Below the pieces are notes generated by a model that worked only from the letters and a program-made list of their open reading frames with translations, searched no databases and was not told the DNA's origin. The translations under genes and the position numbers were made by a program. A DNA stretch of 64,000 bases from an uncultured cyanobacterium. GTDB taxonomy: Bacteria > Cyanobacteriota > Cyanobacteriia > Cyanobacteriales > Nostocaceae. The stretch lies in assembly GCA_963706595.1 (NCBI GenBank), contig OY970166.1, positions 1,248,001 to 1,312,000 on the forward strand, written 5' to 3'. Below, piece after piece: positions 1 to 64,000 of the stretch. Numbering within the stretch: position 1 is the first letter of the stretch; each line of letters opens with the position of its first letter.

Positions 1-225
1 GCCTTTGGTTTGAAAACAAAAAGCATTACCATTGAGAATGGGGTTTGGGTAGCAGCAGATTGTTTTGTCGCGCCAGGAGTGCAAATTGGGGCTAATGCTG
101 TCATTGGCGCTCGTAGTAGTGTTTTGACTGCTATGCCGAATGGACAGGTGTGTTGGGGAAATCCTTGTCGTCCTCAGTATCCCAGGGAAATTACTTCTGA
201 GTTGGAGTCAAAATCGGCAAAGTGA
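1..225 (+). CDS. C-terminal part of a hexapeptide-repeat acetyltransferase (WcaF-like), truncated by the window edge
   Basis: Left-handed beta-helix repeats ITIENGVWVAADCFVAPGVQIGANAVIGARSSV followed by the GNP motif; the reading frame is open to the window start. Confidence 0.8.
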   Translation, partial: AFGLKTKSITIENGVWVAADCFVAPGVQIGANAVIGARSSVLTAMPNGQVCWGNPCRPQYPREITSELESKSAK

Positions 226-365
226 CCACTGAGTGTAGAATAATATTTTTCTACCATAATTTAAAGAGCGATCGCCAGTCCTCATCCTCTTCCTTAATTA
301 AAATCTGTAGTGCTTGTCCAGGTTGCTGATCAGTCCGACATTTTCCAGTGAAATAGCAGCTTGAG

Positions 366-470
366 TATAGCATTTCCTAATCATATAAGGTATCTCATAG
401 CCTCCTCCTCGCTTGCGGGGAGGGGGTTGGGGGTGGGGTTCTTATATCTACTAAAATAGGAAACGCTATA
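366..470. mobile_element. MITE-like element with TATAGC ends
   Basis: Inverted ends TATAGCATTTCCTA / TAGGAAACGCTATA; the core is the reverse complement of the AAGAACCCCACCCCCAACCCCCTCCCCGCAAGCGAGG core at ~39925. Confidence 0.7.
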
Positions 471-628
471 GAAAGGAAATTAAAGATGAGAATGCGATCG
501 CTACTAAACTAAATCCTTTTTAGCCTTTAGCTTCGGATTAATTTATTGAAACAAGATTGACTCAATTTACTTTTAGTCATAAATACTAATATCATGCTTT
601 AAATATTGTGTCAATATTTGGGTTCTAA

Positions 629-1186
629 ATGATGTTATCTAATCAGACAGATACCGAAGTATTTCAGGCTTTGCGTTCGGGAAACCTGTCAGCTTTAGGT
701 ATCTTTTATGAACGCTATGGAGAGATAGTTTACCGAGTGGCGCTACGAATGTTAAAAAACGCCCAAGAAGCTGAAGACCTGACACAAGAGGTTTTTCTCA
801 GCCTTTGGCGTAGTGGTAAGTATGACTCTAAACGAGGCTCTATGCAGGCTTTTCTCACCATCCTCACCAGATCGAAAGCCATAGACCGCCTCCGTCAAAT
901 ACAAGCAAGATGGCAACGTTTGCAAAGATGGAATCATAGCTTTTCCGAAGAAAATAGGAATAGTTTGATGGATAAAGCTTCAATCAAAGAAACCTCAAAT
1001 CGTATCCGTGAAGCATTATCTGACTTACCTCCTCAGCAGCGACAAGTTTTAGAAATGGCTTACTACGACGGTTTGAGTCAATCAGAGATTTCTGAGGACT
1101 TAAAAATGCCTTTAGGAACAGTGAAAACTTATAAACGCAAGGCTTTATTAAAACTAAGACAAATATTACAAGATTTGGTGGAATAA
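629..1186 (+). CDS. ECF RNA polymerase sigma-70 factor (SigK-like)
   Basis: Region 2 AEDLTQEVF...W and region 4 LSQSEIS...PLGTVKT; adjacent anti-sigma gene. Confidence 0.92.
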   Translation: MMLSNQTDTEVFQALRSGNLSALGIFYERYGEIVYRVALRMLKNAQEAEDLTQEVFLSLWRSGKYDSKRGSMQAFLTILTRSKAIDRLRQIQARWQRLQRWNHSFSEENRNSLMDKASIKETSNRIREALSDLPPQQRQVLEMAYYDGLSQSEISEDLKMPLGTVKTYKRKALLKLRQILQDLVE

Positions 1187-1188
1187 TC

Positions 1189-1950
1189 ATGACAAACTTT
1201 CAAAATTTTGACGAATTACAAGAACTCTTAGCAGGTTATGTCCTGGGCGACCTAACTCCAGAAGAAATTGCTATGGTTAAACAGCTATTAGAAACCTGTC
1301 CAGAATTAAAAGATGAGATCAACAGATTAGAGAATAGTTTAGCTCTACTTTCTTGGGCTTTGCCGGAAACTTCACCTCCTGAATCTCTTGGTTCTAAAAT
1401 ATTACAGGCTGCGGCTGCATCTCCTGCTAATTCTGTAGTTTCCACATCAAACCGAATTTGGAAAAGACCTCAAGTTTGGGTTGGTGTTCTGGGAAGTATT
1501 GCGGCCTCTGTTGTCATTAGCTTGAGCCTATATAGTTATCGTCTACAACAACAAGTTACTGTTGCTCAAGCTGAACTATCCCGTTATCAGGAAACAATAG
1601 CCTTACTGCGTCAACCTAATAACCGTTTGCTAACACTAACAGGAACGAATGTAACTCCTGTAGCTTCTGGTAGTTTAGTAATTGCACCTAAGTCTGATGT
1701 GGCGTTACTTAGCCTGCAAAATTTAGATCAATTGCCCAAAGGTCAAATTTATCGCTTGTGGGCTGTAGTTGATAGTGAAAAAATATATTGTGGAGAGTTT
1801 AACCCTGATTCTCAAGGTAAAGTATTAATGCAACTCCCTCTAGATGAGTTTATGTCTGATTCTTCTCAGGCTTTGATCACTATTGAGCCATTAACAAAAA
1901 ATTCCCAACCAACTGGAAAAACTGTCATGACAGGCAGTATTTCATTATAA
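1189..1950 (+). CDS. Anti-sigma factor, RskA-like
   Basis: N-terminal ELLAGYVLGDL, single TM segment, C-terminal YRLWAV...ITIEP...PTG; starts 2 bp after the sigma stop. Confidence 0.88.
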   Translation: MTNFQNFDELQELLAGYVLGDLTPEEIAMVKQLLETCPELKDEINRLENSLALLSWALPETSPPESLGSKILQAAAASPANSVVSTSNRIWKRPQVWVGVLGSIAASVVISLSLYSYRLQQQVTVAQAELSRYQETIALLRQPNNRLLTLTGTNVTPVASGSLVIAPKSDVALLSLQNLDQLPKGQIYRLWAVVDSEKIYCGEFNPDSQGKVLMQLPLDEFMSDSSQALITIEPLTKNSQPTGKTVMTGSISL

Positions 1951-1951
1951 A

Positions 1952-2043
1952 TAGGACTTACGCAAAAACCTCTCAAACTCTTATTTCTCTGTGTACTCTG
2001 CGCCTCTGTGGTTCGTTTTTCCCTGACTTATGCGTAAGTCCTA
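1952..2043. mobile_element. MITE-like element with TAGGACTTACGCA terminal inverted repeats
   Basis: Perfect 13-bp IRs TAGGACTTACGCA/TGCGTAAGTCCTA; the same IRs occur at 28970-29161. Confidence 0.75.
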
Positions 2044-2355
2044 ATAAATAAAACTTTGATAATTAAAGTAGGTTGGGTAGAGGAACGTTAACCTAGTTTA
2101 CCGAAGGCGTAACCCAACAAATTATTGAAAATGTTGGATATCACCTTGTTTAAACCCTGACTTTTCACGGGATGTGGAAAAGAAAAAGCTGAGATATTGT
2201 TGTCTTCATCTTTCTGGTAAATAAATTACATCTTTTTTTTGTTTCGCGCATTCGCCGGAGGCGTTCCCGAAGGGTAGGCGCAAAGTCGCAAAGGAAGAAA
2301 TACTGAAAGTCGGAGTATAATATACATATATGAAAGCTGCTGTTATGATTAATTC

Positions 2356-3180
2356 ATGGTGGAGATAATTGCTGTTTTTATAATCATTGGGCTGATTGTG
2401 ATTGGTATTTTAGCCAGTCCGATTCTAATCAAACAGCGCCGCAATCGTATTAAACGCCGTCCTTTCCCTCCATTGTGGAATGCTATCATTGAAAACCATC
2501 TGCCGATTTATCTTCAGCTTTCACCTGATGAACGTCGCAGACTTCAGGGACATATTCAAGTATTTTTAGCAGAAAAGCAATTTATTGGTTGTGGGGGTTT
2601 GCAAGTAACAGCAGAAATGAAGGTAACTATTGCTGCTGTGGCTTGTTTACTTTTACTCAATGAACGCGGAAAATATTTTCCGCAACTGCGTTCTATTTTA
2701 ATTTACCCCAGGACATATTTTGTGAATCAAACTGTAGCAACGGGAAATTATGTAGTCGAAGAAAGACGGGAGGCGAGATTGGGCGAATCTTGGACTCAAG
2801 ACCAAGTAATATTATCTTGGGAACAGGTTGAACAAGATACTGGTAACTGGAAGGATGGACATAATGTTGTCCTACACGAATTTGCTCATCAGTTAGACCA
2901 AGAGGGTAGAATAGCTAACGGTGTGCCTATTTTACAGCGAAACTCAGATTATCCTGTGTGGGCGCAGGTGATGACAGCAGAATATCAACAACTTTGTCAT
3001 GATATTACCAGAAACGTCAAAACTGTCATGGATGGCTATGGTACGATTAATCCGGCTGAGTTTTTTGCTGTGGCTACGGAAACATTCTATGAAAAACCAC
3101 GCCAGTTAAAGCGAAAGCATCCAGCACTGTATGAGCAATTACAACGGTATTATCAATTAGACCCCGTGCAGTGGACTTAA
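2356..3180 (+). CDS. Zinc-dependent peptidase M90 family (MtfA-like)
   Basis: GHNVVLHEFAHQLD zinc motif, NPAEFFAVATETF, N-terminal TM segment. Confidence 0.9.
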   Translation: MVEIIAVFIIIGLIVIGILASPILIKQRRNRIKRRPFPPLWNAIIENHLPIYLQLSPDERRRLQGHIQVFLAEKQFIGCGGLQVTAEMKVTIAAVACLLLLNERGKYFPQLRSILIYPRTYFVNQTVATGNYVVEERREARLGESWTQDQVILSWEQVEQDTGNWKDGHNVVLHEFAHQLDQEGRIANGVPILQRNSDYPVWAQVMTAEYQQLCHDITRNVKTVMDGYGTINPAEFFAVATETFYEKPRQLKRKHPALYEQLQRYYQLDPVQWT

Positions 3181-4209
3181 GGATAAATCCATTAAATTCG
3201 CTAGTTTGTAAACAATTCGCGCCCCGACGTTACCATCCCACTCAGCATCACCGACTTCGCAGATATCAAAACCGATAATTTTGCGATTACTTTTAATCAA
3301 TTCCCGGAATAAACAAAAAGTTTGCTCTAATTCTAACCCACCAGGAACAGGAGTACCCGTACTGGGGCAGAGTTTGGGATCAAGTCCATCCACATCAAAG
3401 CTAAGATAAACGTACTCTGGTAAATGACTGATAATTTCTCGGCAGATATCAATCCAAGTGCTGCCAGCGTAGAGCTTTTGTTTGATAATTGGGTCATAAT
3501 AAGCGATAATTCGACCATCTGATTGATCAATCATTTTCACTTCATCATGAGAAATATCACGCAAGCCTACCTGGACTAATTTGGAAATCTGCGGAATTTT
3601 CAGCCCATTAAACATAATCGAAGCATGAGAAAACTCAAACCCCTCATAAGCATCGCGTAAATCTGCGTGGGCATCAATATGTAAAATGCCATAGTTGGGA
3701 TACTTAGCGGCTAATGCTTGGAAGTAACCTAATGGTACACTGTGATCTCCACCAATGACTGCAACACGCTTTCCCTGATTCATTGCGGCTTGACATTGGG
3801 TAAATAACCATTGATTCACCTGTTCACCAGCTTGATTAATTTCTGTCAGCACAGGGGTTAAATCGGGTGTAGCGGTCAGTTGTTCACCTTGTGCTAGTCG
3901 TTCAATAATTTTGGCTGCTAAGGTGCGATAATATTCATTTTTTTCTAAAATATCTTGGGGAATTTCCATCATGAAAATTCCTTGTTTCCAGCCATTAGGA
4001 TGATCGAAATCGAATAAATCTAGTTGTATCGAAGCATCGAGTATTTGCTGTGGTGCTTTGGCTGTACCAGCACCATAAGATACTGTGACTTCCCAAGGTA
4101 CAGGAATGACAATCAAGTTTGCAGACTCATAATCGCATGGTAAACCGAAGATGTTACCATTGATTTCACCTACGCCACTGGGATTGTAGTCTGGTTGTTG
4201 AATAGTCAT
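3157..4209 (-). CDS. speB: Agmatinase/arginase (ureohydrolase) family protein
   Basis: GGDHS, DAHADLRD and SFDVDGLDP...TGTPVPGG Mn-binding motifs. Confidence 0.85.
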   Translation of the reverse strand: MTIQQPDYNPSGVGEINGNIFGLPCDYESANLIVIPVPWEVTVSYGAGTAKAPQQILDASIQLDLFDFDHPNGWKQGIFMMEIPQDILEKNEYYRTLAAKIIERLAQGEQLTATPDLTPVLTEINQAGEQVNQWLFTQCQAAMNQGKRVAVIGGDHSVPLGYFQALAAKYPNYGILHIDAHADLRDAYEGFEFSHASIMFNGLKIPQISKLVQVGLRDISHDEVKMIDQSDGRIIAYYDPIIKQKLYAGSTWIDICREIISHLPEYVYLSFDVDGLDPKLCPSTGTPVPGGLELEQTFCLFRELIKSNRKIIGFDICEVGDAEWDGNVGARIVYKLANLMDLSLSPLHGV

Positions 4210-4315
4210 GGTTTTGGATTTACACGCAGGGGTAAGCTCTCACTATTTTAACTAAAAAATGGTGCTGGTGATTTCAAGGATAAATTTATCTACCTCACTC
4301 AGATGAAATTTGCTG

Positions 4316-5827
4316 TCATGATGACAATGCGGCAATTATTTCGTCAAAATTGCGGTGATATACCTGTTGTCCATAGTTGTTCCATGCTTCGTCTGACGAG
4401 TGGGGAAACCTTGTTAATGTTGCTTGTTGAATATATTTCATCATGGGGCGACGCAGATTTTCGTATTTCTCAAAGGCTGTAGCGATCGCCTCCCCATTAT
4501 CCCACTTATTTGTCTCGGCAATCTGAGCAATTAACGTTGTCACTGCTAGCGCATCTTCAAATCCTTGATTAACCCCTTGTGCCATAAAAGGAGGCATACC
4601 ATGAGCTGCATCACCCACTAATACCACACGTCCTCTACTCCAGCTTGGTTGACTTTTGCTCTCAGATGTGGTCGCGTGGTGAATGTAGTATGGGCGTTGC
4701 TGCATATTAGCAGGGGGAGATAGTCGAACTAATTCCTGAAGTATATCGGGATAGCCAGCTTTCTCTAACTGCTGCATTGCTAATTCCAGCAAAGAACTTT
4801 CAGATTTATCTTCTAAGGATTCCAAAGAGACAGCCAGATGTAAAATGTATCCCATGAGCATACCTGGTCTGCGAAATAACATCATCCTTAGCTCATCCAG
4901 AGAATCGGTAATTTCGGAAGCATTACTGATAGTGACAATGGGTGAATCTTGAAAAAACTTATCTTCAAGTTGTGTCTGTAGTTCCTGGGGAATTTCGGTG
5001 ATTTCCCGACAAGATATAGCTGCAAATCCCGAATATTTAGGTTGTGCAGAATCACTATAGGGAGTATCTTTGTAAAGTACTTTCCGAATTGTCGAATTAA
5101 TACCATCTGCTGCTACAATTAGTTTAGCTCGGAATGATTTTGTTACTGATTCTTGAGAATTATTATCTAAAATTTCCGGCTGGCTATTCTCAACTTTTTG
5201 TCCATCAGCCCAATAAGCATAGGGGTTGGCTTCTGTTCCTAGATTAGAAACGCAATCTATCCGAACACACCCATTTTCTGGCTCATCTACAACATTGATA
5301 CAACGATGATTGATTTTAACTCTGTCTTCAGGAATGAGATTTCTGAGGGTGGTTTGCAAATTATACCAAGCAATTGATACTCGACCCTCGCCATAATTTT
5401 GAAACCAATGATCAAACCCCAGAGGAGTTGACCGAATAGTTTCCCCCTGCAAATTCTTATAAACCCATTCAGGTGAATTTTTCGCAGGTTTTTCTCCCTG
5501 AGTTTTTTCGCCATTAGACTGAGGGGAATTCATGAACCCCATCCCAGTTTTCTTAACAGCTTCGTAAGCTTGAGTATCTAAATGTTTGAGAGATTTTAAA
5601 CCATTGGGAAGAATATCTAATACCTGACCAACTTGACGAAAAGCGCGAGTTTGATCAACAATCAGAATATTTTCTATCCCACATTTACGTAAGCCAATAG
5701 CTGTTGCTAATCCGATAGGTCCAGCGCCAACTATCACAACATCATAGATTTCCATAGATCCGTCCAGGCTTAAATTCTCTGTATTTATACGCTGACTTGG
5801 TTGCATAGTAGGCATATTTATATACAT
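4316..5827 (-). CDS. FAD-dependent monooxygenase (class A flavoprotein hydroxylase)
   Basis: GAGPIG Rossmann motif, AADGINS DG motif, LVGDAAHGMPP...QG GD motif. Confidence 0.88.
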   Translation of the reverse strand: MYINMPTMQPSQRINTENLSLDGSMEIYDVVIVGAGPIGLATAIGLRKCGIENILIVDQTRAFRQVGQVLDILPNGLKSLKHLDTQAYEAVKKTGMGFMNSPQSNGEKTQGEKPAKNSPEWVYKNLQGETIRSTPLGFDHWFQNYGEGRVSIAWYNLQTTLRNLIPEDRVKINHRCINVVDEPENGCVRIDCVSNLGTEANPYAYWADGQKVENSQPEILDNNSQESVTKSFRAKLIVAADGINSTIRKVLYKDTPYSDSAQPKYSGFAAISCREITEIPQELQTQLEDKFFQDSPIVTISNASEITDSLDELRMMLFRRPGMLMGYILHLAVSLESLEDKSESSLLELAMQQLEKAGYPDILQELVRLSPPANMQQRPYYIHHATTSESKSQPSWSRGRVVLVGDAAHGMPPFMAQGVNQGFEDALAVTTLIAQIAETNKWDNGEAIATAFEKYENLRRPMMKYIQQATLTRFPHSSDEAWNNYGQQVYHRNFDEIIAALSS

Positions 5828-5986
5828 TGATAGTGATGAGAGGTTAGTGAAGACAGGAAGTAATAGCTATCAATTAACATACCATCAGCAAGGATGATTA
5901 AAAGCCGTCATAATATTTATTATCCCAAACTCTTACTCCCGAACGGGTGCGGAATGTGAGATTTAACAAAATCTATTGTTTTAATT

Positions 5987-6466
5987 ATGTCTTTAGCCAA
6001 TCAACAAGTTAACTATTCCGATCAAGTTGCTGCACCTACATGGAAAATTAAGCTGCTATATGACGGTGAATGCCCTTTGTGTGTGCGTGAAGTCAACTTT
6101 TTGCGAAAACGGGATGCTGGTCGCGGTTTGGTGGCTTTTGTGGATATTGCCGATGATGATTATACGCCTGAAGAACATGGTGGGGTTGACTTTGAAACGG
6201 CGATGGGGCGCATTCATGCGGTTTTACCAGATGGGACGCTGGTGAAAAATGTTGAGGTTTTTCGTCGCATTTATGAAACCCTGGGAATGGGTTGGATTTA
6301 TGCCATTACTAAGTTACCAATTTTTGGGGCGATCGCAGATTTTATTTATGGCATTTGGGCTGACTGGCGACTCTCTCTCACCGGAAGACCGAATTTAACA
6401 ACTATTATTTCTCAACGTCAGCAGAAGGTTGAGTGTAACACCGAGGGGCGCTGTCGTACTGACTAG
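5987..6466 (+). CDS. DCC-family thiol-disulfide oxidoreductase (DUF393)
   Basis: LLYDGECPLC DxxCxxC motif. Confidence 0.88.
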   Translation: MSLANQQVNYSDQVAAPTWKIKLLYDGECPLCVREVNFLRKRDAGRGLVAFVDIADDDYTPEEHGGVDFETAMGRIHAVLPDGTLVKNVEVFRRIYETLGMGWIYAITKLPIFGAIADFIYGIWADWRLSLTGRPNLTTIISQRQQKVECNTEGRCRTD

Positions 6467-8226
6467 AATGGCGTTTCTGCTTGTAGATGCAGGGTTTTGC
6501 CTAACTGGGGATGTTCAAAGCGCAGTTCTCTGGCGTGTAAATGTAAGCGACTGGCTACAGCATTGCATCCATACAGGCGATCGCCTAAAATAGTAATCCC
6601 CAATCCTCTTGTATCAGCAGCATGAACTCTCAATTGGTGGGTGCGTCCTGTTAAGGGGATAAACTCGACACGCGGATAATTTCCTTCTCTCCCGATCACC
6701 CGGAATTTAGTTAAGCTGGCTTTACCATGTTGCCAATTCACTTGTTGATAAGGGCGATTTTCCGGATTTCCCCATAACGGTAGTTCAATTACACCTTGTT
6801 CAACTGTCAGAGAACCGGAAAGTATAGCCTCATAAACCTTGTGAATTTGCCGTTGCTGAAATTGCTGGCTCAGTTGTCGATGAATTTCCCTAACCCGCGT
6901 TAGTAGTAAAATACCAGAAGTTTCCTGATCTAGTCGATGCACCGTCATAATTTCCGCATCATCTGGAAACCAATAACGCCAGCGACTCAGCACACTATCT
7001 TGAGTCTCCCGATAACGACCAGGAACCGAAAGTAACCCTGGGGGTTTGTTCACAGCAATCAGCCATTCATCTTCATAAATAATCGGGAAATTTATCTGAC
7101 TTTTCACGTTATGTGGAAAAGCTAACGCGAAACCTAACCCCCTAACCCCCTTCCCTAGCAGGGAAGGGGGAAAATTTAAAGCCTCTCTCCTTGCAGGGGA
7201 GAGGTTTGGAGAGGGGTTTTCCAGATTCCGTGAATCGCTTTTATTTGTCCTTGCTGGGGCTGGGGAATCAGATTTTAACCCCGAAAGCAAAAACCCCATT
7301 AACGGCTGACAACGCTCAACACAGGCTGCGATAAAATTCTCCCTGTACTTTGTCCTGATTTTCTGAAGTTTCTCCCCACCAAAATTCCGCCATTGCTAGA
7401 GGTTTAAATCCATGATTAGCTGCATAGTGCAGCAGCTTCGGCGCACAACAATCTCCCGTACCCGTAGGTATAGACCCGGCTGGCATTAATTTTTGTAAAG
7501 ATGCCGATTGCCCTAAAAAATTCATTAGGGAATAAGCCTCGTGCATTTGCGCCTGTAATTGGCGAGATAATGCTTTACGCCGTTGTTTTAGATGACTGTA
7601 TCTGTTTGTCTGCGGCTGCAATCAACTGCTTGTAAAGGTTGCAACACAGCATTTCGTTGGGCTTTGAGTTTGCGGCGTTCAATTCCTTGCTGACGGCTTT
7701 CTTCTTCCAGTTTTGCCAAAGCAGTAGTCAGTGCTTCCCCGGTGAGTTCTTGGTTATATTGCTGACGTTTTGTGTCGCGTTCTTGCTTCGAGTTACGATG
7801 GAAATTACTCATCTGTTGCAACTGCTGCTCAAACTCATAAGATAGAATTTCATACTGCTGTCTTTCTCTGAGTTCCTTGAGAGTAATTAATTCCTGCTTG
7901 ATATTCTCTAATTCAGCTAAAGTCTGTCCTTCCTCTACAGCTACTTCATCTCGTCCCGGAATTGGTGGAACCCAACCTGCAATTACACTGCAACCATTGA
8001 GAAGACCAGAAAATGCTTTTAAAACTTGCGTTTCGCCTGTAGGAAGTTCAACCAGCAAAACACCATACATCTTCCCCTCCTGATTATAAACCGCATCGGT
8101 CGCTAAATCTTGCATTAAATTACGAGCGATCGCCTCCACAAAAACCGTCCGGGGTAATCTCAAGCATTCCCCACTGACAGGACAAAACCCCTCATACCAA
8201 TAACTAACCCTGAAATCACCCACCAT
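6463..8226 (-). pseudogene. RluA-family pseudouridine synthase with long N-terminal coiled-coil domain, split by three apparent +1 frameshifts (ORFs 7588-8226, 7316-7621, 6463-7299)
   Basis: GKMYGVLLV, GTGDCCAPKLLHYA, NKPPGLLSVPG, HRLDQETSG and TGRTHQLRVH motifs are distributed over successive frames; either a real pseudogene or sequencing indels. Confidence 0.75.
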
Positions 8227-8350
8227 ATTACTAAAAACTTCCTCCTCTCTTGGCGAACTTGGCGACTTGGCGGTTCGTTAAATCCAACCAACCATGCCAA
8301 TATAGAAACAATAAGCATAAAACTCAGCAAGAGGAAGGCCAAAAAACGCG

Positions 8351-9310
8351 GTGCAGATAACATTTTTAGGGACAAGTTCTGGAGTACCCACGCGATCGCG
8401 CAATGTTTCCAGCATAGCGCTGAGATTACCCCAAAGAGCAGAACTGTGGCTATTAGACTGTGGCGAAGGTACTCAGCATCAACTTTTGCGGAGTGACCTA
8501 AAAATGAGTCAACTATCCCGAATATTCATCACCCATCTGCACGGCGACCATATTTTTGGCTTAATGGGACTGCTTGCGAGTTGTGGGTTAGCTGGTAATG
8601 TGCAACGAGTGGATCTCTATGGACCACCGGGATTAAACGAATACATCCAAGCCGCCACACGTTACTCACACACACATTTTTCCTATCCGGTGAAAGTTCA
8701 TGTCGTCCAACCCGGAATCATTTATGAAGATGATGAATTTACCGTTAGCTGTAGTCCTTTACATCACCGCATTACAGCATTTGGTTATCGCATAGCCGAA
8801 AAAGATCGCCCAGGACGCTTTGATATCGAAAAAGCCAAAGCCTTAGAAATTCCCCCTGGTAGAGTTTACGGTCAACTCAAGCGGGGTGAAACAGTAACAC
8901 TCACAGATGGACGAGTAATTAAGGGTACTGAATTATGTGGACCAACAGAAATTGGCCGCAAAATAGCTTATTGTACAGATACGATTTATTCCGATGGTGC
9001 AGTAGAATTGGCGCAAGATGCCGATGTCTTAATTCATGAAGCTACCTTTGCCCATCAAGACGCAGATTTAGCTTTTCAGCGACTGCATTCTACAACCACA
9101 ATGGCAGCGCAAACAGCCTTAGTAGCTGGGGCGCATAAATTAATTATGACACATTTCAGTCCCCGCTATGCGCCGGGAAACATTATAGAACTCAAAGATT
9201 TACTTCATGAAGCCAGAGCAATTTTTCCCAAAACAGATATGGCTTATGATTTCATGGCTTATAGTGTACCCAGGCGACGGGAAGCAGAGTTAACTCCAAT
9301 AAATAATTAA
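8351..9310 (+). CDS. rnz: Ribonuclease Z
   Basis: FLGTSSGVP, DCGEGTQ, THLHGDH, HEATF, HFSPRY. Confidence 0.95.
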   Translation: MQITFLGTSSGVPTRSRNVSSIALRLPQRAELWLLDCGEGTQHQLLRSDLKMSQLSRIFITHLHGDHIFGLMGLLASCGLAGNVQRVDLYGPPGLNEYIQAATRYSHTHFSYPVKVHVVQPGIIYEDDEFTVSCSPLHHRITAFGYRIAEKDRPGRFDIEKAKALEIPPGRVYGQLKRGETVTLTDGRVIKGTELCGPTEIGRKIAYCTDTIYSDGAVELAQDADVLIHEATFAHQDADLAFQRLHSTTTMAAQTALVAGAHKLIMTHFSPRYAPGNIIELKDLLHEARAIFPKTDMAYDFMAYSVPRRREAELTPINN

Positions 9311-9382
9311 TATTCTGTCTTTTTTTCTATCTTTGTATACTTTGCGTCCTTTGATTAAATCACCCCAAATCCTTTAAAAGTA

Positions 9383-9487
9383 GTAGCGTGGCAAGCTTAA
9401 AATGGGGCATTAGGAAAAAGCAGACAACATTGATTTATCTCGATTTTCTCAAAAATCTATTGCAACATTTTAGCCTTGTCACGCCAG
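9383..9487. mobile_element. 105-bp MITE with IS630-type ends, flanked by TA
   Basis: Ends GTAGCGTGGCAAGCTTAAAATG / CATTTTAGCCTTGTCACGCCAG match the ends of the IS630 at 33152-34400; near-copies at 34403-34507 and 46644-46748. Confidence 0.85.
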
Positions 9488-9729
9488 TAGGGTGTGTTAT
9501 GCCGAAGGCTAACGCACCATCCCAGATTTTCGGTGCGTTAGGACTAAAGTCCATAACGCACCCTACCGAAAGAAAATGAGTGCAGGTAATATTTTCCGAC
9601 TTGTGTGTACACGGTAGCCCTTTGGGAGAAGGTGAGACGCTACGCTGAACCGTATTCGCGTAACGTTATATAGAATTGGGATCACACCGTCGATGGCCAT
9701 CCCATCTCACATTCAATACCACCCTGAAT

Positions 9730-10110
9730 TTATTTTGGTTTAGTGTTGGATATCAATCCTTTTACTTCTGGAGTTCTCAGTAATTCTTTACGTTTAGCCT
9801 CAGACCAATTTACCAACCATGCGATTGGTCGTTCCACCAAAATGTCAAGGGTTGTAGAAAAAAGTTTTTCAGGTGATACCTGAGCAGTTTCTAACCAGTG
9901 GCGAAAGTCTTTACCACTGCGGTAAGCTACACTCCACAACCAGACGACAATTACCACAAAGAACAGAGTCACTAAAAAAACTAGTCTCCCGGCTTGCTGG
10001 AGCAACTTCCAAGTCTTGAGTGCAGCTTGTTTGAAAGTCAAAGTTGTATCTTTATCAGACAAGGTTTGCCATAATTCAATGGCTTGATAGTTAATCGGGT
10101 TAGGGTTCAT
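9730..10110 (-). CDS. Hypothetical membrane protein, divergent from the CIS operon
   Basis: 126-aa ORF with one hydrophobic segment (LVFLVTLFFVVIVVWLW). Confidence 0.65.
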   Translation of the reverse strand: MNPNPINYQAIELWQTLSDKDTTLTFKQAALKTWKLLQQAGRLVFLVTLFFVVIVVWLWSVAYRSGKDFRHWLETAQVSPEKLFSTTLDILVERPIAWLVNWSEAKRKELLRTPEVKGLISNTKPK

Positions 10111-10520
10111 GGGTTTTGTAAGTGCTGAGTGGGGGATAATTTTAATTTATACTCTGGTCTGCCCTTGTGACCTTGAGCGCGTAGGGTGAGGGTTTGAGTA
10201 ATTTTTTATAACAAAACTTCTGACAAGATTTTACTCATAAATGGGACTATTTGCAGCAAAGTACCAAATTGAGGACACAATTTGTATCAGTCTATCAAAA
10301 TCACAGATTCATTGTGTTCTCAGAAGCTGATAGCATAAAATATTACATGATTTTGATAAATCTAGATATGATGTAATGAATTAACGTTAACTATCTAGTC
10401 AAGATGTTTACAAATCTGGGTTAATTGCTAGCAAAGCGTTATTGTGAGTCGTAAAATAATTCGTAATTCGTAATTAAGTAAAGTGTCCGAAATATGGGGG
10501 GAATATTTTTCTTTCTTCTC

Positions 10521-10574
10521 CCCCCTGCCCCCTGCTCCCTGCCCCCCTGCCCCCTGCACCCTGCCCCCCTGCCT
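10521..10574. repeat. STRR-type short tandem repeat (CCCTGC[C/T/A])n
   Basis: Degenerate 7-8-mer array; similar arrays at ~32303-32387, 62550-62690 and 63380-63408. Confidence 0.8.
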
Positions 10575-10585
10575 CCTTTAAAATA

Positions 10586-11224
10586 ATGACGACTTTCCCC
10601 GGTTCTCCTCGGCTGCTGAAAGGGGCGATTATTGCCCTGTCTCCAACTACCAATATGGTGGTGAATACAGTCTCCTTCCAATACAATCCAGAATCGCTCT
10701 CACGCACTCTCCAAGTGCAAGCATTGGAAAATGAAGGGGGCGCTCAAAGTGAGTCTTTGCGTCTGAAAGGAGCGCCAGTTGAAACTATTAAATTAGATGT
10801 AGAAATTGATGCCACTGACCAGTTAGAAAAGCAAGATCCTAATGCTATCCTTTTTGGTATTTACCCCCAACTTTCGGCGTTGGAAGTGCTGATTTACCCT
10901 AGAAGTAGTCAGGTACAGAGTAATATGACCCGCGCTGGACAGGGACAAATTGAAATTATTCCCCTAGAAGGATTTGTGACTTTGCTGGTTTGGGGATTCA
11001 ATCGGGTTTTACCAGTACGCTTAACGGATTTCAATATTACTGAAGAAGCCTATGATGTGAATCTGAACCCGATTCGAGCTAAAGTCTCTTTGGGGTTACG
11101 TGTCCTCAGCTATGATGATTTGCCTTGGGGTCAAAGAAGTTCTCGGTTATTTATGAGTTACCAGAAAAATAAGGAACGTATGGCTATGTTAGGTAGCATT
11201 GGTAACGTACGTAATATAGTTTAG
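10586..11224 (+). CDS. CIS tube-initiator-like protein (Afp7/Pvc7 N-terminal-like)
   Basis: FQYNPESLSRTL, LVWGFNRVLPVRLTDFNITEEAYDVNLNPIRAKVSLGL; first gene of a phage-tail-like operon. Confidence 0.75.
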   Translation: MTTFPGSPRLLKGAIIALSPTTNMVVNTVSFQYNPESLSRTLQVQALENEGGAQSESLRLKGAPVETIKLDVEIDATDQLEKQDPNAILFGIYPQLSALEVLIYPRSSQVQSNMTRAGQGQIEIIPLEGFVTLLVWGFNRVLPVRLTDFNITEEAYDVNLNPIRAKVSLGLRVLSYDDLPWGQRSSRLFMSYQKNKERMAMLGSIGNVRNIV

Positions 11225-11255
11225 ATGTCTTGTTTATTATCTATTCCAGTAAATT

Positions 11256-11546
11256 ATGTTTGATCATACTAGTCGTTATTACAATTTAGATACATCCCAA
11301 TTTACTACTGCTGATGGGCGTAAAATTGCTTATACACGTCGGCGTTTTTTGCCCCAGGGTAATAGTTTACCAGTTTTAGAGGAGGTGGTGGTGAAACAGG
11401 GCGATCGCTTGGATTTAATTACAGCCCAAACCCTTGGTGTTCCCGAACAATTTTGGCAGGTGTGTGATGCCAATAATGCCATGAATCCAGAGAGTCTGAC
11501 GGCTGAATTGGGTCAAAGAATCCGTGTACCAGTTCCCCAAGTTTAG
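11256..11546 (+). CDS. LysM-domain baseplate protein (gp53/tail X-like)
   Basis: VVKQGDRLDLITAQTLG...FWQVCDANN...GQRIRVP. Confidence 0.8.
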   Translation: MFDHTSRYYNLDTSQFTTADGRKIAYTRRRFLPQGNSLPVLEEVVVKQGDRLDLITAQTLGVPEQFWQVCDANNAMNPESLTAELGQRIRVPVPQV

Positions 11547-11552
11547 GAGACT

Positions 11553-12692
11553 GTGATGCCACTTGGTATTAATTTGACTGTATTAATTGGTGCAAATATC
11601 CCCAAACCGGCTCCGAGAATGCTCATAGAGGCGTTTGTGCAGGTGGAAGTGACTCACAGTGATGAAAAACCCTCTGGATTTCAGATTAACTTTCAGGTGG
11701 GAAGGTCTGGTAAAAGTGACCAACAAGACTATCAATTGATCAATAATCCCTTGCTTAAACCTGGGAATCGTCTCATTTTAATTGTGACTTTAAATGCTTC
11801 CGCCCATGTACTGATGGATGGGATTATTACTCATCAACAATTCTCTCCCAGTATGGAACTCGGTGGTTCGACATTTACGATCACTGGTGAAGATGTCAGT
11901 GTGATGATGGATTTGGAGGAAAAATCCGTAGAACATCCGGCTCAAGATGAAGCAATTATTGTCAATCAAATTATCTCTAGTTATGCCAAATATGGTTTAA
12001 TACCCAAAGTCATTAAACCGCCGTTAATTGATCGCCCTGCTATTAATGAACGGATACCAGTACAACAAAGTACTGATTTGGAATATCTGCAAAAGTTGGC
12101 GCAGCGTTTTGATTATGTCTTCTATGTGACACCGGGTCCAGCTTCTGGGAAAAATACCGCCTATTGGGGACCGCCGATGCGGAAAACCAGCCCACAAAAG
12201 GCGTTAACTGTGAATATGGGGACATACACTAACGTTGAATCAGTTAATTTTCAGCATAATGCTTTATCTCCTAGCACCGTAGCTGGTCGAGTTCAAGACC
12301 GCAAAAGTAATCAAGTTCAGTCAGTACAGGCTAAAAGTAGCGATCGCATTAATTTATCACAACAACCTGCACTGAATAACCAGAAACTCCTACGTAAAAC
12401 CCAATTTAGGGAAACTGGAAGGCAAACTTTACAAGCTGGGGCTAAGGCTCAAGCAATAGTTGATAATTCGACAAATCAGGTAGTAGAGGTTACAGGTAAA
12501 CTCAATACAATCCGCTACGGCGATTTATTAGAGTTGCGGGGTGTGGTGGGCTTGCGGGGGGTTGGTCAAACCTATGATGGTCTTTATTATGTGAAGTCTG
12601 TAACTCATACTTTGAAAAAGGGAGAATATCAGCAAAGTTTTACTATTATTCGTGAGGGTTTGGGGACGACTAAACGGGTTTTGAAGGTTTAG
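11553..12692 (+). CDS. Baseplate hub protein (phage late control D / VgrG N-terminal, gp27-like)
   Basis: ITGEDVSVMMD, QQSTDLEYLQKLAQR, GVGQTYDGLYYVKSVTH; position in operon. Confidence 0.78.
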   Translation: MMPLGINLTVLIGANIPKPAPRMLIEAFVQVEVTHSDEKPSGFQINFQVGRSGKSDQQDYQLINNPLLKPGNRLILIVTLNASAHVLMDGIITHQQFSPSMELGGSTFTITGEDVSVMMDLEEKSVEHPAQDEAIIVNQIISSYAKYGLIPKVIKPPLIDRPAINERIPVQQSTDLEYLQKLAQRFDYVFYVTPGPASGKNTAYWGPPMRKTSPQKALTVNMGTYTNVESVNFQHNALSPSTVAGRVQDRKSNQVQSVQAKSSDRINLSQQPALNNQKLLRKTQFRETGRQTLQAGAKAQAIVDNSTNQVVEVTGKLNTIRYGDLLELRGVVGLRGVGQTYDGLYYVKSVTHTLKKGEYQQSFTIIREGLGTTKRVLKV

Positions 12693-12778
12693 TTGGTTCG
12701 CGCAGAGTCGCGTACTTCGACTTCGCTCAGTAAACAGAGGCGCAGAGAGTTTTGAGGAGTTTTTTTTAGTAATTAGTT

Positions 12779-13582
12779 ATGCCACAATTTTTTGGGAAGT
12801 ATCGGGGTCAGGTTACTGCTAATCAAGATCCTTTGTTTTTAGGTCGGGTTCAGGTGAGTGTTCCGGCTATTTTTGGGGAGGGTCGGCAAAGTTGGGCTAT
12901 GCCTTGTACTCCTTATGCAGGTAAGGATATCGGCTTTTTTACGATTCCACCTGTAGGTACAAATGTTTGGGTGGAGTTTGAAGGGGGCGATCCTGATTAT
13001 CCCATTTGGACTGGTTGCTTTTGGGGAGAAAATGAACTTCCTCAAAATGCTAAGGTTAATGATCCTGCTAAAGTTCAGGTGTTTAGAACTGCGGGAATTA
13101 CTTTTACTTTAAGTAATTTGGGTGATAATAAAGGTTTGACTATTGAGGTGGAAAAACCGATTGTAGACAGACCTTTGAAGATGGTTTTTAATGCTGAAGG
13201 AATAGAAATTAATAATCAGGATGAGACTACTATAAAGTTAGCAGCAAATATGATTGAAGTTAAAAATCGTGATGCTTCTACTATTACGGTTAACCAAAAT
13301 GATATTCAGTTAAAAGAAAGTTCTATTGAAATTAAGTTGACCAACAATAGTATTGATTTAACTTGCTCTCCCGCAACTGTGAAGTTAACAACTTCTTCAG
13401 GAATTGAGTTAAGTAACTCGCCTGCTAAGGCCAAGATTACCGCCTCTGGAGTTGAACTTAGTAGCACTCCTGCAAGCGTCAAGGTATCACCGGGTGCTAT
13501 TGAATTAAGTAATGGTGCGGCTAATGTGAAGCTTTCACCTGTGAGTGTGAATGTCAACAATGGTGCTTTGGAGGTGATTTGA
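12779..13582 (+). CDS. Spike protein (baseplate assembly protein V / gp5 OB-fold plus beta-helix)
   Basis: FFGKYRGQV...DPLFLGRVQVSVP, PPVGTNVWVEFEGGDPDYPIWTGCFW; C-terminal KLT/GIELS beta repeats. Confidence 0.9.
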   Translation: MPQFFGKYRGQVTANQDPLFLGRVQVSVPAIFGEGRQSWAMPCTPYAGKDIGFFTIPPVGTNVWVEFEGGDPDYPIWTGCFWGENELPQNAKVNDPAKVQVFRTAGITFTLSNLGDNKGLTIEVEKPIVDRPLKMVFNAEGIEINNQDETTIKLAANMIEVKNRDASTITVNQNDIQLKESSIEIKLTNNSIDLTCSPATVKLTTSSGIELSNSPAKAKITASGVELSSTPASVKVSPGAIELSNGAANVKLSPVSVNVNNGALEVI

Positions 13583-13905
13583 TGCCAGGATTTTTATTGA
13601 ATGTCAACAGTGTAGTCTTATGCGCCCACGGTGGACAAGCTAAACCCACGGTTCCTAACCCCCGTGTCCGGGTGATGGGTGCGCCGGTCTGTACTCAGGG
13701 ACCGCCTTATGTGGTTGCAGGTTGTGCTAATCCACCTCCCCCGGCTAATGTTGGCCCTTGTATAGTAGGCAACTGGATTTTAGCGGCTTTGCGTGTCAAG
13801 GTGATGGGTTTGCCTGTATTGTTATTAGATAGCAAGGCTATCTGTGTTCCTACGGGTACTCCTCTGACGGTTGTCTTGTCTCAACCCCGTGTTAAAGGTA
13901 TGTAA
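13582..13905 (+). CDS. PAAR-like spike tip protein (DUF4280-like)
   Basis: VLCAHGG, GC...PC and C-terminal Cys pattern; ATG overlaps the spike stop (TGATG). Confidence 0.72.
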   Translation: MPGFLLNVNSVVLCAHGGQAKPTVPNPRVRVMGAPVCTQGPPYVVAGCANPPPPANVGPCIVGNWILAALRVKVMGLPVLLLDSKAICVPTGTPLTVVLSQPRVKGM

Positions 13906-13907
13906 TT

Positions 13908-14258
13908 ATGGATATTGCTTATCCTTTTCGCATTGATCAACGTGGACGTGTCGCCGCAGCGACTGAGAATGAGCATATTTTGCAGATGATTGAACAGCTG
14001 CTGTTTACTAGTCCTGGTGAACGGGTCAATCGTCCTGATTTTGGGAGTAATTTACAACAACTGATTTTTTCACCTAATAGTGATGAGTTGGGTGTTGCTA
14101 CTGAGTTTATTGTGAAGGGGGCTTTGGAACAATGGTTGGGTGATGTGATTGAGGTTGAGGCGGTGGTAATTTCTACGGTGGAATCTACTCTGCAATTGAA
14201 GGTTCAGTATGTGGTTTTACGTACTCAGCAGCGACAGATAGGGGAGTTTTCGCGATAG
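13908..14258 (+). CDS. GPW/gp25 baseplate wedge protein
   Basis: IEQLLFTSPGERVNRPDFGS motif. Confidence 0.92.
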   Translation: MDIAYPFRIDQRGRVAAATENEHILQMIEQLLFTSPGERVNRPDFGSNLQQLIFSPNSDELGVATEFIVKGALEQWLGDVIEVEAVVISTVESTLQLKVQYVVLRTQQRQIGEFSR

Positions 14259-14418
14259 CTAATTATCTATTTTTAATTATTGCAGTTATCGAACCGCCAA
14301 GTCGCCAAGAGCGCCAAGGGAAGAAAGAATTAAGTTCACACATAAATAAACCTAGTTGCTAAGTGCAAGTATGAGTTTGGATGACCACTAGGCGCGGAGA
14401 GTTAGAGTTGAGAAGTGT

Positions 14419-16935
14419 ATGAATACTCGATACCACAGTTTGATTAATCAGGCGGGAATTGAACAACGACGGGAAAAGGTTCGGACGACAAAGGGTGCAG
14501 ATGGTCAACCTGTTGTTAATGGTATTGATTATGTGGAGGTTTCAAAGGACAGACAAACTCTGAGTGTCCATTTTATCTATAATTTGCCTGGTGAGGAGGA
14601 TGGTGTCTCACTTGCGGGAAGTGTGCCTTTGAATCGGGAAAATGTGGTGATTCCAGGGAATGAACGACGACAAACTTTGTCTGTGGAGTCTGTATCTACT
14701 TTTGCGAATGTTCTGGTTGTGAAGGTGAGTGAGCCTAGTATATCTACTTATAGATTATATTTAGTCAATAATTTAAGTGATATATCTCAGCCTCCTCCTG
14801 GTTTTGATCCTCTGTTGTCACAAATTGAATTTTCTTTTCAAGTTAATGAGTTAAGTGAATTTGACCAAAAAATTCCAGCAGATTTACCACCAGCAGCGAC
14901 ACCAACGCCTCCAGTGATAGATTATTTGGCGAAGGATTATGCTAGTTTTCGTCAGTTGATGCTAGACCGTCTCACGGTGACGATGCCGAAGTGGCGAGAG
15001 CGTAATCCGGCGGATTTGGGGGTTATGCTGGTGGAGTTATTGGCTTATGCAGGCGATCGCCTGAGTTATTATCAAGATGCTGTGGCGACAGAGGCCTATT
15101 TGGGTACAGCCCGCAAACGGGTATCAATTCGCCGTCATGCGCGGTTACTTGATTATCTCATGCACGATGGTTGCAATGCCAGGGCTTGGGTAACTTTACA
15201 AGTTAGTTCTCAAGGTAATGGTAAGGTTTTACTCGGTTCCGGTGCGAATCGTCCTGGGATGAGATTTTTAACTAGGACAGAACAATTATCTGTAGATAAT
15301 CATCAAGCTTTAATTCAACAACAAGTGCAGGTATTTGAAACCATGCACGATATTACTTTATATGAGGCTCATAACGAAATTGAGTTTTATACTTGGGGTA
15401 ATGCAGAAGAATTTTTACCTTATTATTTAGCGGTCGGAACAACTCAAACAACGTTAAAAAATCATCAACTCAAACTTCAATCTGGGGATGTATTGATTTT
15501 TGAAGAAGTGCTGGGGAAAGAAAGTGGTATTAAAGCGGATGCTAATCCTGAACATCGTCATGCAGTGCGGTTAACTGCGGTGAAATTCAGCAGAGATGAA
15601 TTATTAAATCAGGAGATTGTGGAAATTCAATGGCATCAAGAAGATGCTTTACCTTTTCCTTTGTGGATTTGCAATATTGTTAACGGTAAACGCTACACTA
15701 ATATTAGCGTAGCACGGGGTAATGTGGTTTTAGTAGATCATGGCTGTACGGTGCAAGAAGAACTTCCAGAAGTGACAGCCAAAAATCGCTATCATCCCAG
15801 ATTAGAATTTGGACCTTTGACACATCAAGGTTTTGTGCGTTTCAATGTTCGCGAAGTTGACACCAAAGATATTACTATTAATAATCATCGTCAATCTGCT
15901 TTTGACCCCACTGCACCAGCGAGGGAAGCACTAAGTTGGGAACTAGGAGATGTGCGTCCTCAAATTTGGTTAGCAGAACAAGACGATTTGGATACAATAT
16001 ATTATTGGCAACCTCAAAGAGATTTACTCAATAGTGATAGTTTTGCGCGGGAATTTGTCGTGGAAACAGAAGACGATGAACGGGCTTATCTGCGATTTGG
16101 AGATAACAAATTAGGAAAAAAACCACAACCAGAAACTGATTTTTCGGCTATTTATCGCATTGGTAACGGTACTATTGGGAATGTGGGTGCAGAAGCCATA
16201 GCGTTACTTGATCCGCAAATCCCTGATTTAGCCAATTTGATTACTCAGGTACGCAACCCTTTACCAGCTACCGGAGGTATTGATCCTGAACCGATTGAAA
16301 AAGTCCGGCTGTATGCACCGCAAGCATTTCGGAACCAAAAACGGGCTGTAACTGCATCCGATTATGCTGATGTGGCTCAATTATATCCAGGAGTTCGTAA
16401 AGCCGTAGCCACGAGGCGGTGGACAGGTAATTGGTACACCATATTTATCACTGTAGATCGACAAGCTAATTTACCTGTTGATGATAGTTTCAAAGAGAAA
16501 TTAGGGGCTTTTTTAGAACGCTTCCGTTTAGCAGCCCAAGACGTAGCTATTGAAGCTCCGATTTTTGTCCCTTTAGATATTATCTTAGATGTACAAGTAG
16601 CAGAGGATTATTTTGCCAACAATGTACAGCAAGAATTACAAACATTTACCTTTAGTAATAAAATTTTACCTGATGGGAAATTAGGATTTTTTCACCCAGA
16701 TAACTTTTCATTTGGTCAACCTGTATACTTAAGTCAAGTGATTACAGCAGCCATGCAAGTTCCTGGTGTAGTTTCTGTGAATCCTCAACGTTTTCAGCGT
16801 TGGGGAAAACCGCCACAGAACGAACTGGAAACAGGTGAAATTAATTTTGGGCGTTTGGAAATTGGTATTTTAGATAATCACCCCAGCGCACCACAAAATG
16901 GCAGAATTTCTTTTGAAATGTCGGGAGGATTTTAG
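14419..16935 (+). CDS. Baseplate J-like protein 1 (Afp11/12-like)
   Basis: IDYLAKDYASFRQLMLD, DLGVMLVELLAY, EAYLGTAR, LRFGD...G, YRIGNGTIGNVGA, RAVTASDYA. Confidence 0.9.
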   Translation: MNTRYHSLINQAGIEQRREKVRTTKGADGQPVVNGIDYVEVSKDRQTLSVHFIYNLPGEEDGVSLAGSVPLNRENVVIPGNERRQTLSVESVSTFANVLVVKVSEPSISTYRLYLVNNLSDISQPPPGFDPLLSQIEFSFQVNELSEFDQKIPADLPPAATPTPPVIDYLAKDYASFRQLMLDRLTVTMPKWRERNPADLGVMLVELLAYAGDRLSYYQDAVATEAYLGTARKRVSIRRHARLLDYLMHDGCNARAWVTLQVSSQGNGKVLLGSGANRPGMRFLTRTEQLSVDNHQALIQQQVQVFETMHDITLYEAHNEIEFYTWGNAEEFLPYYLAVGTTQTTLKNHQLKLQSGDVLIFEEVLGKESGIKADANPEHRHAVRLTAVKFSRDELLNQEIVEIQWHQEDALPFPLWICNIVNGKRYTNISVARGNVVLVDHGCTVQEELPEVTAKNRYHPRLEFGPLTHQGFVRFNVREVDTKDITINNHRQSAFDPTAPAREALSWELGDVRPQIWLAEQDDLDTIYYWQPQRDLLNSDSFAREFVVETEDDERAYLRFGDNKLGKKPQPETDFSAIYRIGNGTIGNVGAEAIALLDPQIPDLANLITQVRNPLPATGGIDPEPIEKVRLYAPQAFRNQKRAVTASDYADVAQLYPGVRKAVATRRWTGNWYTIFITVDRQANLPVDDSFKEKLGAFLERFRLAAQDVAIEAPIFVPLDIILDVQVAEDYFANNVQQELQTFTFSNKILPDGKLGFFHPDNFSFGQPVYLSQVITAAMQVPGVVSVNPQRFQRWGKPPQNELETGEINFGRLEIGILDNHPSAPQNGRISFEMSGGF

Positions 16936-16986
16936 TATTTTGCATTTATAGGGATTCCCAGGTTAATAGGTATATAAAGATTAGTC

Positions 16987-17016
16987 GAACGCAGATGAAC
17001 GCAGATGAACGCAGAT
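16987..17016. repeat. 10-bp tandem repeat (GAACGCAGAT)x3
   Basis: Read directly; related (CGCCGATAAA)x3 at 57779-57808. Confidence 0.85.
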
Positions 17017-17051
17017 AAGTATAGATAAAAATTCGTCTACTTGGTTTTATA

Positions 17052-20000
17052 ATGAATCCCACCGATAAACCGCCACAAATTTATAATCGTCCTGGTTTAC
17101 CAACACTGGCTTACCGTATTGGTGATTGGGCTAGTTTCCTCGATCGCCTATTAGCTAATTTACCGCGATATGCAAATAATGTCACTAATACTGCCCCCTT
17201 GGCAAAGTTGACAACTCGTGCTGTTGATGATCCGGCGATCGCCATTTTAGATGCTTGGGCGGTAATGGCTGATGTCCTGACTTTTTACCAAGAACGCATT
17301 GCCAATGAGGGTTTTATCGAGACTGCTACCGAACTGAGGTCTGTATTAGAATTAGCTAGGGCGATTGGTTATGAACTTGATCCCGGTGTAGCTGCGAGTA
17401 CCTATTTAGCCTTTACCGTCGATGATGCGCCCGGTAGTTTGGGAATGGCTACAGTCCCTGCTGGTACACAAATTGTCAGTATTCCGGGGGAAGATGAACT
17501 TCCGCAAACCTTTGAAACCAGTGCTGAAATTATCGCTCGTGTACAGTGGAATCTACTTAAACCTAGACAGACAAGACCTCAAGAAGTTAATAGTGATACT
17601 AAACTTTTATATTTGCAGGGTATAAATACGCAACTGCAAGCAGGCGATCGCATCTTATTAATTGACAATATTCCTCAAGAAAATGTTTGGTATCTTCTCA
17701 CCTTAGCAACAGTAGAGACAAATGCAGGTATGGGTTATACGCAAATTACCTGGGAACAGCAGTTACCATCGGAAATTTCTAGTCCCCTCCAAAATCCCCA
17801 AGTTTTCGCCTTTCGCCAACTAGTCGCTTTATTTGGTTATAATGCCCCCAAATGGCAAGATATGCCCAATGAAATTAAACGTGATTATCAAGGTACAATT
17901 AAAGGCGGCATTTTTCGCGGTAGTAATAATAGTAATTGGACAGCGATTAACGCAGGTTTACCAACAATTGATATTCGTTGTTTAGCCGTAAATCCAACTA
18001 ATAATTACTTGTTTGTCGGGACATCAGGCGCAGGTATTTTTCGCTCTACAGATAACGGTAATAACTGGAAATCTGTCAATATTGGGATTACAAATCTAAC
18101 TATTCAAACCCTATATATTGATGCACGGGGATATATTTTAGCCGGAACTCCTGGCGGTGGTGTATATAGTTCTAAAGATTATGGTGAAAATTGGACTCCC
18201 ATTAATTTGGGCAGCGTGCGGGTAGAATATACAGGTGAGAATAATACAAATGTCAATACTATTAATACAGCTTTACCTAACACCGTTATTCGTTCTTTAG
18301 TCAGTTATTATATTACTTCCACTAATAATTCAACAGAAATACCAGATAATTCAGATACGACAGAAATACCAGATAATTCAGATACAACAGAAATACCAGA
18401 TAATTCAGATACAACAGAAACTATAAATTATATATTTGCTGGGACAGATGATGGGATTTATTTATCCTCAGATCAAGGAAAAAACTGGACGGCTAAAGGC
18501 TTAATTGGTAAAGTGGTAATGTCTCTACTGATTTATCAAACTGAAAATAATTACTATATATTCGCTGGAACTGATGATAGAATTTATCGCTCTTCAGATA
18601 ACGGAGATAATTGGGAACCTCAAAAATTAAACTATCAAGTTAATTCCCTAATTAATTTTACCATTCAAAATGTAATATATATAATTGCTGGTACAGAAAA
18701 TGGTATTTTCTCTTCTATCAATCACGGTAAAAAATGGGTGGAAATTAGCTCAAATACCCAGACAAAGACTTTAGCCTATAATTCAGATAGCCAATACTTA
18801 TTATCAGGAAGTAAAAACGGGATTTTTCGCCATGAGAAAAATCAAAATACTGATACATGGACTACAGTTAAAATTGACATTGGCGTAGATGTAAATATTA
18901 CCACAATTATTGGTACAGCTAACAACTTCTTTGCTGGTAGTACCTTTGCTGGATTTGTAGAAGATGCACAACAAGAATGGCCTGACTTTGAAATTTCCAA
19001 TCAGGGAATAGATTTAGACAATATTTATCTTAAAATTCTGCCCAAAAGCTGGATAGTCTTATTAACAGAAGATGGACAAAGCGCAAAGCCTTGTCTAGTT
19101 GAAAGTTCATTAAATGTCACACGTCGAGACTTTGGATTAAATAATAAAATTACTCGGATTGTATCAGCAGATAGTGTAAATTCCAGTGATTTTAACCTGC
19201 GTCAAACGATAGTTTTATCTCGAAGTGAAATTTTAAATTTAGCCGATGAAACCTTGAGTATTGAAATTCAACAACAAAAAATATTCAATGATCCGATTCG
19301 AGAAAATCAGATTTATTTGAGTGAGTATGTATCAGGGTTAGAACCTGACAAAACAATCATCGTTAGTGGTAAGCGCATACGTGCCAAAATGGAGAAAGCT
19401 GGCATTTTAATCTCACCTGACGGCTTGTCATGCGTTAAATTGAAAATTGGCGACTTACTACAATTGCTGTCACCACCAAAATCCCAAATATGGAACTTAC
19501 GGGATAGAAACGGATTTGAAGGATTTGTAGAAGTATTTCCACCAGAAGATAATATTAGTTTACAACCAGCCGCAATAGATGATGAAATCGTTAGTGAAGT
19601 TTGTGTAATCAAAACACCACCAAATGACCAATTACAACCGATTCTGACTTTAACTAAAGCATTACAAAACAGCTATGATCCTGCAACAACTGTGATTTAC
19701 GCCAATGTGACTTCTGCAACTCATGGTGAGACAATTGAGGAAGTTTTAGGAAGCGGTGATGGTACTTTAACTAATCAGACTTTTATATTAAATAAACCAC
19801 CACTTACTTACATTTCCGCAACTACTCCTAGTGGTGCTAAGACTACTTTAGAATTATTTATTGATGGTGTACGTTGGCAAGAAGTCCCTTCATTATATGG
19901 ACTGAATCACCTGGATCAAAATTATATTACTCGCATTGATGACGATGGCACAACTACCATTACCTTTGGAGATGGTGAAAAAGGCGCACGTTTACCCAGT

Positions 20001-20774
20001 GGTTTAGAAAACATCATGGCGCGTTATCGTAGCGGTATTGGGTTAGCCGGAGAAGTTGCACAGGATAGTTTGAGTTTGCTGAAAACTCGACCTTTGGGAA
20101 TTCGGGAAGTGACAAATCCCGTACCTGCAACAGGCGCAGCTGCCAGAGAAGCATTGAATGAAGCCCGAACCAGCGCACCGTTGACTGTTCGTACCTTGGA
20201 TAGAATTGTTTCTCTGCAAGACTTTGAAGATTTTAGCCGGGCTTTTTCTGGTATTGGTAAAGCCAAGGCGGAAGTGATACCTAATCAGTCCATTCCCATT
20301 ATTTATATTACCATTGCGGCTGTGAATGGGAAAGCAGTAACGCCAGATTCTCAACTTTACACCAATTTAGTGCAAGCGATCGCCGATAGTCGCGCCCCGG
20401 AACAAATAGATGTGCAAATCGGTAGCTATCAACCATTGCTGTTTAATTTGGAGGCTAAAATTTTGATAGATTCTCGACGGGAAGTCAAACCAGTATTAGC
20501 AGAAATTCGCACCGCATTACAGGAAACATTCTCCTTTGAAAGGCGGAGTTTTGGACAATCTGTGACTACTTCAGAGGCTATCGCTGCTATCCAGAATATC
20601 ACAGGTGTGGTTGCAGTTGATTTAGATGCACTTTATCTCTCCTCTCGCGCCAAAACTTTGGAATCATCCCTAGCAGCAGCTACAGCAACTTGGGATGAAC
20701 GACAGACTAAAATTTTACCAGCACAGTTATTATTACTCAATCCTCAAGGTATCATTTTAGTTAATCAATTTTAA
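17052..20774 (+). CDS. Baseplate J-like protein 2 with inserted Asp-box beta-propeller
   Basis: DVLTFYQERIANEG, THGETIEEVLGSGD, FGDGEKGARLPSG, TLDRIVSLQDFEDF; internal SxDxGxNW repeats. Confidence 0.88.
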   Translation: MNPTDKPPQIYNRPGLPTLAYRIGDWASFLDRLLANLPRYANNVTNTAPLAKLTTRAVDDPAIAILDAWAVMADVLTFYQERIANEGFIETATELRSVLELARAIGYELDPGVAASTYLAFTVDDAPGSLGMATVPAGTQIVSIPGEDELPQTFETSAEIIARVQWNLLKPRQTRPQEVNSDTKLLYLQGINTQLQAGDRILLIDNIPQENVWYLLTLATVETNAGMGYTQITWEQQLPSEISSPLQNPQVFAFRQLVALFGYNAPKWQDMPNEIKRDYQGTIKGGIFRGSNNSNWTAINAGLPTIDIRCLAVNPTNNYLFVGTSGAGIFRSTDNGNNWKSVNIGITNLTIQTLYIDARGYILAGTPGGGVYSSKDYGENWTPINLGSVRVEYTGENNTNVNTINTALPNTVIRSLVSYYITSTNNSTEIPDNSDTTEIPDNSDTTEIPDNSDTTETINYIFAGTDDGIYLSSDQGKNWTAKGLIGKVVMSLLIYQTENNYYIFAGTDDRIYRSSDNGDNWEPQKLNYQVNSLINFTIQNVIYIIAGTENGIFSSINHGKKWVEISSNTQTKTLAYNSDSQYLLSGSKNGIFRHEKNQNTDTWTTVKIDIGVDVNITTIIGTANNFFAGSTFAGFVEDAQQEWPDFEISNQGIDLDNIYLKILPKSWIVLLTEDGQSAKPCLVESSLNVTRRDFGLNNKITRIVSADSVNSSDFNLRQTIVLSRSEILNLADETLSIEIQQQKIFNDPIRENQIYLSEYVSGLEPDKTIIVSGKRIRAKMEKAGILISPDGLSCVKLKIGDLLQLLSPPKSQIWNLRDRNGFEGFVEVFPPEDNISLQPAAIDDEIVSEVCVIKTPPNDQLQPILTLTKALQNSYDPATTVIYANVTSATHGETIEEVLGSGDGTLTNQTFILNKPPLTYISATTPSGAKTTLELFIDGVRWQEVPSLYGLNHLDQNYITRIDDDGTTTITFGDGEKGARLPSGLENIMARYRSGIGLAGEVAQDSLSLLKTRPLGIREVTNPVPATGAAAREALNEARTSAPLTVRTLDRIVSLQDFEDFSRAFSGIGKAKAEVIPNQSIPIIYITIAAVNGKAVTPDSQLYTNLVQAIADSRAPEQIDVQIGSYQPLLFNLEAKILIDSRREVKPVLAEIRTALQETFSFERRSFGQSVTTSEAIAAIQNITGVVAVDLDALYLSSRAKTLESSLAAATATWDERQTKILPAQLLLLNPQGIILVNQF
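18333..18420 (+). repeat. 27-bp intragenic tandem repeat x3 (TEIPDNSDT)
   Basis: ACAGAAATACCAGATAATTCAGATAC[G/A] at 18333, 18360 and 18387. Confidence 0.9.
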
Positions 20775-20823
20775 ATCTCACGCAAAGGCGCAAAGGAAGA
20801 AAGAAATCAGTACAAATCTTCTT

Positions 20824-20851
20824 CCCCACTCCCCACTCCCCACTCCCCACT
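20824..20851. repeat. STRR heptamer (CCCCACT)x4
   Basis: Read directly; similar arrays at 36635-36661 and ~62700-62733. Confidence 0.85.
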
Positions 20852-20858
20852 CACCAAC

Positions 20859-23800
20859 ATGAACAACCCCAACCCAGAACGCCTATACAACCTAATACCA
20901 GCAATTTACCGTATCCGAGATGAAACCCAAGGCGGTTCTTTACGCGCCTTACTCGGTGTCATTGAACAGGAACTAGAAATTGTTGAAACCGATATTGCCA
21001 ATTTATATGAAAACTGGTTTATTGAAACCTGCGACGAGTGGGTAGTACCTTATATTGGTGACTTGTTAGCTGTTACTTTATATACTGAGCAAAGCCGCAC
21101 CTATGGACAAGAACGACGTGCTTATGTAGCGAATACCTTAGCATATCGTAACCGCAAAGGTACTGCACCAGTGCTAGAACAATTGATTGCAGATATCACT
21201 GGCTGGCGATCGCGTGTGGTAGAGTTCTTTAAGTTAGTCAGCACCAGCCAAAATTTAAATAATCTCCAGACGAATAACGTTTTTGCAGACATCCGCCAAT
21301 CTCGCAAAATTGACGCTATCGGAACTCCCTTTGAAGAATCGGTAGCGCATACCGTAGAAATTCGTAACATCAGCAATCAAGGCGGTAAATATAATATTGC
21401 CAACATTGGCATATTTTTATGGCGACTCAAAAGCTATCCCATTCAGAGGGTAACTGCACGTCCAATTAAATTCGCAGACACTAAAAGTCAAGGACGCTAC
21501 TATACTTTTAATGCATTAGGTATTGATATTCCCCTGTTTAACCAACCGCAAACAGAAACAGAAATTACCAGTCTCGCCTCCGAAATCAATTTACCCACGT
21601 CCTTACGTCGTTTAACCCTAGTTGCAGAATTAGAAGCCCGTCGTCAGTTAATCACTGATGGAAAAATCCCATCAAGTAATAGCTATTTTGGCAATAACCC
21701 AGTTTTACAAGTTTTTCTCAATCATCAATCAATTTCCCCCGAATATATTCTCATTGATGACTTAAATAAATGGGATAAACACAATTGGCAACTTTATCCT
21801 CATACTAAAACTTATAAAACTAGTGATAACCAAACAGAAAAAACATTTGAAATTCAAGCCATTGTAGATCCCGAATTAGGACGGTTAGCTGTAATTACCA
21901 AATCAGCCCCTCAAACCGTAGAAGTCAGTTATTCCTACGCTTTTAGTGGTGATATTGGTGGTGGTACTTATGATCGTAGCTCAAGTTTAAGCATCTCCCA
22001 ATCTATCTCTTTTCTCCAGTGGGATGTTAAACAACAAATTTTAAATAACAGTAGAGAACGAGTAGAAAATCATGTTTTCGCCTCTACTCCCATTCAACTA
22101 ATTTCTCCGGCGGCTATCAACAAAAAATCTCAACCTGCAAAACCTACCTTTCCCAGCCTAGCAACAGCCATCCAAGAATGGAATAAAAATGTCAAAACTT
22201 GGGAATACTGCGAAGAACAGATTTATTTAGAATTGCAATCAATTTATAGCAATAATCAATCCCAGACTACTTTATTAAATAACGAAAATCTGGCAAATTT
22301 TCAACCAGGTGTAGTTAACGGTTTAACTATCACAGCCAAGAAAAAAGCTGATACAATCAATATCGCATCTGGTACGGCTGTAGACAATCAAGGAAATCGG
22401 ATTTATCTGGGTATTAACTACCCGGTAAGTTTGAGAAAATACCCTAACCAAACAGTATATTTAGTTATTTTCTATAAAGTAGCCACAGAAGAACCAAAAT
22501 GGCAACTTAAATTTATTCCTCCAGCCGAAATTTCTACAACAACAGGTATATTATTAGCCAAATTAGTCATTAACCCCATAGGAGAAATTGCCGAAGCTGA
22601 TACAACAATTGCACCACAGTTTCAGCCAGGAATCATTCATGGCTTAGAAGTAAAATTAGTCAATCCTCTTGCCAAACAATTACAAATATCTCCTGGTAAA
22701 GCCGTAAATAGCAAAGCTAAACTTATTCAAATAGATAAATCATCTACTTTAGATTTTAACATTAATCCTAACCAAAAAGCAATTATATATATTACCCCCC
22801 AAGGCAAAATAGATATTATTCCAGATGTAGAAATGGGAGTAATTACCCTCAGAGACAACCACACTTATCAGGGTAACTTTACTGTAGCAATTCCCGCCGA
22901 TAAAACGTTAAAAATTGTAGCTGCTAATGAACGCCAACCGCATTTACAAGGTAAATTATTAGTCAAGGGTACTGCTAACAAAAATACTAACCCCGGTGAA
23001 ATTATTCTCGATGGTTTGCTAGTAGAAGGTAAAATTACTATTTTGCCGGGAAATCTCAAAAAATTACACATAGTCAATTGTACATTGTTATCTAAAACAG
23101 CAGCATTGACTGTAGAACAAGCTGAACGTAAATTAGAATCAGATATAGAGTCAGAGAACGATTTTTCACTACTAGCAATCATCATTTATTTTCTCAGCTT
23201 TATTCAGCAGATTCTCATCTTAGGAATAGGTGATGATAGCGCTGATTCTCCCAACAATCTCACTAAACTGTTTCAATTTGCTTTCCAAAAATTAGCTCGT
23301 GGCTTCTCTTTTTTACAAGAATTTACTCAAAAATGGCAATATCTAAACATACCAGAAACAGATGAACAGCACTTATGGAATTTAGAAGCCAGCGACGAAG
23401 AAACAGATAATATCAAATTAAAAGTTTTCATTGCTAACAGTATTTCTGGCAGTATCCTCTTAGCTGATACAGTACCACAGTTAAAAATCATCGATAGTAT
23501 TATAGATAAAACTGGGTACACGAATAATCAAACCTATCAAGGTAATCATAGTGCAATTACTGCTTTAGGAACCAAAGTTGATATTAATCGCACTACAGTT
23601 TTTGGCAGAATCAATGTTAGCAGCTTAGAAGCTAGCAACAGTATTTTTAATGAAACAGTAACTGTCCTTCGTACGCAGATTGGTTGCATCAGATTTTGTT
23701 ATTTACCCTATGGTTCCCGCACACCCAGTCGCTATCGCTGTCAACCAGATTTAGCTTTACAAAAAGTTGCTAATTTACCCGCAAATATTACCTCTTTAGC

Positions 23801-25341
23801 TATTAATCACACTACCGGAAAGGTTTTTGCTGGCACTGCTGGTAAGGGGATATATTATTTAAATAATCATCATATCTGGCAACAGATTAATCCTAATTTA
23901 ACTAACCAAAATGTTACTAAACTGCTGGCTAATATTCCCACTGACATCGCAGGTACAGATTTAATCTTAGCTGGTACAACTGATGGTGGTATTTTTAAAT
24001 CTCTAGATAATGGTGAAACTTGGAATTTGAGTAATACAGTTACAATTAATGGACAAGATATCCCCACTCGTAGCTACTAATATTACTGCCTTAGTTGCCT
24101 ATAATCAATCTGTTACAGGTGTCATTACCAGTGCAGGTATGCAAATCACAGGAGAGGGGACAAAATTCACCAAACAACTGAGAAAAGATAGTCTAATTAT
24201 TGCCGCAGGTGAAACGAGAATTATCACGAAAATTAGCTCTGATACTGTTCTGGAAATCAATGCACCATTCAGTAGTGATTTACCTGCTGAAACAACCTTG
24301 AAAACCCAGTATATTTTGGTCGGAACTGGTAGCGGAGTTTTTCGTTCTCAAGATAATAGCCAGAATTGGCAACCCATAAATTTTGGTTTACAAAATCGCC
24401 AGATTCAAGACTTAATAGTTAATCATCATAACGGCGAGATTTTTGCTGGAACAGAGGCTGGTTTTTATCGTTCAAAGAATAATGGTAATCTTTGGACTGC
24501 ACTCAATCGCAATTTACCCAATCGTCATGTTACAGCTTTAGCCATTAATCAATATAATGGACAAATTTTTATCGGAACAAGAGATGGTATTTTTCGTTCT
24601 CAGAATGATTGTCAAAAATGGCAACTAGTTAATCATGGCTTAACTGATACAGATATTACCGTCTTGACAACATATACCAAACCGGGAACAGGGACTATTT
24701 CTAGCAATGGCACAAAAATCACGGGTATTCATACCGCCTTCAACACAGAATTAGCCAAAGGTAGCGTGATTAATATTAATAATCAAACTAGAACAATCAT
24801 CGCTATTGAGGAAAATAACATTCTGACAATTGATGCGGCTTTTAGTGATAATTTACCTCCAGAAACCACATTTAGTATCAACTATCTCTTAACAGGCACG
24901 ATGGGAGGTAATATATTTATATCTAAAGATCATGGTAATACTTGGCAACAAATTACCACAAACTTGACTGCAATTACCACCTTTGCCATAAATCCTCATA
25001 ATAATTACATTTATGCAGGAACATTTGCGGGGAATGTTTTATATTCCCAAGATAATGGCAATAATTGGCTAGAAATCAATCATGGCTTTGATGGATTTGA
25101 TGAACAAAGTATTATTTTGATGAATTATAAACCCAGTTTTACATCTGAAGAATATGGTCAACCTAATTATGCTCAACTTCAAGAAGTTTCTATCCCAGAG
25201 ATAAGTACTGGTGCAGAAGACAATTCCGAAATGGGTGTGTTTAACTATCTACAACAACCGCAACGGGAAACAAATTTACGTGCTAGTCTCAATGAATATC
25301 TCAGGTTTGGACTAGAAGCAGGAATTTTTTATCAAAGTTAA
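20859..25341 (+). CDS. Phage-tail/baseplate wedge protein (tail protein I/gp7-like), split into ORFs 20859-24080 and 24049-25341 by one extra base near 24062-24065
   Basis: N-terminal LYNLIPAIYRIRD...NWFIETCDEWVVPYIGDL...RKGT; C-terminal GAEDNSEMGVF...EYLRFGLEAG lies in the second frame; propeller repeats continue across the break. Confidence 0.78.
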
Positions 25342-25355
25342 GGAAATAATCAATT

Positions 25356-28300
25356 ATGAAAGGTGATATTACTCGGTTGACATTTCGTCCTGAAAAACAT
25401 TATCAAGCCGTGCGGATGCAACAGGGACGACTACAATTAGATGCTGATTGGAATGAACAAGTTGATATTCAAAATTATCTCACCCAATCTCTAGCCAAAT
25501 ATGTGATTGGTGATAGTGGTGTCCTTAAAAATAGTGACAGTTTTAGAATTGATGTCTCTGAGTCAGCATCAGATTTTCAGATAAATGCTGGCAAAATGTA
25601 TGTGAATGGGATTATTTGCGAATTAGAACAAAATACAACTTACAAAACACAATTAGACTATCCCAACCCCAACTCACCCGAATTAATTCAAGATAAATTT
25701 TATCTAGCTTATATAGATGTCTGGGAACGTGATATTACTGCATTGGAAGACCCAGAAATTCGTGAATCGGCACTCAAAGGACTTGACACTGCTACCCGCA
25801 CTAAAACCATTTGGCAGGTAAAATTGATGCGAGTACCTGATGAAGATGTACAGAATAATGAGATTACAAACTGGCAATTTTTTGCAAATGATTTAAATAT
25901 AGACCGCCAAGTTTATTTAAATGCTGCTACTGCTAATAGTGTTTCAAAAGGAGAATTAGTTAAACCCAAAAATGGTTATCTAGGTTCAGAGAATCAATTA
26001 TATCGGGTGGAAATTCATCAATCTGGTGATATTAAGTCAGCAACATTTAAGTGGGCGCGGAATAATGGTGTAACGGTTAGTGGTATTGAAAGCATTGCCG
26101 GAAATACTATTGATATTAGTAATGTTGGTAGAGATGATTTGCAGTCATTTAAGCCTAATCAATGGGTAGAAATTATTGATGAAGAACAGGAATTAAAAAA
26201 TGAGCCAGGTAAGTTATTCCGGTTAATAAAAGTATTAAATAAACAGCTTGATGTAGTTGGTGATCCTATAGAATCACAATTTTCTGGTAAAAAAAATCTG
26301 AAGGTGATAGGTTGGCAAGAAGACCAAGTTACAAAAGAAGCTGAAATTAAAGTTTCCCCTAATTGGATTGAGTTAGAACAGGGAATTTATATCCAATTTG
26401 ATTCAGAATCTACATATAAAACTGGTGATTATTGGCTAATTCCGGCACGTGCTTATATCAAAGATATTGATTGGCCCTATGCAGCAGAACCAATTAAACA
26501 GCGATCGCTTGGAATCAAACACCACTATTCTCCTCTAGCATTGCTGAAGTACAATAACGGTACTTTTACCCTTCCCCGTGACTATCGTCCTACTTTCCCC
26601 TCTTTGGTAAATTGCTTGGATAAAACTGGTGATACCATGACTGGTGATCTGGAAATTCAAGCTAATCTTTACGTTACTAACGGTGGTAAAGTCGGCATTG
26701 GGACAAAAGAACCTGAAGCAACACTGCATATTGATGGGAATGTCTGTATTAGTAATGGTACAAAGTCAGTGAATATTGCACCACAGATAGACCAATGGAT
26801 GCAATTTACCACTAATTTAGATGGTTACTACTTTGATAAAGGCATTCGTATTCAAAATGGAGTAATTAGTGATGGTCAAACTGCAAATTTTCTGGATATC
26901 ACTACGGAAAATGATAAATCTCACTTCAAAACTAACCTGAATGGTTACTACTTTGATAAAGGTATTCAAATCCAATCGGGAGTCATTAGTAGTGATGTCA
27001 ATTTATCATTACAAACAAATGGTAAAACTCACCTTTCTATTTTAAACTTAGATGGAAATGTCGGCATTGGAATAGATGATCCTGACCAGAAGCTACAAGT
27101 TGATGGTGTTGTGAGAATTGGTAAAACTGCTCGTTTTCTAGATATCAGTGCAGGAGAGGATAATTTATCTCACTTCAAAACTAACCTGAATGGTTACTAT
27201 TTCGATCAAGGTATTCAAATCCAATCTGGAGTCATTAGTAGTGATGTCAATTTATCATTACAAACAAATGGTAAAACTCACCTTTCTATTTTAAACTTAG
27301 ATGGAAATGTCGGCATTGGAATAGATGAGCCTGACCAGAAGCTACAAGTTGATGGTGTTGTGAGAATTGGTAAAACTGCTAGTTTTCTAGATATCAGTGC
27401 AGGAGAGGATAATTTATCTCACTTCCAAACTAACCTGAATGGTTACTATTTCGATCAAGGTATTCAAATCCAATCTGGAGTCATTAGTAGTGATGCCAAT
27501 TTATCATTACAAACAAATGGTAAAACTCACCTTTCTATTTTAAACTTAGATGGAAATGTCGGCATTGGAATAGATGAGCCTGACCAGAAACTACAAGTTG
27601 ATGGTGTTGTAAGAATTGGTAAAACTGCTAGTTTTCTAGATATCAGTGCAGGAGAGGATAATTTATCTCACTTCCAAACTAACCTGAATGGTTATTACTT
27701 CGATAAAAGTATTCAAATCCAATCTGGAGTCATTAGTAGTGATACCAATTTATCATTACAAACAAATGGTAAAACTCACCTTTCTATTTTAAACTTAGAT
27801 GGAAATGTCGGCATTGGAATAGATGAGCCTGACCAGAAACTACAAGTTGATGGTGTTGTGAGAATTGGTAAAACTGCTCGTTTTCTAGATATCAGTGCAG
27901 GAGAGGATAATTTATCTCACTTCCAAACTAACCTGAATGGTTACTATTTCGATCAAGGTATTCAAATCCAATCTGGAGTCATTAGCAGTGATGTCAATTT
28001 ATCATTACAAACAAATGGTAAAACTCACCTTTCTATTTTAAACTTAGATGGAAATGTCGGCATTGGAATAGATGAGCCTGACCAGAAACTACAAGTTGAT
28101 GGTGTTGTGAGAATTGGTAAAACTGCTAGTTTTCTAGATATCAGTGCAGGAGAGGATAATTTATCTCACTTCCAAACTAACCTGAATGGTTACTATTTCG
28201 ATCAAGGTATTCAAATCCAATCTGGAGTCATTAGTAGTGATGTCAATTTATCATTACAAACAAATGGTAAAACTCACCTTTCTATTTTAAACTTAGATGG

Positions 28301-28967
28301 AAATGTCGGCATTGGAATAGATGAGCCTGACCAGAAGTTACAAGTTGATGGTGTTGTAAGAATTGGTAAAACTGCTCGTTTTCTAGATATCAGTGCAGGA
28401 GAGGATAATTTATCTCACTTCCAAACTAACCTGAATGGTTATTACTTCGATAAAAGTATTCAAATCCAATCTGGAGTCATTAGTAGTGATACCAATTTAT
28501 CATTACAAACAAATGGCAAAACTCAGATGCTTTTGACCACAAAAGGTAATGTGAGTATAGGCGATTCGGTCTCTGCTTCAGATGCTAAATTATATATAGA
28601 TGGCAATCTGAGAGTGAATGGCAGAATTTTCCAAGATTCATCAAGGGAATTGAAGGAGAATATTACCGAGTTATCTAGTCAAGAGGTAACGGAAATACTA
28701 AAAACTATAAAACCAATCAAATTCAATTACAAAAACAGCGTAGATAAAGAGATTCAGGCTGGATTTTTGTCGGAAAATGTTCCCAGTTTGCTGACATCAA
28801 GTGATAATACGGCAATTAGTCCTGTTGATATTGTGGCTGTATTAACTAAAGCTGTTAAAGACCAACAGATACAAACATCACTATTACTCATTGCTTTAAG
28901 AGATCAGCGCATCCAAATTGCAACACTGATTGAGAAAGTCAGAGTGCTAGAATCCAAAAACCAATAA
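25356..28967 (+). CDS. Tail fibre-like protein: DUF6519-like N-terminus, 83-aa repeats, C-terminal S74-type intramolecular chaperone
   Basis: MKGDITR...MQQGRLQLDADWNEQ, ENQLYRVEIH, FKWARNNG, GDYWLIPAR; GNVGIG repeats; SSRELKENI...GFLSENVP plus coiled coil. Confidence 0.85.
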   Translation: MKGDITRLTFRPEKHYQAVRMQQGRLQLDADWNEQVDIQNYLTQSLAKYVIGDSGVLKNSDSFRIDVSESASDFQINAGKMYVNGIICELEQNTTYKTQLDYPNPNSPELIQDKFYLAYIDVWERDITALEDPEIRESALKGLDTATRTKTIWQVKLMRVPDEDVQNNEITNWQFFANDLNIDRQVYLNAATANSVSKGELVKPKNGYLGSENQLYRVEIHQSGDIKSATFKWARNNGVTVSGIESIAGNTIDISNVGRDDLQSFKPNQWVEIIDEEQELKNEPGKLFRLIKVLNKQLDVVGDPIESQFSGKKNLKVIGWQEDQVTKEAEIKVSPNWIELEQGIYIQFDSESTYKTGDYWLIPARAYIKDIDWPYAAEPIKQRSLGIKHHYSPLALLKYNNGTFTLPRDYRPTFPSLVNCLDKTGDTMTGDLEIQANLYVTNGGKVGIGTKEPEATLHIDGNVCISNGTKSVNIAPQIDQWMQFTTNLDGYYFDKGIRIQNGVISDGQTANFLDITTENDKSHFKTNLNGYYFDKGIQIQSGVISSDVNLSLQTNGKTHLSILNLDGNVGIGIDDPDQKLQVDGVVRIGKTARFLDISAGEDNLSHFKTNLNGYYFDQGIQIQSGVISSDVNLSLQTNGKTHLSILNLDGNVGIGIDEPDQKLQVDGVVRIGKTASFLDISAGEDNLSHFQTNLNGYYFDQGIQIQSGVISSDANLSLQTNGKTHLSILNLDGNVGIGIDEPDQKLQVDGVVRIGKTASFLDISAGEDNLSHFQTNLNGYYFDKSIQIQSGVISSDTNLSLQTNGKTHLSILNLDGNVGIGIDEPDQKLQVDGVVRIGKTARFLDISAGEDNLSHFQTNLNGYYFDQGIQIQSGVISSDVNLSLQTNGKTHLSILNLDGNVGIGIDEPDQKLQVDGVVRIGKTASFLDISAGEDNLSHFQTNLNGYYFDQGIQIQSGVISSDVNLSLQTNGKTHLSILNLDGNVGIGIDEPDQKLQVDGVVRIGKTARFLDISAGEDNLSHFQTNLNGYYFDKSIQIQSGVISSDTNLSLQTNGKTQMLLTTKGNVSIGDSVSASDAKLYIDGNLRVNGRIFQDSSRELKENITELSSQEVTEILKTIKPIKFNYKNSVDKEIQAGFLSENVPSLLTSSDNTAISPVDIVAVLTKAVKDQQIQTSLLLIALRDQRIQIATLIEKVRVLESKNQ
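26922..28524 (+). repeat. 249-bp near-identical tandem repeat, 6 full units plus a partial seventh
   Basis: Unit starts at 26922, 27171, 27420, 27669, 27918, 28167 and 28416. Confidence 0.95.
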
Positions 28968-28969
28968 CA

Positions 28970-29161
28970 TAGGACTTACGCACTGTACAAATTAATCATG
29001 GTATGATGTTACTAAAATAGCCAATTTCCGGCTTTGAACAATGATTATGTTGATAGTAAATATACCCGTGTGGTAGGGGTTTAGCATTGCTAAACCCCTA
29101 CGAAATGTGTTCTTTTTAGTGTTACACATATTTGGGATTTATTGTCAATGCGTAAGTCCTA
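28970..29161. mobile_element. MITE-like element with TAGGACTTACGCA IRs, containing a GTAG-type palindrome
   Basis: Same IRs as 1952-2043; internal GTAGGGGTTTAGCA-TTGCTAAACCCCTAC at ~29073-29101. Confidence 0.75.
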
Positions 29162-29168
29162 TAAACTA

Positions 29169-29196
29169 AAGGCGCAGAGAACTCTCTCTGCGCCTT
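29169..29196. terminator. Hairpin between convergent CIS operon and secA (possible terminator)
   Basis: AAGGCGCAGAGA-ACTC-TCTCTGCGCCTT, 12-bp stem. Confidence 0.5.
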
Positions 29197-29228
29197 GTGC
29201 ATCTGGTGGGTGAAAAAAAACTTTTTTT

Positions 29229-32024
29229 TTACACCATCTCAGATGATGGTTGCACCACAGGAGCCGACTGCTGAGGCTGGAACATAAACAACGAGTAAAC
29301 TACATCTCGGCGGATGTTGACCATCATATCCAAGAACAGTTCATAACCCTCGCTCTTGTACTCAATCAACGGGTCTTTCTGCCCATAACCACGCAAACCT
29401 ACTGATTCGCGCAAAGCATCCATTTGTTGCAGGTGTTCGCGCCACAGAGTATCAATGCGCTGCAAGATAAAGAACCTTTCAGCTTGTCGCATGAGTCCCG
29501 GTTGAATTTGGTCAATTTGTGCTTCTTTGAGGTCATAGGCAATTCGCACTTGTTCATGGAGAAAAGCCTTAATCTCGCTCATGCTCATATCCTCTAACTG
29601 ACTTGGTTCCATGTCCGCTAGCAGATAGACAAATTCCTTGACTTTATCCACCAACTTTTGTAACTCCCACTCTTCCGAGGGTAAGTCTGGGTTGATGTAG
29701 AAATCAACGATTTCATCCATCGTTTTTTCGGCGTACTTGATTACCTGTTCTTTCAAGTCCTGACCTTCCAACACCCGACGACGTTCGGCGTAGATGGCGC
29801 GACGTTGGTTATTCATTACCTCGTCGTACTCAAACACCTGTTTACGGATGTCGTAGTAGTAGGTTTCGACTTTTTTCTGTGCGCCTTCCAAACTGCGAGT
29901 CAGCATCCCGGATTCAATGGGCATATCTTCCTCTACTTGGAAAGCATTCATTAATCCAGCGACGCGATCGCCTCCAAAGATCCGCAGTAAGTTATCCTCT
30001 AAACTCAGGAAGAATCGTGTCGAACCGGGGTCTCCTTGTCGTCCCGCCCGTCCCCGCAATTGGTTATCAATCCGCCGTGATTCGTGGCGTTCTGTACCAA
30101 TTACGTGCAAACCACCTAACTCAACTACCTCATTGTGTTCAGTTTCGGTAAATTGTTCGTATTCTTCCTTCACACGCTTGTAAGCTTCCCGCAACCTCAG
30201 AATTACAGGGTCGTCAATGGGAGCTTTTTCAGCTGCTACAGCCACCTTATCTTCGGCTTCCAGTTCCGGTAAACTGCGATCGCCATACTCCCGCACAGCG
30301 ACTTCCACCGCATCTTTTAATAACTGTTCAGTTTCCTTTGTCAGTTCAGTGGGGAAAATTTCTGGTGAAGCTCGCCAAGTTTTGATTTTCTTCCCAGGAA
30401 CAAAACCTTGACCACCACCGTGTCCTGTAGGCAAGCCAGCAGCTTTTTGTACACCAAAAACATCTTCATCTTCTGGCCTGACAATTCGCGGCATAAAGTA
30501 TTCTCGCAGCTTCAGACGTGCCATGTATTCGGAGTTACCACCCAAAATGATGTCTGTACCTCTACCAGCCATGTTGGTGGCGATGGTTACAGCACCTCTG
30601 CGTCCGGCTTGGGCGACAATTTCCGCTTCCCGTTCCACGTTTTCTGGTCGAGCGTTGAGCAGTTCGTGGGGAATCTCCATCTGTTTGAGCAACTGACTGA
30701 GATATTCCGATTTTTCCACACTGGTGGTTCCTACCAGGACAGGTCTGCCGAGTTCGTGCATTTCCGCACATTCTCCCGCGATCGCCCGCCATTTCCCCGG
30801 TTCGGTTTTAAACACCATATCCGGCCAATCTTGCCGTCTTCTGATTCTATTGGTAGGAATTACCGCAACTTCTAATTTGTAGATTTTTTCAAATTCCGGC
30901 TCTTCAGTTTTTGCCGTTCCTGTCATCCCACCTAACTTAGGATAAAGCAAGAACAAATTTTGATAAGTAATTGTCGCCAGGGTTTGAGTTTCCGGTTGAA
31001 TCTCTACGTGTTCTTTCGCTTCAATTGCTTGGTGTAAACCATCACTCCAACGCCTTCCAGGCAACACCCTCCCGGTAAATTCATCGACAATTACCACTTC
31101 CTTGTTCCCAACGATGTAGTGTTTGTCCTTCAGGAAAAGTTCCTTAGCTTTAATAGCATTGAACATGAAATGCGCCCAAGGATCTTCCGGGTCAAATAAA
31201 TCTGTAACTCCCAAAAGATTTTCTGATTCCGCGAAACCTTCATCAGTTAACAGCACGTTACGAGCTTTTTCATCAACCTCGTAATGCTCATCTACTTGCA
31301 GTCTGGAAGCAATTTCAGCAGCTTGGAGGTATTTTTCTGTAGGTCTTTCTACCTGTCCAGAAATAATTAGCGGTGTCCGCGCCTCATCAACTAAAATCGA
31401 GTCTACCTCGTCAATCACACAATAGTTAAACGGGCGTTGTACCACATCAGCCATTGATGTAGCCATATTGTCCCGCAGGTAGTCAAAACCGATCTCACTA
31501 TTGGTGACATAAGTGATATCGCACTCATAGTTTTTTTGGCGTTCACTGGGAATCATGCTCGACTGAATCAGCCCCACACTCAAACCCAGAAACCGATGCA
31601 CCTGTCCCATCCATTCAGCATCCCGACGAGCCAGGTAATCGTTAACGGTAATTACGTGTACACCTTTACCAGTTAGAGCATTTAAATAACTCGGTAAAGT
31701 AGCCACCAGAGTTTTACCTTCTCCGGTTTTCATTTCCGCAATTTGCCCAGAGTGTAGGATGACACCGCCCAACATCTGGACATCAAAATGCCGCAATCCC
31801 AAGACTCGCCTTCCGGCTTCTCTGACCACAGCAAAAGCTTCCGGCAGAATATCATCCAGCGTTTCGCCTTTGGCAAGTCGCTCTTTAAATTCTCCGGTTT
31901 TGCCTTTTAAATCCTCATCAGAAAGGGCTGCAATGTCTTCCTCTAAGAGGTTAATTTCACTAATGTAAGGTTGGTATTTTTTAAGCTTACGAGCGTTGGG
32001 ATCGCCCAACAAAAGTTTTAGCAT
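29229..32024 (-). CDS. secA: Preprotein translocase subunit SecA
   Basis: [53 protein letters not shown]. Confidence 0.98.
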
Positions 32025-32279
32025 GGCAGATTATGGAAATAAGTCAAGGGTTACGGTGAATAAAGTTTTTGTATTGATTATAAGAATTTAACCCAATCCA
32101 GCCATTTAGGTTTTAGACGGGTAGAAAGTCAGAATTAACTCAAAAACAGCAAAAGGTAGATCCAATCATTTATGAAACCGATTGGTTTAATTTTTCAGTT
32201 TAAATTTCAAACTAATCTAATAGTATCATTTTGCCCACAACTGAGTCAGGCAGTCTGGTCATTGGTCATTGGTCATTGG

Positions 32280-32909
32280 TCATTGGGAAGTTACCGTCTT
32301 CTCCCCCCTGCGCCCTGCGCCCTGCACCCCTGCCTCTTCCCCCCTGCTCCCTGCTCCCTGCGCCCCTGCCTCTTCCCACTCCCCACTCAATCGGCGAAAA
32401 TTAAAATCCCTCGCGCCCGGATGACAACTCACACAACTGCTGAGTTCAACAGGACGGGGTAAATCAACTTGGGGATGCAAAGCCTTAAAATAACGTGAAG
32501 AATTGACGCGATAGGGTGTAGCTTCGTCTTGTCGCTGTGTACGTGAAAAAGTAGAAAGATATTGCCAAACGAGGATACGGGGAGGATCGATTAAAGGTGT
32601 AAGTTGTGCGCCGTAGTGCTGTGAGTCTTGTAAAAGATTTCTCCAGGTTTGGGAGGGTAAAACTTCTGGTGGGACAGCTATGTGACAAGTAGAGCAGTTA
32701 TCTAGATATAGCTGTTTCCCTAATTGATACTGTGCGGGTATTACGTCAACTGTACCAATTTCTGATGTGGGAGTAGCACTGTGAGCGCTAGTGGCAAGGG
32801 AAAGCAGCCAGCCCATAGCCAGACTCCAAGCTAAAATTACCACAATTAAGCCCAAGGGACGGCGTTTGAGTTGACGTTTTCGGAATTTACGTTTAACAAG
32901 ATTTGACAT
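32280..32909 (-). CDS. Dihaem cytochrome c family protein; C-terminal tail encoded by STRR repeats
   Basis: Two CxxCH motifs (CSTCH, CVSCH), N-terminal signal/TM segment. Confidence 0.82.
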   Translation of the reverse strand: MSNLVKRKFRKRQLKRRPLGLIVVILAWSLAMGWLLSLATSAHSATPTSEIGTVDVIPAQYQLGKQLYLDNCSTCHIAVPPEVLPSQTWRNLLQDSQHYGAQLTPLIDPPRILVWQYLSTFSRTQRQDEATPYRVNSSRYFKALHPQVDLPRPVELSSCVSCHPGARDFNFRRLSGEWEEAGAQGAGSRGEEAGVQGAGRRGEKTVTSQ

Positions 32910-33018
32910 TCCTCACACTCCCCAATACTTAGATGTGGCACTTTTAACCAATCATAGAGCTTACACAGACCTAATATAGGAATCCGATTTGATTATTGAA
33001 AAAATCTCAGTATATGTA

Positions 33019-33149
33019 GTGGACTGACAAGCCTAAAATAGTGCAATAGACAAAACTATTGTGGGGTGGGCATCCTGCCCGCCCAGAACAGGCAAGATGC
33101 CTGTTCCACAAGAGAAATATAATGCAACATTTTAAGCTTGCCACGCCAG
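33019..33149. mobile_element. 131-bp MITE with IS630-type ends abutting the IS
   Basis: TA|GTGGACTGACAAGCCTAAAATAG...CATTTTAAGCTTGCCACGCCAG|TA; inverted relative at ~46545-46641. Confidence 0.75.
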
Positions 33150-33151
33150 TA

Positions 33152-34400
33152 GTAGCGTGGCAAGCTTAAAATGTTGCATTAGAATCAACGATTTTGTGAG
33201 TTTCAAACACTGGGTAAAGATGTTTAAGTTTGATACGAGCATCATCAGTAGTAAAACGCCAAATAACTTTACCTGCGGTGCGGTTACGTTCGTTTTGCCA
33301 AGCGGTCAATTCTCTAGATAGTTGACAAATACTAGGAATTCGTCGGTCTAGGCACTGTTGGCTTAAAACGCTTAATTCAATCTCGGCAACATTGAGCCAG
33401 CTTCCATTGCGAGGAGTGTAATAAATCTCCAGTCTCCTAGCCAAGCGGTGAGCTTCTGGTGCGGGAAAAGCTTCGTAAAGTGATGTAATGCTATGAGTAT
33501 TCAGGTTGTCACATAGCAATTTGACCTTGGTGGCTTGGGGATAGTCTTCATCTAATAGTTGACGGACTTCTTCAGCCCAATCAACACGAGTCCGATGAGC
33601 GCGATTGCTGACACGTCGCCAACCTCTGATGGGGTCGAAAAACATGAACAAAGCTTGGACTCCTTCACGAGTATAGTGATAATCTTCTTTTGCATCTTTA
33701 CCAGGTTCCATTGGTTTTGGCTCATAAAGATGCCCGGTTAATTGTCTAGAAGCTTCATCCATACAGACTAAAGGTTCCAAATCACTATGTTCTTGGCTAT
33801 AAAGGTCTAAAACTACTTCCATTTGAGACACAAAACGTGCTAAATCCCGTTCGGGAATACAAAATCTTTCTGTTTTCCAGGGGCGTAATTTGTTTTTTTT
33901 AATGTCTTTCTAATCGTCTCCCTAGAAATTTCTATGACAATTTTTCGGTTTTGAATTTCTTGCGTCAGTAATCTTAGACTCCAGTGTGCTTGCCCCGTGG
34001 GAGGTTCAGAACAACATAATGCGATGATTTGGGCTTCAGTATAACCATCTATCTTGCTGGGATTTGGTGGTTTTAACCTCTGATAACGATTTAAGGCAGG
34101 TTCTTCTCCATTTTCAAGGAACCTCTTCCTAATTCTTGCCACCGTATTGCGATGAACCCTTAAGGCTATACTTATTTCTTCATCTGTCCATTTTTTCCTT
34201 GCACCCTCTCCCTCGTCGCACATTAACAACACCTGTGCGTGCAATATTTTTTTGGCTGGGGCCTGTCCGTTGCGAGCGATCGCTTCTAATCTTTGTCTTT
34301 TTTCTGTATATAATATTACTTTATCTCTCCGACCTCTCCCCATCAATTTCTCCTTTTTTTTCCTCCATTCTATTGCAACATTTTAAGCTTGTCACGCCAC
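33152..34400 (-). mobile_element. IS630-family insertion sequence, TA target
   Basis: ~30-bp imperfect IRs GTAGCGTGGCAAGCTTAAAATGTTGCA / TGCAACATTTTAAGCTTGTCACGCCAC flanked by TA; HTH and DDE ORFs inside. Confidence 0.92.
33166..34346 (-). CDS. IS630 transposase in two ORFs (33840-34346 HTH; 33166-33831 DDE) joined by a -1 frameshift at an A8 run (33893-33900)
   Basis: VCMDE, CDNLNTH and SWLNVAEIE catalytic motifs; the shifted reading gives LKKNKLRPWK, a typical IS630 junction. Confidence 0.9.
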
Positions 34401-34402
34401 TA

Positions 34403-34507
34403 CTGGCGTGACAAGCTTAAAATAGTGCATTAGGAAAAATCAGAAAACATTGATTTATCTCAATTTTCTCAAAAATCTATTGCAACATTTTAGCCTTGTC
34501 AGTCCAC
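34403..34507. mobile_element. 105-bp IS630-type MITE abutting the IS
   Basis: Near-identical to 9383-9487; TA at 34401-34402 and 34508-34509. Confidence 0.85.
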
Positions 34508-34630
34508 TACGATACTTAATTTTTTCATAAATCAAACCGGATTCCTATATCTTATTATAATCAATACATAATTTACATTTTCGAGACGCGATAAATCGCC
34601 GTCTCTACAAGGTGCTGTCATGGGTGAAAA

Positions 34631-36430
34631 CTAATTACTATTTACCATTTTCACAGACTTGATTTGTTGAAACACATAGAGGGACTGAGCCACACATTCA
34701 TCCATATTGTAATATTTATAAGTCGCTAACCGTCCCACAAAATACACCCCTGACATCGAATCTGCCAACGCCTTGTATTTCTTGTAAATTTCATGATTCT
34801 CAGGACGGGGTATAGGATAATAGGGTTCACCTTCCGCCTGGGGAAACTCATAAACAATGCTAGTTTTATTGTGTTCCTGTCCAGTTAAATACTTAAACTC
34901 TGTCACACGAGTATACAAATGTTCATTGGGATAGTTAATTACTGGCGCTGGTTGAAACACAGGGGTATTATGTGTCTCGTGCTGGAAATGAATTGACCTA
35001 TAAGGTAATTTGCCATAGCGATAATCGAAAAATTTATCAATCGCCCCGGTATAAACCATCTCACGCCAAGGGATTACCTGCTCAATTTCCCGGTAATCGG
35101 TGTTCAGCATCACCTTAATATTGGGATGGTCTAACATCTTCTCGAACATCCGAGTATAGCCTTGCAGAGGCATTGCTTGATAGGTGTCAGTGAAATATCG
35201 GTTGTCGCGGTTGTTACGGGTGGGAATCTTAGGAATGACTGATTTATCTAACTCTGAAGGGTCGAGTCCCCATTGCTTGCGAATGTAGCCTTGGAAGAAT
35301 TTTTTATACAGTTCTTTACCAACTTTGCTGACTATGGCATCTTCTGATGTGCGGATGTATTCTTTTGGTTCCGCAATACATTTAAAGAACTCATCCACCT
35401 CAAATGAATTCAGGTTCATTCCATAAAGTTGGTTAATGCTGTCCAAATTGATGGGGAGAGGCAACATTTGCCCATCAACGCTACTCAAAACGCGATGTTG
35501 GTAAGGTCGCCACTGAGTAAACTGTGAAAGGTATTCAAAGACTTCTTGGGAGTTGGTGTGAAAGATGTGGGGACCGTATTTATGGATGAGAATGCCATAA
35601 TTATCATAATAATCGTAAGCATTACCACCAATGTGATTGCGCTTGTCCACAACTAGCACCTTTTTACCACACTGACGCGCCAAACGTTCGGCAATCACGC
35701 TTCCAGAAAATCCCGCGCCCACAATTAAGTAATCAAATTGCCAATCTGTTTTCAAGGTTTCTGGTGCTTTGTAACTCTGTATTGCCTTCTGGGTATGGCT
35801 TGTGTCTTGTTTCTGACGCGCTGCAATGGCAAAATCTATCAGCTTCATCATTGTATGCCAAGTGCGATCGCAATCACCGCTAATAGGAAACGCATAGATA
35901 TTCGGGTGTTGATGTACCTGAATGGCTTGGCTACTTTGTTCGCCGATAATAAACACCAAGTCTGCAATCAAGAACATTTCACTCTCGTATTCCTGGAGTG
36001 CCGGAGGTATGCTTTTAATTGTGGGTAACTCATCCATGCAATCGTATATCACTGCCTGGGGTTGTAGGTTCCGAGTAAAGGCGATCGCTTTGGATGTACA
36101 ATACCAGAAAATGTAATTGTCAAGATGATTCTCTGAAAAAAAAGCATTGAGCAATTTCTGTAACTCTGCGTTTATCTCCTCCTCACTCAGTCCTTTTGGC
36201 AGAGATGGAATCACCACCACTAAACCACTCTTGTCTTGTCTAACATCTAACCGCCCCAGCCGTTGGTCAGTAAAAATTACCTGCTCGATAAAAAATACTC
36301 GCCGTTGTGAAGTACAGCGACTTAAAATATGTTTTAATCTGGGGTGAACAGAATTCCAACGCCAATTAGACAAGCAAACTATCTCAGGTGTTTCTGAAGT
36401 AAAGGTCGTAAAACTACAATCAATTGCCAT
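34631..36430 (-). CDS. glf: UDP-galactopyranose mutase with an N-terminal partial glycosyltransferase-like domain
   Basis: VGAGFSG, HIGGNAYD, HKYGPHIFHTN, GRLATYKYYNMD; N-terminal YDCMDEL GT-like segment. Confidence 0.9.
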   Translation of the reverse strand: MAIDCSFTTFTSETPEIVCLSNWRWNSVHPRLKHILSRCTSQRRVFFIEQVIFTDQRLGRLDVRQDKSGLVVVIPSLPKGLSEEEINAELQKLLNAFFSENHLDNYIFWYCTSKAIAFTRNLQPQAVIYDCMDELPTIKSIPPALQEYESEMFLIADLVFIIGEQSSQAIQVHQHPNIYAFPISGDCDRTWHTMMKLIDFAIAARQKQDTSHTQKAIQSYKAPETLKTDWQFDYLIVGAGFSGSVIAERLARQCGKKVLVVDKRNHIGGNAYDYYDNYGILIHKYGPHIFHTNSQEVFEYLSQFTQWRPYQHRVLSSVDGQMLPLPINLDSINQLYGMNLNSFEVDEFFKCIAEPKEYIRTSEDAIVSKVGKELYKKFFQGYIRKQWGLDPSELDKSVIPKIPTRNNRDNRYFTDTYQAMPLQGYTRMFEKMLDHPNIKVMLNTDYREIEQVIPWREMVYTGAIDKFFDYRYGKLPYRSIHFQHETHNTPVFQPAPVINYPNEHLYTRVTEFKYLTGQEHNKTSIVYEFPQAEGEPYYPIPRPENHEIYKKYKALADSMSGVYFVGRLATYKYYNMDECVAQSLYVFQQIKSVKMVNSN

Positions 36431-36576
36431 ATTTTCCTGAAAATACTTGGTATGTTTTTAAATGCAGTAGTCACGCTGAAATTGGCTCAGTTATATCTGG
36501 GTGATGATTGACTGCAAAGCCTAATTGTGCAGTTATACCGAAAGCATTTGCCAGCATATCTACCACATCTGTTTGA

Positions 36577-36694
36577 TATAGCAACCGCCAAAGAGGTTAA
36601 GACATAAAGGGATACAGCAAAAGGGTTTTAACCCACTCCCTACTCCCTACTCCCTACTCCCCAGCCATACTTGATAAAACTGCCTATTGCTATA
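36577..36694. mobile_element. MITE-like element with TATAGCAA ends, containing an STRR array
   Basis: TATAGCAACCGCC...ATTGCTATA; the left end matches, inverted, 39821-39861. Confidence 0.65.
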
Positions 36695-37541
36695 AAATAT
36701 CTGGCCTGTACTTTTGCCAATAATAAAGATTACATTCATTGTAATAATCAATCCAGGGACAAAATTCCCAATCAGGTAAATTTTCCCAAATAATTGAACT
36801 AGGATTAACAGCAATAATCCAACCAGCTTTTTTAACTTGTAAAGACAAGTCTAGATCATCAAAGTAAATACAAGAATTTTTAAACACTCCAATATACTGC
36901 ACAACTTGATGGCGCAATAGCAGTGATTTAGCTGCACAAGCCTCTACCCTAATATAAGGTTGACTATATAGTAATTCCTCACTCAAAGTATGATTTTGCC
37001 TACCAAATTTTGTTTTTGATTGTGGATGTTCACCATTAATCAAGTTACCAAATTCTTGAATAGTTTGAGGTTCTTGTCGGCGATAAAATTGAGAACCCAC
37101 TAAGCCCACTTCATCATGATCTTGTAAGGTCGTAATCAATGCGTTGAGAGCTAAAGGGTCTAGACGCACATTATCGTCAAGCAGCCAGATGTAATCATAT
37201 TTAAGTTGACTCACAAATTGTAACCCATAATAAAAAGTGCCAGAATCTCCTAAGTTTTTACTGGGTTGGAGAACCTTAATGTCAGCAAAATTAAATTTTC
37301 CTAAATAAGCTTGAATTTTGTGATCTAAAGCATGATCTACAATATATATATCAATTTTAATCTGATATAATTTCAGCCTGCCAATATCTTCCAGCACTGA
37401 AAATAGAGAATTGAAATTATGATCAGTCTCAATAATAATTGCAACTTTCTTGATGTGCTTCCGAGAGATGTGGGTTTGTACCTCTGGTTGAGCTAAATAT
37501 CCTGAAAAGTAAGATTCCACTTTTGCAAATCTCCAAAACAC
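36690..37541 (-). CDS. Glycosyltransferase family 2 protein, possibly degenerate or truncated
   Basis: IYIVDH, NLGDSG, YIWLLDDN, YFDDLDLSLQ; the stop codon falls within the MITE end. Confidence 0.65.
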   Translation of the reverse strand: MFWRFAKVESYFSGYLAQPEVQTHISRKHIKKVAIIIETDHNFNSLFSVLEDIGRLKLYQIKIDIYIVDHALDHKIQAYLGKFNFADIKVLQPSKNLGDSGTFYYGLQFVSQLKYDYIWLLDDNVRLDPLALNALITTLQDHDEVGLVGSQFYRRQEPQTIQEFGNLINGEHPQSKTKFGRQNHTLSEELLYSQPYIRVEACAAKSLLLRHQVVQYIGVFKNSCIYFDDLDLSLQVKKAGWIIAVNPSSIIWENLPDWEFCPWIDYYNECNLYYWQKYRPDIL

Positions 37542-37802
37542 TTATTTTGATTTTCGATAATTTTCCCGCGAATAATGAACTTAAATAAGCATTTTTCCAA
37601 TGCATAATAAAAGCGCACATAGCTCAAAAATGTAACCTGTAGGTTTTTTTTACTCGTCTGTCTAAAGGGTGAACAGTTGGAACCCATTCAGGTGTAAAAT
37701 GTAAATTATGCTACAAAAAATTAATTTCTGAAAATAGTTTGAATAGTAAATTTGCTGTCAAATTGCCTACAAGATAAGCATTACAGCCCTAATTCTGACT
37801 AA

Positions 37803-38013
37803 CTCACATCTTGCACCTAGCCCAGGCGATTGGAAATCGCGGCTATACAAACAAAGTCCGCCTACGCGGACTAACAGAAAATCAAGGTTTTTAACCCGCG
37901 TAGGCGGTGAAGGAGTCGCAGTCTTGGCGGTTCCCGTCGATTGCGAACTCCCGAACCCGAAGGGGTTTCGCCTGTGTAGCCGCGACTTCTAGTCGCTTGG
38001 TGCAAGATATCAG
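37803..38013. mobile_element. MITE-like element with internal hairpins
   Basis: Imperfect IRs CTCACATCTTGCACC / GGTGCAAGATATCAG; internal inverted pairs (CGCGGCTA/TAGCCGCG, CCGCCTACGCGG/CCGCGTAGGCGG). Confidence 0.65.
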
Positions 38014-38169
38014 TGATAACTGTTCATTGATTCGATAACTCTGGAAATTTTGCAAATTAAAAATCGGCGCAATTCATAGTTTTTGGCAGAATTACCCCGA
38101 ATTTAGGATTTGAGAAAGCATAGACGCACTCTTCGGCGCACTCCCAATTTTAAATTACGTTTTAATTAC

Positions 38170-38430
38170 TTAAACCCTTGTGGGTTTCAAAAATAACCAT
38201 GCTGTAAAGAAGGTAGCAGCAGTAAATAGTTGCGTCAAATCCAAAGCAGATAGATAGCCATCCGCAAAGGAAGCGATACTACGGTCTGTGATTCCAAATA
38301 CCCAAGATGAAAGGCCAAATAGCCAAATTCCGTTTTTGAGATTACCTACAAATTGCTGCGAGTCTGATGGTTGCTTGTCTTTCATCATCTTTTGCTCCGT
38401 CGATGAAGAATCTGGTGCTTGATTAGTCAA
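38170..38430 (-). CDS. Small hypothetical membrane protein
   Basis: 86 aa with two hydrophobic segments. Confidence 0.6.
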   Translation of the reverse strand: MTNQAPDSSSTEQKMMKDKQPSDSQQFVGNLKNGIWLFGLSSWVFGITDRSIASFADGYLSALDLTQLFTAATFFTAWLFLKPTRV

Positions 38431-38844
38431 AACTTATGGGGACTCCTAATTTTGAAGTTACACTTATATATATTAATAAATATTTCAGATACTTGACTTA
38501 ACCACCTAAAGGCACATCTGCTGATTTTGAAATTCCTTCTTTAGTTCTCTCGCTTCCGAAGGAGTGTAATCTTTGATAGAGTAGTTGTGAAAAAACTCAG
38601 TCAACGCATTGATACATTTATCGGCGTTGCTGATTTGAAGTATGAACACGATTTGTGATCATGTCAAAACCCCTGTAGAGACGTTCCATGGAACGTCTCT
38701 ACATTTAAATTCATACTTGGTTTGGGCAACGCCCATTTATCGATAAGTTTTTGGGCGATGCTGATTGATTGTCACTGTCTTACCGCTTTACCACCCTTTT
38801 CGGTAGAATGACTTGGAAACTCAGTCAAGAAGAACTTAAAGATC

Positions 38845-39717
38845 ATGGTACTAGCTCGTATTGGAATTATTGGTGGTAGTGGTCTATACAAAATGGCAGA
38901 CCTGAAGGATGTGGAAGAGGTACAAATTGCAACTCCTTTTGGTTCGCCTTCTGATGCTTTGATTTTGGGAACACTGTCAGGCACAAAAGTCGCTTTTTTA
39001 GCTCGTCATGGACGTAATCATACTCTATTGCCTTCTGAGTTGCCGTTTCGCGCCAATATTTATGCGATGAAGCAAGTGGGTGTGGAGTATTTAATTTCGG
39101 CTAGTGCGGTGGGTTCCTTAAAGGCTGAGGTTAAACCACTGGATATGGTGATTCCAAATCAGTTTATTGACAGAACCAAAAATCGGGCTTCGACGTTTTT
39201 CGGTGAGGGTATTGTGGCTCACATTGCTTTTGCTGACCCCATTTGTCAAAATTTAGCTGGGGTGTTGGCAGATGCGATCGCTTCTCTAAATTTACCAGAT
39301 GTGGGTCTACATCGTGGCGGCACTTATGTGTGCATGGAAGGTCCTGCATTTTCCACTCAGGCGGAATCCCATCTTTACCGCAGTTGGGATGCAACAGTGA
39401 TTGGAATGACGAACTTACCAGAAGCGAAGTTAGCCAGGGAAGCGGAAATTGCCTATGCAACTTTAGCGCTGGTAACAGATTATGATTGCTGGCATCCAGA
39501 TCATGATAGTGTGACGGTAGAAATGATCATTGGTAATTTACAGCGCAATGCAGTTAATGCTCAAAAGGTAATTCAAGAAACTGTGCGGCGCTTGAGTGAA
39601 AATCCCCCGGTTAGTGACGCTCATTCGGCGTTGAAGTATGCGATTTTAACTCAGTTGGATCAAGCCCCGGCGGCGACTAAAGAAAAATTGGAGTTATTGT
39701 TGCGGAAGTATTTGTAG
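38845..39717 (+). CDS. mtnP: S-methyl-5'-thioadenosine phosphorylase
   Basis: [50 protein letters not shown]. Confidence 0.93.
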
Positions 39718-39732
39718 TAGACTTCACGGAAT

Positions 39733-40017
39733 TATAGCTGGGGAGTAGGGAGTTACTTCGACTACGCTCAGTAACCGGGGGAGTAGGGAGTGGGTGAAAA
39801 ACCGAGTGGTGTCTAAGTTTGATTATCCGTTTATGTGTTAACCTCCTTGGCGGTTGCTATAAATATACTTTTTCCATAACTTTTGTAGAGACGTTGTATA
39901 GCGGTTCTTGGTTGAGTGAGATACAAGAACCCCACCCCCAACCCCCTCCCCGCAAGCGAGGAGGGGGCTATGATGTATTTCATTCAAGTGCATACCGCTA
40001 TATACAACGTCTCTACA
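39733..40017. repeat. Cluster of nested repeats (two TATAGC-ended MITEs, STRR, short dispersed repeat, GTAG palindrome)
   Basis: 39733-39861 element; 39897-40002 element inserted at the centre of TGTAGAGACGTTGTA/TACAACGTCTCTACA. Confidence 0.75.
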
Positions 40018-40085
40018 TTTTCTGTCCCCAAATGTCTGATTAACCCCACAGATGCGGAGTGTTTGAGGAGTCGGGGAGCGATAAT

Positions 40086-42227
40086 TTACGCTACTTGAAA
40101 ATCAAAGTTGAAACTAGCCCAATTTTTGACATCTAATACATAAGAGTCAGTGGATGTACTGCTGCTTTCCCATTTAACTGCACTCGTATTATGCAAATCT
40201 TGCAACAATGCTTGGGCAATTTCTAACGGTTTCAATAATGCCCCGAAGGGTCTTTGATCTGTGATCGGATACTTAGATTTTTCGAGATATCCTAGTGTTT
40301 CCCGAAAGGGGGCGGTACTCAGAACCATTTGATGTTCACATTCATCAGATGGGCCGGGGAACATCCATTCCGAAGCAGTCACATTTTTTGGTAATAAGAG
40401 GGTTTCACTTGGGGCAATAACTACTTGTTGAAACAGGGGTTTGGAGTTAATCAAGGTAGTTTCTTCAGGAGATTGCCAAGGATAAAAGGCGATCGCATTT
40501 CTATTGTTTGTTAACCCCAGCAGCATTAAATAAATCGGGCGATCGCTCTGATTCTGCAATCTATACTGCATTCGACTACCAATAGGCACAGTAGTATTAC
40601 TTAAACCAGTGAGCAGTGATTTGTTTTGCAGTTGTTCTCTGCTCAGGGTGCGTGTGGTTTCGCGTTGCATAACGACGCGAGGTGACAAGTTATTAATGAT
40701 CTCTAGGGTGGCTTTCACTGGTAGGCGGGAAGAACCTTCATTTTCTGTGAGTCGCCATAACTTTGCGGCTAACAAAGTTGGTAATATCGGCATTAACCTT
40801 TGCACTACCAATTTCACAGCTTCCCCAGGTTCCCCAGATGTGTTGGGAATGAGTTTGCCTCCCGGAGTAAATAAACCATAGCGGCTGGGAGATTCTGATA
40901 GTTTACCAAATACACAATCGGCTGGTTGTTCTCCGGCGATCACAGTAGAAATATGGTCAATGGCCGCAAAAGCACTTGTGGCATCTACGCGCTCAATTCG
41001 TTCTAATCCAGTATCTAAACCAACTATTAAATTCACACTCCGAGGTAATACCCGCACTGCTTCTTGGCATAGTTGCCCGACTTGTAGGGGGGTTTCTGGT
41101 TTAATTTTAGAGATTTGGGCTTTTGCTGTTAACCCAATGCGCGATCGCAATATTAACTGCTCTCCTGTTAATAGAGTAAATCGGGAATTAGCTCCATAGT
41201 TTTCTAATACTTGTGGAGGTAATCCGGCTAAAAATAGTTGGGCTGTTCTACCATCATCTTCAATAACTCTAATTACTCCTTCGGCCCCTACTGTGCGTTT
41301 TGGCAACAGTAAATTCTCAACAGTTAAGGCTTTGAGTTGATTTGTCTCGCCACTAAACAATCCTGGTTGCTGATTGCTCCCCAGTTTATGCATATAGCTG
41401 CCCAGATGGGAAAGACTGAACTGAATTGTTGTTGCTGGTGTAGTTTCCCACAAGTATTGTGTCAAAGCGTAGGTAAATAACCCCGCACTAAAACCAGAAA
41501 ATAGAATTTCCCTCGCCAACTGTTGGGTATCTGAGGTAGCAGACAACACAATTGCATTATTGGGGTTGGAGTTTTGAGTTCGGAGTTGTTGTAAAAACTC
41601 CAGTTCCTCGATTGCTAGTTGTGCCTGTGCTGATTCTGGGCGGACGCGAACACGCCAACCCGTGGGCTGGACTTTGCTCGGAGCATTATAGCTCGTATCC
41701 AATACAGCTGTTACCCGGTCTGTGGGGAGCGATCGCAACAATAGCCGTACTGTTTCTTCTAATATATAGTTGACTATTTCATCTTTTTGTGCATCTTGAG
41801 CATTAGCTGGAACTAAAGCATTCTGCACCGTATCGATAAATCTGCCCGATTTGATGCGCGTACCATAGCCACTAAAGTGGAATAATGCCACATCACCAGC
41901 TTTAACTTGCTGTCCCAGGTGTGCCAAAAAAGCCTCTTCAATAGATTTCCTGGTAGCTTTTTCTTCAGTTAAAGTCAAAATATCCGAGGACAAAAAGCCA
42001 AATCGATGAATTAACAGTTCTTTTTGCAGTTCTACATCAGTGAGACAACCACCCAATGCAGGACCTTTTTGATATTGATTAATGCCAATCAATAATGCTA
42101 ATTTACGTTGACTAGGCTGTGCCAAAGCTTGAGAGTAGCGATCGCTTAAAGTCAACCACTCAGCTTCAGTCACACCCAATACCGCGAGAATGGAACCAAT
42201 CCGTTGTAAAAAAGTCCGACGCTTCAT
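40086..42227 (-). CDS. Caspase-family (orthocaspase) protein with substituted catalytic dyad, Tat-like signal and C-terminal DUF4384-like domain
   Basis: KLALLIGINQY, L.GCLTDV, FHFSGYG (Y at the His site), VLDTSY (S at the Cys site), GLFTYAL; N-terminal MKRRTFLQ. Confidence 0.85.
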   Translation of the reverse strand: MKRRTFLQRIGSILAVLGVTEAEWLTLSDRYSQALAQPSQRKLALLIGINQYQKGPALGGCLTDVELQKELLIHRFGFLSSDILTLTEEKATRKSIEEAFLAHLGQQVKAGDVALFHFSGYGTRIKSGRFIDTVQNALVPANAQDAQKDEIVNYILEETVRLLLRSLPTDRVTAVLDTSYNAPSKVQPTGWRVRVRPESAQAQLAIEELEFLQQLRTQNSNPNNAIVLSATSDTQQLAREILFSGFSAGLFTYALTQYLWETTPATTIQFSLSHLGSYMHKLGSNQQPGLFSGETNQLKALTVENLLLPKRTVGAEGVIRVIEDDGRTAQLFLAGLPPQVLENYGANSRFTLLTGEQLILRSRIGLTAKAQISKIKPETPLQVGQLCQEAVRVLPRSVNLIVGLDTGLERIERVDATSAFAAIDHISTVIAGEQPADCVFGKLSESPSRYGLFTPGGKLIPNTSGEPGEAVKLVVQRLMPILPTLLAAKLWRLTENEGSSRLPVKATLEIINNLSPRVVMQRETTRTLSREQLQNKSLLTGLSNTTVPIGSRMQYRLQNQSDRPIYLMLLGLTNNRNAIAFYPWQSPEETTLINSKPLFQQVVIAPSETLLLPKNVTASEWMFPGPSDECEHQMVLSTAPFRETLGYLEKSKYPITDQRPFGALLKPLEIAQALLQDLHNTSAVKWESSSTSTDSYVLDVKNWASFNFDFQVA

Positions 42228-42326
42228 AATTAGCCATCAGTCCTCAGCCCGTCAGCTAACAGCTTATAGGGCTGAAGTCTGTAGTGTAAAGTTAAAGTTT
42301 ATACGGTTCGTTGATTAACAAATGCC

Positions 42327-43505
42327 TTAAGCCGATGCTTGGGCTTGCATTGCCCGCGCCAACTCAGCCGCCACTTCCGGACGGGTAAATTCTGGTGGTG
42401 GCAATTCACCCCGACGCAGCATTTCTCTGACTTTGGTTCCTGAAAGGTGAACGCGTTCTTCTGGCTTGCTGGGGCTAGTTTTAGTTGTCGCCATTTGTTT
42501 GCTGCGTGTGCAGTAGAAAGCGTGTTCAAACTTCATTGGCACGATTCCCAATTCACCAGGCTCAAACTCGTCAAAGATGTATTGAGCATCATAAGTGCCG
42601 TAATAATCACCCACACCAGCATGATCCCGTCCCACAATAAAGTGAGTACAACCGTAGTTTTTCCGGACTAAAGCATGGAAAATCGCCTCTCTTGGACCAG
42701 CATAACGCATGGCGGCCGGATTAATTGCCAAAATCACTCGGTCTTCGGGATAGTGATGTTCTAGCAAAATTTCATAGCAGCGCATCCGCACATCGGCAGG
42801 AATATCATCTTCTTTTGTCGCTCCCACCAACGGGTGCAAGAATAAACCATCCACGGTTTCCATAGCACACTTTTGGATATATTCGTGGGCGCGATGGATG
42901 GGGTTACGAGTTTGGAAACCGACGATAGTTTTCCAACCCTTGTCCCTAAACATCTGTCGGGAAGCTGCGGGATCGATTTGGTAGGCGGGAAACTGGGAAT
43001 GGGGATCGCGTTGTAATAACCAAATGTCACCTGCAAGATTTACAGAACCCTGATTGTAGACTACTTGCACACCTGGATGTTTAGCGTCATCAGTACGGTA
43101 AACATTAATCGCCTCTTGGGTTTTATCGTAAACATACTTTTGCGTCAGTTGCAAAACTCCGATAAACTCACCATTGGCGTTATCCAAACGAATCAGGCCG
43201 CCTTCGGGGAGTCGAGAGGCTACTTCTTCTGTTACTGACAGTGTAATTGGTATTGACCATGCCAGTCCATTAGCAAGCCGCATTTCTGTGACGACGCGGG
43301 TGTAGTCTGACTGGTTCATAAAACCCGTGAGTGGACTAAAACCGCCGATAGCAATCATCTCTAAATCAGAAACCGCCCGCGCATCAAGTTGCACTCGTGG
43401 CAAAAAGTCGGCTTTTGAGAGAAATTCTGCCTTTTGTTCTGGTGTAGCGATACGGTTTACCAATTGTCCACCGTGAGGTGCAATGGCATCTGGATATTGA
43501 CTCAA
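42327..43505 (-). CDS. sat: Sulfate adenylyltransferase
   Basis: [39 protein letters not shown]. Confidence 0.96.
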
Positions 43506-43919
43506 CGTAATCCCCTCTTTGACTTAACTGCAATTGTTTCAAACTATGTACTAACTTATCAAAATGCTGGTACGCAGTTGCAAAGAGTTTGAGAATGGGG
43601 AGATGAGGGGAGAGATGAGGAGAGACGCGATGAATCGCGTCTGTACAAGAGAGGGTCTTGGCAAGTGGGAACTGTGCAAGCATTAGAAGAGTTTGTGGAT
43701 CAAGTTAATAGTCTCTAGAGGTAGTGTGAATTACTGGATTGATTAAAATATAAGCTACCATAACTCTTATAAGTATGGAAACAAGCTAATTCTGTATATA
43801 TACTTAACTGTAATGCATTCAAAATATCATAAATTATCTAAAAATTCACAGTATCTTTTTACACTATTAATCACATAAATAGTATTTTGGTATTGTAGCT
43901 ATTTGATCATCTAAAATCT

Positions 43920-44942
43920 ATGTGGCAAAAACTCAAAAGTACATTGGCATTGATTCCTCTATCCTTGGGAACAATAGCCATAACCAGTTTTATTCAACCA
44001 GCGATTGCGGCTGATTTAGGAATCGCGCAAGACTATAATGTTTTTGTCTTTGGAGATATGAACCAAAGTTCAGATTCCGAAGGTCGTGTGGCTGTTGGTG
44101 GTAATGCCACATTCACTAATTTTGGTATTGCTGACCGTTTATCGAATTCTAATGGTACAGATACTCGACTTGTGGTGGGTGGTAATTTAAATTATAATGG
44201 CGGTCAGATTTTTGGTGGTAATGCTGTTGTTGGCGGTACAGTTAACACCCCTGTCTATTTCAATTGCTCTCCTAACTGTGGTGTCACATCAGGTAATCCC
44301 ATTGATTTTAATGCTGCACGCCAAGAGTTGAATAATCTCTCCAATCACTTAGGTGAATTAGCTGCTAAAGCTACTACAGAGTATAAATGGGGCGGGATTC
44401 ACCTCCAGGGAAACAATGATGCTTTAAATGTTTTTACAATTGATGGTTCCCAATTTTCCAATAGTAGTTACCTGGATTTAAGAGGAGTTGGGAGTGATTC
44501 TACTGTATTGCTGAACATTTTAGGTGATAGCGTCAATATCCAAAATTTTGGATTAAATTATTTTGATGGCGTTAAGAAAGAAAATGTGTTGTTTAACTTT
44601 GTGGATGCAACTGAATTAACAACTACTAGTTTTTCATTCAAGGGCAGTGTACTTGCAACCAAAGCTAATGTTAGTTTTTCTAATGGTAATGTAGAAGGGA
44701 CTATGGTTGCTTCTTCATTATCTGGTAGCGGCGAATTTCACAATATACAATTCACTGGTAATCTCCCACCTGTCAGCAATCAGTGGCTTCCTCCGGTTGA
44801 TGAACCTATTACTACACCACCAGCCAGTGTACCAGAACCAGGTACGATTTTAGGGATGTTTCTCGTAGGAACTTTAGTGGGATTTTCCCGCCGTTCTCAA
44901 ATGTTTTCCAAATCGGCAACTATGGCTAATATCATCCAATAA
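43920..44942 (+). CDS. Choice-of-anchor A family protein with PEP-CTERM sorting signal
   Basis: Signal peptide, DSEGRVAVGGNA, GSVLA...GEFH, C-terminal VPEP + TM + RR. Confidence 0.82.
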   Translation: MWQKLKSTLALIPLSLGTIAITSFIQPAIAADLGIAQDYNVFVFGDMNQSSDSEGRVAVGGNATFTNFGIADRLSNSNGTDTRLVVGGNLNYNGGQIFGGNAVVGGTVNTPVYFNCSPNCGVTSGNPIDFNAARQELNNLSNHLGELAAKATTEYKWGGIHLQGNNDALNVFTIDGSQFSNSSYLDLRGVGSDSTVLLNILGDSVNIQNFGLNYFDGVKKENVLFNFVDATELTTTSFSFKGSVLATKANVSFSNGNVEGTMVASSLSGSGEFHNIQFTGNLPPVSNQWLPPVDEPITTPPASVPEPGTILGMFLVGTLVGFSRRSQMFSKSATMANIIQ

Positions 44943-44988
44943 TACAAAAAACCCCTCCTTTCTTGCTTGCAGGTAGGGGTAGATTTTT

Positions 44989-46044
44989 TTAACTAAATTG
45001 TTCAATAACCCCGCCACCCAAAACTTTATCGCCGTCGTACCAGACAGCAGCTTGTCCGGGGGTGATGCTGACTTGGGGTTCATCAAACACCAAACGCACA
45101 CGGGAATTTTCCAGAGGAATCACTGTCACTGGTGTGGGGTGAGAACGATAACGAATTTGCACTTCAGCGCGAATGGGTGTGGATGGTTCAGCGATAGAAA
45201 CCCAATTTACCTGATTTACAGTGCATTCTGGTTGAGTTACCTTGGTGCGATCGCCTACTACCACTTTATTATTTTCTGCATCTAATTCAATTACATACAG
45301 AGGTTCAGCCGCCGCAATTCCCAAACCTTTACGCTGTCCAATGGTGTAATGATGGACACCATCATGTTGTCCCAAAATTTTCCCAGCGACATCCACAATA
45401 TCCCCTGGTTTGGGTGCAAGATATTTATCCAGAAATGCCCGCATGGAACCGTTGCTTTCCACTAAACACAAATCTTGACTTTCTGGCTTATTCGCAGTGG
45501 TTAACCCGTATTCTGCGGCAATGCGGCGGGTGTCGGCTTTCTCTAATTGTCCTAGAGGAAATACTGTAGCTCCTAGTAAATCTTGAGACAAATCATACAG
45601 AAAATAAGATTGGTCTTTGTTACGGTCAACAGCCCTTAATAACTGGTAGCGGCCAGTTGCTTCGTCATAGTTAATTTGAGCATAGTGACCAGTGGCAATG
45701 CGATCGCAGTCTAACTTTTCACGAGCATACTGCACCATTGGCCCAAACTTCACAGTTTTATTACACTGAGAACAAGGCAGAGGTGTGATTCCAGCGCTGT
45801 AACCAGTCACCAGGAAATCGACAATCTGAGTTTGAAACACCTCACGAATATCCACAACCTCATGGGGAACCCCCAACTGTTCACAGATATCAGCCGCGTC
45901 GATCATTCCTTCAGAGCAACATTGACCCTTACCTTTCATCAACCAAAGGGTCAAACCAACGACTTCATAGCCCTGATGATGCAGAATAGCTGCGGCGGTG
46001 GAACTGTCAACACCACCCGAAAGACCAACGACGACTTTTTTCAT
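44989..46044 (-). CDS. mnmA: tRNA-specific 2-thiouridylase
   Basis: SGGVDSS PP-loop, [34 protein letters not shown]. Confidence 0.97.
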
Positions 46045-46362
46045 ATACTTAAATCTTCTTAAGCTGTTAGCTGTCAGTGAGAGAGATCAAAATCCATCCT
46101 CAACAGCTTGATGACAAAATATTAATTTTACTTTTTACCTAGAGTTTACTGCAATTCCAGCCACACTACACCTGCGGAACTGTCCAATTATAGCACATAC
46201 ATCTTCAAAGCCTTGCTAGTCAAGCCCTGGAGTTTCCTGATTAAGCAAAAGTAGATTTTATAATTTTTTTTACAGGTAAATTAGCTCTTAGTAAGGGCTT
46301 TAGCCCTTCATTCCGGACTAAAGTCCCGACTACAAACCTTGAATTATTAACGAATACTTAAC

Positions 46363-46503
46363 TTATTGCTGAAGTTTTCTTATTGTTTCCAGTGCCTTTT
46401 GAGACCATTCCTGATTTCCACCTTGTTGCTGATAGAGTTTGACAACTTGCTGTAAATCTGAATTGGAATTATTACAATCAAGTTCCTGTGAATATGCTAC
46501 CAA
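46363..46503 (-). pseudogene. Probable remnant of the 3' end of a TPR-protein gene
   Basis: Manual translation SDLQQVVKLYQQQGGNQEWSQKALETIRKLQQ* resembles the capping helix of cyanobacterial TPR proteins; upstream in-frame stop and MITEs. Confidence 0.45.
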
Positions 46504-46544
46504 AACAAATTGTGGTGGCTGACCCTATTCCCGCCTCAGAATGT

Positions 46545-46748
46545 TTCTCTTGTGGAACAGGCAAGATGCCTGTTGTGGGGGGACTAGAAGCCCACCCCAC
46601 AATATTTATGCTTATGCACTAATTTAGGCTGGCCACGCCACTACTAGCGTGGCAAGGCTAAAATGTTGCAATAGATTTTTGAGAAAATTCAGATAAATCA
46701 ATGTTTTCGGCTTTTTCCTAATGCACTATTTTAAGCTTGCCACGCTAC
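46545..46748. mobile_element. Tandem of IS630-type MITEs (partial 131-bp type plus 105-bp type) joined at TA 46642-46643
   Basis: CACGCCAC|TA|CTAGCGTGGCAAGG junction; both parts are reverse complements of elements at 33019 and 9383/34403. Confidence 0.78.
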
Positions 46749-46791
46749 TACAAAACTGAATTAAATCAGATGAAATCCCGTGATTTTGCGA

Positions 46792-47229
46792 TTAGACCTT
46801 AGTATATTTATCTACTATCTTGGCTAAGTCTGGTACGGCTTCTTCTACGTGTTTCTTGGCGGAACCACGGAATTTTTCATAGGTTCCTTTGATAATTTGA
46901 CGCGTTGTGTTCTTGATCCTCGCATCGGTAACGCCCAGCATGGCATCTGCTGTATCAGAACGACTGGCGACGAGGTGGGCGGCGGGATCACCTTTTTCTA
47001 AGCCTTCACTCCAGAGAGGATCAAGGGCTGTCAAGAACTGCGGTAGTAGCTGTTCGACAACGTAGGGGATGTATCCGGGTTTTACTCCTTTTAAGGCTGT
47101 GAAGGCGGTTTTGATGGCTATACCACTCATACCTGACTTGGAAGCCAGCTGCTGGTCGATCATGTTGCAGCAATCATCTACAACCATCGCCTTTTTGTTT
47201 GGACTTAATAGCTGATCACTCAATCCCAT
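46792..47229 (-). CDS. Conserved hypothetical protein (DUF6918-like)
   Basis: SKSGMSGIAIK...VKPGY...ADAMLGVTDAR...AKKHVEEAVP pattern. Confidence 0.65.
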   Translation of the reverse strand: MGLSDQLLSPNKKAMVVDDCCNMIDQQLASKSGMSGIAIKTAFTALKGVKPGYIPYVVEQLLPQFLTALDPLWSEGLEKGDPAAHLVASRSDTADAMLGVTDARIKNTTRQIIKGTYEKFRGSAKKHVEEAVPDLAKIVDKYTKV

Positions 47230-47347
47230 TTTATTCCTCCTGAATATGAATGCAGTTAATTGTCCTAGCTAATCAAATTTTTAGCTAATTTTAGTAGCTT
47301 ATATCATGTCCGCATGATTGCTGATCAAACCCGGAATGCTATTCAAT

Positions 47348-49291
47348 TTAATTTTTCAGTAATCTCAGTCCACTGAGTGTAACTAATACGGTGGAACCTT
47401 CATGTCCAATTACGCCGATGGGGAGGTTAATGTTGCCTAAAAAGTTACCGATTAATAACAAGAGAATAAAGCCTAGTGCTACAACTATATTCTGTTTGAC
47501 CACAGAGTGCGATCGCCTGCCCAATTCTATGGCTGTGGCGAGTTTGTCTAACTTATCTGCCATTAAAACTATATCTGCTGTTTCCAAAGCCACATCACTG
47601 CCGGCGATGCCCATAGCAATGCCTACAGAAGCCTGTGCCAGGGCTGGAGCATCATTAATGCCATCCCCCACCATTGCCACGGTTTGATATTCTTCCTGGA
47701 GCTTACGGATAACATCCAGCTTATCTTCAGGGAGGAGTTCGGCATAAACTCGGTCAATGCCCACAGTTTGCGCTACACTGTCAGCCGTGCGTTGATTATC
47801 GCCGGTAATCATGACAATTTGCTCAACTCCCAATTTTCGCAACCGGCTAATCATGGCTGCTGCTTCTATTCTGAGCATATCGGAAATGGCGATCGCACCC
47901 ATAACAAATATTCCCCTCTCTGCTTGCGGGGAGGGGCTAGGGGTGGGGTTCTTCGCTACCCAAACCACCGTTTTACCTTGATTTTCCAGAGATTGCGCTG
48001 ATTTTTGTAATTCCTCTGGGAACTGGGTAACGTATTGCTTGATAAAAGCGGTATTCCCGACAAACACCTGTGCGTTATTCACAAAGCCGACAATTCCCTG
48101 TCCGGGTATAGCTTGGACATCAACCCCACGCACCCACTCTGTACCAGAGGCCTGGACAATAGCTTTAGCAATGGGATGTTCTGAGCAAGATTCCAAAGCG
48201 GCTGCGGCTTTTAATACCTCATCTTCCGAATATTCACTACTAGTAATTACTTGAGATACTTGGACATTGCCTGTAGTTAGAGTACCAGTTTTATCAAAGG
48301 CGATCGCGCGAACTTTACCAATCTTTTCCAACTGCACCCCATTCTTAAACAAAATCCCCTGTCGCGCCCCATTCGCAATTCCTGATAACAGTGTAGGCAT
48401 AATTGCCGCCATTAGCGCACAGGGAGAAGCCACCACCAAAAAAGTCAACGCGCGGTAAATCGTCACTTCCCAACTCCAACCCCAAATAAACGGTGGTAAA
48501 AATACTAACAATAAACCAGCCACGACAATTACCCGCGCATATATTCGTTCAAATCGTTCAATAAACTGTTGAGAAGGGGGTGCTTCCGTCTGTGCTTGTT
48601 CCACCAAGCGAATCACGCGCTGAATCAAACTACTAGAAGCTGGTTTGTGAACCTGAAGTTTTAAAGCCCCAAAACCGTTGAGAGTCCCTGCAAAAACTTC
48701 ATCTCCTACCGACTTTTCTATAGGTAGAGACTCCCCTGTAATTGCGGCTTGATTTAGAGTACTATAACCAGAAACAATCAACCCATCAGTAGGAATCAAC
48801 TCACCGGGTTTGACAATAATTTCATCACCCACCTTCAGCTGAGTAATGGGAAGCATTTCTTCCTCTCCCCCCAGTAAAACCCTAGCTGTATCTGGAGTCA
48901 GACTCATTAAACCCTTGATACTGCGTTCAGTACGGCGCATCGCGTAACCTTCCAAAGCGCCACTAATAGCAAAGATGAGAATCAAAATCGCCCCATCAAT
49001 AATCAGATAATATTCCTTACGCCATAAACCCAGACTAGCAGCACCAAGCGCCGCCACAATCATCAGCAAATCAACATCCAACTCCCTTTCCTTCACTAGA
49101 GTAGTCAAACCCTCACGGGCGCTGTCATAACCACCAATCACATAAGCAGCAGGTAACAACAACAAAGCCCATCCCAACCAACCAATATGTAAAGCCAACC
49201 AACCCAGAAACAACAGCATTCCACAAACCAAAGCTGCTAAAGTATCCGAATGTTCCTGAGTAAACCGCCTCAAACCCTGAGAATAAACCAT
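47348..49291 (-). CDS. Heavy-metal P1B-4 ATPase, CoaT-like cobalt exporter (start at ATG 49291, or GTG 49309)
   Basis: TGES, SPC in the TM region, DKTGTLT, SEHP, GDGINDAPAL, HEGST; no N-terminal metal-binding domain. Confidence 0.9.
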   Translation of the reverse strand: MVYSQGLRRFTQEHSDTLAALVCGMLLFLGWLALHIGWLGWALLLLPAAYVIGGYDSAREGLTTLVKERELDVDLLMIVAALGAASLGLWRKEYYLIIDGAILILIFAISGALEGYAMRRTERSIKGLMSLTPDTARVLLGGEEEMLPITQLKVGDEIIVKPGELIPTDGLIVSGYSTLNQAAITGESLPIEKSVGDEVFAGTLNGFGALKLQVHKPASSSLIQRVIRLVEQAQTEAPPSQQFIERFERIYARVIVVAGLLLVFLPPFIWGWSWEVTIYRALTFLVVASPCALMAAIMPTLLSGIANGARQGILFKNGVQLEKIGKVRAIAFDKTGTLTTGNVQVSQVITSSEYSEDEVLKAAAALESCSEHPIAKAIVQASGTEWVRGVDVQAIPGQGIVGFVNNAQVFVGNTAFIKQYVTQFPEELQKSAQSLENQGKTVVWVAKNPTPSPSPQAERGIFVMGAIAISDMLRIEAAAMISRLRKLGVEQIVMITGDNQRTADSVAQTVGIDRVYAELLPEDKLDVIRKLQEEYQTVAMVGDGINDAPALAQASVGIAMGIAGSDVALETADIVLMADKLDKLATAIELGRRSHSVVKQNIVVALGFILLLLIGNFLGNINLPIGVIGHEGSTVLVTLSGLRLLKN

Positions 49292-49318
49292 GAAAATTGC
49301 ATAAATCACAACCCCCTC

Positions 49319-49350
49319 ACCCTAAACCTTGACATTACTGTTAATGTCAA
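49319..49350 (-). promoter_or_regulatory. MerR-type promoter/operator for the ATPase
   Basis: Minus strand TTGACA-20 bp-TAGGGT, overlapped by the dyad TTGACATT-N6-AATGTCAA (49329-49350). Confidence 0.8.
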
Positions 49351-49498
49351 CCCCACAAAAAACCTCTCCGCGTACCTCTGCGTTAACCTCAGCGTACCTA
49401 CCCTCCGGGAACGCCTAACGGCGAATGCGTTAAAAAATATTTCCCAAAAAAACTTTTTTCCCCGATAATTAACCTTAATCAAACACTTTGAAATAACA

Positions 49499-51043
49499 AT
49501 GCTAGTAAAAAAAGCAATCACTCGAATTTCGAGTTTGTCTTTGCAATCACCTTGGTTGATTATCATTATTTTTTCTAGTCTCGGTTTAATCGGTATTTTC
49601 AACCATTCAATGTGGAGAGATGAACTCAACCCCTGGCTAATTGTCAGAGATAGTGAATCTTTTGGAGATTTAATTGCCAATATTCATTACGAAGGACATC
49701 CAGTGCTGTGGTATTTTTGTCTAGCAGTTCTCAGAAGAATTGCGGAAAATCCCCTGATTATGCAACTTTTTCATTTAGCTATAGCAATTGGTTCAGTGAC
49801 TATTTTTTGTTTATATAGTCCCTTTAATTATCAACAAAAATTTCTATTCTCCTTTGGTTTCTTTCCTTTTTATGAATATCTGCTGATATCGCGAAATTAT
49901 GCGTTTAGTATGCTGTTCATTTTTGGATTTTGTCAAGTATTTTCATCCAGAAAAAAAACTTATATTTACTTGGCAATTTTATTAGCTTTGCTGGCAAATA
50001 GTAGTGCTTATGCCTTATTTGTCTCATTTTCTTTATTCTTAACTTTGCTAGTAGAATTTTGGTTTGATATTGAACATCGAAATCAGTATTTAAGTCAGAG
50101 CAAAAAATACGATTTATTTGTAAGTTTGGGAATTGTGATATTTTCTTTGATTTTATCGATTTATATTATTAGTCCTCCAGCAGATAGTTATCTTCATGGT
50201 GGGTTAGATAATGGATGGATGAATCAATTAGATTTGCGCCATTTCTTCAGAAGTCTAGGTAGATTATTTGGGAGTTATTTCTTGATAATTCCCACGCACA
50301 AAAGATGGCTGGATTTAATTGTCTGTGGTGGCATTATTTTATTTATCGTAGCATTATCGGTAATTAAGTTATCTAAAAAGCCCTTGGCGTTGTTTTTCTA
50401 CATCACAGGTAATTCTGTAATACTGACATTTACCTACTTGAGATTTTTAGGTGTGCCTCGACATTTTGGACATCTTTATTTAATTCTGATAGCCGGGTTA
50501 TGGCTAGGAAGTTACTACCAAGAATCTACATTGTTAATCAATAAATTTCCTTTGCCAGTAAAAACAATTAAATTGGCTGAAAAATGGCATCAAATAGTCT
50601 TTATGCTGATTCTCTATGTGCAGTTTATCGGCGGAATTGGCAGTTTTACCAAAAACTTAGTTGTCCCATATTCAGCCAGTCGTGAAACGGCTAATTATAT
50701 GCAAAAATCTCAGTTAAATAAGGAATTTATTGTTGCCAGTAGAGATGCTAATATGGCGGCATTATCGGGTTATCTAGACAGAAAATTTTACTATCCTGAA
50801 AGGCAAGAAATGGGAAGTTTTACCCTGTTTAAAGCAGGTCGTAAAGGTGTAGAACAACCTGAAATATTAGCACAAATTACTTCTCTGTTAACAAAGCAAC
50901 CAGATAACAGCAAAATTTTGCTAATTTTAACTAAAGAACTGAATGTAAATCGCGAGGATTTAAAGATTGTTTCTATCAAAAATTTCGAGAAGGCTTGGGT
51001 AGATGATGAACGATTTTACCTTTATTGGGTAAATAAACTATAA
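49499..51043 (+). CDS. Polytopic membrane protein, possible GT-C-fold glycosyltransferase
   Basis: Many TM segments; first loop WRDE...YEGHPVLWY, EY..ISRNY. Confidence 0.65.
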   Translation: MLVKKAITRISSLSLQSPWLIIIIFSSLGLIGIFNHSMWRDELNPWLIVRDSESFGDLIANIHYEGHPVLWYFCLAVLRRIAENPLIMQLFHLAIAIGSVTIFCLYSPFNYQQKFLFSFGFFPFYEYLLISRNYAFSMLFIFGFCQVFSSRKKTYIYLAILLALLANSSAYALFVSFSLFLTLLVEFWFDIEHRNQYLSQSKKYDLFVSLGIVIFSLILSIYIISPPADSYLHGGLDNGWMNQLDLRHFFRSLGRLFGSYFLIIPTHKRWLDLIVCGGIILFIVALSVIKLSKKPLALFFYITGNSVILTFTYLRFLGVPRHFGHLYLILIAGLWLGSYYQESTLLINKFPLPVKTIKLAEKWHQIVFMLILYVQFIGGIGSFTKNLVVPYSASRETANYMQKSQLNKEFIVASRDANMAALSGYLDRKFYYPERQEMGSFTLFKAGRKGVEQPEILAQITSLLTKQPDNSKILLILTKELNVNREDLKIVSIKNFEKAWVDDERFYLYWVNKL

Positions 51044-51069
51044 AGTAGATAAACACTGATAAAGCGAAT

Positions 51070-52179
51070 ATGCTGCCGATGAATACTGGTTGCTTAACAA
51101 TCAAAGAACTGACTGATGCAGTCGGAGAAGGTATAACCCCCCGCATGGTCAGACATTACCATCAATTAGGACTACTACCACAACCAGAGCGATCGCCTAG
51201 TAACTACCGCCTTTACACAGATAGAGATATAATCAGATTGCAGCGCATCGTCGCCTTAAAAAATCAAGGTTTCCAACTCAACCATATTCGCCACATTTTA
51301 GAAACCGAACCACAGACAGACAACCTGATAGAACAACTCCAGCAGCAATATCGGGCTGTGATGCAGCAAATAACCCAACTGCGACAAACAGCCTCAGCAT
51401 TAGAGAATTTACTGGGACGCGATCGCCATTGTCAAATCATGCAAGCCGAAGTCCTATCCCAACTCAAACATTTAGAAGTAGAAACCCAAATTGGCATAGG
51501 AGAACTCAATCAATTGTGGAGTGGCTTAGATGCAGAAGTACATCATCATCCAGAAGCATTCACCGAATCATTGCAGAGAATTTTACCCGACTTATCCCAG
51601 CGTTCGGAAATCGAACAAGATTTAATTGCCCAATTAGTCATAGCCTGCGGTGATGTTAGTTTAGTATCTTTTGTGAAAATCAGTCAAGGTGCGATCGCTG
51701 CCAGTAGAGAAAGCCTCAAAACAGGGTGTAAAATCGTCGTAGATATCCCCACCGTCGCCGCAGCCTTAGATCAAACCAGACTCACCCATTTAGGTTGTGA
51801 AACCATCACCTTAATAGACAACCCCCATATTACCACCGCCCCAGAAGCCGAAACAGAATTTTGGCAACAGCAGAAATGGCGAAAAAAACTCACCCAAATC
51901 ACTAACAACAGTATATTAGTCATAGGATACGCCCCATCAGTCCTTTTAGAAATCTGCGAAGCCATAGACCAGAAAAAAATCCAACCCGCCCTCATCATCG
52001 GCTTACCCATAGGCTTCAGTCACGCCCCCGCAGCCAAACGCAGACTTATGCAACAACCAATACCATACATAACCATAGAAGGAACCCTTGGCGGAGGACT
52101 CCTAGCCGCCACAACCCTCAACTCCCTGCTAGAAACCCTAATAAACAAACCCCATTGCCACTGCCATCTTACCTCCTAA
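51070..52179 (+). CDS. MerR-family regulator fused to a precorrin isomerase (CbiC/CobH)-like domain, CoaR/CorR-like
   Basis: TIKEL...PRMVRHYHQLGLL...NYRLY HTH; IGYAPS...IIGLPIGF...GGGLLAA CbiC-like part; C-terminal HCHCH. Confidence 0.88.
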   Translation: MLPMNTGCLTIKELTDAVGEGITPRMVRHYHQLGLLPQPERSPSNYRLYTDRDIIRLQRIVALKNQGFQLNHIRHILETEPQTDNLIEQLQQQYRAVMQQITQLRQTASALENLLGRDRHCQIMQAEVLSQLKHLEVETQIGIGELNQLWSGLDAEVHHHPEAFTESLQRILPDLSQRSEIEQDLIAQLVIACGDVSLVSFVKISQGAIAASRESLKTGCKIVVDIPTVAAALDQTRLTHLGCETITLIDNPHITTAPEAETEFWQQQKWRKKLTQITNNSILVIGYAPSVLLEICEAIDQKKIQPALIIGLPIGFSHAPAAKRRLMQQPIPYITIEGTLGGGLLAATTLNSLLETLINKPHCHCHLTS

Positions 52180-52233
52180 CCTCCGCGCCTCTGCTTACTG
52201 AGCGAAGTCGAAGTATGCGCCTGGTGCGTGACA

Positions 52234-53334
52234 CTACCCCCTCCGCCGCAAAACCAACCAAGTAACAACCGGAGTCCCAATTAAAGCCGTCACCGAATTC
52301 AGAGGTAAAACCAACTGATTTCCAGGTAACTGAGACACCAAATCTGCAACCAAAGCCAAAATACCCCCCATCATCGTCACCGCAGGAACCAAAACCCGAT
52401 GGTCAGAAGTATTAAACAAACTCCGACACAAATGAGGAACCGAAACCCCCAAAAAAGCGATCGGACCACAAAAAGCCGTAATTGCCCCTGCTAAAATAGA
52501 AGCACTCGTAATCAACCAAAACCGAGTCCGTTGCACAGCCAAACCCAGAGTACTAGCATAAGACTCACCCAGCAGCAGCGCATTTAAAGGTTTCGACAAC
52601 AGAATAGCCACAGCTAACCCCAAAACCACCACAGGCGCTAAAACTAAAATTTGCCTCCAAGTCACACCGCCAAAACTGCCAAAAGTCCATTGTAAATAAG
52701 TTTGAATATTATTAGTTTCGCTAAATTGCAGCAAAATACTCACTAAAGCACTGGTAGCATAGCCAAACAATAAACCTAAAATCAGCAGTTGCATTGTATC
52801 TTGAACCCGACGCGCCACTAGTAAAACTAAACCTAAAGCTAAACCTGCGCCTAAACTAGCTGCTATAACTAAACTTAAATCACCAATTATTCCTAAACCT
52901 TTAAACATAGCACCAGCACCAGTAGCACTTGTTGTGAGAACAACCAAAGCTACACCTAAACTTGCACCAGAACTAATTCCTAATACAAAAGGTCCCGCTA
53001 AAGCATTTCTAAATAAAGTTTGCATTTGTAAACCACTGACTCCCAAAGCTGCACCGGCTAGAGTGGCTGTTAAGGCTTTAGGTAAACGAAACTTGAGGAT
53101 AATATTAGTCCAAGTGGCTTTTTCTGGTTCTCCTCCTAGTAAGATGGTCAGGACTTCGTTGATGGGTATATTGACTGAACCGAAACCTAAATCTAGTAAA
53201 AAGGCGAAGATTAAGGCTGATAGTAAGGTGAGGAAAATTAGATGTTGACGGGTTGATTTTTTATGAGTTAGGAATTTAACGAACCGCCAAGTACGCCAAG
53301 TACGCCAAGAGAAGAGAGAGAGAATTTCACGCAT
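52234..53334 (-). CDS. FecCD/BtuC-type ABC permease (true start may be downstream of 53334)
   Basis: FRLPKA, QTLFRNALAGPFVLGISSGA, GESYASTLG, GPIAFLG..VPHL. Confidence 0.9.
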   Translation of the reverse strand: MREILSLFSWRTWRTWRFVKFLTHKKSTRQHLIFLTLLSALIFAFLLDLGFGSVNIPINEVLTILLGGEPEKATWTNIILKFRLPKALTATLAGAALGVSGLQMQTLFRNALAGPFVLGISSGASLGVALVVLTTSATGAGAMFKGLGIIGDLSLVIAASLGAGLALGLVLLVARRVQDTMQLLILGLLFGYATSALVSILLQFSETNNIQTYLQWTFGSFGGVTWRQILVLAPVVVLGLAVAILLSKPLNALLLGESYASTLGLAVQRTRFWLITSASILAGAITAFCGPIAFLGVSVPHLCRSLFNTSDHRVLVPAVTMMGGILALVADLVSQLPGNQLVLPLNSVTALIGTPVVTWLVLRRRG

Positions 53335-53365
53335 TGTTTAAAATTCGTAGTAAGGACTTTAGTCC

Positions 53366-54574
53366 TTATATTAATTTGCGATAATAAACGAGTTGATGAT
53401 TGGGTAACAATTCAGGATGAAATATTTTAATTAAATCAGCCAATACTACATCGGGGTTACTAATACCACCTTCCCAATAATCGTTACCTTGATTTTCGTT
53501 TAATCTGGCATCATTATTATAAAGGTTGCCGATTTTTACAGCCTGAAAATCACCATAACGATTATCTGCGTTCAAAATATCTGGTACATTCCGCCAAGAT
53601 TGACTAAAATTCAGCCAGTAGTCAGCATTAGCAGCACGTTCTAAGATAACCTCAAAGGATAGGGGAAGACTTCCAGATGTGTTATCATCATTCCACAGAT
53701 AATTTGCGCCAGCGTCATTGAGATATTTAGCGACATAACTATTACCTCCTGGCATATACCAAGTCCCTTTAAAGTTAAATCCTACAAATACGCTAGGACG
53801 TTTATTTATAAACTGAGTTTTTTGGGAAATTTCTTCATATTTACGCGCAATTTCACTAAATACTTTTTCGGCTATTTCTTCTTGATTAAAAAACAAAGCG
53901 GTAAATTTCATCCACTCGGTTCTTCCCAGGGGGGAATTTTCCATATATTCTGCATTGATAGCGACTTTTAAGCCAGCATCTACTAATTGCGGATAACTAT
54001 CTGTTTGTGAATTACCCACAGCATAAGTTGTAATTAACTCTGGATTTAAATCTAATATCTGCTCAATATTAACATTATTATTTCTCCCGACCTCTGTGAT
54101 TCTTCCGGTTTTAATTCGGGAAATTACCTCAGCCGTATTGACTTGTTTAAAATCACTCACCCCGATAAGTTTATCCAATACCCCCAACTTCGCTAAATGG
54201 GGTAAATGAGTAGTCGAAAGAGTGACAACCGAATTTACAGGTACTGTGATTACTTGCGTTTCTAAAAAATCCGGCGGTACTGGTGCGCCACACTGCACTA
54301 AAACATATTTAAAACCCGTATTAGCATTACGCCAAGGATTTTTAACCGTGACAATTTTATAGTGTTTATGATATTCTACATTAAAACCTGTGGCATAATT
54401 AACGCTAACTTTTGCCGGAAAATAATCAATATTAGGATCATATTCTTGAGTACAGGTGCTGCTACCCTGGGGAATTGTATGATTACAAGAGATAATTAAA
54501 GTAGCAACTAAGAATATTAAACAGACAAAAAAGTTTATTTTCCATTGACGAGTTTTTATTAATATCATATTCAA
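53366..54574 (-). CDS. ABC substrate-binding lipoprotein (BtuF-like)
   Basis: Lipobox-like IISC, EYMENSPLGRTEW, PDVVLADLIKIFHP. Confidence 0.85.
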   Translation of the reverse strand: MNMILIKTRQWKINFFVCLIFLVATLIISCNHTIPQGSSTCTQEYDPNIDYFPAKVSVNYATGFNVEYHKHYKIVTVKNPWRNANTGFKYVLVQCGAPVPPDFLETQVITVPVNSVVTLSTTHLPHLAKLGVLDKLIGVSDFKQVNTAEVISRIKTGRITEVGRNNNVNIEQILDLNPELITTYAVGNSQTDSYPQLVDAGLKVAINAEYMENSPLGRTEWMKFTALFFNQEEIAEKVFSEIARKYEEISQKTQFINKRPSVFVGFNFKGTWYMPGGNSYVAKYLNDAGANYLWNDDNTSGSLPLSFEVILERAANADYWLNFSQSWRNVPDILNADNRYGDFQAVKIGNLYNNDARLNENQGNDYWEGGISNPDVVLADLIKIFHPELLPNHQLVYYRKLI

Positions 54575-54607
54575 GTGCTGTTTTTATGGTTCGTAGTTAG
54601 GACTTTG

Positions 54608-54739
54608 GGGAACATCCCATTTAGTAAAAACATAGAAGACTGATGTAAAAACCCTATTAAACCCTCTTATCTTGGCGTTCTTTGCGTCTTGGCGGTTCGT
54701 TCTTCCATGCTTCCATAAGCCAAAATTTGGGATGCTCCC
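54608..54739. mobile_element. 132-bp MITE with 8-bp target duplication
   Basis: IRs GGGAACATCCCA / TGGGATGCTCCC; direct repeat GGACTTTG at 54600-54607 and 54740-54747. Confidence 0.8.
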
Positions 54740-54789
54740 GGACTTTGGTGGTTTAAGGAAGGACTAAAGTCCTTACTACAAACAAATAT

Positions 54790-55668
54790 TTACTCTGGGG
54801 GATAGGAATATTCTTTGACTTTATTACCCTTTACCAAATGTTCCTCAACAATAATTTCCGCCACATCAGGAGTAATGCGAGTATACCAACTCCTATCCTC
54901 AGAATTAAATACCACAGGTCCTAATTTGCAAACCTCCAAACAGCCAGAAGTTCTCACTTCAATATCTAAACCAGCTTTTTCCACTGCTGATTTTAAAGCT
55001 GCAAAAGTAGGTTCCCACTTCCGAGAAGGAAGACAACGCCCAGAAGTACAAACCGATATATAAGAATTTTTTAAAGGATTTCGAGTAAATGGTATCGGCT
55101 GCTTTCCTAACACATATATTTCCCGCAATTGTTGATAAAGCACTAACTTAGATAAATTAGGTTTACCCTCTGGTAATAAATTCTCATCCTCCACAAAAGG
55201 ATTAGGTAAAAATATAGTCATCACCTCTACATTTGCACCATTCCAAAATTTAATCCCCCAACTTCTGGGATTTCCTTCTGCATTAAAGCGGCGATAAAAA
55301 GCAGCCCGACTAACTTGACGCTGTTTTCTTAATTCCAATGGAGTTTTACACTCTGGTCCCCCTAAACTAGCCTCAATACATAAGTGTAAATGCCAACCTT
55401 CAGCCGCTACTGTTAAATAACCATCATAAAGAATACACAATTTAGGTGCAGCAGTAAATTCTAATTCTAATACACCACCTTCGGCAACATGACCGACTCC
55501 GACTTGATGCCAATTTTCCTGAAATAAAGTGTACAGCAATGACGATAAAACATTGCTATCGGCTGAAAAATCTTCATACTCAACTCTACCTCCTGAAAGC
55601 AGAGGTTCCGTTGTCATCAGATTTAATGGGTTTACCCAAGAATTAAATTGAGTCATGGTATTTACCAA
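54790..55668 (-). CDS. Uncharacterised protein: ChuX/HutX-like N-terminal domain plus thioredoxin-like 2Fe-2S ferredoxin
   Basis: C-terminal VCTSGRC...SGCLEVCKLGPVV...WY; N-terminal WHLHL...SWGIKFWNG...IFL pattern. Confidence 0.7.
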   Translation of the reverse strand: MVNTMTQFNSWVNPLNLMTTEPLLSGGRVEYEDFSADSNVLSSLLYTLFQENWHQVGVGHVAEGGVLELEFTAAPKLCILYDGYLTVAAEGWHLHLCIEASLGGPECKTPLELRKQRQVSRAAFYRRFNAEGNPRSWGIKFWNGANVEVMTIFLPNPFVEDENLLPEGKPNLSKLVLYQQLREIYVLGKQPIPFTRNPLKNSYISVCTSGRCLPSRKWEPTFAALKSAVEKAGLDIEVRTSGCLEVCKLGPVVFNSEDRSWYTRITPDVAEIIVEEHLVKGNKVKEYSYPPE

Positions 55669-55682
55669 TTTTTACTAAATTT

Positions 55683-57710
55683 TTAGAATGTCGATTTCAA
55701 ACCAACTTGAAAAACTCTACCTGCGTCAGGGAAACCAGGAAATAGCTGATAGCGTTGGTTGAAAATATTATCTACACTACCACTAAGTACAAGGTTATCA
55801 CTCAAAGAAATTCGCAGTTTAGTATCAAAGGTAGTATAACCAGATAAAAATTCTGTGTTGATGTTATTCGTCGGATATCCACTCAGGGAATGCATGAGAA
55901 ATCCTAAATATACACCTTGAGCATTTTCATAAGAAATTCCCGCATTTAAACTATTTGCACCTGCAAAACGCAACTCTTTACCTATTTCTGCCGGATTACT
56001 ACTTTCTAAAATCTGCGGGTCATTCAGGGTATAATTAGCAAAGGCAAAAATATTCTTTCCTAGTTGCACATTCAAAGCTGCTTCAATTCCTCTAGTACGC
56101 ACTAAGCCGATATTTTCCCAAGTTCCTGTATTCCCATTTACCGGGGGTGTCAGTCGTTTGAAAGCGATGGTATCAGATACTCGATTCTGAAAAAATGTTA
56201 ATCTTAATAAACCAATATTACCTAATTTTTGGTCAATTCCAATATCATAACTATCGCCTTTTTCTGGTTCAAGTTCTGGATTACCAATATTACTAGGACT
56301 ATTGTTAAATAAGTTAACTATGGTTGGCGCTCGAAAGTTTCTGATATAGTTAGCCCGGAGTGTGGTAGAATCAGATAATGCTAGTTTTGTGCCTACAGAT
56401 GGTGATGTAAATGAACCATTTACTAAACTACTAAAATCTTGCCTGACTCCTAAATTGAGGCTGAGGCTAGGAGTTAAGTTAGTTTCGTATTTAGCAAAAA
56501 CTGCCCCTTGATTAATACCATCATTATAATTTTCGGTATTGACATTTGTGGCAAATTGCAAGCTGTTATTAACTACATTTACGGTGCGGTAATCAAAGCC
56601 ATAAACTAATATTTGATTTTCGGCTAATTGCCAACTGTGGGTGGCTTGAAAACCGTAAGACCTTTGATTTGTTTCAAATCTTCTATGAGATGTAATTGCG
56701 CCACTACGATTATCAAAGCGAGTGTTGAGAAAGTCTGTGTAAATCTTCGCTGTTAATAAAGAATCATTTCCTTGTCCTAGCTGAGAGTTCCAAGTTAAGT
56801 CAGCTAAAACCTGGTCTGTATATTTACGATTGTTATCAGTTAAAGAATTGAAAAACCCTTGACCAAATTCAGGTTCAGGAATGGGTACTCCTCCTGGTAC
56901 GCCTTGATTTTTAGCTAAGTATAAAGTTGAAAGAGTTAAGGTATTTCTCGTCCCTAAATCTGCTTCTAATTTGACGTTAAAATTATTGAACAGAACATCA
57001 TCGTTTTCTCTGTTTCCCTGAAAATTAGCTTCGGGAATGGAAAAAGGAAAATTATTTTGCGCCTGGGTACGGTTATAACCCACAACCCAAGATATATCTC
57101 CTTGTCTCCCGCTATTTTGAATGGTTTGCTGATTTAATCCATACGCGCCTAGAGTTACCCCGGTTTCGGTGGTGATTCTCTCTGTGGGACGACGAGTAAT
57201 AATGTTAATTACTCCCCCAATAGCATCGGAACCATACAAAGTAGAACCACCACCGGGTAAAACTTCTACTCTTTCTACATTATTGGTGGTAATTTCGGAA
57301 AGGTCAAAACCCCCAGAACCTAAGTTATTAATTGGTCTACCATCTAATAATATTAAAACTTGTCCAGAGTTAGAACCGCGAATAAATTGACCACTTAAAG
57401 CACCCACTCCTGTCCCCACAGTTCCATCACCTAAGACACCGGGGAGAAATCGTAGCGCTTCTTTAACTGTTCGCGCCCCTCTAGCTTCAATTTCTTCTTG
57501 GGTAATTACATACACAGGGCGTGTAGAATCTTCAACTGTGCCATCACGTCGCAATGGTGAAGAGACTCTTTGATTTAAGAGTTTCTCAATTACAGTCAGT
57601 TCAATATCGGGTTCTGATTCTGAAGCTATGACATATCCTGATGATAAACTACTATAAGTTGTGTGCAGAATCAGTAAATTGATCCAGCATTGCCAATGAA
57701 CTTTAGGCAT
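55683..57710 (-). CDS. btuB: TonB-dependent receptor, probable cobalamin transporter
   Basis: Plug motifs LILLDGRP and VERVEVLPGGGSTLYGSDAIGGVINIIT, GNPELEPE, C-terminal Phe; downstream of a cobalamin riboswitch. Confidence 0.85.
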   Translation of the reverse strand: MPKVHWQCWINLLILHTTYSSLSSGYVIASESEPDIELTVIEKLLNQRVSSPLRRDGTVEDSTRPVYVITQEEIEARGARTVKEALRFLPGVLGDGTVGTGVGALSGQFIRGSNSGQVLILLDGRPINNLGSGGFDLSEITTNNVERVEVLPGGGSTLYGSDAIGGVINIITRRPTERITTETGVTLGAYGLNQQTIQNSGRQGDISWVVGYNRTQAQNNFPFSIPEANFQGNRENDDVLFNNFNVKLEADLGTRNTLTLSTLYLAKNQGVPGGVPIPEPEFGQGFFNSLTDNNRKYTDQVLADLTWNSQLGQGNDSLLTAKIYTDFLNTRFDNRSGAITSHRRFETNQRSYGFQATHSWQLAENQILVYGFDYRTVNVVNNSLQFATNVNTENYNDGINQGAVFAKYETNLTPSLSLNLGVRQDFSSLVNGSFTSPSVGTKLALSDSTTLRANYIRNFRAPTIVNLFNNSPSNIGNPELEPEKGDSYDIGIDQKLGNIGLLRLTFFQNRVSDTIAFKRLTPPVNGNTGTWENIGLVRTRGIEAALNVQLGKNIFAFANYTLNDPQILESSNPAEIGKELRFAGANSLNAGISYENAQGVYLGFLMHSLSGYPTNNINTEFLSGYTTFDTKLRISLSDNLVLSGSVDNIFNQRYQLFPGFPDAGRVFQVGLKSTF

Positions 57711-58118
57711 CTAGTTTCTCTGTTTAAGTATGGGTGTGATTTAGACTGGTTGTAGAGTCTAGGACATGAGTTTTTAACCGCCGATAAACGCCGATAAACG
57801 CCGATAAATTTCAGGTTGATTAGTTAATTGTTGGCAAATATGCTGGCTGTATTGAGTTACACGAGGACAGGATACCTGCTTGGTTTACTTGCAAGGCGCT
57901 GTATATCCAAATTCAGTTACAGAAAATCTCCCGTTAAGGTAATACCTGAACGCAGCAAAAATTTATGTGCTGGTGCGTTGCTTTGCACGAAAACGCATCC
58001 TACAAAAATTGTGGGTTTAATTCAGTTTTAATAAATACCTGTGCTGACCAAATTTTTTCAATCTATGCATTATATGCATTATCTGTGCCTCGCAGATAGG
58101 TGTTTGCTTTGGAATCTT

Positions 58119-58259
58119 GTCAGTGGGCATTCTGGCTGAGAGACAATAAGTTTTTATGTCTGATTACAGCTGCGGGACAGCGCCGGATTTACACCGAACT
58201 TTCCCCCGTGTGCAGGTTTTACCTGTTACGTCTAATGGATGTTTGCCATGAGAACTGAC
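58119..58259 (-). ncRNA. Cobalamin riboswitch
   Basis: Minus strand GTCAGT...GGGGAAAGTTCGGTGTAAATCCGGCGCTGTCCCGCAGCTGTAA...AGCCAGAATGCCCACTGAC; conserved core, B12 box and closing stem GTCAGT/ACTGAC. Confidence 0.92.
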
Positions 58260-58612
58260 TTTTTTTCACAAAATTATCATACTATAAAGGTGCGGATTTT
58301 TACAAAAAAAACATTGTTGTCGCCAAAATTAGCTGCAAGGCTTTGTTACCAATTAAGTGAATGATAATGATTATTATTCTAATTCATTTTTTTGTCAACT
58401 GCTCGTAGCGGGAATTTCGCCATAAATAATGAATTTTTATAACTTTTTCAGACTCAATAGGGTGTGTATATCCTGTTTTTGTTAATTTACAGTTTTTGGA
58501 AGCAGAAAATTAGAAGAAATGTAACACCAGATGTATAATTAGCGCGTCTCCTCTTTCATGAAAAGATAAAATTTAAGACTGTCCAGCTTTCTGTACCTAG
58601 ATAAAGAGCATT

Positions 58613-61600
58613 ATGTGGCAACAAGAAAAAAAAGATAGTGCAATAGTCAGTCTGGCATTATTACTGTCCTTAGCTACTACCCCTATGGCAGTACCTTTGT
58701 TCGTGCCGACATCAGTGCTGGCACAATCTGCCACTGATGCTGAATCTTTTCTGCTCCCGGAAACGGCGGCAGATGGGACTACGGTGCGGATTGATGGTTC
58801 TATGAGTTTGGCTGCAATCAACCAAAGTTTAAAACAACTTTTTGAGCAAGAGTTTTCTGGTAGGAATGTAGAGGTGGCGGCGAATGGTGCGGGTGTGGCA
58901 ATATCAGCTTTAATAGATGGTAAAATTGATCTAGTAGCGATCGCTCGTGGTTTGACTCCAGAAGAAAAAGCACAAGGTCTGGCACAAGTCCCGTTTTACC
59001 GAGAAAATATTGCCATCATAGTCAGTACAGATAATCCTTTTCAGGGTGGTTTGACTGATCAACAATTCGCCGATATCTTCCGGGGAAATATCACAAATTG
59101 GTCAGAACTGGGCGCACCGGCAGGTAATATTCGCTTCATTGATCGCCCTGATACCAGCGATACCCGCAATACCTTTCGCACCTATCCAGGTTTCAAAGGC
59201 GCTGAATTTGCCACAGGTTCTAATGCTACCCAAATCAATGAAGATAACACTGCCAAAATTGTCGAACAACTAGGTCGTGACGGTATTAGCTATGCAATGG
59301 CTCATCATGTGTCACAACTGCCAAATGTCCGCGTGATTCCGTTAAATGAAAGTTTGCCAGATAATCCTAACTATCTCTATTCCCAGCCTTTAGTTTATGT
59401 TTATCGGCCTAATCCCAACGCCAATGTCGCCAGTTTTCTCAGCTTTATCCTAGCATCACCAGAACAGCAAACGATAGCAGCGGCCAGAGCTACAGCAGCA
59501 GATGCGATCGCTCAAGGGCAAGCAAGTGTTAGCCTAAATGCTAGAAATGTATCAGATGAACAGCAATCTCCAGAAACTCGGTTTAGTCCCGATCAAGTAC
59601 AGCCGTGGTGGTTTTTGTTGCCTACTGCTGTTCTGGTTTGCTTGCTCATCTGGATTTTCCGGTCACGCCTGTGGGCAACTGATGCTAAAAATAATACCCA
59701 AGATCCTCACCCCAATGCTGCTGCGGAGAATAACATGGACACAAATAATACTGATGTTTCTTGGAGTGGGGATGAATTTCTAGCAGCAGCACCGGATAAC
59801 GATGCCGCTTTAGCAGAAGCCACAACTGCCATCGGGTCTGTTGTTTCCGGCGGAAAAGTCGATCATCCCGAATCTCTTGAAACTAATAATTCAAGTAATA
59901 ATCCGGAAGCAAGTTTTTTTGATGATCAAGAATCGCCCTGGGATATAGAAGCACCAGCCGCCGTGGTAAATACTCCATACCCGCAATTACCAGATGTACC
60001 TAAAGTTACCTCTGAAGAGTCGCAGGTGGGGGAAAATTGGGAAATCACGGACTCTTGTGCGGAAATATCAGCACAAACCCAGGTAAAACCGGATTTAATT
60101 GATGATGATATCATCTCAGATGAAATTACGGATTTAGCTGGCGATTTAGCGACGGAAGCCAATACCTGGGAGCAGGGATTAGATACATTTGATACAATAG
60201 ACTCTAGTGATTTTGACGAAACAATTTTATCTGCGTCAGATGAGAAAACCTCAGAACAGGTCACAAATTTACAACCCACACTCCCAAGTATTACTGAAGA
60301 AGACGATATATTTAATCTCGTGGCGGATGCAGCTGAACCAAGGGACTATGAGATAGACTCTAATCTGTCTGAGGAAATAGATATTTTTGCAGATAGTGCG
60401 ACTTTTGTCGGCACAGGTATGGGGGCATCGGTCGGCAGTGGGGGTAATTCCGAATCTGAAGGTCAAATGCCGAATAATAGCAGCATAAACCCTTGGCTTG
60501 ATTTAGATGGTGAACAAAGTATTGTCCTCAAGCCCCGAAATGCACAATGGGCTTATGCGACTTGGTACATTAGTGAAATTTGCCAGCAAGCATTAGCAAA
60601 TAATCACATCTCTCGATTATATCTGCGGCTTTACAATGTCACGGATTTAGACTTGAGTTATCAGACTCCAGAGTTGGTCCAGCAATATGAACTGGAGTCA
60701 GGGATGGAACTTTACATCGCCATTCCTCAAAGTAGTAACGATTATATTGCCGAAATTGGCTATGTGGCAGAAGGCGATCGCTGGGTAACAATTACCCGTT
60801 CCGAAAGGGTTCGCGTTTTTGATACCCCTGTGCAAGATCCTACAGACGATTCAGTGCTGAATTTAGATGGGGAGCAAAGTCTTGTTCTCAAGCCTCGGAA
60901 TTCGGAATGGGCTTATGCAACTTGGTACATTGGTGAAACTAACCAGCAAGCATTAGCAAATCATGGGATCTCGGAATTATTTCTGCGGCTGTATGATGTC
61001 ACAGGTTTAGACTTGAGTTATCAGACTCCAGAGTTTGTCAAGCAGTATGAACTAAAGTCAGGCATAGAACTTTACATCGCCATTCCTCAAAGTAGTAACG
61101 ATTATATTGCCGAAATTGGGTATGTCGCAGCAGGCGATCGCTGGGTAACAATTACCCGTTCTGAGAGGGTTCGCGTCTTTGATACACCTGTGCAAGATCC
61201 CACAGATGACTCAGTTCTCAATCTCGATGGGGAGCAAAGTCTTGTTCTCAAGCCCCGGAATCCTGAATGGGCTTATGCGAGTTGGTACATTGGTGAAACT
61301 AACCAGCAAGCATTAGAGAAAAACGGCATTTCCCAATTATATCTGCGGCTGTATGATGTCACAGGTTTAGACTTAAGTTATCAGACTCCAGAGTTTGTAG
61401 AGCAATATGAACTAACGTCAGGGATAGAACTTTATATCGCCATTCCTCAAAGCGATCGCGATTATATTGCCGAAATTGGGTATGTCACAGAAGGCGATCG
61501 CTGGGTGACAATTACCCGTTCTGCAAGGGTTCGCGTCTTTGATACACCCCTCCCAGAGACTACAGAAAACCCAGTGCTGAATTTAGATGGGGAACAACGT

Positions 61601-62542
61601 CTTGTCCTCGAACCCCGGAATTCGGAATGGGCTTGTGCGAGTTGGTATATTGGTGAAACTGGTCAGCAAACATTAGCAAATAATGGTATTTCTGAATTAG
61701 CACTGCGGCTGTATGATGCCACAGATTTAGACTTGAGTTATCAGACTCCAGAGTTTGTCCAGCAATATGAACTAGAGTCAGAAATAGCACAAAAATATAT
61801 CGCCATTCCCCGAAGCGATCGCGATTATATTACCGAAATTGGGTATGTTACAGAAGGCGATCGCTGGGTAACAATTGCTCGTTCTGCCAGAATTCGCGTC
61901 TTTGGTATCCCTTTGACAGATACCACAGAGGAACATTTACCAACAGCAGAGACCACATTAGTAGATTTACCCCAGACAAATAATCAGAGTAGTCTTCTCC
62001 TGAAGTCCCGGACTCCCAAGTGGGCTTATGCACGTTGGTATATTTCCCCAACTCATAAACAAACACTGCAAGACCACAACATCTCTAAATTATATTTGCG
62101 GCTGTATAATGTCACAGATTTGGATTTGAGTTATCAGACTCCCCAGCTTGTGCAGCAGTATGAATGCGACGATATCATTTGCGATCGCTATGTGGCAATT
62201 TCCGCAACAGACCAGGATTATATGACCGAAATAGGTTATTTTACTCAAGGCGATCGCTGGGAAATCATCGCCCGTTCCGAAAGGATTCGTGTCTTCAGTC
62301 GTCCTCAAGCAGATTTTTGGTTTGTCGCCGATGCCGAATTAATTATCCACGGATCAACAGAACCAGGTGCAACAGTAAATATTGCTGGTAAACCCATCAC
62401 ACTCAAATCAGATGGGACTTTCCACCTGCGGATTCCTTTCTCCGATAATTCAATTAACTATCTGATGACAGCAATTGCTGCTAATGGGGAACACAGTACA
62501 ACTATCCGTAAAAAGTTCTCTCAAGAAAATTCAGAAGGCTAG
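58613..62542 (+). CDS. PstS-like binding domain + TM + acidic linker + five DUF4912-like repeats + C-terminal beta domain
   Basis: VRIDGS, IFRGNITNWSELG; TM WWFLLPTAVLVCLLIWIF; repeats LKPRNxxWAYAxW...LRLYDVT...YIAEIGY; FWFVADAELIIHGSTEPGA. Confidence 0.8.
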   Translation: MWQQEKKDSAIVSLALLLSLATTPMAVPLFVPTSVLAQSATDAESFLLPETAADGTTVRIDGSMSLAAINQSLKQLFEQEFSGRNVEVAANGAGVAISALIDGKIDLVAIARGLTPEEKAQGLAQVPFYRENIAIIVSTDNPFQGGLTDQQFADIFRGNITNWSELGAPAGNIRFIDRPDTSDTRNTFRTYPGFKGAEFATGSNATQINEDNTAKIVEQLGRDGISYAMAHHVSQLPNVRVIPLNESLPDNPNYLYSQPLVYVYRPNPNANVASFLSFILASPEQQTIAAARATAADAIAQGQASVSLNARNVSDEQQSPETRFSPDQVQPWWFLLPTAVLVCLLIWIFRSRLWATDAKNNTQDPHPNAAAENNMDTNNTDVSWSGDEFLAAAPDNDAALAEATTAIGSVVSGGKVDHPESLETNNSSNNPEASFFDDQESPWDIEAPAAVVNTPYPQLPDVPKVTSEESQVGENWEITDSCAEISAQTQVKPDLIDDDIISDEITDLAGDLATEANTWEQGLDTFDTIDSSDFDETILSASDEKTSEQVTNLQPTLPSITEEDDIFNLVADAAEPRDYEIDSNLSEEIDIFADSATFVGTGMGASVGSGGNSESEGQMPNNSSINPWLDLDGEQSIVLKPRNAQWAYATWYISEICQQALANNHISRLYLRLYNVTDLDLSYQTPELVQQYELESGMELYIAIPQSSNDYIAEIGYVAEGDRWVTITRSERVRVFDTPVQDPTDDSVLNLDGEQSLVLKPRNSEWAYATWYIGETNQQALANHGISELFLRLYDVTGLDLSYQTPEFVKQYELKSGIELYIAIPQSSNDYIAEIGYVAAGDRWVTITRSERVRVFDTPVQDPTDDSVLNLDGEQSLVLKPRNPEWAYASWYIGETNQQALEKNGISQLYLRLYDVTGLDLSYQTPEFVEQYELTSGIELYIAIPQSDRDYIAEIGYVTEGDRWVTITRSARVRVFDTPLPETTENPVLNLDGEQRLVLEPRNSEWACASWYIGETGQQTLANNGISELALRLYDATDLDLSYQTPEFVQQYELESEIAQKYIAIPRSDRDYITEIGYVTEGDRWVTIARSARIRVFGIPLTDTTEEHLPTAETTLVDLPQTNNQSSLLLKSRTPKWAYARWYISPTHKQTLQDHNISKLYLRLYNVTDLDLSYQTPQLVQQYECDDIICDRYVAISATDQDYMTEIGYFTQGDRWEIIARSERIRVFSRPQADFWFVADAELIIHGSTEPGATVNIAGKPITLKSDGTFHLRIPFSDNSINYLMTAIAANGEHSTTIRKKFSQENSEG
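60495..61925 (+). repeat. 360-bp intragenic tandem repeat x4, with a diverged fifth unit to ~62300
   Basis: GATGG[T/G]GA[A/G]CAA anchors at 60506, 60866, 61226 and 61586. Confidence 0.9.
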
Positions 62543-62735
62543 AGAAGAAGCAGGGGGGCAGAGTGCAGGGTGCAGGGGGGAGTTAAGAGGCAGGGGAGCA
62601 GGGAGCAAGGGGGAGTTAGAAATTATTTTAAACTTCCGGTTACTTAACAACCATTCTTCTTCTCCCCTGCCCCCTGCCCCCTGCACCCGTTCCTCTTCTC
62701 CCCACTCCCCACTCCCCACTCCCTACTCCCTACTA

Positions 62736-63230
62736 TTAAGCAGGTTCAAAATTCATCGACACACCGTTCATACAGTAGCGCTTACCAGTGGGCGCAGGTC
62801 CATCATTAAACACATGGCCTAGATGTCCACCACAGTTGCTACAATGCACTTCGGTTCTAGTCATGAAAAATGACCGATCTACAGTCACAGCGATCGCGCC
62901 TTCAATTGGTTGAAAAAAGCTCGGCCAGCCAGTACCACTGTTAAACTTAGTGTCAGATGTAAACAGTGGTTGTCCACAGCCAGCACAGACAAAAGTCCCC
63001 TGATCATATTCCTTATCCAGTGGACTGGTGAAGGCGGGTTCAGTACCATGTTTTCTTAAGACGCGAAACTGTTCCGGCGTTAAAATTGTCCGCCACTCTT
63101 CTTCAGGTTTAGTAATTGCAAATTGGCTTTTAGAAGTTGTCATGTTCTCCGAACCCCGGTTAATATTGCTTGCTAAGAATGTTGTGCCGATTACTGCACC
63201 CACATTTAAAAAATAGCGTCTGTTCATCAT
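62736..63230 (-). CDS. msrB: Peptide-methionine (R)-S-oxide reductase with Tat-like signal
   Basis: [11 protein letters not shown], two CxxC, GHLGHVF, RYCMNG; N-terminal NRRYFL. Confidence 0.95.
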
Positions 63231-63481
63231 CTATATTTTATCGCGTCGCGCTCAGGACACTCCTGTTATGAAGGTAACGGCAGCACCCCAAATGTGCAAC
63301 TTCAAAAAAAGTTTTTGGGTTTGGGTCAGTTCTTCAGGGCGTTATATCGTGTTCGGTGAAAGACTTATCATTAAGGCCGCAGGGGAGCAGGGAGCAGGGA
63401 GCAGGGGGAAAGAGGATTTTACGTTTTTTGCACAGAGGTGGGAATTAGAACTAATTAAGCGAACATGATGTTAATCATCCA

Positions 63482-64000
63482 TTAGCCACCAAAACACAGT
63501 TCATAGTCTTCTGTGGTAATATCAGGGCTGGTTTTGAGATAATCCCCCAGGCGATCGCAAGCATGGTTCAGCAGCTGATCCAAGTTTAATGTTTGCAGTT
63601 CGATCTCCTCTAGGTTCCACAGTTTAATAGTGGCATCGTGACCCCCAGAAACTAGCATTTTACCGTCAGGACTGAAACTAACGCTTTTGACACCGCCATT
63701 ATGCCCAGAAAAGGTTTTCAGCAAAATCCCACTGCTAATATTCCAGAGTTTAATGGTATCATCCTCACTAGCCGAAGCGATCATTTTACCGTCCGGCGAG
63801 AAGCTAAGATTAGTCACCAAATCACTATGTCCCTGGAAAGTATGCAGCAGTGAACCATCTAAACCCCAGAGTTTCACAGTTTTGTCCTGACTCGCCGAAG
63901 CAATAGTTTGACCATCGGGAGCAAAATTAATATTCCAGACACTAGCACTGTGTCCTGAGAAAGTTTTCAGCAGCCGACCATCTCGGTTCCAGAATTTGAT
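63482..64000 (-). CDS. C-terminal part of a WD40-repeat protein, truncated by the window edge
   Basis: Repeated GH...V..FSPDGK.IAS.S.D.TIKLW; the frame continues to the window end. Confidence 0.9.
   Translation of the reverse strand: MKFWNRDGRLLKTFSGHSASVWNINFAPDGQTIASASQDKTVKLWGLDGSLLHTFQGHSDLVTNLSFSPDGKMIASASEDDTIKLWNISSGILLKTFSGHNGGVKSVSFSPDGKMLVSGGHDATIKLWNLEEIELQTLNLDQLLNHACDRLGDYLKTSPDITTEDYELCFGG

What the first reader, a model, noticed from the sequence alone, without database searches (positions are those of the whole stretch)
10586..28967. Contractile injection system locus with baseplate, spike and fibre genes but no sheath, tube, cap or ATPase
Seen: ten co-oriented genes (counting the frameshifted one once) with motifs for tube initiator, LysM, hub, gp5 spike, PAAR-like tip, gp25, two baseplate J proteins, a tail protein and a fibre. 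They are bounded by rnz plus a small divergent ORF on one side and secA on the other. Known: Afp/PVC/MAC-type eCIS loci normally co-encode sheath, gp19-like tube, cap and AAA ATPase. None of these, nor capsid, terminase, integrase or TssJLM genes, is recognisable here. HIP1 sites inside the operon (e.g. 11401, 15053, 26501) suggest long residence in cyanobacteria. Inference: this is either a split CIS whose sheath/tube module lies elsewhere, an alternative baseplate/fibre module for a shared tail, or a sheath-less derivative. It is the best candidate for an undescribed system in this window.
Basis: partly seen in the sequence, partly recalled or inferred. Interest (0 to 1): 0.85.

Follow-up and report, generated by a model that had tools for sequence, protein, structure and literature searches.

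The report
Split cyanobacterial injection syringe, baseplate half
These genes are the front half of a known type of bacterial protein syringe whose other half lies about 30 kb away after a chromosome rearrangement; this cyanobacterial branch also carries extra domains that might tie the syringe to a membrane.

Summary
The ten genes are real, but the system is not sheath-less. Sheath, tube, cap, AAA ATPase and a DUF4157 cargo gene form a second operon 31-39 kb upstream, just outside the window. Each part is single-copy. Seven of nine relatives carry both halves as one co-oriented locus. Here a 27.6 kb housekeeping block was translocated into the cargo zone between them. Gene order and identity match dbeCIS subtype IIc, with a DUF6519/eBAP5 fibre. 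Split eCIS loci are published, 8 of 13 in cyanobacteria. dN/dS is 0.03-0.32. The tail-gene frameshift is one extra base that relatives lack; this assembly also breaks fabF and priA, so error is likelier than decay. What looks new is the branch: one cyanobacterial clade (16 of 40 rows, support 100/97) adds BNR beta-propellers to the wedge, a hydrophobic-plus-amphipathic helix hairpin to the fibre adaptor (13 of 13 versus 0 of 19), and a linked one-helix membrane protein. Membrane tethering, convergent with the Anabaena thylakoid CIS, is possible but untested.

The parts
1..9719 (.). Last 9.7 kb of the 27.6 kb housekeeping block (C1:1230124-1257719, GumC-like gene to rnz) lying between the two CIS halves; not part of the CIS. 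The sheath operon (sheath 652 aa, tube 174, T4_baseplate-family 244, low-complexity 569, Pvc16 cap 398, AAA ATPase 640, 84-aa ORF, DUF4157 cargo 300) is at C1:1219180-1228644, upstream of the window
9730..10110 (-). orf126: divergent CIS-linked protein with one predicted membrane helix (aa 43-61), no family; right breakpoint at about 9720
   Evidence: no Pfam/NCBIfam hit; KD19 2.85; beside 12 of 16 clade loci and 4 lineage-I-type loci
10586..11224 (+). Tube initiator (Afp7-like, CIS_tube domain), 212 aa
   Evidence: PF19266 E 8e-8
11256..11546 (+). LysM baseplate protein, 96 aa
   Evidence: NF008399 E 0.0076, weak; conserved position
11553..12692 (+). gp27-like hub (N-terminal half of split Afp8), 379 aa
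   Evidence: NF033848 E 1e-7
12779..13582 (+). gp5-like spike, 267 aa (250-321 aa in the propeller clade, 160-201 aa in the others called)
   Evidence: PF04717 E 2e-25; lengths
13579..13905 (+). PAAR-like tip, 108 aa
   Evidence: DUF4280 E 0.0015, below cut-off; 34-35% to the same gene of two IIc loci
13908..14258 (+). gp25 wedge protein, 116 aa
   Evidence: PF04965 E 1.5e-15
14419..16935 (+). Baseplate J copy 1 (Afp11), 838 aa, no propeller
   Evidence: PF04865, TIGR02243
17052..20774 (+). Baseplate J copy 2, 1240 aa, with inserted BNR/Asp-box beta-propeller at about aa 285-635
   Evidence: Sortilin-Vps10 and BNR; AF2 model pLDDT mostly 80-93 over the propeller except two loops; Foldseek to CIS baseplates, sensor and GH74 propellers
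20859..24080 (+). Tail_P2_I/gp7-like fibre adaptor, part before the frameshift: two shoulder-like domains (about aa 480-650), beta-helix, start of a propeller
23157..23339 (+). Clade-specific helix hairpin looped out of the adaptor beta-helix: hydrophobic helix aa 767-789, amphipathic helix aa 798-827
   Evidence: 13 of 13 complete clade members, 0 of 19 others; model
24049..25341 (+). Rest of the adaptor (propeller and conserved C-terminal motif) in another frame; one extra base near 24053; one ORF of 1421-1536 aa in seven relatives
25356..28967 (+). Tail fibre, 1203 aa: DUF6519 (eBAP5) anchor, 6.5 tandem 83-aa repeats (26918-28525), C-terminal S74 chaperone; no predicted membrane helix

Best explanation
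This is the baseplate, spike and fibre operon of one subtype IIc contractile injection system whose two operons were separated by a chromosomal translocation. Shown: all core parts exist once in the genome. The ancestral locus was contiguous (sheath operon, cargo zone, orf126, baseplate operon). A housekeeping block now sits in the cargo zone, and neither operon was cut. Inferred from known CIS biology: products of both operons meet in the cytoplasm. The baseplate (hub, spike, tip, gp25, two Afp11, adaptor) nucleates tube and sheath, the Pvc16 cap terminates them, DUF4157 cargo with a variable C-terminus is loaded, eBAP5 fibres dock on the Tail_P2_I adaptor, and sheath contraction drives the spike through a membrane. 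For mode of action I rank: release by lysis with the fibre and propellers binding surface glycans of a target (about 0.45); membrane-tethered inside the producer through the helix hairpin and/or orf126 (about 0.3); free cytoplasmic self-killing as in Streptomyces (about 0.2). The adaptor frameshift is more likely an assembly error than a lesion (about 0.65).
For: Sheath, tube and cap are single matches at C1:1.220-1.225 Mb; ATPase and DUF4157 adjoin them; no second copies. The DUF6519 fibre and a tube at least 76% identical occur in the same 10 of 61 genomes. Contiguous and co-oriented in 7 of 9 relatives; G005 has the two breakpoint equivalents 27 bp apart. cya and secA are 0.8-1.5 kb apart in G005, G006 and G009; rnz and the GumC-like gene are adjacent in 4 of 5. 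Both halves are about equally close to G005 and G009 (structural genes other than the fibre 82-98%), with dN/dS 0.03-0.32. 16 of 19 queries hit the IIc locus of Mycobacterium JS623 in the same order, tube 66%; 8 and 5 of 19 hit two IIa loci, tube 30% or none. The extra base is absent from three relatives and from contigs of two runs. Frame breaks in 17 of 307 orthologs against 6 of 312 in reverse, p 0.019, including fabF and priA; about 1.2 expected in 26 kb.
Against: No expression or particle data. No read or contig spans either junction, and none comes from this strain. Pairwise dN/dS cannot see a very recent loss of function. The raw frame-break counts include false positives in both directions, and the extra base is not in a homopolymer. 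The cargo gene may also be in two frames. The only other split example, G012, shows several broken genes, so splitting can go with decay. Subtype rests on similarity and synteny with four reference loci, not on a tree with the dbeCIS set.
Confidence: 0.85

Rival explanations
1. Same split IIc system, but recently inactivated in this strain: the adaptor frameshift is real, fibres cannot attach and the halves are starting to decay.
For: The adaptor is broken while seven relatives have one ORF. The lost C-terminal motif is conserved across IIc adaptors. The cargo may be in two frames. Only 3 of 11 genomes of the genus carry the locus and G002 keeps only orf126. G012 is split and has broken genes.
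Against: All other structural genes are full length with dN/dS 0.03-0.32. The assembly has about 5% of genes frame-broken, including fabF and priA, and is 94% complete on one contig while 9 of 10 same-genus genomes score 98-100.
Confidence: 0.25
2. The split is an assembly artefact and the strain has a contiguous locus like G005 and G009.
For: The assembly is error-rich, both junctions lie near dispersed repeats, and no laid contig spans them.
Against: One closed contig. The inserted block is a circular permutation of the G003 block, as two crossovers would give. The left junction holds an exact 32-bp copy of orf126 interior beside a HIP1 site, which looks like a recombination scar. Gene order is heavily shuffled across the genus.
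Confidence: 0.07
3. A stand-alone sheath-less baseplate/fibre device, or an alternative baseplate for a tail shared with another CIS.
For: The block is a self-contained operon with adhesin-like propellers and beta-helix.
Against: Fibre and close tube co-occur in the same 10 of 61 genomes. One baseplate set and one sheath set in the genome. The halves are neighbours in relatives.
Confidence: 0.02

Closest known systems
dbeCIS subtype IIc eCIS (Chen et al. 2019, PMC6899500), e.g. Mycobacterium JS623 pMYCSM01 and Novosphingobium pSA1; eBAP5/Tail_P2_I type of PMC12923769
   Same: Gene-for-gene order sheath, tube, two ORFs, cap, ATPase, small ORF, DUF4157, initiator, LysM, hub, gp5, tip, gp25, two Afp11, adaptor, fibre; split Afp8; DUF6519 fibre behind a Tail_P2_I gene.
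   Different: Split by 27.6 kb; propellers in Afp11 copy 2 and the adaptor; extra shoulder domains and helix hairpin in the adaptor; longer gp5; linked orf126. No experimental study of IIc turned up (search, listing only).
Split eCIS loci of dbeCIS Table S2
   Same: Tail and baseplate modules at two chromosomal places; 8 of the 13 are cyanobacterial.
   Different: Those cyanobacterial cases are all IId and no IIc case is listed; here contiguous relatives allow the rearrangement to be reconstructed.
Anabaena PCC 7120 thylakoid-anchored CIS (PMC8894136)
   Same: Filamentous cyanobacterial host family; a peripheral baseplate protein with an extension holding a putative amphipathic helix; orf126 homologues also sit beside clusters laid out like this type.
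   Different: Different lineage: sheath E 2e-42 against 4e-81 for the best chain; split rather than fused Afp8; two Afp11; no membrane helix in the fibre; no crown gene seen; the adaptor profile has no PDB match and the hairpin has no homologue in the lineage-I-type clusters fetched.
Streptomyces coelicolor cytoplasmic CIS (IId) with membrane adaptor CisA (PMC12237407), and Halogeometricum IIa archaeal T6SS with Hbor_38620 (PMC11566945)
   Same: Lineage II; S. coelicolor baseplate 9gtp is the best PDB match of both Afp11 copies; both show lineage II systems can be recruited to membranes by a linked membrane protein.
   Different: Other subtypes; orf126 was not compared with CisA or Hbor_38620, so the parallel is by analogy only; this locus has a long repeat fibre with an S74 chaperone.

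Membership tests
eCIS superfamily (Chen 2019) | Eight core parts: Afp1/5, Afp2/3/4, Afp7, Afp8, Afp9, Afp11, Afp15, Afp16 | tested here: met
   All found, across two operons
eCIS superfamily (Chen 2019) | No T6SS membrane complex, no phage packaging genes | tested here: met
   No PF06761 and no PF03237 match in G000, 94% complete; one family each; capsid not tested
eCIS superfamily (Chen 2019) | Particles assembled and released | not testable with these tools
   needs EM/MS
Subtype IIc | Two afp11 copies and afp8 split into gp27 and gp5 (shared with IIa) | tested here: met
Subtype IIc | Closer in sequence and order to listed IIc loci than to IIa loci | tested here: met
   Afp11 full-length 34-40% to two IIc loci, about 30% coverage to two IIa loci; 16 and 13 of 19 queries against 8 and 5 of 19
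Subtype IIc | Placement in the Afp11 tree of the dbeCIS reference set | not tested
   reference set not in hand; supplementary tree figures unreadable as text
Subtype IIa | Sequence and gene order of listed IIa loci | tested here: not met
   tube 30% or no hit, different order; my first assignment, withdrawn
eBAP5 / Tail_P2_I baseplate type (PMC12923769) | DUF6519 fibre directly downstream of a Tail_P2_I gene | tested here: met
   PF20129 E 1e-49; PF09684 E 6e-4, just below cut-off
Thylakoid-anchored CIS (Anabaena type) | Cis13 fibre with transmembrane helix | tested here: not met
   no hydrophobic window above 1.8 in the fibre
Thylakoid-anchored CIS (Anabaena type) | Cis12 extension and Cis19 crown | tested here: not met
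   no PDB match for the adaptor as sequence or profile; only a weak Cis13-family hit, E 1.4e-4, at aa 483-545; no further gene in either operon
Thylakoid-anchored CIS (Anabaena type) | Anchored in thylakoid membrane in situ | not testable with these tools
   needs cryo-ET or localisation

The most novel reading that the evidence does not exclude
A cyanobacteria-specific branch of subtype IIc evolved membrane tethering independently of the Anabaena tCIS. The hydrophobic-plus-amphipathic hairpin on the fibre adaptor, alone or with the one-helix protein orf126 (shared with lineage-I-type cyanobacterial clusters), holds the baseplate at the thylakoid or cytoplasmic membrane. Propellers on two wedge proteins form a glycan-binding crown that senses targets once the cell lyses.
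Probability: 0.3. Interest if true: 0.75.

Novelty: new variant of a known kind. Interest (0 to 1): 0.42.

Why it matters
The headline claim is ordinary: a window-edge effect on a split locus of a catalogued subtype. Two things still matter. The split is a natural experiment showing that a IIc locus breaks cleanly into a tail operon and a baseplate operon at its cargo zone. And the clade-specific additions give a direct handle on an open question, how CIS mode of action (released, membrane-bound, cytoplasmic) is encoded. No IIc system turned up as characterised in my searches, and culturable Nostocales carry an intact copy. If the hairpin or orf126 tethers the particle, membrane anchoring arose twice in cyanobacteria from unrelated parts, and orf126 would be a marker shared by both lineages.

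Tried and rejected
Subtype IIa: assumed from the main text of Chen 2019, rejected after comparison with loci listed in its Table S6. Sheath-less device and shared-tail model: rejected. General decay: dN/dS low. Homology of the hairpin to Anabaena-type Cis12/Cis13: none found among 1721 proteins in hand or in the PDB. Foldseek of the adaptor model gave nothing at E 0.001 or better, only weak tailspike and lyase beta-helices. Fibre against the PDB: no match. Expression: no RNA holder listed, which is no evidence either way. Runs X1, X2, X3 and X5 are contigs of relatives; none spans a junction, and X3 and X5 do not show the frameshift site. Promoter scan of 9600-10650: 1 site against 2.1 expected, uninformative. 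A phylum search with the hairpin region as a single protein found only close relatives, 5 of 401, and was too insensitive to map the clade. G342 has the propeller but its adaptor gene is not in the fetched stretch, so the hairpin could not be tested there. The complex prediction for orf126 with the adaptor was not available, so binding is untested. Earlier scan notes held nothing relevant. Literature searches without a paper on this clade; the library lacks most subscription journals.
Full report
Observation. The ten + strand genes at 10586-28967 are as described. Pfam and NCBIfam support initiator, hub, spike, gp25, two Baseplate_J proteins and a DUF6519 fibre with an S74 chaperone; LysM, the PAAR-like tip and Tail_P2_I score below their cut-offs. 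The three HIP1 sites cited exist; the block has 8 in 18.4 kb, below the genome mean of 7.8 per 10 kb. The genome has no IcmF/TssM or Terminase_6N match.

The missing parts are just outside the window, which is C1:1248001-1312000 of a single 5.57 Mb contig. Sheath, gp19 tube and Pvc16 cap each match once, at C1:1.220-1.225 Mb. They form an operon at C1:1219180-1228644: sheath, tube, T4_baseplate-family protein, a low-complexity 569-aa protein (a tape-measure role is my inference), cap, AAA ATPase, an 84-aa ORF and a DUF4157 protein with a glycine zipper, followed by XisI/XisH on the other strand. No CIS gene has a second copy in the genome, so the two halves need each other.

Relatives. DUF6519 was found in 10 of 61 genomes, and the same 10 hold a tube at least 76% identical. 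In a phylum sample DUF6519 was in 10 of 401. Of the nine relatives, seven have one co-oriented locus (G005, G009, G013, G023, G024, G025, G030). G027 has the sheath block inverted beside the rest. G012 is split by about 92 kb and shows broken initiator, hub and fibre genes. The nearest named record is a Nodularia, 92% identical in Afp11.

How the split arose. In G005 the equivalents of C1:1230123 and C1:1257720 are 27 bp apart. The 27.6 kb between them in this genome runs from a GumC-like gene to rnz, whereas rnz directly precedes that gene in 4 of 5 same-genus genomes; the fifth has them on different contigs. The block is a circular permutation of the G003 block, which two crossovers would produce (inference). 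The outer flanks, an adenylate cyclase gene and secA, are 0.8-1.5 kb apart without a CIS in G005, G006 and G009, and G005, G009 and G025 each hold the CIS among different neighbours. So the CIS came to the cya-secA interval whole and was then opened at its variable cargo zone, leaving both operons uncut. The left junction keeps an exact 32-bp piece of orf126 beside a HIP1 site. No laid contig spans a junction, so misassembly is unlikely but not excluded.

Decay or error. dN/dS against G005, G009 and G025 is 0.03-0.32 for 17 ORFs of both halves; the tip was not called in G005. This cannot detect a very recent loss. The adaptor is one ORF of 1421-1536 aa in seven relatives. This genome has one extra base near 24053, absent from three relatives and from contigs of runs X1 and X2; the X1 contig is about 96% identical. 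Of 307 intact ORFs from sampled stretches of G002 and G003, 17 show a frame break here, against 6 of 312 in reverse (p 0.019). The raw counts include some start-site artefacts in both directions and some mirrored events in the reverse one. The broken genes include fabF, whose next-best copy is 35% identical, priA with two breaks, and a PBP1A. That fabF and priA are hard to lose is recalled knowledge. About 1.2 such breaks are expected in 26 kb of CIS coding sequence. An assembly error is therefore the likelier reading, but reads of this strain were not available. The cargo ORF overlaps a 147-residue open frame that may be its continuation or a separate gene; cargo C-termini differ among relatives.

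Classification. From passages of Chen et al. 2019 (PMC6899500), IIa and IIc both have two afp11 and a split afp8. Afp11 copy 1 matches over its full length plasmid loci that Table S6 lists as IIc (Novosphingobium pSA1 40%, Mycobacterium JS623 pMYCSM01 34.5%), but only about 30% of its length in two IIa loci. The JS623 locus has the reconstituted order gene for gene, with 16 of 19 queries hitting and the tube at 66%. Table S2 lists 13 split loci, 8 cyanobacterial, all IId. I read supplement parts 16 and 17 and term searches; the subtree figures are not readable as text and could already show this clade. PMC12923769 (passages) names DUF6519 as fibre anchor eBAP5, docking on Tail_P2_I adaptors and associated mainly with Actinobacteriota; its supplements were not read.

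What looks new. On a tree of Afp11 copy 1, which has no propeller itself, the 16 of 40 rows whose copy 2 carries BNR propellers form one branch (100/97; 17 of 41 and SH-aLRT 92 after adding five cyanobacterial rows and dropping four others). Dropped before the tree: three duplicate loci and four loci without a called ORF above 600 aa. All named members are cyanobacteria; seven other cyanobacterial loci fall outside the branch and lack propellers. AlphaFold models the insert as an all-beta domain at about aa 285-635, and Foldseek returns CIS baseplates followed by sensor and GH74 propellers. The Atlas holds a 64-member unnamed cluster like it. The adaptor of the clade gains shoulder-like domains, usually a C-terminal propeller, and an insert of about 85 aa present in 13 of 13 complete members and 0 of 19 other rows; one member is cut off. 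The insert models as two helices looping out of a beta-helix at modest confidence, pLDDT 60-68. Helix 1 is the most hydrophobic window of the protein in 12 of 13 (KD19 1.26-2.35). Helix 2 is amphipathic and net positive in 12 of 13. Against a transmembrane reading, four members score below 1.6, and soluble Afp11 rows reach 1.6-1.9. orf126 has one strong membrane helix in all 10 homologues scanned and no family. It matches 15 places in 14 of 61 genomes: 8 beside this locus, 4 beside genes of lineage-I-type clusters (type inferred from layout), and 3 with no CIS gene in the stretch fetched. With the named loci it lies beside 12 of 16 clade members.

Mechanism. Shown: a complete, single-copy, purifying-selected parts list in two operons. 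Inferred from known CIS: assembly in trans, cargo loading and contraction. Open: the mode of action. The repeat fibre with an S74 chaperone and the propellers suggest outward binding after release. The hairpin and orf126 recall the Cis12 amphipathic helix and Cis13 membrane helix of the Anabaena system (PMC8894136, section 8 and passages), CisA of S. coelicolor (PMC12237407, abstract) and Hbor_38620 of the IIa archaeal system (PMC11566945, passages). No homology to the Anabaena-type parts was found, so any tethering would be convergent. The hairpin could equally be a protein-protein contact. Binding of orf126 to the adaptor was not tested because the complex predictor was not available. I also read passages of PMC12998442 and PMC8213781 (DUF4157 as a toxin-associated core domain).

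Verdict. Not a sheath-less system: a split subtype IIc eCIS, an arrangement already known in cyanobacteria. The clade's propeller-armed wedge, helix hairpin and linked membrane protein were not found in print in searches, and make it a new variant worth an imaging experiment. Interest 0.42.

Noticed in passing
window 33166-34346 and G000:C1:1207832-1211728: Transposase copies (DDE_3 plus HTH; IS630-type by recall; 11 in the genome, three in tandem upstream) bound in opposite orientation a 75 kb segment, cya to secA and the dihaem cytochrome gene, that is inverted relative to G009.
   Followed up: partly
whole assembly G000: High burden of single-base frame breaks (17 of 307 orthologs, including fabF, priA, PBP1A and the pseudouridine-synthase-like gene at window 6463-8226); frameshift findings from this genome need caution.
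   Followed up: yes
G034:C1:602128, G020:C1:2420188, G027:C329:90197, G014:C148:231: orf126 homologues lie next to the AAA ATPase of a different, lineage-I-type CIS cluster, so the family marks two cyanobacterial CIS lineages; G002 and G033 have it alone.
   Followed up: partly
G025:C1:5774186-5782870: A 2894-aa ORF on the opposite strand sits between the two baseplate J genes of an otherwise contiguous locus.
   Followed up: no
G000:C1:1213955-1215628: ORF resembling a group II intron reverse transcriptase/maturase with a C-terminal HNH-like motif (recalled from motifs), 3.5 kb upstream of the sheath gene.
   Followed up: no
window 26918-28525: Fibre shaft repeat of 83 aa, 6.5 copies at 97% DNA identity; number and type vary among relatives.
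   Followed up: partly
window 58613-62542: 1309-aa ORF with a phosphate-binding-protein-like N-terminus, an acidic linker and about five tandem C-terminal repeats (read from sequence only).
   Followed up: no
G023:C31:40020-47658 and G024:C293:29142-34488: Other IIc-type loci carry arrays of five or six similar-sized cargo-like ORFs; G023 has two such CIS loci and G006 has a CIS of another type.
   Followed up: no
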